Positions 1 through 40,627 of a DNA stretch of 40,627 nt are shown piece after piece. A program made the position numbers and the translations under genes. The notes beneath the pieces are model-generated. The model did not search any database, was not told the origin of the DNA, and worked only from the letters and a program-made list of their open reading frames with translations. The first letter of the stretch is position 1, and the number at the start of each line of letters is the position of its first letter. This DNA is from a virus, in the IMG/VR virus record IMGVR_UViG_3300020182_000008, positions 1-40,627 of that record; one strand, written 5' to 3'.

Positions 1-2
1 AA

Positions 3-443
3 AATTGCGATATTGCTTTAGGTATTCATGCTGGTGACCACGCGATTTACCCAGATTGTAGACAAGAATTTAGAGATGCAGATGATGCAGCTTTTAGAAA
101 CGGTAATTGGGATGCAGATCGTGTAGGATATTTTACACCATATTTAGAAACTGATAAACTAGGAATTTTAAAAGATGGACAAACATTGGTTAGTAAGCTC
201 GGAATTGATTTTAATGAAGTATACAGACGCACTAATACTTCTTATAAACCCTATCCTAGCGGCAATAGCGATTACAAATCCGCTTCATCAGTGGAACGTA
301 TTGAAGCTTTTATCGCGCTTGGTGTGGACGACCCTGTTCAGTATGAGGATGAAACTGGACCGGTTGAATATGCTATTGCAAAAGCACATGTAGAAAAATT
401 GCTGGTAGAATATTCATCAGCTGCTGTATTAGGTGATGCATAA
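3..443 (+). CDS. queC: 7-cyano-7-deazaguanine synthase QueC, 3' part (5'-truncated by window)
   Basis: Frame 3 is open from the window start and reads NCDIALGIHAGDHAIYPDCRQEF..., the QueC YPDCR motif. It continues into the 186..443 ORF. Confidence 0.92.
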   Translation, partial: NCDIALGIHAGDHAIYPDCRQEFRDADDAAFRNGNWDADRVGYFTPYLETDKLGILKDGQTLVSKLGIDFNEVYRRTNTSYKPYPSGNSDYKSASSVERIEAFIALGVDDPVQYEDETGPVEYAIAKAHVEKLLVEYSSAAVLGDA

Positions 444-451
444 GTAAAAAT

Positions 452-476
452 AGGGTCGTTAATAGCGACCCTTTTT
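452..476 (+). terminator. Rho-independent terminator after queC
   Basis: Perfect 7-bp stem AGGGTCG-ttaatag-CGACCCT followed by TTTT and preceded by an A-run. Confidence 0.8.
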
Positions 477-478
477 AC

Positions 479-487
479 ATATTTATA
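479..487 (+). promoter_or_regulatory. ATATTTAT(A) motif, putative phage (late) promoter of the tail fibre gene
   Basis: The same motif occurs in the intergenic gaps at 8689, 18776 and 25925. Confidence 0.5.
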
Positions 488-507
488 GTATATAAACCTG
501 CTATAGA

Positions 508-2157
508 ATGGCCACATTAACTGGAAGAACAATAAGATCGACCTACGATCAACTCATACAATTAGAAGATCAATCATTTCAAGACGGTTTTGGAACTAGT
601 TCCTTAAGCGGTTCTTATGAATTAACTGGTTCTCAATTTATTAGTGGTACCCTTCACATAACAGGTAATTTAGAAGTTACAGGTACAGCTTCAATTGGTT
701 ATTTAGAAACCATTTATGAAACTGCCTCTGTAATTTATAGTTCAGGTTCAACAAAATTTGGAGACGATACTTCAGATACACACGAATTTACAGGAAGTGT
801 TACAATCAGTGGTTCAGCTTATAGTGAAAATTGGAGTGGATCCTTTAGTGGTTCGTTTTTTGGATTAATAGATTCAGCTTCTAATGCTGAAAGAGCAGTT
901 ACTGCCTCCCAAGCAGATTCTGCTACTACGGCGTCTCATGCTTTAGCTTCTTCAAACTTAAATATTACACCTGAAGAATCAAGTGCCGCAGGTCACTATA
1001 TATTATTTGCACAATCAAATACAGGTGAGGCACAAGTAAAAACAGACAGTGGTTTAACTTATGTACCACAAACTGATACTTTATCCGCTACTAAATTTAT
1101 AGGTCAATTAGAGGGTAGTGCTTCATATGCTGAAACAGCATCTTTACTTTTAGGTAGTGTAGAAAGTTCTTCTCATGCCGAAACTGCTTCTTTAGCTATA
1201 AACACTAATAATGTAACCGAAGTTTCAACTTCATTTGCTGAAAGTGGTGATGGGCCCTTTACAGGATCTTTTTCTTCTAGTTTATACTCTTTCTTTTCAG
1301 GATCACTAACAGGTTCTGTTTTAGGAGATGTTATAGGAAACCTAACAGGAACTGCTTCAATAGCAGATTTTGCTACTACTGCTTCACATGCCTTAACTAT
1401 AAAAGGAGGTTTAACAGCTTCTCATGCTGATAGAGCAACTAGTGCTTCAATAGCAGATGAATTATCTCAATTAGCAACATCAAGCTTTGCTGATATAGCA
1501 ACTTTATCACGTGGTGGTTCAGGTTCATTTAGTGGCTCATTCCAAGGGGATGGAAGTACTTTAACGGGTATTGATGGATATACTGTAGCAAATTCTTCTA
1601 ACAATAGAGTAATTACTTCTGTAGATTCAACAAATGGTAACGCCGAAGCTAATTTAACCTTTGATGGTTCTACTTTAACAGTAGTAGGTAATATCAATAC
1701 GGGTCAAGGTGCTACTGAGATTTATTTAATGAACCAAAACCTTCAAACAGGAAATAGTGTTCAATTTAATGGATTAGGAGTTGGTACTGCACCTTCAGGA
1801 GTAGCTGGAGCAATTTTAGCAACAAACGACGTTGTAGCATTTGCCTCTTCAGATGAACGTCTAAAAGAAAATTTAGAGCCTATTGGAAGTGCTATAGAAA
1901 AAGTAGGCCAATTAACAGGTTACACATTTGATTGGATACCAATGCCTGATATTCATGTTCACAATGGACGTGACGTAGGAATTATTGCTCAAGAAGTAGA
2001 AAAAGTATTACCTGAATTAGTATCAGATCGTGAAAATGGATATAAAGCAGTTAAATATGAAAAACTAACTGCACTACTTATTCAGGCTGTTAATGAACAA
2101 CAAAAACAAATTGAAGAATTAACAAAAAGAGTAGGTTGGTTAGAAAACCACGTATAA
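508..2157 (+). CDS. Tail fibre/virion protein with C-terminal intramolecular chaperone (peptidase S74) domain
   Basis: Ser/Thr/Gly/Ala-rich repeats (TASHA, SGSFSGSF), then SDERLKENL...GIIAQEVEKVLPELV...VKYEKLTALLIQAV and a coiled coil. Confidence 0.85.
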   Translation: MATLTGRTIRSTYDQLIQLEDQSFQDGFGTSSLSGSYELTGSQFISGTLHITGNLEVTGTASIGYLETIYETASVIYSSGSTKFGDDTSDTHEFTGSVTISGSAYSENWSGSFSGSFFGLIDSASNAERAVTASQADSATTASHALASSNLNITPEESSAAGHYILFAQSNTGEAQVKTDSGLTYVPQTDTLSATKFIGQLEGSASYAETASLLLGSVESSSHAETASLAINTNNVTEVSTSFAESGDGPFTGSFSSSLYSFFSGSLTGSVLGDVIGNLTGTASIADFATTASHALTIKGGLTASHADRATSASIADELSQLATSSFADIATLSRGGSGSFSGSFQGDGSTLTGIDGYTVANSSNNRVITSVDSTNGNAEANLTFDGSTLTVVGNINTGQGATEIYLMNQNLQTGNSVQFNGLGVGTAPSGVAGAILATNDVVAFASSDERLKENLEPIGSAIEKVGQLTGYTFDWIPMPDIHVHNGRDVGIIAQEVEKVLPELVSDRENGYKAVKYEKLTALLIQAVNEQQKQIEELTKRVGWLENHV

Positions 2158-2158
2158 A

Positions 2159-2190
2159 TTTGGTTACCTAAATTAGTTATATTATATTTA
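2159..2190 (+). promoter_or_regulatory. Bacteroidota-type sigma70 promoter upstream of queE
   Basis: TTTG (2159-2162), N20, TATATTTA (2183-2190). Resembles the TTTG...TAnnTTTG consensus. Confidence 0.6.
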
Positions 2191-2240
2191 GACCATTAAA
2201 AAGGTCGAGTGACAGTAAAACCACTTAAAAAAATTCACAT

Positions 2241-3014
2241 ATGTTAAAAAGAATAGAGGACTACTCTAAAGTCCTCCCAATAGTAGAAGTTTATACAGCC
2301 GTACAATCAGAAGGTTCTAGACAAGGATACCCCACAATCGTAGTTCGTACCTCAGGATGCACCCACCGATGTTATTTTGGTGAAGGTGGCTGGTGTGATT
2401 CCTGGTATACTTCAATTCACCCCGAAAAAGGTAAATATACATTTCAAGATATAATTGATATGTACGATAAGCATCCTCACATAAGTGAGATGATGCTTAC
2501 TGGTGGTTCACCCACGATGCACTCTGCACTTGTAAACGAATTAACACACCTTGCTAATGAAAGAGATATATTCATTACTATTGAGACTGAAGGAAGCCAT
2601 TTTCTTACTACTGATTATCCCATTGACCTTCTTAGTATTAGTCCTAAGTTTTCCAATAGTGTTCCTGTGGTTGGAATTGAAACACCTCAAGGAGCGATTA
2701 CAGACCAAAAAATGGTTGACCGACACAACAAATTTAGATTAAATAAAGATGCTATTAAAAAAAGTATTGATTATCACAATGACTACCATATTAAGCCTGT
2801 CCTTGACAAAGAGCTTTCAATGGTTGAAGAAGTTGAAGAATTCTTAAAAGATTTAAAAATCCCAGATCATAAAGTATGGGCTATGCCTGCGGGTGATGAT
2901 AGGGAATCTTTAAAAGAAAGTTATGGTCCTGTTATGAACTTTGTAAGGGACAGAGGATGGAGATTTACAGGTCGTGCTCACATTATGGCCTTTGATACTG
3001 AAAGAGAGGTATAA
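2241..3014 (+). CDS. queE: 7-carboxy-7-deazaguanine synthase QueE (radical SAM)
   Basis: EVYTAVQSEG, VRTSGCTHRC...WCDS, LTGGSP, IETEG, SISPK motifs; que gene context. Confidence 0.9.
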   Translation: MLKRIEDYSKVLPIVEVYTAVQSEGSRQGYPTIVVRTSGCTHRCYFGEGGWCDSWYTSIHPEKGKYTFQDIIDMYDKHPHISEMMLTGGSPTMHSALVNELTHLANERDIFITIETEGSHFLTTDYPIDLLSISPKFSNSVPVVGIETPQGAITDQKMVDRHNKFRLNKDAIKKSIDYHNDYHIKPVLDKELSMVEEVEEFLKDLKIPDHKVWAMPAGDDRESLKESYGPVMNFVRDRGWRFTGRAHIMAFDTEREV

Positions 3015-3028
3015 TATTAATTTTCTTA

Positions 3029-3643
3029 ATGGAAGTTCTAAAACCATTCCCACAAATTATTTTTAAAGAAAAAGTCCCTAGTGCTTTTTTTTATATTAAA
3101 GAATTCTTAAACTCTCAAAAAACATTTTTTCCTCAAAAAGGTAACTGGGAAAGATCAAAAAGTACTTACATTTTAAATAATCCTAAATGTAAAGATTTTA
3201 ATAAATATATTTTAGATCAAGTACTTGTTTTTTCAAAGAAATATATAGGATTATCTTATAATGAATATAAACTTTCTCAATCTTGGGTTAGTATTAAGCA
3301 CCCTGGTCAACACCATTCTCCCCACACCCACCCTAATAGTTTAATTTCAGGAGTGTTTTATTATGGGGATATTTCCAACTCAACCCCTGGAATTAGTTTC
3401 CAACAACCACCTTTACATAGTAATGGATACACATTAGATATATCTTATCTTCCAAACCGTCACCCTTCAGAAGAATTTATTACATATAATATTTCAGAAG
3501 GAGATATGTTTTTATTTCCTTCTTATTTACCACATGCCGTGTTAAATAACGATACTACCCATCCAAGAAAATGTTTAGCATTTAATATTGTTCCTAAAAA
3601 TGGGTTTGGGAGTAGAGAGCATTTAACAGAACTTAAACTTTAA
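3029..3643 (+). CDS. 2OG-Fe(II) oxygenase, TIGR02466-like
   Basis: HTHPNSLISGVFY...FPSYLPHAV...RKCLAFNI. Confidence 0.85.
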   Translation: MEVLKPFPQIIFKEKVPSAFFYIKEFLNSQKTFFPQKGNWERSKSTYILNNPKCKDFNKYILDQVLVFSKKYIGLSYNEYKLSQSWVSIKHPGQHHSPHTHPNSLISGVFYYGDISNSTPGISFQQPPLHSNGYTLDISYLPNRHPSEEFITYNISEGDMFLFPSYLPHAVLNNDTTHPRKCLAFNIVPKNGFGSREHLTELKL

Positions 3644-3645
3644 AA

Positions 3646-4155
3646 ATGAAATATATAGGAAATATAGGACCTAAAATTGATGTAAATCTTTTTTATTTAG
3701 ATTTAGATACTAAAAAAATATCTGAAGAAATAATTCAACAAAAACTTCCTAGAAAAGTTCAAGATCCATTATCAACTTACTTTGAAGATTATCCTTTTGA
3801 ACCTTTACCTAATAGTGAAACAGAAAAACTTTTTAAAACTATAAAAAATCAATTTAAAGAATATAATGTAGAAATGTGGGTTCATATGCATCACCCTTTA
3901 GAAAGTACTACAATTCATCATCATGGAATGGATGGCCTTTCTTTTGCTTTTTATGCTAAAGTTCCCCAAAATAGTGGAATATTTGTTGTAATGCCTGCAG
4001 GGAATGGGGGGCCTAGTATCCCTATTCCACCCATAGAAGGTAGTCTTATATTATTCCCTTCATGGGTACAACATATGGTAACAAAAAACTTATCAAAAGA
4101 ACTTCGAATATGCATTTCAGGTAATTTACATAAAAAACAAAATGATTTCAAGTAA
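3646..4155 (+). CDS. 2OG-Fe(II) oxygenase, TIGR02466-like
   Basis: HHH...LSFAFY...FPSWVQHMV...RICISGN. Confidence 0.8.
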   Translation: MKYIGNIGPKIDVNLFYLDLDTKKISEEIIQQKLPRKVQDPLSTYFEDYPFEPLPNSETEKLFKTIKNQFKEYNVEMWVHMHHPLESTTIHHHGMDGLSFAFYAKVPQNSGIFVVMPAGNGGPSIPIPPIEGSLILFPSWVQHMVTKNLSKELRICISGNLHKKQNDFK

Positions 4156-4339
4156 ACTCCCAGTACTCCACGATATGTGGATAAAAAATATTATAGAGCC
4201 TTCTCATGTGATTTCTTACTTAGACAAGTTGGATTATACATTAGGATTTATTACATTGGAAGGAATAAGCGTTATATCAAAAAACAAAAAGACACAATTT
4301 TCATGGAAAACAACCGAAAAAAACAACACACCGATTTAG
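4142..4339 (+). CDS. Small hypothetical protein (65 aa)
   Basis: Fills the gap between the oxygenase and the probable folE start, overlapping both. Confidence 0.5.
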   Translation: MISSKLPVLHDMWIKNIIEPSHVISYLDKLDYTLGFITLEGISVISKNKKTQFSWKTTEKNNTPI

Positions 4340-4998
4340 AAGTAGTACCTGTAGGATATGCAAATGGTATAGCTGAAGGCTTCCCATTCACAGACAAAGA
4401 AAAATCTAGAATGATAGATCGTGCTGCTAAAGCATATGGTAAATTCTTAGATGAATTAAAATGTGATTGGAGAAATGATCCTAATTCTGCTGATACACCC
4501 CGTCGTGTAGCCAAAGCATATGTAAATGACTTATGGGCTGGTAGATATACGGCGATGAGTGAAATTACATCATTCCCTAGTGATGGTTATGATGGTGTTG
4601 TTATAGAGCGTAATATACCGCTGACTTCCATGTGTTCCCACCACCACCAAACAATACAAGGTGTAGTACATATTGGATATGTAGTTGGAGATGAAGGTAG
4701 AGTAATTGGTTTATCAAAACTAAATCGTATTGTAGAATTATTTGGTAGACGAGGAGCAATTCAAGAACAACTAACCTCAGCAATTCATAATGCTGTAGAT
4801 AAAATTTGTGAAAATAATAAAGGTGTTATTGTAACAGTTGTAGGAACACATAATTGTGTATCTTGTAGAGGAGTAAAACATCAAGGTGCTTCAATGGTTA
4901 CAACTAAAGTATCAGGAGTATTTTTTGATAATAATAATGTAGCACGTAAAGAATTTTTTGATTCAATTAAAATCAATAATGGAAATCACCCAGTGTAA
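4303..4998 (+). CDS. folE: GTP cyclohydrolase I (probable start MENNRKK at 4303)
   Basis: DTPRRVAKAY, SMCSHH, GLSKLNRIV, IQEQLT, HNCVSCRGV motifs. Confidence 0.95.
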   Translation: MENNRKKQHTDLEVVPVGYANGIAEGFPFTDKEKSRMIDRAAKAYGKFLDELKCDWRNDPNSADTPRRVAKAYVNDLWAGRYTAMSEITSFPSDGYDGVVIERNIPLTSMCSHHHQTIQGVVHIGYVVGDEGRVIGLSKLNRIVELFGRRGAIQEQLTSAIHNAVDKICENNKGVIVTVVGTHNCVSCRGVKHQGASMVTTKVSGVFFDNNNVARKEFFDSIKINNGNHPV

Positions 4999-5663
4999 TG
5001 TTTGATATAACTAAATTAGCTTTAAAGTTGCCTAATTTTCTTACACATAATGAGTGTGATAGGTTGATTAATGAGTATGAAACAAGATCAAACGAATCTT
5101 ATTTAGAAAAAAGTTCTAATTATAAAACAAATCAAGTTACTACTTCTAGTTTTAAAGTAGTTGAATTAAAACCTTATACAGATAATTTTAATTTAATTAA
5201 ATCAAAAACAAAAAAAGCAGTAGATTTATATATAAAACATCTTTCTAAACCCGGTTTTTTTTATACAAACTTATTAAAAAATACATTAAGATTTTCTCAT
5301 AATTATAGAGTTATGAAATACGACGTAGGGGCTGAAATACATCCACATAGTGATCATGATTCCGGAATTTATGGGAGTATAAGTTTTAATTTAAGTGAAG
5401 GGTATAAAGGAGGAGAATTTAAATTTTTTAATGGAAATTATACTGTACCTTTAAATAAAGGAGATGCTTTAATTTTCCCTGCAGATTATTTTTGGGTTCA
5501 TGAAGTAACTCCTGTAACTGAAGGAATTAGATATAGTATTAATAGTTTTTTATGTAAACATCCTTATGATGTTATAACTAAATCTTTCTATTTAGAAAAT
5601 TTAATTAGTAATGATTACCTAAAAAATACCCCCTCAGAAGAACTTTTGGGGCCATATAATTAA
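4998..5663 (+). CDS. 2OG-Fe(II) oxygenase, prolyl-4-hydroxylase-like
   Basis: HSD...YKGGEF...FP...HEVTPVTEGIRYS. Confidence 0.85.
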   Translation: MFDITKLALKLPNFLTHNECDRLINEYETRSNESYLEKSSNYKTNQVTTSSFKVVELKPYTDNFNLIKSKTKKAVDLYIKHLSKPGFFYTNLLKNTLRFSHNYRVMKYDVGAEIHPHSDHDSGIYGSISFNLSEGYKGGEFKFFNGNYTVPLNKGDALIFPADYFWVHEVTPVTEGIRYSINSFLCKHPYDVITKSFYLENLISNDYLKNTPSEELLGPYN

Positions 5664-5666
5664 AAA

Positions 5667-6104
5667 ATGATAAAATTACACGATAAATTATATCTTAGTT
5701 GGGATGACATTAAAGATGTCGTTGAAAAACTAGCTGAACAAATTAATAATTTAGAAAAAAAACCTTTTTACATTTATGGGATACCTCGTGGCGGATTAAT
5801 CCCCGCCACTTGGTTATCACATAAAACAGGAATCAAATATCAACAAATAAATGCTACTCAAATTTCCCAAATGGCAGACTTATCTCATATTCTAATTATA
5901 GATGACATTTGTGATTCAGGTAAAACTGTAAAAGAAATAAGAGAAAATTATCCTAAAGTTAAAGTAGCTTGTTTATATTATAAAGAAAACGAAGTTGCTA
6001 AACCTGACATTTATGGGGAACTCGTTGGGGATGAATGGATTGTTTTTCCCTGGGAAGAGGAAGAAAAAATAGGAAATCGAGATAACACTTATGGAGAACT
6101 TTAA
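5667..6104 (+). CDS. Type I phosphoribosyltransferase (Gpt-like)
   Basis: GIPRGGLIPA, PRPP loop ILIIDDICDSGKT, WIVFPWE. Confidence 0.9.
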   Translation: MIKLHDKLYLSWDDIKDVVEKLAEQINNLEKKPFYIYGIPRGGLIPATWLSHKTGIKYQQINATQISQMADLSHILIIDDICDSGKTVKEIRENYPKVKVACLYYKENEVAKPDIYGELVGDEWIVFPWEEEEKIGNRDNTYGEL

Positions 6105-6480
6105 CCCAAAACAAAAATCAGAAGGATTTGGTGATACAATCGCTAAAATAACCCATGTTACCGGCTTAGATAAAGTAGCAGATAAAGTAGCTAAAATGGC
6201 AGGAAAAGAAGATTGTGGTTGTGGGAGAAGGAGAAAAACTTTAAATGAAATGTTTCCTTATACTAAAGAAAATGAACCTAAGGAAACCCCCCATATTAAT
6301 TCTGCTCCTTTAGATGAAATAGAAGGCGAGTATTTGGTTTTACAAGAAATTCATTGTACATTACCAGGTATAGGAGTAACAGTTTTAAGTAAAGAAACAG
6401 TTTTAATTATAGATAAACAACACCCTTTATATAACGATATTCCCCATTATTATAAAAACAATATAATTAAAAAAATATGA
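6091..6480 (+). CDS. Hypothetical phage protein with DCGC motif
   Basis: 129-aa ORF coupled to its neighbours; GFGDTIAKIT...DCGCGRRRKTLN. Confidence 0.7.
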   Translation: MENFNPKQKSEGFGDTIAKITHVTGLDKVADKVAKMAGKEDCGCGRRRKTLNEMFPYTKENEPKETPHINSAPLDEIEGEYLVLQEIHCTLPGIGVTVLSKETVLIIDKQHPLYNDIPHYYKNNIIKKI

Positions 6481-7046
6481 AAAGTTTTTCTCAAAATAAA
6501 GTTACACCCCGAGAAGTAGCAATTCTTTTATCTAAAAACAATATAGTATGTATTTTTCAAGGTCAATCCGAAGCGGGCCCTCGTGCATTAGGGAATAGAA
6601 GTATTTTATATAATCCTACTGATCCTAACGGTAAAGATTTTGTAAATAAAGTTAAAGGACGTGAATGGTTTAGGCCATTTGCAGGAACTGTTTTATTAGA
6701 AAAATCTTTTGAATGGTTTGATATGGCAGGGATGAAAGAATCCCCTTTTATGATGTGTGCCGTAAATGTAAGACCTGAAAAACAATCTTTAATTCCATCA
6801 ATAACTCATGTAGATGGTACTTGCAGAATTCAAACTTTAACTAAAAAACAAAATCCTAATTATTATAAATTAATTAAAGAGTTTGAAAAAATAACAGGTA
6901 TACCTATTTTATTTAATACTTCTTTTAATTTAGCAGGTCACACCCTTGTTGAAACTTTTGACCATGCTATGCAAACTATTTTGAATAGTAAAATGAAGTA
7001 TTTATATTTACCAGATTTAGAAGTTTTATTAACAAAAGAAAATTAA
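6477..7046 (+). CDS. Carbamoyltransferase (NodU/CmcH) C-terminal YrdC-like domain, stand-alone
   Basis: EAGPRALGNRSIL, KGREWFRPFA, HVDGTCRIQT, NTSFN. Confidence 0.92.
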   Translation: MKSFSQNKVTPREVAILLSKNNIVCIFQGQSEAGPRALGNRSILYNPTDPNGKDFVNKVKGREWFRPFAGTVLLEKSFEWFDMAGMKESPFMMCAVNVRPEKQSLIPSITHVDGTCRIQTLTKKQNPNYYKLIKEFEKITGIPILFNTSFNLAGHTLVETFDHAMQTILNSKMKYLYLPDLEVLLTKEN

Positions 7047-8686
7047 TGAAAGTATTAGGATTAAATTTTAGTCATAATGCTTCTGCTTGTTTAGTAGAAG
7101 ATGGAAAGGTTTTATGGTTTTTAGAAGCTGAAAGATTTAATGGGATTAAACATAGTTCTATGACACAAGATTTTCTTATGTATGCTAAAGATCTAACCCC
7201 TTCACTAGATAAAATAGTAGTAACTGGAATTACCCAAGATAGTAATTATTCTCATACTAGCAGTTGGACAGATAGCCTTAAAGATATAACAACAAAATTG
7301 AATGAACTATTCCCAAAAATTGAAGTTTTAGATTATTTTACCCCTCACCATCTAACTCATGCTCTTAATGCTTTTTATGATTCAGGGTTTGGAAGTGCTC
7401 TAGGAATAGTAATTGATGGAAATGGGAGTTTATCTTTTCATGAAGATAATCCTAAATATCCTATATTAGAAACAGAAAGTATATTTGATCTTCACCAAAA
7501 CATAAAACCTAGAACTATTTACAAATCTTATTATTCAGAAACGGATTATGAAAATCTAGATAGTAATATTAGTCCTAAATTAACTTTAGGTTTACTTTGG
7601 CAATCTATAAGTTACCATTTTGGATGGAATTGGACAGATGCTGGTAAAGTAATGGGATTAGCTTCTTATGGCAAACCAGATTCTACAATTCCTAATATTT
7701 TTATAAATGGGAGAGTTAACCCTAAAATAGCCTCAGTAAAGCCTGTAAAGAATATACTTGATGTAATAAATATACCTTTAAGTAAAGATCCTCAAAAATG
7801 GCATCATGACCCTTCTCAAATTACTGATTTAGAAAAAAACTTAGCTTATAAAATCCAAAAAGAAAGCCAAGAATTAGTAGGTGACTTAATAGAAAAACAC
7901 TTAAAATTAAATCCAAGAGATAAGGTCGTATGCTCTGGTGGTTATTTTTTAAACTGTGTTTCTAATTATTATTTAGTAAAAAGATTTCCTAAAATTAATT
8001 TTTATTTTGATCCCATGTCTAGTGATGCTGGAACTAGTTTAGGAGGGGCAAAACATGAAACTATAAAACAAAAACATTCTATATCTCCTAAAAAATTAAA
8101 AAATGTATATTTAGGGCCTTTACGCAAAGCTCCCCCTTTTATAAGTAAAAATCTAAGAAGAAAATATAACATAGGAGAACTCATAACTAAACCACTATTC
8201 CCAGATGTACCGTTTGTTAATGAAGTTGAGGAATTCAATGCTTTAATGAATAAACCTAATAATTATGAACCTACAATCCCAGAAAAGAAAGAATGGCAAT
8301 TCGTCTACGATTTTATCCTCGAAGAGCTCGAAGAATATAGAGAGGCTTGCGAACGGGGAGATATTGTGGAAGTTTTGGACGCTCTGTGCGATATTACTTA
8401 CGTTTCCTTGGGGAACGGTGTTATGTTACACGGCCTTAAGGATAAGATATGGCCAGCATATCTCGAGGTACAAGCCTCTAATATGTCAAAAGCTTGCACA
8501 TCTGAAGAAGAAGCCATGGAGACAGTCAGCAAACGAAGTAAGGAGCAAGGTGAGGCCTGTCATTTTGAAAAAATCGAGGAGGGACGGTTTATTGTCTATC
8601 GAACAAGAGATAAGAAGGTCATGAAATCTATTAATTACTTTAGACCTAATTTAAAACAATTTTTTAGTAAGGACGAGTTAAAGTAA
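7046..8686 (+). CDS. Carbamoyltransferase N-terminal (Kae1-like) domain fused to a MazG-like NTP pyrophosphohydrolase
   Basis: HNASA, ERFNGIKH, HHLTHA, IDGNG, GKVMGLASYG, GGYFLNC, DAGTSLG, YLGP. From ~8204: EELEEY...EVLDALCD...EVQASNMSK. Confidence 0.85.
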   Translation: MKVLGLNFSHNASACLVEDGKVLWFLEAERFNGIKHSSMTQDFLMYAKDLTPSLDKIVVTGITQDSNYSHTSSWTDSLKDITTKLNELFPKIEVLDYFTPHHLTHALNAFYDSGFGSALGIVIDGNGSLSFHEDNPKYPILETESIFDLHQNIKPRTIYKSYYSETDYENLDSNISPKLTLGLLWQSISYHFGWNWTDAGKVMGLASYGKPDSTIPNIFINGRVNPKIASVKPVKNILDVINIPLSKDPQKWHHDPSQITDLEKNLAYKIQKESQELVGDLIEKHLKLNPRDKVVCSGGYFLNCVSNYYLVKRFPKINFYFDPMSSDAGTSLGGAKHETIKQKHSISPKKLKNVYLGPLRKAPPFISKNLRRKYNIGELITKPLFPDVPFVNEVEEFNALMNKPNNYEPTIPEKKEWQFVYDFILEELEEYREACERGDIVEVLDALCDITYVSLGNGVMLHGLKDKIWPAYLEVQASNMSKACTSEEEAMETVSKRSKEQGEACHFEKIEEGRFIVYRTRDKKVMKSINYFRPNLKQFFSKDELK

Positions 8687-8700
8687 CAATATTTATTATT

Positions 8701-9984
8701 GTGAAAAATTTCTTAAATTCAATTCGTAAGGGATCATTTCCCTTTATAATAGCATTCTCTGCTCTATCAGTTAGCGCTTCGGCCGCCTTCTATAGTGTAA
8801 GCGGCTTGAGCAAACTATTTGCTGGTGCAGCATTTGAAGTAATTATTATGGCTGGCTCACTTGAGGTAGCAAAATTAGTAATTGCTTCATTATTGTATCA
8901 ATATTGGGGTACAATTAATAAAATACTTAGAGTTTATTTATCTGTAGCTACAATAATATTAGTGTTAATTACCAGTATGGGTATTTATGGGTTTTTAAGT
9001 GCAGCTTATCAGGATACTTATAGACAATTAACGGTTAAGGAAAACCAAATATCATTTTTAGACCAGAAGAAAGAATTTTATGAGAAGGATGTGGCAAGAT
9101 ATGATCAGGAACTTGAAAGAATCTCTAATAACATTAGTACTTTATCTAATGCGAAAGCAACCTCGATTCAAGTACGAGACACGACATCATCTACAGGCCT
9201 TCGATCAACAGTATCGACTGCCGAGCTTAGATTATCTCAAAAACGTATTGAAGTTGAAGAAGAAAACCGTAAAGAAGTTCAAGCTAAACGAGAGGTGGCA
9301 GCCGATTCCCTACAAAAATATCAACTCGAAATCTTAGATTTAGAAAATAATGCTGAAGTAGCAGGTGAATTAGGCCCCTTACAATATCTTTCAGGTTTAA
9401 CTGGCATTGGTATGGATAAAATTATTAATTACTTATTATTAGTAATTATATTTGTATTTGATCCTTTAGCTATTTCATTAGTTGTAGCAGCTAACTTTGC
9501 ATTTGCTAATGCTTTTCCTAAACGAGAAGAAGAAACACCTATACCTGATGTATTTGAAGATGAAGAATTTGAAGATTGGGATGAAGAAGTAACTGAAGAA
9601 GAAATTATAAAAGAACTTGAAGTTAACGAACCAGAAGTAGTTAAGGGTGATCCCGATTTTTTATCTAAATTAGATGAGATTGAAGCCCGAATGATAAATG
9701 ATAATACCCTAGAAAAACAATCTGAAAGGATAGAACAATTAGAAAATGAAATAGATTTAGCCCACGAAGAAATAAATGAATTAGATCGTGCTGCTATTAA
9801 AATGATTGATGGTATTAAACATATAGATGATTATTTAAAACACCATGGTGCCTATTATGATAAAAATGGGATAAAATGGGATGAAGTAAAATTAGGTTTT
9901 GCAGAAGAAAGTGATTATATTGAGAAGCGCAAACAAAGATCAAAACCCAAAGGTAGAGATAAAGACAATATAATAACTTACTAA
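8701..9984 (+). CDS. Membrane protein with long coiled coil and acidic C-terminus
   Basis: Three N-terminal hydrophobic segments, a heptad-rich middle, the IIFVFDPLA segment and an acidic tail. GTG start after an ATATTTAT motif. Confidence 0.75.
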   Translation: MKNFLNSIRKGSFPFIIAFSALSVSASAAFYSVSGLSKLFAGAAFEVIIMAGSLEVAKLVIASLLYQYWGTINKILRVYLSVATIILVLITSMGIYGFLSAAYQDTYRQLTVKENQISFLDQKKEFYEKDVARYDQELERISNNISTLSNAKATSIQVRDTTSSTGLRSTVSTAELRLSQKRIEVEEENRKEVQAKREVAADSLQKYQLEILDLENNAEVAGELGPLQYLSGLTGIGMDKIINYLLLVIIFVFDPLAISLVVAANFAFANAFPKREEETPIPDVFEDEEFEDWDEEVTEEEIIKELEVNEPEVVKGDPDFLSKLDEIEARMINDNTLEKQSERIEQLENEIDLAHEEINELDRAAIKMIDGIKHIDDYLKHHGAYYDKNGIKWDEVKLGFAEESDYIEKRKQRSKPKGRDKDNIITY

Positions 9985-9987
9985 CTA

Positions 9988-10596
9988 ATGTTACAAATTT
10001 CGGAACCTTATAACCAACCTACAGAAGTTATAGAACATAAAAATTTTCTTTCTTTAGAAGAAATAAGTAAATTATCTACAGATTTAAAAAATATTCCTTA
10101 TGAACCTGCTACAACACATGGTCTTCAAAAGTTAGAAGTAAGAAAAAGTAAAATTAAATGGTTAGGGTTTAATAAAGAATTTCAATGGTTATATTATAAA
10201 GTTATTGATCAAATTCAATTATATAATTCTTATTATTGGAATTTTAAATTAGAAGAATTAAAAGAACCCTTTCAATACACTGAATACAATTCAACATACC
10301 AGGGTAAATATGATTGGCATCTAGATTTAGGAAAAGATAAAACTTCATTTAGAAAAATTTCACTAACTATTCAGCTTTCATCCCCTAAAGAATATGAAGG
10401 GGGTATACTACAGGTGTACGATAGGGGATTAGGTAAAGGAGAATATAAGGATGCTGAGTTCCCTGTTTTTGATATTTCTAAGGGATTAGGAAATGCCGTA
10501 TTTTTTCCATCTTTCTTTCCACATAGAGTCACTCCTGTAACAAAAGGAATTAGAAGATCTTTAGTATTATGGGTTGGAGGTTGCCCTTTTAGATAA
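9988..10596 (+). CDS. 2OG-Fe(II) oxygenase, PKHD-type-like
   Basis: YDWHLD, RKISLTIQLS, YEGG, HRVTPVTKGIRRSLVLW. Confidence 0.88.
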   Translation: MLQISEPYNQPTEVIEHKNFLSLEEISKLSTDLKNIPYEPATTHGLQKLEVRKSKIKWLGFNKEFQWLYYKVIDQIQLYNSYYWNFKLEELKEPFQYTEYNSTYQGKYDWHLDLGKDKTSFRKISLTIQLSSPKEYEGGILQVYDRGLGKGEYKDAEFPVFDISKGLGNAVFFPSFFPHRVTPVTKGIRRSLVLWVGGCPFR

Positions 10597-10612
10597 TATA
10601 TTAATATAGGTT

Positions 10613-12373
10613 ATGTATAAAAAAGTTTTTGCAAAAGGTAAAGGAAATAACAAACATACAATTCATCTTTGGACAGATGAAGGTTATGAAGAATTAGAAT
10701 GGGATAATTATTCTTATAAAGAATGCCGCCCTGAAGATGCAGAGTTTAAAGGTTTAAAAGGAGAACCTTTACGCCGTACTCATGATTGGGATAAAAACAC
10801 CTCTAATCTTCATTTTGGTGACATCTCAGCTCATCAAAAATATCTTATAGAACGTTATGGTATAAATGATGAACCCTCTAAAACTTGTAGAGAGGTTTTC
10901 TTTGATATTGAGTGTGAAATGGGAGGAGCACTTACAGAAGAATATATTTCAAATGCCCCTAAACCTGTAACTTCAATTGCTTGGTACGATAAACAATTAG
11001 ACCAATGGGCGATTGTTATTTTAGATAAAAAAGGACAATTAAAACGTACTAAAGCAAAAAATAAAGAAATTATACCCTTTAGACACGAAGCAGATTTATT
11101 AGATTGTTTTCTATCCAGAATGGAAGAGATACAACCAGATATGCTTGTAGGGTATAATAGTGATTATTTTGATATCCCTTATCTATATTATAGAATATCT
11201 ATTGTGTTAGGTGATAGACACGCTAAACGTTTATCTCCAATTGGTATTATTAAACATAAAAAAAATAATCAATATTGGTATACTAAAGATATGTACGTTG
11301 ATATTGCTGGTGTTGAATCAATGGACTATATGCGCTTACATAAAAAGTATAGTTGGGAAGATGAACCAAGTTGGAAACTCGATGCTATCGGCGAAAAATA
11401 CGTAGGTATCAACAAAATTGAATATGAGGGTACATTAGATGATTTATTTGAAACCGATATCCAAAAGTTTATACAATATAACTTTGTTGACGTTGAAATA
11501 TTAGTTGAATTAGATAAAAAACTACAATATCTAGCATTAACAAGAAACCTAGCTCATAAGGGTAAAGTTAGATATAGTGAAGTATATGCCTCATCTAAAA
11601 TTCACGATGGTGCTATTTCAGCTTATTTACTATCACAAAATATAATCCCCCCAGGACGACCTCATGGAGAAAAGAAACTAAATTATGCTGGTGGTTATTT
11701 GTTTTGCCCTAAAGCCGGCTTATATAAGTACATGTTTGATGAAGATTTAACATCACTATACCCTTCAATTATTATGTCTCTTAATATTGGAAGAGAAACA
11801 ATTGTAGGTAAAATTGTTCCTGATACTTTACCTGAAAATTTAGAAGAATATGGGCCCTATGGAGGCAAACCAGATCGCAATAATTATTTAGGTTTAAATG
11901 ATTTAAAAGAAATGGAACCTCATGAATCCCTTATAGTAATGGATCCTAATAGGAAAGGTAATCCTAGAGCTACTGTACCTGTTGGGCAACTTATTAATAT
12001 GATAGAAAAAAATAACTATGCTTTAGCAGCAAATGGTACATTTTTTAGAACAGATAAAGAATCGGTATTGTCAACCATTTTAAGTAAATGGTTTGATGAA
12101 AGAAAAATGTATAAAGATGAAATGAAAAAATCATATAAAGCAGGAGATACTGAAAAAGGTGAATATTATCACTTAATGCAGTATACAATGAAAATTTTAC
12201 TTAACTCATTATATGGAGCTACAGCATTAAATTCATTTAGATACGGAATGCCTTTATCAATATTATCAGAAGCAATTACATTATCAGGATGGCGGATTAT
12301 ACAAGAATCAGCATTAGTTGCTAATCGCCATATGAATAAAATTTTAAGGAACGAAATAAAATTAGAAATATGA
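10613..12373 (+). CDS. polB: Family B DNA polymerase, N-terminal subunit (3'-5' exonuclease, motifs A and B)
   Basis: FDIE (ExoI), GYNSDYFD (ExoII), YNFVD (ExoIII), DLTSLYPS (motif A), KILLNSLYG (motif B). Stops before motif C. Confidence 0.93.
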   Translation: MYKKVFAKGKGNNKHTIHLWTDEGYEELEWDNYSYKECRPEDAEFKGLKGEPLRRTHDWDKNTSNLHFGDISAHQKYLIERYGINDEPSKTCREVFFDIECEMGGALTEEYISNAPKPVTSIAWYDKQLDQWAIVILDKKGQLKRTKAKNKEIIPFRHEADLLDCFLSRMEEIQPDMLVGYNSDYFDIPYLYYRISIVLGDRHAKRLSPIGIIKHKKNNQYWYTKDMYVDIAGVESMDYMRLHKKYSWEDEPSWKLDAIGEKYVGINKIEYEGTLDDLFETDIQKFIQYNFVDVEILVELDKKLQYLALTRNLAHKGKVRYSEVYASSKIHDGAISAYLLSQNIIPPGRPHGEKKLNYAGGYLFCPKAGLYKYMFDEDLTSLYPSIIMSLNIGRETIVGKIVPDTLPENLEEYGPYGGKPDRNNYLGLNDLKEMEPHESLIVMDPNRKGNPRATVPVGQLINMIEKNNYALAANGTFFRTDKESVLSTILSKWFDERKMYKDEMKKSYKAGDTEKGEYYHLMQYTMKILLNSLYGATALNSFRYGMPLSILSEAITLSGWRIIQESALVANRHMNKILRNEIKLEI

Positions 12374-12954
12374 AAAGAGAAATCCATAATATTTTTAAAG
12401 AAAACCGTCCAACTCCTTTTAAATATCCTCCTATATTAGAAGTATACGATGATTTTATCCCTTCTCTTATAATGGATAAATTAGAAAATTTAATCTATCA
12501 AACTCCTTTTTTTTATCAAAAAAATATAACCCATAATTTATCTTCTTCTTCAAATAAAGATATTACCTTCTCAAAAAGATTATTTGATGACTTAGATCAA
12601 TATGTTTCTTCTTCTTTATTTTCTTTTTTAGAACCCTTATATTTTTTCCTAATACAGAAAAATATAGTTATTAATACTATATCTCAAGCTAGGGTATTTT
12701 TACAACCTCCTTCTTTAAATCCTGAAATTTTAGACATCCATATAGATCAATTTAATCCACATATGGTTTTTCTTTATTATATAAATGATTCTGAAGGTGA
12801 TACTTATTTTTATAACCATGAGGGAGAAGTAATTAAACAAGTTTCTCCTAAAAAAGGTAGATTTATGTGGTTTGATGGTAGTTATTATCATTGTGGAAGT
12901 AAACCTGAATCAAACACAAGAGCTATTCTAAATATAAATCTTACAATTAAATAA
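12370..12954 (+). CDS. 2OG-Fe(II) oxygenase (cyanophage-like type)
   Basis: HID...YYINDSEGDT...PKKGR...HCGS...RAILN. Confidence 0.82.
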   Translation: MKREIHNIFKENRPTPFKYPPILEVYDDFIPSLIMDKLENLIYQTPFFYQKNITHNLSSSSNKDITFSKRLFDDLDQYVSSSLFSFLEPLYFFLIQKNIVINTISQARVFLQPPSLNPEILDIHIDQFNPHMVFLYYINDSEGDTYFYNHEGEVIKQVSPKKGRFMWFDGSYYHCGSKPESNTRAILNINLTIK

Positions 12955-12957
12955 AAT

Positions 12958-13305
12958 ATGAAATACGAAGTAGAAAGTAGACCTTGGGGAATGTACGAAG
13001 TTTTGTTAGATTCACCTGAATGTAAAGTTAAACGCATTACAGTAGCACCTGGTCAAAAATTATCATATCAATACCATCTAAAACGCTCAGAAAATTGGAC
13101 AACAGTAAAAGGCCATCTTACTATTATTTTAGAAGATAATAAAATATTTAGATCCCCAGGAGAATCTGTAAGAATATTGCAAGGTGAAAAACATAGAGCT
13201 TGGAATGAAACCGACGAAATAGTACAATTTATAGAAGTCCAAACTGGAACTTATTTTGGTGAAGACGATATAATAAGAATTGAAGATGAATATAATCGAG
13301 AATAA
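12958..13305 (+). CDS. Cupin mannose-6-phosphate isomerase (ManC C-terminal-like)
   Basis: RPWG, LSYQYH..RSENW, EVQTGTYFGEDDIIR. Confidence 0.88.
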   Translation: MKYEVESRPWGMYEVLLDSPECKVKRITVAPGQKLSYQYHLKRSENWTTVKGHLTIILEDNKIFRSPGESVRILQGEKHRAWNETDEIVQFIEVQTGTYFGEDDIIRIEDEYNRE

Positions 13306-14494
13306 GAAAAAAATTGCAATAATTGGAAGAGGTACCGCTGGTAGTTTAGCTTCTTCTTTATTTAATTTTTATAATACTAAAAATAATTATGAAATTGATT
13401 GGTATTTTGATCCAAATATTAATCCTTTATCTGTAGGAGAAGGTTCTACTTTAACTTTTCCAATTAATATAGGTCCACAATTAGATATAGGATATACAGA
13501 AGCTCGTAAATTAGATTGTACTAATAAAGTAGGTATTAAAAAAATAGGATGGAATGGAGTTGGAGATTATTTACATGAATTTCCTTTAGGACAGTCTGGT
13601 TTTCATTTTAATGCTACTAGTTTTCAAAATTATGTCTTAAATAAAATATCTTCCCAAGTTAATATTAAAAAAACTAATATAACTGACCCATCAAATATTG
13701 ATGCTACCCATATTATAAGTTGTACAGGAAAACCTAAAATTTACAATGAATTTTCTCCTGCCCAATACATCCCAGTAAATGCTGCCTTTGTAACCCAGTG
13801 TTATTGGGAAAAACCTGAGTTTGATTATACTTTATGTATAGCTAGACCTTATGGGTGGGTATTTGGGGTACCTTTACAAAATAGATGTTCTATTGGGTAC
13901 ATATATAATGAAAACATAAATTCTTTAGAAGAAGTAAAAAAAGATGTAGAAGAAGTATTTACCCAATTTAATTTAACTCCAAGCTCTGAAACTAATTCTT
14001 TAACTTTTAAAAATTATTACAGAAAAATAAATTATACTGAAAGAGTGTCTTATAATGGTATAGCTTCTTTCTTTCTAGAACCTTTAGAAGCTACTTCTAC
14101 CCATATGGCTATTGATGTAAATGAATCTGTTTTTAGGTATCTTTTTAGAGAGGATAAACCTTTACTCTCTAATATGAATGCCCGATATCTAAGACAACAA
14201 ATTGAAACTGAAAGGATGATTATGCTTCATTACCTTGCAGGTAGTCCTTATAAAACTACCTTTTGGGATTATGCTCAATCCCAAGGAGAAAAATGCATTA
14301 TTGAAACATCTGATGATAGTTTTAAAAAAATGATTTCTCATTCTCTTTTATATTTAAAAGAAAATAGAACTGTTTGGTGGGGTGAACACATACACAATAA
14401 TATAGAATTAGGACAATGGGGAATGAGTAGCCATAATCAAAACTTAAAAGGGTTAAACTTATACCCTAAACTAAAAAAATTGTTAAATTTATGA
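13280..14494 (+). CDS. Tryptophan-halogenase-like flavoprotein
   Basis: IIGRGTAG, VGEGS, TNKVGI, GWVFGVPL, FLEPLEATS. Confidence 0.8.
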   Translation: MKMNIIENKKKIAIIGRGTAGSLASSLFNFYNTKNNYEIDWYFDPNINPLSVGEGSTLTFPINIGPQLDIGYTEARKLDCTNKVGIKKIGWNGVGDYLHEFPLGQSGFHFNATSFQNYVLNKISSQVNIKKTNITDPSNIDATHIISCTGKPKIYNEFSPAQYIPVNAAFVTQCYWEKPEFDYTLCIARPYGWVFGVPLQNRCSIGYIYNENINSLEEVKKDVEEVFTQFNLTPSSETNSLTFKNYYRKINYTERVSYNGIASFFLEPLEATSTHMAIDVNESVFRYLFREDKPLLSNMNARYLRQQIETERMIMLHYLAGSPYKTTFWDYAQSQGEKCIIETSDDSFKKMISHSLLYLKENRTVWWGEHIHNNIELGQWGMSSHNQNLKGLNLYPKLKKLLNL

Positions 14495-15204
14495 TTTACA
14501 CTCCCGAATTATTAGTAAATTTTTATAGTACTTTTAATTACCCACCCCCTATAGATATAGATTGGACACTTTCAGGTGGTGGTGGTCCTTTAGGATATAA
14601 CATACACTATGCTTTAGAAATTGATTTTTTAATCAACTCATATAAATGTGATGCTATTATAGAAACAGGAACTAATGTAGGAGACAGTACAGAATATTTT
14701 GCAAAACAATATCCTAATATTACTATTATAACTTGTGAAATAGACTCTAAACATTTGGAGATAGCTTATAATAGATTAGAAAAATACCCTAATGTACATG
14801 TATTGCAAGGAAGTAGTGAAGAAATAGTTTTACAATTCCAAAATCAATTTACAACTCCATTTTATTTTTTAGATGCACATTTAAATGGAGATACCTATTG
14901 GCCCCTCCCAGATGAAATTAGAAATATTAGAAAAGGGATAATAAGTATTGATGATTTTGATATAAATGATTCATTTTATAAGTACGATACTTATGTAAAA
15001 TCAAATGGAGAACTTATAAAATGTAATTTACAATCTATCCCTAAAGAAAATATTTCTACCCCCATTTATTCAAACAATCCTTCAAAAAACCATTATCCTA
15101 TCCCAATAGTTCCTCCTATATACCAGGCTGGAAGAGGGTATTTTGGTATAGGGATAAAAGAAGATTATTTTAAATACAGTAAATTTTTTAAAAAGTTAAA
15201 TTAA
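14491..15204 (+). CDS. Putative class I SAM methyltransferase
   Basis: IIETGT..GDS, TCEID, FYFLDAH, IDD. Paralogous motifs occur in 34457..34927. Confidence 0.65.
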   Translation: MIYTPELLVNFYSTFNYPPPIDIDWTLSGGGGPLGYNIHYALEIDFLINSYKCDAIIETGTNVGDSTEYFAKQYPNITIITCEIDSKHLEIAYNRLEKYPNVHVLQGSSEEIVLQFQNQFTTPFYFLDAHLNGDTYWPLPDEIRNIRKGIISIDDFDINDSFYKYDTYVKSNGELIKCNLQSIPKENISTPIYSNNPSKNHYPIPIVPPIYQAGRGYFGIGIKEDYFKYSKFFKKLN

Positions 15205-15205
15205 T

Positions 15206-15466
15206 ATGGCATTATCAAAACAATCATTAAGAAAAGGCGTTCATGTAATAGTGGATGATAAACTCGCTACAAAAGAAGAACTTATAGAAATGAGTGAATC
15301 TTGGAGCGAAAAACGCGAAGTATTTTTTCGTAAAATGCTCCAACAGGGAGGTAAATTTAAATTTGATGGAACCCAGTTTGAAATTAAAATTAGAGAACGT
15401 ATATTGAATACACTCGGAGAGGTAGATGGAGGAATAGAAAAAATTCCCGGGGAAAGAACATTTTAA
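15206..15466 (+). CDS. Hypothetical protein translationally coupled to the polB C-subunit
   Basis: 86-aa ORF with a TAATG overlap at 15466. Confidence 0.75.
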   Translation: MALSKQSLRKGVHVIVDDKLATKEELIEMSESWSEKREVFFRKMLQQGGKFKFDGTQFEIKIRERILNTLGEVDGGIEKIPGERTF

Positions 15467-16389
15467 TGAAACATTTAGAGACAACACCTTGGTTTATATG
15501 CGATGAAGATGATAAGAATCTATGTGCTTACGTAGATACAGATTCCAATTATTTCAATGCAGAACCCTTGTTGTTGCATCTCTATCCTAACTTTGAAACG
15601 TTTACTGATGAAGAAAAGGATGATAAACTGGAAAAAGTTGCTCTCTATTATCAAGACTTCATTTCTGACCATTATGATAATCTTGCTCGAAATTGTTTTA
15701 ATGTTCGAGATCATAGATTAGAAATGAAAACAGAAGCAGTAATTCGTTCTGCTTATTTTCGTGCCACTAGACGTTATGCTCAATGGATTACTAAACAAGA
15801 GGGTATATCAAAAGAAACATTAGATGTAAAAGGTCTAGAATATAAAAAATCAAATTTTCCTAAAGTGTTCGGTAATTTCTTTAAACAAGTAGTTGAAGAT
15901 GTTTTAAAAGGAACACAACAAAGCGAAATCGATACCCGTATACTTGATTTTAAGAAAAAGATACTAAGCGACATGCCTATTGGAGAATTAGGTAATCCTA
16001 CGGGAGTTAAAACATTAAATAAGTATATTGAACGCAAGCCTGTAGGTGCAGAAGCATTTACAATTATACGCAAAGGTGCACCTGCCGCAGTACGAGCTAC
16101 TATTAAGTATAATGATTTACTCAAATATTGGCAATTAGATAGACAATATGAAACAATTGTCCAGGGTAGTAAAGTAAAATGGATCTATCTAAAAAAGAAT
16201 CCATATAATATTGAAGCATTAGCATATCTTGATTATAATATGCCTCCTAAAATTAAGGAATTTTTAGATAAGTTTGCTGATAAAGAAAAAGTATTTGATA
16301 CTATATTATTAAACAAATTAGAAGGGTTTTATGATGACTTAGGTTGGAAATTAGTTACAAACCCTTATGTTAATCAGTTTTTTATATGA
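15466..16389 (+). CDS. polB: Family B DNA polymerase, C-terminal subunit (motif C, thumb)
   Basis: YVDTDS, RRYA, KGLE, YNDLL, KVKWIYL. Confidence 0.9.
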   Translation: MKHLETTPWFICDEDDKNLCAYVDTDSNYFNAEPLLLHLYPNFETFTDEEKDDKLEKVALYYQDFISDHYDNLARNCFNVRDHRLEMKTEAVIRSAYFRATRRYAQWITKQEGISKETLDVKGLEYKKSNFPKVFGNFFKQVVEDVLKGTQQSEIDTRILDFKKKILSDMPIGELGNPTGVKTLNKYIERKPVGAEAFTIIRKGAPAAVRATIKYNDLLKYWQLDRQYETIVQGSKVKWIYLKKNPYNIEALAYLDYNMPPKIKEFLDKFADKEKVFDTILLNKLEGFYDDLGWKLVTNPYVNQFFI

Positions 16390-17087
16390 TTTATATTTTT
16401 GATGTTGATGGAACATTAACCCAATCACGAAATGTTATAGATCCTAAGTTTAAAACATTTTTTCAAGCATTTATTAAGAAAAATCGTGTATGGTTAATTT
16501 CAGGTAGTGATAAAGATAAAACCATTGAACAAGTTGGGTTTGATATATGGGGCTCAGCAGAACGTTGTTATCAAAATTCAGGTAATCAACTTTATATAAA
16601 TGGAGAATTAAAATATCAATATGAATTTAATCTTCCAGTTCAATGTGAAGGTTTATTAGAAATGTTTTTAGAAAGATCTAAATACCCACACCGATATGGA
16701 AACCATATCGAAAAACGAGATGGTGCTGTTAATTTTTCTACTATAGGTAGAAATTGTAACCAAGAGCAAAGAGAGCATTATGATGCCTGGGATAAAGAAC
16801 ATCAAGAACGTAAAGAATTTGCTTGGGAAATTAAAGAAAGATTTAACTTTTTAGACGCAGTAGTAGGTGGAGAAATTAGTATTGATATCTATGAAAAAGG
16901 TAAAGATAAAGGTCAAATCGTAAAAGACATTAAAGGTAAATTTGAATTCTTTGGGGACAGATTATATCCAGGAGGAAACGATTTTCCTATTGAACAACAA
17001 ATTATAGCTCAAAAACTAAAAGGTTGTAAAACTCACCACGTAAAGAGTTGGAAAGACACTGAAAAGTTATTACATTCATTAGTATGA
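16386..17087 (+). CDS. HAD-family phosphomannomutase (eukaryote-type PMM)
   Basis: FDVDGTLT, SGSD, IEKR..AVNFS..GR, GGEISIDI, FFGD...GGND. Confidence 0.8.
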   Translation: MIYIFDVDGTLTQSRNVIDPKFKTFFQAFIKKNRVWLISGSDKDKTIEQVGFDIWGSAERCYQNSGNQLYINGELKYQYEFNLPVQCEGLLEMFLERSKYPHRYGNHIEKRDGAVNFSTIGRNCNQEQREHYDAWDKEHQERKEFAWEIKERFNFLDAVVGGEISIDIYEKGKDKGQIVKDIKGKFEFFGDRLYPGGNDFPIEQQIIAQKLKGCKTHHVKSWKDTEKLLHSLV

Positions 17088-17467
17088 AAATAGAGGTATC
17101 AAATGGGGAGATAGTTGATAAAATGACTATCCTAGAATTAAAACTAGATAAAATTACAAACATAACTCAATTAAAAAATGTTGAGAAAGAATGGGCTGTT
17201 CTTAATGATTGTGTAATGGCCTTATATCAAATTTATGGTAATTCTAAATTATATAGTAAAGTAGATGAATTATCTGAGATTAATAGTCAACTTTGGGATA
17301 TAGAGGACTGGATTCGCGATTGTGAAAAGGAACAACGATTTGATAAAGAATTCGTGGAGCTAGCAAGATCAGTTTATAAATTAAATGATCAAAGGTCTGA
17401 AGTAAAAAGACAAATTAATATATTAACTAAATCAAATTTCGTTGAAGAAAAGTCATATAGTAAGTAA
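17084..17467 (+). CDS. Conserved hypothetical protein (DUF6165-like)
   Basis: SNGEIVDKMTILELK...LWDIED.IR...LARSVY..ND.R. Confidence 0.7.
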   Translation: MKIEVSNGEIVDKMTILELKLDKITNITQLKNVEKEWAVLNDCVMALYQIYGNSKLYSKVDELSEINSQLWDIEDWIRDCEKEQRFDKEFVELARSVYKLNDQRSEVKRQINILTKSNFVEEKSYSK

Positions 17468-18161
17468 TATTGAAAAATACTACCTAAATGGTTTAACTAA
17501 AGAGGTAGTATGGAACCTAGTAGGTGGTAAAGCTACAATTAATTTTGCTACTGAAACTAAAGATGCTGTAGGTACAGTTATATTTGATATGCCTTTACCT
17601 GATGGTCCCTTAGCTATCTATAGTACAGATGCTTTATTAAGATTAATTGGTATTACAAGTGAAGAAATACAAATTGAATTAAGTAAAGGTCCTACGGGTT
17701 TAATTGATAAATTAAAAATACAGGATAATAAATTTGATTTAAATTATCACCTTAGTGATATTAATTCAATGCCTGAAGTACCTAATGTAGCAGAAACCGA
17801 TTATGATTTTTCATTTAGGGTAAATAATGAATTTATTACAGGATTCCTTAAAGCACATAACGCATTAGAAAAAATAAAAGACGTTACATTTAATACTGCT
17901 ACAACCCCACAAGGTGAAGATGTAGTAGAAATTATATTAGGTGAACGCTCACAACACTCACATAAAGTTAAATTTACCGAATTAGCAAAATTTAAATCCC
18001 CAAGTGATATTCTACCATTTTCAGCTATTGTATTACGTGAAGTATTATCCGCTAATAAAGGGGTAGAAGGTACTATTTATGTAAGTAATAAAGGATTAAT
18101 GAAACTAGAATTTAATTCTGAAGAAAGTACAGCTAAATATTTTATAGTAAGACAACAATAA
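17442..18161 (+). CDS. DNA sliding clamp (gp45/PCNA-like)
   Basis: ~240-aa beta-rich protein ending GLMKLEF...AKYFIV; lies near polB and the clamp loader. TTG start. Confidence 0.6.
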   Translation: MKKSHIVSNIEKYYLNGLTKEVVWNLVGGKATINFATETKDAVGTVIFDMPLPDGPLAIYSTDALLRLIGITSEEIQIELSKGPTGLIDKLKIQDNKFDLNYHLSDINSMPEVPNVAETDYDFSFRVNNEFITGFLKAHNALEKIKDVTFNTATTPQGEDVVEIILGERSQHSHKVKFTELAKFKSPSDILPFSAIVLREVLSANKGVEGTIYVSNKGLMKLEFNSEESTAKYFIVRQQ

Positions 18162-18766
18162 TGTTAGATCTAGAAGAAAAATATAAATTTATAAATGTTG
18201 TTGATGATTGTGTCTCTCCTGAGATAGCTACATTTTTAGAAAATGTTTGTGTCCCCCAAACAGACCACCAGTTTAGAAAAGGTATGTATGAATTACCCCC
18301 CTTTATGACTTATGGTTTTACACCTAGAATTGCTCAAAATAGTGTCTCTCCAGGAATATCAACTTTACTTTCTTCGTTAAACTCAACAATTGAAATTGAA
18401 GATAGACATCATACTTTTGAATATCTTTGTTTAAATACTATATATAGTGCTAGTCATAAAGTAAATCTTATTGTAAAAAATGTAATTCAAGGTAGAGTTT
18501 TTTTACATATGCCATCTCCTAATCCTGGACTAGACGATATTCATGTTGATATGCCTTTTAACCATTGGGTATTTTTATATTATGTAAATGATAGTGATGG
18601 AGATACCGTATTTTTTAAGGATGATGAGAAAACAGAATTAAAAAGAGTAACTCCTAAAAAAGGTAGAGGGGTATTTTTTAATGGTTTAATTAAACATTGT
18701 AGTACTAGACCTAGTAAATCTCATAGATGTATTTTTAACTATGGATTTTTAGGTGAAAAACTTTAA
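18161..18766 (+). CDS. 2OG-Fe(II) oxygenase (paralog of 12370..12954)
   Basis: HVD...YYVNDSDGDT...PKKGR...HCST...RCIFN. Confidence 0.82.
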   Translation: MLDLEEKYKFINVVDDCVSPEIATFLENVCVPQTDHQFRKGMYELPPFMTYGFTPRIAQNSVSPGISTLLSSLNSTIEIEDRHHTFEYLCLNTIYSASHKVNLIVKNVIQGRVFLHMPSPNPGLDDIHVDMPFNHWVFLYYVNDSDGDTVFFKDDEKTELKRVTPKKGRGVFFNGLIKHCSTRPSKSHRCIFNYGFLGEKL

Positions 18767-18789
18767 AAAATTAATATATTTATAATAAA

Positions 18790-18850
18790 ATAACTAAGAC
18801 TCTAGGGCGAGTAGTTATGTTTTATGTTTAACCGGTGAGCTAATGCCACC
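18790..18850 (+). promoter_or_regulatory. Structured 5' leader of hsp20 (two hairpins)
   Basis: ATAACTA...TAGTTAT stem and GGTG(A)GC-taat-GCCACC stem, downstream of ATATTTATA at 18776. Confidence 0.5.
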
Positions 18851-18865
18851 ACAAATTTTAATGAT

Positions 18866-19276
18866 ATGAGTACATTATTTTATGAACGTACACCGTTCGA
18901 CATTTTATTCAGAAATTTCTTCCAAGATGGAAGCAGCTACAATCCAGTTGTAGAATCTAAACTTTCCCACCCAGTAGACATTTATACTTCCGATAACGGG
19001 CTAACATTTGAGATAGCTTGTACTGGGATCTCTAAAAGTGATATTGAGTTACTTACTCAAGACAATACTTTAAGAGTTAATTATACAAAATCTAAAGAGG
19101 ATAAAGACGTAGAGTATATCCACAGAGGTATTGCTAAACGTTCATTCAATTTAGGATGGAAAATCGATAGTAAATTTGATTTATCTAAAGCAAGTGCAAA
19201 CTTTGCTGATGGATTACTGACAATTGACGTGCCATTTTCCAAAGGTTCGGAGTTAAAAAAGTTGCAAATTAAGTAA
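18866..19276 (+). CDS. Small heat shock protein Hsp20 (IbpA-like)
   Basis: PVDIY, YIHRGIAKRSF, A.F.DGLLTI. Confidence 0.92.
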   Translation: MSTLFYERTPFDILFRNFFQDGSSYNPVVESKLSHPVDIYTSDNGLTFEIACTGISKSDIELLTQDNTLRVNYTKSKEDKDVEYIHRGIAKRSFNLGWKIDSKFDLSKASANFADGLLTIDVPFSKGSELKKLQIK

Positions 19277-19294
19277 AAGTCTCTGCCCTAGAGC

Positions 19295-19325
19295 TAGGTT
19301 ATTTAACATGCTTTTCGTATATTTA
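19295..19325 (+). promoter_or_regulatory. Putative promoter (TTCG-TATATTTA)
   Basis: TTTTCGTATATTTA, shared with the sites at 21899 and 24956. Confidence 0.55.
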
Positions 19326-19348
19326 CGTAAATAAACAGTTATAAAAAT

Positions 19349-19630
19349 ATGGCAAATCCAAACTTTAAAGGAAGACCTGTTGGTTCAGGCAAATCCACAT
19401 TCATTGAAGATCCCATAATGGGAGATTTTAAGATTGCTATTGATGAATATAGCTTTAATGTAATTGATACTATAAAAACTAAAACAGTAGGTTTTTATAC
19501 TACATTACCACAAGCCATATTAGCGATAGCAAAACATCAAATGCTCGAAGATCGAACATATGCTTTGACCGAGTATGCTAAAGAATTTAAAGAAACACAT
19601 TTAAAACTTAAAGAAGCAATTTTAAAATGA
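19349..19630 (+). CDS. Hypothetical protein
   Basis: 93-aa ORF downstream of a promoter motif. Confidence 0.75.
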   Translation: MANPNFKGRPVGSGKSTFIEDPIMGDFKIAIDEYSFNVIDTIKTKTVGFYTTLPQAILAIAKHQMLEDRTYALTEYAKEFKETHLKLKEAILK

Positions 19631-19737
19631 GCAAAGCACGTGGACAGTCACCTATGCGTAGGTACAAAAGACAGGATCAATTTAAATTGACCACTAATCA
19701 AGGAAACAAAATTAATCAATCCAAAAATAAAAAATGA
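19627..19737 (+). CDS. Small basic protein (36 aa), not in the ORF track
   Basis: MSKARGQSPMRRYKRQDQFKLTTNQGNKINQSKNKK*, with ATGA overlaps at both ends. Confidence 0.55.
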   Translation: MSKARGQSPMRRYKRQDQFKLTTNQGNKINQSKNKK

Positions 19738-20024
19738 GTAAACTCAAACCAGTTAATGGAAACATTATCCTTCGACCTATAGAGGAGGAGGAGCAAATGT
19801 CAGGAAATATTATTATTCCAGACATGGGTAAAGAACGCCCAGATATGGGTGAGATTATAGCTATCTCTTCTGTTTATAATTTTAACAAAGGTGAATATGT
19901 ACCTACAGTTTTAGAAGTGGGAATGAAAGTTCTTATCCCTAAAATGGGGGCACAATCACTAACTATTGACGGAGAAGAATATTATATAACAGCACAAAAT
20001 TCAGTGCTATCAATTGTAGAATAA
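19734..20024 (+). CDS. groES: Co-chaperonin GroES
   Basis: LKPVNGNIIL, SGNIIIPDMGKE; adjacent to groEL. Confidence 0.93.
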   Translation: MSKLKPVNGNIILRPIEEEEQMSGNIIIPDMGKERPDMGEIIAISSVYNFNKGEYVPTVLEVGMKVLIPKMGAQSLTIDGEEYYITAQNSVLSIVE

Positions 20025-20025
20025 G

Positions 20026-21666
20026 ATGACAGAAACAAGTTTCGGAAAGGAATTAAAAAACAAGCTATTAGAGGGAGTTCGAAAGCTAAATAACAGTGTT
20101 GCATCGACCTTAGGGCCTGCAGGTAGAACTGTTTTAATTAAAGAAGAGAATGGTGAAATTAAAGTAACCAAAGATGGTGTAACAGTAGCCAAAGCATTTA
20201 AAGAGTTAGAAGACCAAACTGAATCTATTGGTGCGGAATTAGCTAAAAAAGTATCAATTAAATCTGCAAATGAGGTAGGTGATGGTACTACAACTTCTAC
20301 AGTACTAGCTACCGCCATCCTAGAAGAAGGAATCAAACAAATTAATGACGGTTCTAACCCCGTTAATATTAAGAAAGGTATTGATGAAGCAGTAGCAACA
20401 GTAGTAGCCAGATTAAAAGAAATGTCTACTGAAATTACTGATGATTCACAAATCAAAGAAGTAGCCACCATCTCAGGCAACAATGATACTGAAATTGGTA
20501 ATTTAATTGCTACCTCCTTAGATAAAGTAGGTCGTGATGGTATTGTAACTATCGAAGAATCTAAAACAGGTGAAACATCACTTGAAGTAGTAGAAGGTAT
20601 GCAATTTGACCGTGGTTTTAAATCACCCTATTTTGTTACAGATAATAATACAATGACTGCTGTATTAGATGACCCTTATGTTTTAATCTATGATGGTCGT
20701 ATTACACAAGCTTCTGAATTATTAAATGTTTTAAATAAAGTAAGTGGTGAATCTAAATCACTATTGATTGTAGCTGAAGACATTGATGGAGAAGCATTAG
20801 CAACTCTTATTGTTAATAAAATGAGAGGAACTATCAATGCTGTCGCTGTTAAAGCACCTGATTTTGGTGATAGACGAACTATGGCTCTCGAAGATTTAGC
20901 TACAGTTACAGGTGGACAAGTTTTATCTAAAAATAAAGGACATAAACTTGATAAATTACAAGCCATTCAATACGGAGAATTATTAGGAACCGCCCGTAAA
21001 GTATCAGTTACAAAAGAAACCACTACCATTATTGATGGTAAAGGTGGTGAAGAAGCTATTGAATCAAGAGCAACTGAGATCAAATCTCAATTAGACAATG
21101 CAACATCAGCATTTGAAAAAGAAAAACTACAAGAACGATTAGGTAAACTAATTGGAGGTGTAGCAATTATTAATGTTGGTGGGAATAGTGAAATCGAAAT
21201 TAAAGAGAAAAAAGATAGAGTAGAAGATGCTTTATTCGCTACAAAAGCTGCATTGGATGAAGGTATTGTAATTGGTGGTGGAACCGCTTTATTATATGCT
21301 GCGGGGGATATTGATATTAGTGGTAATGATGATATTGCTATTGGTCGTAAAATTGTTAAACAAGCAATTCAAGAACCATTTCTTAAAATCCATACAAACG
21401 CAGGACATGAACTTAACGACATTCGTTATGCCGCTTTTAAACTAATCGATTCAGGTAACGATTTATGGGCTGGGTTAAGCTATAAAGATCTAGCAGTAAT
21501 TGATTACAAAAAATCAGGAATCATTGATCCTAAAAAAGTAACAAGAATTGCATTAGAAAATGCTGCTTCAATCGCTGGTACTATCCTTACCACTGAATCA
21601 GTTGTATATGAAAAAAGAGAGGATAAACAACAAGAAACCCCTAACCCAATGGCGGGGATGATGTAA
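20026..21666 (+). CDS. groEL: Chaperonin GroEL
   Basis: TLGPAG, TKDGVTVAK, GDGTTT, EGMQFDRG, GGG; ends GMM. Confidence 0.98.
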   Translation: MTETSFGKELKNKLLEGVRKLNNSVASTLGPAGRTVLIKEENGEIKVTKDGVTVAKAFKELEDQTESIGAELAKKVSIKSANEVGDGTTTSTVLATAILEEGIKQINDGSNPVNIKKGIDEAVATVVARLKEMSTEITDDSQIKEVATISGNNDTEIGNLIATSLDKVGRDGIVTIEESKTGETSLEVVEGMQFDRGFKSPYFVTDNNTMTAVLDDPYVLIYDGRITQASELLNVLNKVSGESKSLLIVAEDIDGEALATLIVNKMRGTINAVAVKAPDFGDRRTMALEDLATVTGGQVLSKNKGHKLDKLQAIQYGELLGTARKVSVTKETTTIIDGKGGEEAIESRATEIKSQLDNATSAFEKEKLQERLGKLIGGVAIINVGGNSEIEIKEKKDRVEDALFATKAALDEGIVIGGGTALLYAAGDIDISGNDDIAIGRKIVKQAIQEPFLKIHTNAGHELNDIRYAAFKLIDSGNDLWAGLSYKDLAVIDYKKSGIIDPKKVTRIALENAASIAGTILTTESVVYEKREDKQQETPNPMAGMM

Positions 21667-21682
21667 ATTTAATTAATTAATT

Positions 21683-21856
21683 ATGAGTGCAAAACAAGAA
21701 TTGTTTGAGCAAATTGCAGAGCAGTTTGCCATTTTAGAGAGCGAAAACAGTGGAACAACAAAAGCTTCACAACAACGCGCTAGAAAAGCCGCAGGTGAAA
21801 TTAAAAAACTAATTACACCTTATAAAAAGGCAAACATGGACGCAGTAAAGTCCTAA
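21683..21856 (+). CDS. Histone H1-like (Hc1 family) small protein, not in the ORF track
   Basis: MSAKQELFEQI...TKASQQRARKAAGEIKKLITPYKKA (57 aa). The KA..RARKA motif is typical of Bacteroidota Hc1-like proteins. Confidence 0.7.
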   Translation: MSAKQELFEQIAEQFAILESENSGTTKASQQRARKAAGEIKKLITPYKKANMDAVKS

Positions 21857-21864
21857 AACTAAAT

Positions 21865-21896
21865 TTAGGGGGGCGTTTGCTCCCCTAATTATTTTT
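21865..21896 (+). terminator. Terminator after the chaperone operon
   Basis: TTAGGGGGGC-gttt-GCTCCCCTAA stem followed by TTATTTTT. Confidence 0.75.
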
Positions 21897-21906
21897 CGTA
21901 TATTTA
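21876..21906 (+). promoter_or_regulatory. Bacteroidota-type promoter upstream of HNH/clamp loader
   Basis: TTTG (21876-21879), N19, TATATTTA (21899-21906). Confidence 0.6.
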
Positions 21907-21932
21907 ATCCTAATATAAATTTTTTAATCGTT

Positions 21933-22283
21933 ATGTATAAGTTCGCAAAACCCCTACCTAGTGTAGAAACTTTAAATGAATTACTTGAACAAGACCCTTC
22001 TAACCCTAGTGGATTAAAATGGAAGGTTAATAGGAGAGGAAAAGCTAAGGCTGGAACTAGAGCTGGTCGTCCCACTGCTCAAGGTTATTATCAAACTTTT
22101 ATTAATGGTGCTCGTTACTACAACCATCGAATTATTTGGAAAATGGTAACAGGTAATGATCCTGAAGAAGTTATTGATCATATTCATGGTTTAGAGGGAG
22201 GAAATGTTTATTCAAACTTCCAAGATATTACTCAACAACAGAATATGACTAAAAAAATAGGAGAGATAATAAATGCTGCTTAA
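21933..22283 (+). CDS. Free-standing HNH (homing-type) endonuclease
   Basis: YNHRIIWKM...IDHI...GN..SNFQDITQQQN. Confidence 0.8.
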   Translation: MYKFAKPLPSVETLNELLEQDPSNPSGLKWKVNRRGKAKAGTRAGRPTAQGYYQTFINGARYYNHRIIWKMVTGNDPEEVIDHIHGLEGGNVYSNFQDITQQQNMTKKIGEIINAA

Positions 22284-23196
22284 AGAACATACTTTATTCA
22301 CAGAACGTTTTCGACCAACTGATCCTAAGGATTATATCGGAAATGAAGTATTCAAAGCAAGTTTAGACCAATGGATTAAACAGCAGGATATACCACATAT
22401 CCTGTTGTATGGTCCTGCGGGTACAGGTAAAACTACCGCTGCTAAATTAATTGTAGCCAATCTAGATTGTGATCACATTTACATTAATTGTTCAGATGAA
22501 AATGGTATTGATACAATTAGAGAGAAGGTAAAATCATTTGCTTCTGCCGCAACCTTCCGCGCTTTAAAGGTGGTTATAATGGATGAAGCTGATTTTTTAA
22601 CCATAAACGCACAAGCTGCTTTACGCAACGTTATTGAATCGTTTGCTAAAACAACGCGATTTGTATTTACCTGTAATTATGTTGAACGCATAATTGATCC
22701 TATACAATCTAGAACTTCAGTGTTTGAGGTATTACCTCCCTCTAAAAAGGAAGTAGCTAAACGTTGTAAAGATATTTTACATGAAGAAGGATGTAGTCAT
22801 GCTATTGAAGATTTAGCTACAATTGTAAATAAAACCTATCCTGATATTCGTAAAACATTAAACTTATTACAATCAAGTATTATATGGGATCCAGCAGGTA
22901 AATTTTTACAATTAAACAAAGAAATTACTAGTCAATATGAGTACACAAAACAAATTATTGACTTAATTAAATCTAATGATAATGATGCTTTTACTAAAAT
23001 TAGACAAATTGTAGCAGATTCAAACATTAGAGACTATAATGAATTATACCGAGCCTTATTCGAAAACTTAGATTCATTCCATAATCCAGTATTAGGTACT
23101 ATTATTATAGCTGAGGCACAGTACCAGTCAGCATTGGCTCCTGACCGCGAAATTACTTTTATGGCTTGTATCGCTAAACTAATTAAACCATTCTAA
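22273..23196 (+). CDS. Clamp loader AAA+ subunit (RFC-small/gp44-like)
   Basis: ERFRP, GPAGTGKTT, DEAD, AQAALR, IQSR. Confidence 0.93.
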   Translation: MLLKEHTLFTERFRPTDPKDYIGNEVFKASLDQWIKQQDIPHILLYGPAGTGKTTAAKLIVANLDCDHIYINCSDENGIDTIREKVKSFASAATFRALKVVIMDEADFLTINAQAALRNVIESFAKTTRFVFTCNYVERIIDPIQSRTSVFEVLPPSKKEVAKRCKDILHEEGCSHAIEDLATIVNKTYPDIRKTLNLLQSSIIWDPAGKFLQLNKEITSQYEYTKQIIDLIKSNDNDAFTKIRQIVADSNIRDYNELYRALFENLDSFHNPVLGTIIIAEAQYQSALAPDREITFMACIAKLIKPF

Positions 23197-23423
23197 TGGA
23201 ACAACAACCACAAATGAACTTGGATTTATCCAAAACAACCGCTATTGATACACCTTCAGGAGGTAAAATCTGGCAACAAGGAATGATATTACGTAAAGTA
23301 TCTAAATTTGTAACAGGTACTACTGAAGATGCTATTGTACCAATCCCAGTATTTTATGATGCTGAAACAGGTAAAATTTTAGAAGATACTTTACCACGTG
23401 AATTAAGAGAAGAGTACGCTTAA
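23196..23423 (+). CDS. Hypothetical protein
   Basis: 75-aa ORF coupled by TAATG on both sides. Confidence 0.75.
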   Translation: MEQQPQMNLDLSKTTAIDTPSGGKIWQQGMILRKVSKFVTGTTEDAIVPIPVFYDAETGKILEDTLPRELREEYA

Positions 23424-23830
23424 TGAACATATTTGACTGGCTCAATGAAATCTCATATGATAAACGAGATTGGAATGAATTTACCCCTGAACAACAGGCA
23501 TCGTTCGATCCGTATATGATACATCGTTTTATTTCTATGAAACAAGATTATATTGAGATAGTCAATGAAGTCCAGTATGTCCCTATTCCAACACCTCTTT
23601 TATATGATTTATGGTGTCAAGCTTTACCTAAAAAGAAAACATTTTTTAGATATATAAAGGCTAAAAGACCCTTGCCTAATGATAAACTTCTTATTATATT
23701 AGCTAATCATTGGAAAGTAAGCAAACGTGAAATAAAAGATAATTATAGTTTAATAAGTAAAGATTATATTAAACAATTACTTTTTGAAATAGGTATAGAC
23801 AAAAATAAACATAAAATTTATTTAAAATGA
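23423..23830 (+). CDS. Clamp loader small subunit (gp62-like)
   Basis: IFDWLNEI...PYMIHRFIS...FFRYIK; follows the gp44-like gene. Confidence 0.65.
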   Translation: MNIFDWLNEISYDKRDWNEFTPEQQASFDPYMIHRFISMKQDYIEIVNEVQYVPIPTPLLYDLWCQALPKKKTFFRYIKAKRPLPNDKLLIILANHWKVSKREIKDNYSLISKDYIKQLLFEIGIDKNKHKIYLK

Positions 23831-24054
23831 AAGTAGAATTATTCAAAATGTTAAAAACTGAAGCCGAAGCAGAAAAATCTAAGGCTATATTAACCCTTAA
23901 TTTATTAAGTGAACACCCCGCAGGTATTGGAGACCATAGTACTAAAGATTTTTATGAAAATGCTTCTGAAGCATTAACAATGTTAGTTGATGCTGATGAT
24001 AAATTAGAAGCTTTAGATAGATATTTTAAACCCCATGAAAATTTACTAGGATAA
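23827..24054 (+). CDS. Hypothetical phage protein (GIGDH motif)
   Basis: 75-aa helical ORF coupled to its neighbours. Confidence 0.7.
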   Translation: MKVELFKMLKTEAEAEKSKAILTLNLLSEHPAGIGDHSTKDFYENASEALTMLVDADDKLEALDRYFKPHENLLG

Positions 24055-24647
24055 TGGAATATTTTATTAAAGATTTTATAGGAACTTTTGATGGGTTTAT
24101 TCCACCTTCATATTGTAAAGATCTTATTAATTTTTTTAATAAACATTCTAATTACCAAACTACAAGAAAATCTCAAGAACCCTCAGTTCCTTTTTTTGAA
24201 AAACAAGATGCTTTTTTAGATCCTAAATCTTTATCTTTAGAACTAAAATCTAAATTAGATAATTTTGAAAAATATTTTAAACAAACTTTATATAAAAAAG
24301 TATTACCTTTATATATAGAAAAATATGGTATTTTAGAAAATGATTTACCTATATTAACTTTAGAAAATTTTATAATTCAAAAAACCCTCCCTGGAGAAGG
24401 ATACCATATATGGCATTATGAACATTCACCTGATGAAGTTCATTTAAAAAGATTAGGAGTTTGGACTTTATATTTAAATGATGTAAAAGAAGGAGGAGAA
24501 ACTGAATTTTTATATATTCATAAAAGAATTTCCCCAAAACAAGGAAAAATTTGTATCTTCCCTTCAGCGTATACACATACCCATAGGGGTAACCCTCCTT
24601 TATCTGGAGAAAAATACATAATTACAGGGTGGATAAATTATAAATAA
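24054..24647 (+). CDS. 2OG-Fe(II) oxygenase
   Basis: GYHIWHYE, YLNDVKEGGETEF, HTHRGNPP, KYIITGW. Confidence 0.88.
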   Translation: MEYFIKDFIGTFDGFIPPSYCKDLINFFNKHSNYQTTRKSQEPSVPFFEKQDAFLDPKSLSLELKSKLDNFEKYFKQTLYKKVLPLYIEKYGILENDLPILTLENFIIQKTLPGEGYHIWHYEHSPDEVHLKRLGVWTLYLNDVKEGGETEFLYIHKRISPKQGKICIFPSAYTHTHRGNPPLSGEKYIITGWINYK

Positions 24648-24947
24648 ATGAGTGATTCAGTAAAAAAATACTTTGAAAGTACATCAACATCTAATGTTAA
24701 AACTATATACCCTGGTGATATAGAAGTCACAATAGATAAACCTAAAAAAGATAATTACGTACAATTAGTAAAGGCTAAATTTGAACAACGTTCACAAACC
24801 GGTATTAAAAAATATAATACTACCTTAGAACGTGAAGATTTAGATTTACAAGACTGGCTAAACCATTTACAAGAAGAGTTAATGGATGCAACGTTATATA
24901 TTGAAAGATTAAAAGCTGAACTTAAAGGTAGGTTGGATACTCAATAG
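24648..24947 (+). CDS. Conserved phage protein, possibly all-alpha NTP-pyrophosphatase-like
   Basis: GIKKYNTTL...WLNHLQEELMDATLY. Confidence 0.55.
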   Translation: MSDSVKKYFESTSTSNVKTIYPGDIEVTIDKPKKDNYVQLVKAKFEQRSQTGIKKYNTTLEREDLDLQDWLNHLQEELMDATLYIERLKAELKGRLDTQ

Positions 24948-24963
24948 TTTCTTCGTATATTTA
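24932..24963 (+). promoter_or_regulatory. Putative promoter (GTTG-N20-TATATTTA)
   Basis: TTCGTATATTTAC motif upstream of the nuclease gene. Confidence 0.55.
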
Positions 24964-24978
24964 CACAAATAAAGATAA

Positions 24979-25917
24979 TTGGAAGTTAATTTTGCCACAG
25001 ATAAGGTTGTATCATTCTCACAGTACTCGATGTATAAATCGTGTCCTCATAAGTGGTACCTTCAATACGTAAAAGGTTACAAAGACGATAAGCCAAATAT
25101 GCATTTCGTTTTTGGAACTGCTATGCATGAGGCAATACAACATTATCTACAAACCATGTTCGATAAATCAGCTAAAGAAGCTGATGATATTAACCTTAAC
25201 CAATTCTTCAAAGGTAAAATGATTGAAGAATATAGCAAATATAAGAAAAAACATGGACATTTTGCTACATCTGAAGAATTACAAGAATTTTATTTAGATG
25301 GTGAGGCTATTTTAGATTGGTTTAAAAAACACAAACGTGGTAGAAGAAATTATTTTTCTAAACGTAAACAGTTATTAAAAGGTATAGAGGTACCTTTAGT
25401 ACTACAACCAATTAAAGAACGACCTAATATTAAGTATATGGGTTACGTGGATTTAATTATCTACGATAAACGTAGTGAACAATACACTATATTTGATATC
25501 AAAACATCTACTAAGGGATGGTCAAAATGGGAAAAAGGAGATACAATAAAACACAACCAACTTTATCTCTACAAACAATTCTACTCAGAATTATTTAAAG
25601 TTCCTTTAGATAAAATAAATGTAGAATTTTACATTGTAAAACGTAAAGTATTATCATTTGATGATGAAAACATAAAATCACCTCATCAAGCTTATCGTGT
25701 ACAGAATTTTAAACCTGTTGACAATAAAAAACGTTTAAAACAAGCAAAAGAAGATTTTACTAGCTTTATTCGTGAATGTTACACCCCAGATGGTAACCCA
25801 GTAGATAAAGATTTTGATAAAAAAGTTGATAAACCTTGTGACTGGTGCGAATTTGGAAAAGATAGAGAATTGTGCGGAGCTGCGCTGGCTCCTGAAGAAA
25901 AATTCTTTAGTTTTTAG
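24979..25917 (+). CDS. PD-(D/E)xK exonuclease, Cas4/RecB-like
   Basis: SFSQ...CP, GTAMH, GYVDL...DIKT, QLYLY, C-terminal CDWC...C. Confidence 0.85.
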   Translation: MEVNFATDKVVSFSQYSMYKSCPHKWYLQYVKGYKDDKPNMHFVFGTAMHEAIQHYLQTMFDKSAKEADDINLNQFFKGKMIEEYSKYKKKHGHFATSEELQEFYLDGEAILDWFKKHKRGRRNYFSKRKQLLKGIEVPLVLQPIKERPNIKYMGYVDLIIYDKRSEQYTIFDIKTSTKGWSKWEKGDTIKHNQLYLYKQFYSELFKVPLDKINVEFYIVKRKVLSFDDENIKSPHQAYRVQNFKPVDNKKRLKQAKEDFTSFIRECYTPDGNPVDKDFDKKVDKPCDWCEFGKDRELCGAALAPEEKFFSF

Positions 25918-25950
25918 AATCTGTATATTTATATATATAATAAATAGATT

Positions 25951-26142
25951 ATGATAAAAGATAAGTTACAATTAACAAGTGTAAAAGTACATAGGCACTT
26001 GTTTGATGAATTCAAAGTTGAATGTGTTCGTACAAAATTTTCACTACAAAAACTTGCAGACCGAGCCCTTTATTTGTATCTTACAGATAAAGAATTTAGA
26101 AAACAAGTTCACAATCAAACAACACTAAATTTAGACAAATAA
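25951..26142 (+). CDS. Small putative DNA-binding (ribbon-helix-helix-like) protein
   Basis: LTSVKV strand followed by two predicted helices; preceded by ATATTTATA. Confidence 0.5.
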   Translation: MIKDKLQLTSVKVHRHLFDEFKVECVRTKFSLQKLADRALYLYLTDKEFRKQVHNQTTLNLDK

Positions 26143-26149
26143 TAGTTTT

Positions 26150-27586
26150 ATGAAAGAAGGTTATTTACCTAAGGAGCAAAGGAAAAAAATACTCTTGCTC
26201 TGTGATGATATTAGAATGCACTCTGGTATCGCTACAATGGCAAGAGAGTTTGTATTAGGAACCTGCCACAAATATAACTGGGTTAACTGTGGTGCCGCTA
26301 TAAACCACCCAGAAGTAGGAAAACGAATTGACTTAAGTGCTGATACTGGTAATCGTGCAGGAGTAGAAGATGCATCTGTATTTTTATATCCTCAAAATGG
26401 GTATGGAGATTCTACACTGATTCGTAACATGCTTAAAACAGAAAAACCAGATGCTGTATTTATTTTTACAGATCCTCGTTATTGGGAGTGGTTATTTCAA
26501 ATTGAAAATGAAGTTAGAGCTAAAGTTCCATTAATTTATCTTAATATTTGGGATGACCTACCCGCACCTATGTATAATGAAGCCTATTATGAATCATGTG
26601 ATGCTTTATTAGGTATTTCAAAACAAACCACTAATATTAATAAAATTGTACTAGGGGATAAAGCTAAAGATAAAGTTATAGAATATGTTCCCCATGGTAT
26701 TAATGAAAAACATTTCTTCCCAATTGATGAAAAGCATGAAAGTTGGGATAAATTACAACAAGCTAAAAAACAATTATTTGGAGATAAGGAATATAAACAC
26801 GTGTTTTTCTTTAACTCTAGAAACATCAGAAGAAAAATGCCTTCTGATTTACTAGCTGCTTATAAAATCTTTAAAGAAAGTCTACCTGAAGAAGAAAAAG
26901 ATGATGTATGTTTAGTACTTCATACTCAACCTGTAGATAATAATGGAACTGATTTATTAGCTGTAAAACATCTATTATTAGGTGAGGATGATAGTGTAAG
27001 ATTTTCTACTGCTAAATTAGCCACTGAAGGTATGAATTATCTTTATAATTTAGCTGATGTAACTGTATTACCTTCTTCAAATGAAGGATGGGGGTTATCA
27101 TTAACTGAATCAATGATGGCTGGTACAATGATTATAGCTAATGTTACAGGTGGAATGCAAGACCAAATGCGTTTTGAAGATGAAAATGGTAATTGGATTG
27201 AATTCGATGAAAATTTTTGTTCTAATCATTTTGGCACCTATAAAAAGCATGGTAAATGGGCTATACCAGTATTCCCTTCTAATACAGCAATAGTTGGTTC
27301 CCCTAAAACTCCTTATATATTCGATGATAGATTAGATTTTAGAGATTTAGCTAAAGCATTAGAGAAATCTTATAGAATGACTAAAGAAGAAAAAATAGAA
27401 GCCGGTAGAGCAGCTCGTGAATGGGTTACTTCAGACGAATCAATGCAATCAGCAAGACGTATGAATGAAAATATCATCAAATATGTTGATAAAACCCTCG
27501 ATAATTTTAAACCACGTAAAAATTTCTTCTTTACTAAAGTAGAAAATCCGCCTGTTAAAAAATTACGACATAAATTAGTATATTAG
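26150..27586 (+). CDS. Glycosyltransferase, GT4-like
   Basis: VPHGI, RNIRRK, EGWGLSLTE. Confidence 0.88.
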   Translation: MKEGYLPKEQRKKILLLCDDIRMHSGIATMAREFVLGTCHKYNWVNCGAAINHPEVGKRIDLSADTGNRAGVEDASVFLYPQNGYGDSTLIRNMLKTEKPDAVFIFTDPRYWEWLFQIENEVRAKVPLIYLNIWDDLPAPMYNEAYYESCDALLGISKQTTNINKIVLGDKAKDKVIEYVPHGINEKHFFPIDEKHESWDKLQQAKKQLFGDKEYKHVFFFNSRNIRRKMPSDLLAAYKIFKESLPEEEKDDVCLVLHTQPVDNNGTDLLAVKHLLLGEDDSVRFSTAKLATEGMNYLYNLADVTVLPSSNEGWGLSLTESMMAGTMIIANVTGGMQDQMRFEDENGNWIEFDENFCSNHFGTYKKHGKWAIPVFPSNTAIVGSPKTPYIFDDRLDFRDLAKALEKSYRMTKEEKIEAGRAAREWVTSDESMQSARRMNENIIKYVDKTLDNFKPRKNFFFTKVENPPVKKLRHKLVY

Positions 27587-27588
27587 TT

Positions 27589-28881
27589 ATGAGCAAACCT
27601 TTTGTAGTAGTTAGCTGCCCAATAGATACATTTTCAGGATATGGATCTCGTTCAAGAGATGTAGTTAAAGCATTAATGCGATCTGAAAAATATGATGTAA
27701 AAATCTTATCACAAAAATGGGGTAATACACCTTATGGAGCATTAGACGAAAATAAACCTGAAGAAAAACAAATGTTGGATGCTATAATTCCAACACCCTT
27801 ACAACGTCAACCTGATGTTTGGATACAAATATCCATCCCAGATGAATTCCAAAAAATTGGTAAATTTAGTATTGGTATAACAGCTGGTATAGAAACTGAC
27901 TTATGTGATGTTAGATTTATTCAAGGGTGTAACAATATGGACTTAATATTAGGTTCTTCAAACCATAGTTTATTAGCACTTAAACAAAGCCAATACGAAC
28001 AAAAAAATAAAGCTGGACAAGTAGTAGGTATGGTTAAATTAGAAACCCCTACTGATGTTTTATTTGAAGGTTTAGATTTAGAAAAGTATTACCACATTGA
28101 ACCTAAAGATTTGCCCAAAACTGAATTAGTAGAATCATTAGATACTATTGACGAGCAATTTTGTTTCTTATATGTAGGTCATTGGTTAAGAGGAGCAATA
28201 GGAGAAGATAGAAAAAATACCGGTTTAATGCTTAAAACCTTTCTTGAAACATTTAAAGGAGCCAAGAAAAAACCAGCATTAATAATGAAAACAATGACTG
28301 GTCCTGCTTCAATAATGGATAGAGATGAAGTGTTACGTAAAATAAATGAAGTAAGAAAAGGTGTAGGAGGAAATTTACCTAATGTTTATTTAATTCATGG
28401 TGAAATAGATGATGCTGATGTAAACCACTTATATAACCACCCTAAAGTTAAAGCAATGATTAATTTAACTAAAGGTGAAGGTTTTGGTCGTCCCTTACTT
28501 GAATTTACTCAAAGTAAAAAACCAATTATTGCTTCAAATTGGAGTGGCCACTTAGATTTTTTACATAAGGACTTTGCCAGTTTAGTACCAGGAGAAGTAA
28601 AACAAGTACATGAATCAGTAGTTCAAGATAGATTAATATTAAAAGAATCAAAATGGTTTCAATTTGATATAAGTTTTGCTCAATTGTTAATAAAAGATTA
28701 TTTTAACAGTTATAAAGGGTATCAAGTTAAAGGAAAACGTTTAGGGCATTATTGTAAAACAAATTTTTCATTTGAAAAAATGCAGGAGAAGTTAGAAGAA
28801 ATTATGGATAAAAATGCTCCTAAAAAAGTAGAAATAAAATTACCTAGTATAAAGAAAATTTCATTACCAAAAAAAAGTTAA
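27589..28881 (+). CDS. Glycosyltransferase, GT4-like
   Basis: SGYG, DRKN, GEGFGRPLLE, WSGHLDF. Confidence 0.85.
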   Translation: MSKPFVVVSCPIDTFSGYGSRSRDVVKALMRSEKYDVKILSQKWGNTPYGALDENKPEEKQMLDAIIPTPLQRQPDVWIQISIPDEFQKIGKFSIGITAGIETDLCDVRFIQGCNNMDLILGSSNHSLLALKQSQYEQKNKAGQVVGMVKLETPTDVLFEGLDLEKYYHIEPKDLPKTELVESLDTIDEQFCFLYVGHWLRGAIGEDRKNTGLMLKTFLETFKGAKKKPALIMKTMTGPASIMDRDEVLRKINEVRKGVGGNLPNVYLIHGEIDDADVNHLYNHPKVKAMINLTKGEGFGRPLLEFTQSKKPIIASNWSGHLDFLHKDFASLVPGEVKQVHESVVQDRLILKESKWFQFDISFAQLLIKDYFNSYKGYQVKGKRLGHYCKTNFSFEKMQEKLEEIMDKNAPKKVEIKLPSIKKISLPKKS

Positions 28882-29478
28882 ATGAAAATTTTAGATATAT
28901 TCCCTACTAAAATATTAGGAAAGATCCTAAATAACCTTTCAGAAAGGGAATTAAATTCTTATAAAGATTTTATAATTAATGATTGTTCCGTTAATAAGGA
29001 ATCTAGTACTAGATTAAAACATACTCAAAATCAACAAATATTAAATTTACCTATATTTGTTAATTTAAAAAATAATATATTAAAATATTCTAAAGCTTAT
29101 TTAGATAATTTAGAATTAATATATGAAGACTTACAGTTTGCCTGTTCTTGGGGTAATATAGTTTATAAAAATGGATATTCAGGGGCACACCATCACAATA
29201 ATAGCTATTTAAGTGGGGTTTTTTATTTTGATTATAGTTCACCTATTAGTTTTTTTAAATCTCCTAATATTCACCAAGGTTTTAAATTAGATTCAAAAAA
29301 AGAGAATGATAGTAATGAATCTTTTATTATAGACCCTAAACCTAATTTATTACTAATATTCCCATCAACTCTAAATCACTGTATTTTACCTAGTTCGAAT
29401 GATATGAGAATTTCTATAGCTTTTAATATAATTCCTAAAGGAAAATTTGGTTTTCCAACAGCGGGTCTTAACTTATAA
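28882..29478 (+). CDS. 2OG-Fe(II) oxygenase, TIGR02466-like
   Basis: HHHNNSYLSGVFY...FPSTLNH...RISIAFNIIPKG. Confidence 0.85.
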   Translation: MKILDIFPTKILGKILNNLSERELNSYKDFIINDCSVNKESSTRLKHTQNQQILNLPIFVNLKNNILKYSKAYLDNLELIYEDLQFACSWGNIVYKNGYSGAHHHNNSYLSGVFYFDYSSPISFFKSPNIHQGFKLDSKKENDSNESFIIDPKPNLLLIFPSTLNHCILPSSNDMRISIAFNIIPKGKFGFPTAGLNL

Positions 29479-29481
29479 ATT

Positions 29482-29940
29482 ATGACAAAAGATAATCTTG
29501 AAAACTGTCCTAAATGTGGTGGAGATGCATGCTATACCACTAAACTGAACACTTCAGCTAAAAACTATTTTTGTTTTGGTTGTGGCTTTACTACTAATGA
29601 TTTAATGCGTATTGGTGAATTTGGTTTTGAACAATATGAAGAAACCCTACCCGAACTTTATAAAGATATTAAAGTTGATGATGGTACAACACGTATCTGG
29701 TATCCTATTGTAGTAAATATAGAAGACAAAGGTACTGTATTTGCTAAAGGTACTAACTATCAAAATTGGATGTGGGCTGGAATTAAAGTAAAAGAAGTAT
29801 CAAAAGAAGAACAAGAAAAGTTTAAAATACCGGGTTCTGATAAAGTTTACAAATATAAAACTGATATGTCTACTTTAAAAGAATGGGGACAACGTGACTT
29901 TATGGAGGCACTTGATTATATTGGATTTTTTCAAAATTAA
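29482..29940 (+). CDS. Hypothetical protein with N-terminal Zn ribbon
   Basis: CPKC...CFGC. Confidence 0.7.
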   Translation: MTKDNLENCPKCGGDACYTTKLNTSAKNYFCFGCGFTTNDLMRIGEFGFEQYEETLPELYKDIKVDDGTTRIWYPIVVNIEDKGTVFAKGTNYQNWMWAGIKVKEVSKEEQEKFKIPGSDKVYKYKTDMSTLKEWGQRDFMEALDYIGFFQN

Positions 29941-29943
29941 AAT

Positions 29944-30546
29944 ATGTTTATAGATTTATTTCCAACTGTGCTTTATCAAGAAAATTTAATAGATATTTCT
30001 GACGAAGAATTGCAACAATATATTAAACAAGTTTACGATGAAGAATCTATAGAAGAACCTAATAATAAGGGAACTACTACTATAAATCAAAAATTATTAG
30101 ATCTTCCCTTATTTTTTAAGTTAAAAAAACACGTTTTATATTATTCTCACAACTATTTTACAGAATTAGGATACTCAGATTTTGACATTCAAATAAGTTG
30201 TTCATGGGCTAATATAGTAAACACAAATCATAGTATCCAAAAACATTATCATACTAACAGTTTTTTAAGTGGTTGTTTTTACCCTACTAGTAATCCCTCT
30301 CCTATAATGTTTACTAATCCTATAGATGATAAGTGGATTTTTGAAGATATTAAAAATAGTTTTCCTAATAAACATCGTACTTGGGGTAGTTTTAAATATG
30401 TTCCTAAAGTAAAAGATATATTATTATTTCCTTCTTGGTTACTACATGAGGTTATTGAATCCAAACAAGATGGAAGGATAACAATTGCCTTTAATATAAT
30501 ACCTAAAGGTGAAATTGGGACGCTAGCAAATAAAATAAATTTTTAA
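29944..30546 (+). CDS. 2OG-Fe(II) oxygenase, TIGR02466-like
   Basis: HYHTNSFLSGCFY...FPSWLLHEV...RITIAFNIIPKG. Confidence 0.85.
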   Translation: MFIDLFPTVLYQENLIDISDEELQQYIKQVYDEESIEEPNNKGTTTINQKLLDLPLFFKLKKHVLYYSHNYFTELGYSDFDIQISCSWANIVNTNHSIQKHYHTNSFLSGCFYPTSNPSPIMFTNPIDDKWIFEDIKNSFPNKHRTWGSFKYVPKVKDILLFPSWLLHEVIESKQDGRITIAFNIIPKGEIGTLANKINF

Positions 30547-30548
30547 TT

Positions 30549-31184
30549 ATGGGAATAAGTTTTGCAATTACAGCTTATAATGAGCACGAAGAATTAAAAC
30601 AATTACTAAATCAATTAGTACAAATTGTTAAATCTAGTGATGAGATTGTTATACAATTAGATAATAAAGCAACCGAAGAAGTAATTAAAATAACTGATGA
30701 ATTTTATGAAAAACATTCAGACAGGGTTATTATTAAAAAAACATTTTTTGGTTTAGATAACCACTTTGCTAATTTTAAAAATAATTTAAAAGAGCATTGT
30801 TCCAAAGATTGGATATTTCAAATTGATGCCGATGAAACATTAAGTGAAACTTTTTGTACTATAATACACCAGGTATTAGAAGCTAATGAAGAAATAGATT
30901 TAATAGCTGTACCTCGAGTTAATATAGTTAAAGGATTAACTGAAAATGATATTACACAATGGCATTGGAGGGTAAATAATCAGGGTTGGGTTAATTGGCC
31001 CGATGCTCAACACAGAATTTTTAGAAATAAACCTGAAGTAGGGTGGGTAAATAAAGTACATGAAAAAATAGTAGGGTGGAAAACATATGCTGAATTACCA
31101 TCTGAAGATGATTCATATGCTTTATATCATATAAAAGATATAGATAGACAAAGAACACAAAACGAATTTTATGCCCAAATTTAA
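30549..31184 (+). CDS. Glycosyltransferase, GT2-like
   Basis: ITAYNE, WIFQIDADE, VHE. Confidence 0.88.
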   Translation: MGISFAITAYNEHEELKQLLNQLVQIVKSSDEIVIQLDNKATEEVIKITDEFYEKHSDRVIIKKTFFGLDNHFANFKNNLKEHCSKDWIFQIDADETLSETFCTIIHQVLEANEEIDLIAVPRVNIVKGLTENDITQWHWRVNNQGWVNWPDAQHRIFRNKPEVGWVNKVHEKIVGWKTYAELPSEDDSYALYHIKDIDRQRTQNEFYAQI

Positions 31185-31788
31185 ACCATATTTAAACCAA
31201 AAATTAACTATAACCCCCGAAGGAGAAATTTTTGATGAAGAAGGTTATGGAGTTATGATGGGTTTTGAAAAACCTTTAATGAAAAAAACTGCTGAGGTTA
31301 TTTGTGCTAATAATGGAGACATTTTAAATGTAGGATATGGAATGGGTTTAATAGATAATTATATTCAAAGTTATAATTCTAACTCCCATTGGATAATAGA
31401 AGCTCATCCCCAAATAAAAGAAAAAATGTGTAAGGAAGGATGGTTAAAAAAACCAAATGTAAAATGTATTTTTACAAAATGGCAAAATGTGTTACCTTAT
31501 TTACCTAAATTTGATGGAATTTATATTGATACTTATGGAGAAAGTATGTTAGATTTTATTAAAAATGCACATAAATTATTAAAACCTAATGGTATATTTT
31601 CTTTTTTTTACAACCCATTTTCACCTGAAGAATTAATTAATTCCACTTTTGGGGCACTTGAACAACATTTTAATAAAAGATCTATTCAAGTTGAATTTGA
31701 TGAAGTTCCTAATTCTCAAGGTACTGAGCCATATTGGCTACCTGAGGTAAAGATTTTTAAATTATATTATTGGATATTAAAAACATAA
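31171..31788 (+). CDS. SAM methyltransferase, RMT2/GAMT-like
   Basis: VMMGFEKPLM, ILNVGYGMGLID, HWIIEAHP, FDGIYIDTY, LLKPNG. Confidence 0.8.
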   Translation: MPKFKPYLNQKLTITPEGEIFDEEGYGVMMGFEKPLMKKTAEVICANNGDILNVGYGMGLIDNYIQSYNSNSHWIIEAHPQIKEKMCKEGWLKKPNVKCIFTKWQNVLPYLPKFDGIYIDTYGESMLDFIKNAHKLLKPNGIFSFFYNPFSPEELINSTFGALEQHFNKRSIQVEFDEVPNSQGTEPYWLPEVKIFKLYYWILKT

Positions 31789-31791
31789 AAC

Positions 31792-32694
31792 ATGAAAACA
31801 TTAGTTACAGGAGGTTATGGAATGGTAGGTTCCGCAATGGAATCACAAATTAAATTATCACGAGAAACTTGTGATTTAACAAACCCAAAACAAACAGAAG
31901 CATTATTTAGAACAATTAGACCAGAAGGTGTAATTCATTGCGCGGGTAAAGTTGGAGGTATAGGTGGTAACTCAAATTATAAAGGTGAATACTTTTATGA
32001 TAACTTAATGATTAATACTAATGTAATTGAATCATCCAGAAGAGCAGGTGTAAAACGATTAGTAGCCTTTCTATCTACTTGTGTATTCCCAGATAATGTT
32101 TCATATCCCCTTACAGTAGACCAAGTCCATCAAGGTGAACCACACTCTTCAAATTATCCTTATGCATATGCTAAACGAATGGCAGATGTTCAGATTAGAG
32201 CATACCGTGAACAATATGGTTTAAATTATACATCAATTATTCCATCTAACATTTATGGTCCTAATGATAACTTTTCATTAGAACATGGACACGTAATGCC
32301 TATGTTAATTCATAAATTATATCTGGCTAAGAAAAATAAAACAGACTTTACTGTATGGGGTAGTGGGAAACCATTAAGAGAGTTCATATATTCCAAGGAT
32401 ATAGCTAAAATAGCAGAATGGGCTTTAGAAAACTATGAAGGAACCGAACCACTTATTGTAAGTGGAGATGATGAAGTATCAATTAAAGATTTAGTAGGTT
32501 TATTAGTTGATGAATTCAAATTCAAAGGTAAAGTTGTATTTGATGAAACAAAACCAGATGGGCAATTTAGAAAACCCTCAGATAATTCTAAAATAAAAGA
32601 ATTACTACCTGATTTTGAGTATACTCCATTTGAAGTAGGAATAAAAGAAACAGTTAATTGGTTTAAAGAAAATTACGAGAATGCAAGAAAATAA
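31792..32694 (+). CDS. fcl: GDP-L-fucose synthase
   Basis: GKVGGI, STCVFP, YAYAK, NIYGPNDNF, WGSGKPLREF, KPDG. Confidence 0.93.
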   Translation: MKTLVTGGYGMVGSAMESQIKLSRETCDLTNPKQTEALFRTIRPEGVIHCAGKVGGIGGNSNYKGEYFYDNLMINTNVIESSRRAGVKRLVAFLSTCVFPDNVSYPLTVDQVHQGEPHSSNYPYAYAKRMADVQIRAYREQYGLNYTSIIPSNIYGPNDNFSLEHGHVMPMLIHKLYLAKKNKTDFTVWGSGKPLREFIYSKDIAKIAEWALENYEGTEPLIVSGDDEVSIKDLVGLLVDEFKFKGKVVFDETKPDGQFRKPSDNSKIKELLPDFEYTPFEVGIKETVNWFKENYENARK

Positions 32695-33658
32695 GGTTGC
32701 TTTAATTACTGGTATAAATGGTCAAGACGGATCGTACTTAGCCGAATTTTTATTAGAAAAAGGATATGAAGTATGGGGTACTGTAAAACGTAACTCCGTA
32801 GCTGAAAACCAAACATCACGTTTAGATGAAATTTATCCCCAATTATTAGGTAAATTACAATACGCTGATTTAACTGATTTAGCATCTTTAATTTCAGTTA
32901 TACAACAATGTCAACCCGACGAAATTTACAATTTAGCAGCACAAAGTCACGTTCGAATTTCATTTGACCAACCCATCTACACAGCACAAGCTACTGGCGT
33001 AGGTACGCTTAATTTACTAGAGGCAATTCGTTTAACTAAACCGGATGCTAAAATGTATCAAGCATCAAGTAGCGAAATGTTTGGTAATAGTATAGATGCA
33101 GATGGTTTCCAAAGAGAAACCACCCCATTATCTCCAGTATCACCTTATGGATGTGCTAAAGTATATTCATACAATATTTGTAACAACTATAAGAATTCTT
33201 ATGGTATGTTTATATCAAATGGAATCTTATTTAATCACGAATCACCAAGACGTGGAACTAACTTTGTAACAAATAAAGTAGTTAAAAATGCAGTGATGAT
33301 TAAAAAAGGCTTAAAAGATAGTTTAGCATTAGGTAATTTAAGTGCTACTCGTGATTGGGGCCATGCTAAAGATTATGTCAAAGCAATGTGGTTAATCCTC
33401 CAACAAGACAAACCAGATAATTTTGTATGTTCTACAGGTGTATCCCACTCAGTAGAAGATTTAGTTGCTTATACATTTGGTAAATTAGATTTAGATTGGA
33501 AACAGTATGTTACACAAGACCCTAAATTTTTACGTCCTGAAGAATTAGAAGATTTAAAGGGCGATTCTACCAAATTAAGAAAACTAGGTTGGAAACCTGA
33601 CTACACATTCGAGACAATGATTGATGAAATGATTGAATACTGGATGGAAATTCTATGA
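32681..33658 (+). CDS. gmd: GDP-mannose 4,6-dehydratase
   Basis: GINGQDGSYLAE, AQSHV, SPYGCAK, FNHESPRRG, RDWGHA. Confidence 0.96.
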   Translation: MQENKVALITGINGQDGSYLAEFLLEKGYEVWGTVKRNSVAENQTSRLDEIYPQLLGKLQYADLTDLASLISVIQQCQPDEIYNLAAQSHVRISFDQPIYTAQATGVGTLNLLEAIRLTKPDAKMYQASSSEMFGNSIDADGFQRETTPLSPVSPYGCAKVYSYNICNNYKNSYGMFISNGILFNHESPRRGTNFVTNKVVKNAVMIKKGLKDSLALGNLSATRDWGHAKDYVKAMWLILQQDKPDNFVCSTGVSHSVEDLVAYTFGKLDLDWKQYVTQDPKFLRPEELEDLKGDSTKLRKLGWKPDYTFETMIDEMIEYWMEIL

Positions 33659-34473
33659 AATTAAAAATCAAACATTTTGATGCTAAAGTATTTGAATCCA
33701 AGATGCAACATCTTAGGGATATCGACTTTACATTATTTGTAGATGACATCCCTCAGTCTCAAGATGATTTAACTGATTTAAATGTTTTAGTGTTACAAGA
33801 ACCAAATGAATATTTTGGTTTACACGATTGGGCAATCCAAAATCAAAACCTATTTTCCCTTATTTTAACTTGGGATGATAAGGTTTTAAATAATTGTGAT
33901 AATGCCCGTTTTTTACCCTTTGGACATACTTGGTTTACACCTCATATTTGGAATAAATCTTATGAGAAAAAACATCAAGTATCTCATTTAGCAGGTAAAT
34001 TACAGAAAACATATGGACATAGTTTACGTCACGAATTATTAGCTAGACAAAATGAGATAAAAATAGATAAAGTATTTCATCACACTTATGGTGATAGAAA
34101 TAATATTGATGACGCCCGTATAGGTAAAGTAGATGTATTTTCTAAAAGTCAATATGGCGTAGCAATTGAAAACACCCAACATAGAGGATATTTTACAGAA
34201 AAAATATTAGATTTATTTTTATTAAAAACTATTCCAATATATTGGGGTTGTTCTAATATTAAAGATTTTTTTAATCCACAAGGTATTATCTATATAACAA
34301 GTATAGATGAAGCCATCTATAAACTAAATAATATTTTAGATGCTGATTACTATAATAAAGTTTTACCTGCTATAGAGGAGAATCATAAAAAAGCATTAAA
34401 ATATGTTGATTATGAACAAAATATAGTTGATTATATAACTAAAGTATTTACTGAAAATGGAATACTTATTTAA
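33655..34473 (+). CDS. Fucosyltransferase-like glycosyltransferase (GT10)
   Basis: AIENT..RGYFTEK...TIPIYWG. Confidence 0.8.
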   Translation: MKLKIKHFDAKVFESKMQHLRDIDFTLFVDDIPQSQDDLTDLNVLVLQEPNEYFGLHDWAIQNQNLFSLILTWDDKVLNNCDNARFLPFGHTWFTPHIWNKSYEKKHQVSHLAGKLQKTYGHSLRHELLARQNEIKIDKVFHHTYGDRNNIDDARIGKVDVFSKSQYGVAIENTQHRGYFTEKILDLFLLKTIPIYWGCSNIKDFFNPQGIIYITSIDEAIYKLNNILDADYYNKVLPAIEENHKKALKYVDYEQNIVDYITKVFTENGILI

Positions 34474-34927
34474 AAAATATAAAGCAGATTGTACTGTATT
34501 TTTTGAAACAGGTACCCATATAGGAAATGCCATACAATCAGCTTATGACTTAGGTTTTAAACGTATAGTATCTATAGAGATACAAGAACGTTTTTATGAC
34601 TATTGTATGCAACGTTTTCAACCATTAGATGCTTGGGAACAAATAAAATTATTTTTAGGTAGATCTGAAGATAATATTGAAAAATTAGTACAAGAATGGG
34701 TTAATGGTAGAGGAATGTTTTGGTTAGATGCACATGAAACTAATAGCCCGTATAAATTAGAAATAGAGGCAATAATGAAACATGAACGTAATGATCATGT
34801 TATAATAATAGACGATATAGACAAGTATGGAATAGATACAAATTGGATTAAAGATACCTTGTCTAAGCACAATCCTTTATATACATTTAACACATATGAG
34901 AAAAAAAGTTTGGTATGCTCCCTATAA
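34457..34927 (+). CDS. Putative SAM methyltransferase
   Basis: FFETGT, SIEI, FWLDAH, IIIDD. Confidence 0.65.
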   Translation: MEYLFKKYKADCTVFFETGTHIGNAIQSAYDLGFKRIVSIEIQERFYDYCMQRFQPLDAWEQIKLFLGRSEDNIEKLVQEWVNGRGMFWLDAHETNSPYKLEIEAIMKHERNDHVIIIDDIDKYGIDTNWIKDTLSKHNPLYTFNTYEKKSLVCSL

Positions 34928-36050
34928 GTTTGAATCTTATGGTGAGGAAGAAATTAAAGCAGTAGAAAAAGCTCTCCGTGATGGATGGCTAGCTGGGTTT
35001 GGACCTTATACTGTAGAGTTTGAAGAGAAAATTGCTAAAGAATTTGGTAAAAAATATGGTGTGTTTGTCAATTCAGGTTCATCAGCATGTTTATTAGCAT
35101 TAGCATCCTTAGATTTAGAAAAAGGCAGTGAGGTGATCACACCTGCACTTACATTTTCTACTACATTAGCTCCTATTTTACAATTAGGATATAAACCTAA
35201 ATTTGTAGATAGTGAATCTAGAACGTATGTACCTAGTGTATCTACAATTATTCATTCAATTAGTAGCTATACTAAAGCAATTATGATGCCTAATTTAATA
35301 GGTAATGTTTTAGATTGGGGAGCTTTACGTAGTGAATTAAAACGTATTGGCCGAGAAGATATTTATGTAATTGAAGATTCAGCTGATACTATCACGCATA
35401 CTCCTTCAACAGACGTATCAACAACTAGTTTTTACGCTTCACACGTTATTACAGCAGGTGGAATGGGTGGTATGGTAATGTTTAATGATGAAAAGCATAT
35501 GAAACGTGCCTTGATGTATCGTGATTGGGGACGTATTGGAGATAATAGTGAAAATATGGATGAGCGTTTTGCACATGAAGTAGATGGTATTCCTTATGAC
35601 TATAAATTTTTATATGGTGTTTTAGGATATAATATGAAATGTGCTGAAGCAAATGCGGCATTTGGTTTAGTACAATTAGAAAAATTCCAATCATATAAAG
35701 AAATAAGACGTAAAAATATAGAACGTTATTTGGAACGTTTATCTATTATTAAAGAAATAGTTTTACCTGATGATAAATTTAAACCAAATTGGTTAGCTAT
35801 TCCATTACAAACAGAACGTAGATTAGAATTACTCACATTCTTAGAAAAACATAATATCCAAACTCGAGTTACATTCGCTGGTAATGTTACTAGACACCCA
35901 GCATATAGAGAGTATTTACAACCCTTTAAAGTAGCAGATGAGGTAATGAAAAACGGGTTTTTACTTGGTGCTCATCATGGAATGGACACTTATGATGTAG
36001 ATTATGTTTGTGATAAAATAGAAGAATTTTTTGGGTACGATTATGAATAA
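34896..36050 (+). CDS. DegT-family PLP/PMP enzyme, RfbH/DdhC-like NDP-4-keto-6-deoxyhexose 3-dehydrase
   Basis: VNSGSSA, IEDSAD, SFYASHVIT (His at the Lys position), RDWGR, YDYKF.Y..LGYN.K. Confidence 0.8.
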   Translation: MRKKVWYAPYKFESYGEEEIKAVEKALRDGWLAGFGPYTVEFEEKIAKEFGKKYGVFVNSGSSACLLALASLDLEKGSEVITPALTFSTTLAPILQLGYKPKFVDSESRTYVPSVSTIIHSISSYTKAIMMPNLIGNVLDWGALRSELKRIGREDIYVIEDSADTITHTPSTDVSTTSFYASHVITAGGMGGMVMFNDEKHMKRALMYRDWGRIGDNSENMDERFAHEVDGIPYDYKFLYGVLGYNMKCAEANAAFGLVQLEKFQSYKEIRRKNIERYLERLSIIKEIVLPDDKFKPNWLAIPLQTERRLELLTFLEKHNIQTRVTFAGNVTRHPAYREYLQPFKVADEVMKNGFLLGAHHGMDTYDVDYVCDKIEEFFGYDYE

Positions 36051-36768
36051 AAAACTTACCTCAAAAAATAAGTACACAAAAATGCAAAAAAAATACTATG
36101 AAGAAGCGGCTGCAACAGGTGATGGTGTAACCGTGGATAATGTAGTAGGCTCTTTTAATCAACATAATAATTGGTGGGATTACAATCTTTTGTTTACTAG
36201 GTTAGGTAATACTGATTATTCTAGCTTTAAAGTATTAGATTTTGCTTGTGGCCCCGGCCGTAACTTAGTTAAATACCGAGATAAATTTGGTCAAATTGAT
36301 GGTGTAGACATTAGTAAAAATAACATAAAAAATGCTAAAGCATATCTTAAGAAAGAAGGAATAACTAATTCTGAATTATTTGTATGTAATGGTGTAGATT
36401 TAGATGTTATTAAAGATGAAAGTTATGACCTAATAATTAGCACCGTTGCCCTACAACACATCAGTGTTTGGGATATTAGAATGAATTATTTTAAAGAATT
36501 TCATAGAATTCTAAATCCTGGTGGTGTAATTTGCATTCAAATGGGGTTTGGCTCACCATCTCCTTCCACAGTATTTTATCATGAAAACTATTATGATGCT
36601 CCTGGTACTAATAGAGCATTTGATACTAGTATTGAACATCCAAACCAATTAAAAAAAGATTTACATAATGCTGGTTTTCCTTGGTTTAATTATTTAATTG
36701 GTCCTACAGGACCAGGTGATGTACACCCCTATTGGATTTATTTTAACGCACAAAAATCAAAACAATGA
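36031..36768 (+). CDS. Class I SAM methyltransferase
   Basis: VLDFACGPGR, GVDIS, YDLIIS, LQHI, ILNPGG. Confidence 0.85.
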   Translation: MGTIMNKKLTSKNKYTKMQKKYYEEAAATGDGVTVDNVVGSFNQHNNWWDYNLLFTRLGNTDYSSFKVLDFACGPGRNLVKYRDKFGQIDGVDISKNNIKNAKAYLKKEGITNSELFVCNGVDLDVIKDESYDLIISTVALQHISVWDIRMNYFKEFHRILNPGGVICIQMGFGSPSPSTVFYHENYYDAPGTNRAFDTSIEHPNQLKKDLHNAGFPWFNYLIGPTGPGDVHPYWIYFNAQKSKQ

Positions 36769-37751
36769 TAAAAACAGTTTATATAACAGGTTGCTTTGGT
36801 TTTATAGGAAGTTATGTAACTAGAGCATGTTTAGATAAAGGTTGGCATGTTTATGGTGTTGATAAAATGACATATGCTTACTTTGAAGATGCGTATGATG
36901 AATTCCTAGAACACCCACGTTTTTCATTTGAACGAAGCGATATAAACGATTTAGACTTTTTATATGAGTGTGATTATATAATTAATACTGCCGCTGAAAC
37001 ACACGTTGGGAATTCTATAGTTAAAAGCGAAGATTTTTTACATTCTAATGTAAATGGAGTTCATAATTTACTTGAATTAATTAGAAATTATAGAGCAGAA
37101 GGTAAAGCTAAACCTATACTATTACATTTTTCTACTGATGAGGTTTATGGTGATATAACAGAAGGTGAACACATTGAAACAGACTTACTAAAACCATCTA
37201 ATCCATACTCAGCTACTAAGGCGGCTGCTGACCAATTAATTACAGCTTGGGGTAGAACTTATGATTTACCTTATGTAATTATAAGACCAACTAACAATTA
37301 TGGTATTGGTCAATATGTAGAAAAATTAATACCAAAGGCTACTAAATATCTTTCATTAGGTAAAAGAATACCATTACATAATGATGGAACACCTATTCGA
37401 AATTGGTTACATGCTAATGATACAGCTGAAGCAGTAATTACAATCATTGAAGCAGGTGTTAAAAATGAGATATATAACATTTGTGGTGGTTACGAGCAAA
37501 GTAACTTGGATACAGTAAGTAAAATCATTACATTATATCATCCTAAAGACGATAAATTAGAGGAAGATTTCCCATATTATAGTCAAGGGATAGAACAACA
37601 TTTAGATTTATCTTACTCTAGACAAGGTCAAGACGTAAGATATGCTTTAAATGATGATAAACTAAGAGCATTAGGGTGGGAACCTAAAGCAGTATTTGAT
37701 AAAGAATTACCTGATATAGTAGATTACTATAAGAAAAACTTTATATGGTAG
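36765..37751 (+). CDS. rfbB: dTDP-glucose 4,6-dehydratase
   Basis: TGCFGFIG, AAETHV, STDEVYG, PYSATK, NNYG..Q..EKLIP. Confidence 0.88.
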   Translation: MIKTVYITGCFGFIGSYVTRACLDKGWHVYGVDKMTYAYFEDAYDEFLEHPRFSFERSDINDLDFLYECDYIINTAAETHVGNSIVKSEDFLHSNVNGVHNLLELIRNYRAEGKAKPILLHFSTDEVYGDITEGEHIETDLLKPSNPYSATKAAADQLITAWGRTYDLPYVIIRPTNNYGIGQYVEKLIPKATKYLSLGKRIPLHNDGTPIRNWLHANDTAEAVITIIEAGVKNEIYNICGGYEQSNLDTVSKIITLYHPKDDKLEEDFPYYSQGIEQHLDLSYSRQGQDVRYALNDDKLRALGWEPKAVFDKELPDIVDYYKKNFIW

Positions 37752-38374
37752 ATAAAAAAACTCTAATAGAGTTTGAAGATAGAATAGGAAATCTATTTAA
37801 TCAAGCTAAAATAACTTCCCCTATACATCTTTATAGTGGAAATGAAGATAAAATAATTGAAATATTTAAGGATATTGATGTAGAAAATGACTGGGTATGT
37901 TGTACTTGGAGAAACCATTATCAAGGTTTATTAAAGGGTATACCCTCTAATGTAATGGAAGCTAATATTATGGATGGTAAATCTATGGTAGCCAACCTTC
38001 CAGAATATAAATTTATTTGTAGCTCAATTGTAGGTGGTATCCCATCTATAGCTGCGGGTATTGCATTATCAATTAAACTTCAAAACAAATCGAACCATGT
38101 TTGGTGTTGGGTTGGCGATATGAGTGCTGAAACTGGAATATTTCATGAAGCCTACAAATATAGTTTAAATCATGATTTACCAATTACTTTTATAATAGAA
38201 GACAACCGAAAATCAGTTTGCACACCTACACCAGATATATGGGGTAGAACCCAACCTTACTACCTTGAATCAGAGTACAAAGGTGGTATTTTAAAGCAAA
38301 AGAATTTAATTTACTACCAATATAGTAATGAAAAATATCCTCATGCTGGAGCAGGGGTAAGGGTTCAATTTTAG
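37745..38374 (+). CDS. ThDP-dependent E1 alpha-like subunit
   Basis: HLYSGNE, SIVGG, GDMSAETG...EDN ThDP-binding motif. Confidence 0.85.
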   Translation: MVDKKTLIEFEDRIGNLFNQAKITSPIHLYSGNEDKIIEIFKDIDVENDWVCCTWRNHYQGLLKGIPSNVMEANIMDGKSMVANLPEYKFICSSIVGGIPSIAAGIALSIKLQNKSNHVWCWVGDMSAETGIFHEAYKYSLNHDLPITFIIEDNRKSVCTPTPDIWGRTQPYYLESEYKGGILKQKNLIYYQYSNEKYPHAGAGVRVQF

Positions 38375-38378
38375 TTAT

Positions 38379-38915
38379 ATGAAATACTTAGACGAAATAA
38401 AAAAGGCAATGAGCCTATTAGCAGAACATCCTAAAACTTATTTTATAGGGCAAGCTGTAGAATATGAAGGAACTGGGTTATATGATAGTTTAAAACATAT
38501 TCCCAGTAATAAACGTTTAGAATTACCTGTAGCAGAACACTTACAAAGTGGTCTAGCTAACGGGATGGCAATTGATGGAATGATTCCTGTATCTACATTT
38601 CCTAGATGGAACTTTTTATTAATGGGTACTGATCAAATTGTAAATCATTTAGATAAATTTTCTTCAATGTCTAATGGTAAATTAACTCCTAAAGTTATAA
38701 TTAGAGTAGCTGTTGGTAGTGAATCACCTATTGATCCTCAATGTCAACATAAAGGTAATTTTACAGAAGCATTTAAAAGTTTAACCCAAAATCTTGATAT
38801 CATTCAATTAGATGAGCCTGAGGATATTATACCTGCTTATGAAAAAGCCTTAAATAGAGAAGATGGTAAAAGCACTATATTAGTAGAATTTGCAGATTAT
38901 TGTAGAACAAAATGA
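38379..38915 (+). CDS. ThDP-dependent E1 beta/transketolase pyrimidine-binding subunit (short)
   Basis: ELPVAE...G.ANGMA..G..PV, DQIVN, QH. Confidence 0.85.
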   Translation: MKYLDEIKKAMSLLAEHPKTYFIGQAVEYEGTGLYDSLKHIPSNKRLELPVAEHLQSGLANGMAIDGMIPVSTFPRWNFLLMGTDQIVNHLDKFSSMSNGKLTPKVIIRVAVGSESPIDPQCQHKGNFTEAFKSLTQNLDIIQLDEPEDIIPAYEKALNREDGKSTILVEFADYCRTK

Positions 38916-39733
38916 AAATATTAATCACAGGTGGTAATGGTTTTATAGGAAGAAACCTAATTAAAGCTTTAAAACAAAAACACGAGGTATTTTCTCCGTC
39001 AAGTCAAGAATTAGATTTAACTAATTCATATGATGTGGAAAAATATTTACGTAATAAGTATTTTGATTGGGTTATTCATTGTGCTATAATTGGAGGTAAA
39101 AGAACTAGCAAAGATGGGGCTGATGTAGTTTATAACAATCTAAAGATGTTCTTTAACTTAATGAATAATAAAGACCGATTTGGAAAGCTTATTAATTTTG
39201 CTTCTGGGGCTGAATTTGATAGAATGACTGCTATTAATTCTCAAACTAATCATTTATCAAGTAGTTATCCAACTGATCCTTATGGGATGTCTAAAAATAT
39301 AATTAGTAGAATACTTCAAGATTGTTTACATTGTTATAATTTTAGAGTATATGGTGTATTTGGTATAGATGAAGATGATACTCGATTTATTAAATCGAAT
39401 ATTAAAAGGTATAAAAATAAAGAAGATTTACAAATACATCAAGAAAAAGCATTTGATTTCTTTTATATTGATGATTTAGTATCTGTAGTAAAATATTATT
39501 TAGACCATCCTACTTATCCATTAGATGATGATATGGATTTAGTTTATCAACAAAAACATAAACTAACTGATATAGGAAATATTATTAACCAGCTTGGTAC
39601 ACATAGAGTAATTGTTGAAGCATTTGATGGACGTGAAGCACCTTCGTATATTGGAAGTAATTTAGGGATACCTTTAGATATCAAATTAATAGGTTTAGAA
39701 GAAGGAATAAAACGCGTTTATAATGCATTATAA
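38912..39733 (+). CDS. NAD-dependent epimerase/reductase (SDR)
   Basis: TGGNGFIG, YGMSK, DFFYIDD. Confidence 0.85.
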   Translation: MKILITGGNGFIGRNLIKALKQKHEVFSPSSQELDLTNSYDVEKYLRNKYFDWVIHCAIIGGKRTSKDGADVVYNNLKMFFNLMNNKDRFGKLINFASGAEFDRMTAINSQTNHLSSSYPTDPYGMSKNIISRILQDCLHCYNFRVYGVFGIDEDDTRFIKSNIKRYKNKEDLQIHQEKAFDFFYIDDLVSVVKYYLDHPTYPLDDDMDLVYQQKHKLTDIGNIINQLGTHRVIVEAFDGREAPSYIGSNLGIPLDIKLIGLEEGIKRVYNAL

Positions 39734-40627
39734 AATAACATATCATTGTATGCCGTGGGAGCTAGATTATGCTCTCTTAACTTTTACTCAATTAAAAAAG
39801 TCAAGTTATTATTTAAGTGGAGAGGATACTATTGAAATAAATCCTGTTTTAAATTTATCTTCTTATTTAGTTGATTGGGATAAAAGTAAATTACCTAAAC
39901 AATTACTTATAGATAGATTTATGCAATACCTTAAGTTATTAAAAAATTATAAGGTAAATGCCACAATATATGAAGGTAATGAATTATATGGCCATTTAGA
40001 TCACCAACGTGAAGCTGTATCTAAGGAAGTAGACTTTTATATTAATATTTGTCCTGACATGTATTTTAGTGAGCAGTTACTTGCTTTAATGATACAAAGC
40101 TCTAAACAAATAAAAAATAAATATTTTGTTATCACCCCAGAAATATCTAAATTATGGGATGCTACATGGGATGAAATAACAAACTCAGATTGGTCTCATG
40201 TTGATTATAATAACTGGAATCAAGTAGATACATTTGATATTAGAGCTAAAATGAAAACCAAGGGATCTGGTATTACCTTAGACCCTACTATGAGACCAAA
40301 ATGGGCAGGTTGGTTTGATTTATATAATAAAGCAATGTATGAAGAATTATGCCCTATACAAGACGATTGGAAAGGATATGGTCCACATGATTGGTATTCA
40401 TTAATGGTAACTGAATTTTGTAAAGGTAGAGGTATAAATTTCCAACAATATGTTATGCGGGGTCAAACTATATTTGAATACCCAGTAGGACCATTACGTG
40501 ATGGAGGTTATACTAAAATGTATAAAAGTTTACTCCATATAAATGATGTTCCAAATCAAAGAGAAATATTTGAGGCAAATATGAAAATGTATATTGATAA
40601 AGGACTTAAAACATTACAAGAAAAAGG
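39723..40627 (+). CDS. Putative GT-A glycosyltransferase (3'-truncated by window; not in the ORF track)
   Basis: ATG at 39723 reads MHYKITYHCMPWELD...NICPDMYF...WKGYGPHD and stays open towards the window end. Confidence 0.6.
   Translation, partial: MHYKITYHCMPWELDYALLTFTQLKKSSYYLSGEDTIEINPVLNLSSYLVDWDKSKLPKQLLIDRFMQYLKLLKNYKVNATIYEGNELYGHLDHQREAVSKEVDFYINICPDMYFSEQLLALMIQSSKQIKNKYFVITPEISKLWDATWDEITNSDWSHVDYNNWNQVDTFDIRAKMKTKGSGITLDPTMRPKWAGWFDLYNKAMYEELCPIQDDWKGYGPHDWYSLMVTEFCKGRGINFQQYVMRGQTIFEYPVGPLRDGGYTKMYKSLLHINDVPNQREIFEANMKMYIDKGLKTLQEK

Follow-up and report, generated by a model that had tools for sequence, protein, structure and literature searches.

Nine genes encoding predicted 2OG-Fe(II) oxygenases lie between core genes of an uncultured, marine, T4-like phage, in a pattern that is that of ordinary swappable accessory genes known from marine phages and not of a new insertion mechanism. 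We think it probable that three old oxygenase families circulate in the marine T4-like accessory pool, and that slot-specific lineages within them are reassorted through conserved flanking genes; to the same degree, we judge from sequence that all nine ORFs encode functional enzymes of these families. The window analysed (40,627 nt, positions 1 to 40,627 of IMG/VR record IMGVR_UViG_3300020182_000008) is part of a 166-kb phage record. The phage polB is at most 33% identical to that of any cultured phage, and the host is probably not a cyanobacterium. All nine oxygenase ORFs proposed in a sequence-only reading of the window were found where it had placed them, on the + strand, with catalytic residues intact. 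When every ORF was scanned with HMMs, the window yielded no tenth oxygenase and the entire record 14 in all; the five additional genes start at 41398, 64632, 65852, 67084 and 69412, and the four at 64.6–70 kb sit nearer one another.

Profile matches resolved three families, where about four subfamilies had been proposed. Family A (oxygenases 1, 2, 8 and 9, starting at 3029, 3646, 28882 and 29944) matches PF13759 and phrog_81, with oxygenase 2 forming a long branch; family B (oxygenases 3, 4 and 7, at 4998, 9988 and 24054) matches PF13640 and phrog_61; and family C (oxygenases 5 and 6, at 12370 and 18161) matches phrog_274 (E values of 1e-26 to 1e-31). The Pfam gathering score for PF13759 or PF13640 was exceeded by 7/9 oxygenases, with 12370 and 18161 slightly under the PF13640 cut-off (25.0 and 23.2 versus 27 bits). 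Scores against TIGR02466 (cut-off 62.5 bits) were 70.1 bits for 29944, 66.4 for 3029, 49.2 for 28882 and 36.7 for 3646. The metal-binding triad (HxD/E...H, or H-x-H...H in PF13759) and a basic 2OG residue were invariant in the family alignments: H99, H101, H169 and R180 in family A; H121, H177, an acidic residue two places beyond the first His and R/K past the distal His in family B; and H128, D130, H179 and R189 in family C. Oxygenase 2, on its long branch, retains the H-x-H, distal His and Arg. The paralogs are old, being at most 46% identical to one another.

An AF2 model of 18161 (pLDDT 79.7, pTM 0.80; alignment including 12370) predicts a double-stranded beta-helix (DSBH) for family C. 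Foldseek returned at least 500 PDB matches for this model, and the top ones listed were all 2OG oxygenases: the best were P3H1 and PHD2 (probability 1.0), alongside the Pseudomonas EF-Tu prolyl hydroxylase, and matches to 8k0m, 5l9b and 4iw3 had E values of 8e-8 to 8e-7. Sequence comparison linked families A and B to solved DSBH structures, family B through the Bacillus anthracis and PBCV-1 prolyl 4-hydroxylases (P4H; 5hv0, E 2.8e-19, and 5c5t, E 6e-14) and family A through 3bvc and 2rg4, both uncharacterised proteins. Family C also gave a faint match to the flagellin-modification oxygenase FlmC (25–27 bits, cut-off 240). Among the top matches listed for the window oxygenases there was no DNA-base or nucleic-acid oxygenase. 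Together, the profile matches and the model point to five of the nine (families B and C) as protein prolyl-hydroxylase-like.

Five of the genes lie upstream of or within the split polB. Oxygenase 1 (3029–3643; PF13759, E 7e-20), between queE and oxygenase 2, forms a clade of support 100 with the oxygenases at the queE|folE junction of relatives L010 and L011; it is 48% and 39% identical to these, and queE and folE there are 82–99% identical. Its tandem partner, the divergent oxygenase 2 (3646–4155; PF13759, E 7e-13), is separated from folE by a conserved 65-aa ORF (4142–4339, + strand) that has a near-identical copy in L010 and homologues in L009, L011 and L014; folE itself starts at ATG 4303, not GTG 4177. 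Oxygenase 3 (4998–5663; PF13640, E 1e-9) lies between folE and the PRTase gene, its start overlapping the folE stop (TAATG). This slot is occupied in 2/42 relatives, and same-slot orthologues in L011 (67% identity) and L014 (68%) have dS values like those of the flanks; in L044 the slot holds a GIY-YIG gene instead. Oxygenase 4 (9988–10596; PF13640, E 1e-13), between a 427-aa gene (8701–9984) and the polB N-part, falls in a clade of support 98 with same-slot copies in L010 and L011 and one at the FucT|h34457 junction of L100; it is 48–50% identical to the relatives' copies, and the flanks are 82–90% identical. Oxygenase 5 (12370–12954; phrog_274, E 7e-31) is the first gene within the split polB and is joined to its N-part by an ATGA overlap; no oxygenase occupied this exact slot in the relatives examined, and no close homologue was found in IMG/VR.

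Oxygenase 6 (18161–18766; phrog_274, E 5e-26) lies between the gene at 17442–18161, whose earlier clamp label is tentative, and a conserved hsp20 leader (18767–18865, + strand), which carries a promoter-like TATATTTATAAT and a hairpin and is intact 3' of the oxygenase. The leader could be aligned in 61 distinct relatives, its hairpin arms co-vary by eye, and empty junctions retain the same 92–107-nt spacer. Further along, the sole nuclease gene in the window, an HNH gene (21933–22283), lies between a small gene after groEL (21683–21856) and gp44. Oxygenase 7 (24054–24647; PF13640, E 1.5e-11; phrog_61, E 1e-48) is flanked by genes at 23827–24054, a small gene two genes past the clamp-loader small subunit (23423–23830), and at 24648–24947. 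Its slot is a hot spot, with 1–3 family B copies in 26/80 relatives, all in a single clade of support 98. Oxygenase 8 (28882–29478; PF13759, E 3e-16) follows the second GT1 glycosyltransferase gene in a slot occupied in 4/26 relatives, and is 45% identical to the copy in L089, with flanks at 88–91%. Between it and oxygenase 9 (29944–30546; PF13759, E 1e-16) lies the gene at 29482–29940; oxygenase 9 is followed by a GT2 glycosyltransferase gene, its slot is empty in 23/23 relatives, and its nearest kin is a second copy at the adjacent slot in L128.

The gaps 5' of oxygenases 1–9 are 14, 2, −1, 3, −4, −1, −1, 0 and 3 nt, and those 3' are 0–21 nt, except for 99 nt after oxygenase 6, which is the hsp20 leader. 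The tight junctions reported earlier are thus real but not oxygenase-specific, as 72% of other genes have gaps of 4 nt or less. Likewise, the one-by-one dispersal, with its one adjacent pair, equals random scatter, being unclustered yet not over-dispersed: for random placement of nine among 56 genes, P(0) = 0.22, P(1) = 0.40 and P(2) = 0.27 for the number of adjacent pairs. A hypervariable island was rejected, with accessory genes no more grouped than chance and one adjacent pair in the window. Adjacent slots held nearest paralogs in three reciprocal pairs, which was not significant genome-wide (p = 0.15). A promoter-like TATATTTA word is present in all intergenic gaps of more than 25 nt except 2158–2240 and 19631–19733; no gap 5' of an oxygenase exceeds 14 nt, so that a spacer bearing this word cannot fit. 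It is plausible that their expression is borrowed from the operon.

Per-gene counts bore out the impression, gained by eye, of AT-rich genes with few CGT codons. GC was 0.269 for oxygenases versus 0.314, GC3 0.130 versus 0.184 for core genes, CpG observed/expected 0.27 versus 0.64, and the CGT share of Arg codons 7% versus 32% for core genes (Mann–Whitney against core genes for GC, GC3 and CpG, p = 7e-5 to 7e-4). No shared boundary sequence had been noticed, and in our border k-mer test none survived correction for about 30 tests, with TAATG in mild excess at left borders (5/9 oxygenases versus 5/45).

The backbone is common to about 128 related loci, mostly contig fragments, among which the oxygenases are patchy. 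In most of these loci the empty junctions are clean and scar-free, with TAATG/ATGA coupling kept, and the same slots in relatives may house a methyltransferase, flavodoxin, radical-SAM enzyme, cytidylyltransferase, DUF6445 protein or GIY-YIG endonuclease. On an almost identical backbone, two genomes hold at least 10–14 oxygenases (at least 10 on the closest relative contig), partial contigs are graded, and longer relatives hold 0–1. The sequence-only reading had set its inserted genes against stable content shared by relatives at the same positions with core-like composition; that situation was not seen, as most relatives lack the oxygenases, their empty junctions are clean and oxygenase composition differs, which favours that reading.

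The reading stands in part, the genes being accessory, patchy and cleanly bordered, but the data do not bear out repeated single-gene insertion by a mechanism that it could not identify, as the oxygenases cluster by slot. The oxygenase tree required 33 changes of junction label, compared with 62.5 in shuffles (0/200 shuffles as low), and junction clades had support of 98–100. Oxygenases of one junction thus form one clade across relatives, suggesting a single founding event per slot, or a few at most, after which cassettes spread, disappeared or changed alleles, either along with their conserved flanks or between them. Within about 30 nt of the oxygenase borders, nucleotide identity drops from 90–100% to 35–70%. 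Oxygenase 6 is 66.7% identical to its counterpart in L116, where the flanks are 60% and 75% identical, and 42.8% identical to that in L011, where the flanks are 91% and 94%; at least this one allele is, on these comparisons, common to different backbones. For oxygenase 1 versus L010, dS is 0.91, with flanks at 0.28 and 0.31, and the closest relative differs gene by gene, indicating a mosaic backbone. In a genome this AT-rich, synonymous substitutions approach saturation, and the higher dS of oxygenases may in part be due to weaker codon selection and not to greater allele age. Oxygenase dN/dS was 0.28–0.82 versus 0.02–0.35 for core genes. Elevated dN/dS, a drift towards AT and the loss of favoured codons argue, with the same fair degree of confidence as the main reading, for weaker or diversifying selection with catalytic residues kept.

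The replication, nucleotide and glycan block forms a single long co-directional array joined by stop/start overlaps, and we propose that an additional gene is therefore viable only when it fits precisely from one stop to the following start. Each filled slot would hold an orthologous oxygenase lineage particular to it, which arrived there in one or a few founding events through illegitimate recombination at short (T)AATG/ATGA-type homologies common to all gene borders, or alternatively by duplication into the adjacent slot. The microhomology step is no more than feasible, since a match of at least 4 nt including ATG would arise by chance almost every time. Homologous recombination within the conserved genes on either side would then let co-circulating genomes shuffle the cassettes, which accounts for the clean presence/absence and the swaps of highly divergent alleles that are observed, and expression would probably come by read-through and translational coupling from upstream promoters.

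For single slots, gain and loss are not separable, and a rather unlikely alternative is ancient stable content, in which the ancestor of the close clade had most of the oxygenases and lost them precisely, one by one, between short border repeats. Deletion between two (A)ATG borders would recreate the observed empty junctions exactly, and position-specific clades are deeply diverged internally. Across three genomes spanning the close clade, with L014 on its far side, oxygenase 3 and its flanks have diverged by like amounts, as would suit long-standing vertical content that was precisely lost several times; and in the polB tree L009, lacking oxygenases at the five slots that its contig has in common with the oxygenase-rich L011, is sister to it. 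However, with a mosaic backbone the polB tree does not stand for the genome as a whole. No decayed remnant was found in 221 junction gaps of 60–1500 nt without a called oxygenase, the strong matches there being a single full-length ORF missed by the gene map. Furthermore, six window slots are free of oxygenases in 69/69 loci of the larger sister clade, four relative records of 86–122 kb hold 0–1 oxygenase in total, and oxygenase number follows overall relatedness to the window genome.

Improbable, in our estimate, is rapid evolution in place, whereby oxygenases were inherited vertically with their flanks and diverged many-fold faster without allele exchange. It would suit dN/dS values of 0.45–0.82 against about 0.1 in the flanks, the modestly higher dS of oxygenase 6 versus L011 (0.67 versus 0.35–0.45) and the flank-like dS of oxygenase 3. 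Against it, oxygenase 6 is nearer L116 while its flanks are far nearer L011, the dS of oxygenase 1 versus L010 is three times that of its flanks, and the backbone is mosaic gene by gene.

Least probable, and by our reckoning very improbable, are actively mobile single-gene cassettes with a dedicated stop/start-targeting mechanism (promoter-plus-stem-loop elements (PeSLs), homing or a site-specific system of another kind): borders that match start codons to the nucleotide, the mild TAATG excess, the oxygenase 4 (h8701|polB_N) clade member in L100 and documented PeSL-mediated shuffling in T4-type phages (PMC2839356, PMC4122927) would suit them, but no border motif emerged, the gaps are too small for a promoter plus stem-loop, promoter- and terminator-like sites are at or below shuffled expectation, the lone HNH gene adjoins no oxygenase, paralogs at most 46% identical imply no recent movement, unrelated gene families occupy the same slots, and the only close IMG/VR homologue of oxygenase 6 occupies the identical slot. 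PeSL cassettes were accordingly rejected for want of space for a flanking sigma-70-like promoter and stem-loop terminator, and free-standing homing-endonuclease insertion with no nuclease within or adjoining any window oxygenase.

Reassortment through conserved flanks would explain the surgically inserted look of accessory genes in coupled phage operons without a new mobile element: no placement other than stop to start passes selection, and the core genes on either side act as recombination arms. The role of phage 2OG-Fe(II) oxygenases has been a standing question since the first cyanomyovirus genomes, and this lineage offers natural near-isogenic contrasts, in which a single backbone bears no oxygenase, a few or upwards of ten, and fixed slots carry divergent alleles; these could steer substrate hunting and selection analyses. 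More speculatively, and with the odds well against it, the oxygenases may form a co-selected, near all-or-none repertoire of fast-evolving protein hydroxylases, with a fixed core and diversifying substrate surfaces, acting as swappable host-takeover or counter-defence effectors; if true, they would be arms-race genes and not housekeeping auxiliary metabolism. The advance is modest, since published phage genomes already display the gene families, the high copy number and the wedged layout.

As enzymes, families B and C resemble prolyl 4-hydroxylases in keeping the HxD/E...H triad and basic 2OG-binding residue, and the family C model shares its fold with 4iw3 and human PHD2 (TM 0.52–0.61), but family C is only 12–18% identical to such enzymes and substrate-binding loops are not conserved. 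Marine T4-like cyanophages carry multi-copy 2OG-Fe(II) oxygenase genes (Sullivan et al. 2010, PMC3037559), with 24 copies in S-SCSM1, whose paralogs are at most 44% identical (PMC9602691); tblastn of the window oxygenases matched 73–456 phage records, mostly cyanophages, at 26–45% identity. The window phage is like these in its PF13640 and PF13759 members, its many divergent scattered copies and exchange mainly within the phage gene pool, and unlike them in its backbone, in population data showing clean empty slots and slot-specific clades, and in near-isogenic relatives with 0–1 versus at least 10 copies. The cultured Pelagibacter phage Mosig EXVC030M (MT647606) likewise places lone oxygenases amid core genes, sharing bases at the borders, in the arrangements UvsY|oxygenase|UvsW and gp47|oxygenase|gp46|oxygenase; oxygenase 1 and the Mosig family A enzyme are 28.5% identical, but junctions and backbone differ. 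As in the hyperplastic regions of T4-type phages, which undergo PeSL-mediated modular shuffling (Arbiol et al. 2010, PMC2839356; Comeau et al. 2014, PMC4122927), variable non-essential ORFs interrupt the core, indels and replacements separate close relatives, with recombination driving the change. A PeSL, which carries a promoter and a stem-loop, occupies the intergenic space flanking a variable ORF, mostly within an island, whereas the window cassettes abut their neighbours without a shared motif, and the flanking core genes themselves appear to supply the homology for exchange.

The window spans the initial 40.6 kb of an IMG/VR virus record of 166,268 bp, with a GC content of ~30% and all genes on the plus strand. 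Its backbone is T4-like and includes queC/queE/folE, a PRTase gene (PRT), a split carbamoyltransferase–MazG, a split family B DNA polymerase (polB; N-part 10613–12373, C-part 15466–16389, plus strand), hsp20 with GroES/GroEL, the clamp loader gp44/gp62, a PD-(D/E)XK nuclease and a cluster of glycosyltransferase (GT) and GDP-sugar genes. A sliding-clamp identity for 17442–18161 found no support in Pfam, PHROGs or PDB sequence searches, and scanning the window for Rfam families and tRNAs gave no hits. No cultured phage was close: in Megablast of the whole window, the sole match was 466 nt of MazG in Flavobacterium phage immuto. The best cultured match to polB, from Microcystis phage Mel-JY01, was 33% identical (followed by cyanophages, Methylophilales phages and Vibrio phages), so an annotated near relative could not be used for comparison. 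Relatives were taken from two IMG/VR scans, one querying with the polB N-part and the other with the PD-(D/E)XK nuclease, which gave 128 loci with gene order as in the window.

All nine ORFs described as 2OG-Fe(II) oxygenases by the sequence-only reading do belong to this superfamily, as profile matches confirmed; its ‘about four subfamilies’ resolved into three, all on the plus strand. Numbering the genes 1 to 9 along the window, family A (PF13759/TIGR02466) comprises oxygenases 1, 2, 8 and 9, starting at 3029, 3646, 28882 and 29944; family B (PF13640) comprises oxygenases 3, 4 and 7, at 4998, 9988 and 24054; and family C (phrog_274, slightly below the PF13640 cut-off) comprises oxygenases 5 and 6, at 12370 and 18161. 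The metal triad and the basic 2OG-binding residue were invariant when each family was aligned with its relatives. Family B matched solved prolyl 4-hydroxylases (E = 3e-19), family A matched 3bvc and 2rg4, both uncharacterised proteins from structural genomics, and an AlphaFold model of family C (pLDDT 79.7) matched P3H1, PHD2 and the Pseudomonas EF-Tu prolyl hydroxylase. The whole genome encodes 14 oxygenases; no two paralogs exceed 46% identity, which excludes recent duplicates among them. For oxygenase 5, no close homologue turned up in an IMG/VR search, and a family C profile scan found >550 viral relatives, a single one being >60% identical, at the same slot.

The oxygenases are compositionally distinct, bearing out the claim that they are AT-rich and use few CGT codons. 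GC (0.269 versus 0.314) and observed/expected CpG (0.27 versus 0.64) were lower than in comparison genes, as were GC3 (0.130 versus 0.184) and the CGT share of arginine codons (7% versus 32%) relative to core genes. The dispersed, tightly joined layout is likewise present, but is less distinctive than had been thought: tight junctions are general in this array, 72% of non-oxygenase genes having gaps of ≤4 nt, and the spacing (one adjacent pair, with 9 of 56 genes being oxygenases) equals the expectation for random scatter.

Repeated single-gene insertion at stop/start junctions had been proposed, and empty junctions were indeed found, clean, in most relatives. Oxygenases occupied the folE|PRT slot in 2 of 42 relatives, the slot between the gene at 17442 and hsp20 in 2 of 66, that between GT1b and the gene at 29482 in 4 of 26, that between the latter gene and GT2 in none of 23, and that between the gene at 23827 and the nuclease in 26 of 80. 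Empty junctions consisted of clean overlaps with translational coupling (TAATG, ATGA) or of the short spacer seen in the window. No oxygenase remnants were detected by tblastn in 221 junction gaps of 60–1500 nt without a called oxygenase, the exception being one full-length oxygenase ORF (relatives L011/L092). Over whole records, four relatives of 86–122 kb carried 0–1 oxygenases, one of them with a polB 86–96% identical to that of the window, while the closest contig carried at least 10 in 45.6 kb and partial contigs were intermediate (1 to 5).

In distant relatives the same slots held other genes, encoding DUF6445, a radical-SAM enzyme, flavodoxin, cytidylyltransferase, methyltransferase or a GIY-YIG endonuclease. 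The last is a SegE-like homing endonuclease in one distant relative (L044:746–1456), at folE|PRT, the slot of oxygenase 3 in the window. The DUF6445 protein (207–234 aa; L060:4915–5577 and 17 similar loci) is the usual occupant of the slot between the gene at 17442 and hsp20 in distant relatives. Its C-terminal end has a G/NRxVxF...H motif reminiscent of 2OG oxygenases; profile comparison gave no significant match to families A or C.

A tree of 85 oxygenases did not support repeated independent insertion. It contained 33 junction-label changes, whereas shuffled labels gave 62.5 on average and none of 200 shuffles came down to 33, and it had several slot-specific clades at 98–100 support; this clustering by junction points to each slot having been founded once or rarely. 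Some clades were shared by neighbouring slots (four family C slots around polB, three family B slots from gp62 to the nuclease, and the two slots flanking the gene at 29482), which suggests local duplication. A genome-wide permutation test of whether nearest paralogs are genomic neighbours was not significant (P = 0.15).

Once founded, the slots appear to have exchanged alleles. Nucleotide identity to the closest relatives was 90–100% in the flanks, fell to 35–70% within ~30 nt of the oxygenase borders and then recovered, and dN/dS was 0.28–0.82 for oxygenases versus 0.02–0.35 for core genes. For oxygenases 1 and 6, individual comparisons show allele exchange directly. Oxygenase 6 was 66.7% identical to its counterpart in relative L116, with flanks at 60% and 75%, and 42.8% identical to that in L011, with flanks at 91% and 94%. 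Oxygenase 1 had a dS of 0.91 to relative L010 (queE, 0.28; folE, 0.31), dS dating being limited by saturation in this genome (GC3 ~15%). Divergence of oxygenase 3 was in step with its flanks, which fits vertical descent with losses elsewhere. Which relative was closest differed from one gene of the window to the next, making the backbone, too, a mosaic.

A special insertion mechanism was unsupported: no nuclease gene was linked to any oxygenase, no border motif was significant after correction (best P = 0.007 over ~30 tests), and gaps of −4 to +14 nt upstream and 0–21 nt downstream leave no room for PeSL-like promoter/stem-loop cassettes. The sole larger downstream gap, of 99 nt and behind oxygenase 6, corresponds to the conserved leader of hsp20. 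Insert borders fall on start codons, and the two ends of each cassette have at least 4 nt of (A)ATG-type homology in common. An exchange across such a pair of borders would gain or lose precisely one gene and recreate the observed junctions; as a match of this length is expected by chance, the route is only feasible. The best-supported account has three parts. Slots would be founded by rare illegitimate events or local duplications; selection on the coupled gene array would tolerate only stop-to-start placements; and homologous recombination within conserved flanking genes, a frequent process under T4-like replication, would spread, remove and swap cassettes.

Borrowed operon expression of the oxygenases is plausible, as most gaps >25 nt carry the promoter-like TATATTTA and there is no such space upstream of oxygenases. 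A scan for sigma-70 promoters and terminators gave counts at or below shuffles and was hence uninformative. All intergenic gaps >25 nt contain TATATTTA (444–507, 18767–18865, 19277–19348, 21857–21932, 24948–24978 and 25918–25950) except 2158–2240 and 19631–19733, and four of those bearing it have it as GTATATTTA. It is probably the promoter element of the phage and resembles the Bacteroidetes −7 box TAnnTTTG, which makes Flavobacteria a candidate host group. The 99-nt hsp20 leader (18767–18865) is conserved across 61 distinct relatives. It combines a TATA(T/G)TATAAT-like box and a CTAGGGC core, likewise conserved, with a hairpin in which, judged by eye, one arm changes in step with the other (CCGAG...CUC, CCGGU...ACC, CCGAC...GUC); its RNAalifold energy was near zero (−0.5). 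It had no Rfam match and may be a regulatory 5′ UTR or RNA thermometer.

The polB split (N-part 586 aa, C-part 307 aa; 10613–16389) is kept in most of ~80 relatives with varying gap genes (cupin/MPI, an 86-aa ORF, DUF6165, DegT-type aminotransferase sets, 300–480-aa unknowns); in a few loci the parts are adjacent ORFs. In the window, 13280–15204, inside the polB gap, encodes a tryptophan-halogenase-like flavoenzyme and a methyltransferase, both genes being low in CpG (0.14–0.16) like the oxygenases; among relatives, the former has a homologue in L011 only (50–54% identical) and the latter in none. An HNH endonuclease gene (21933–22283) lies directly upstream of gp44, with an 11-nt overlap into the gp44 start; none of the relatives has it, unrelated 86–305-aa ORFs taking its place. 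A conserved 65-aa ORF (4142–4339) shares 14 nt with the end of oxygenase 2 and 37 nt with the beginning of folE. The folE start codon is ATG 4303 (MENNRKKQ...), in line with relatives, and not GTG 4177.

The pattern is that of accessory genes which recombine but keep to fixed slots; the kind is known, whereas the lineage is new and uncultured. What remains most interesting is the difference between relatives with 0–1 and with ten or more oxygenases, together with the fast-evolving alleles; that the genes form a co-selected effector repertoire we consider unlikely. That conserved T4 core genes have variable ORFs between them, shuffled by recombination, is established (PMC2839356, PMC4122927); unlike PeSL shuffling of T4-type phages, the window oxygenases lack the defining PeSL motif. 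Marine T4-like phages have already been described as carrying numerous divergent 2OG-Fe(II) oxygenases in one genome (PMC3037559, PMC9602691): most cyanomyoviruses have 1–5 copies (PMC3037559), a 27-kb sea-ice contig has nine (PMC13436968), and S-SCSM1 has 24, from four Pfam families with mutual identity ≤44% and exchanged mainly inside the phage pool (PMC9602691). The window's three families matched 73–456 cultured phage records at 26–45% identity, mostly cyanophages but also pelagimyophages and Methylophilales phages. Pelagibacter phage Mosig has the same wedged layout as the window, with UvsY|oxygenase|UvsW and gp47|oxygenase|gp46|oxygenase.
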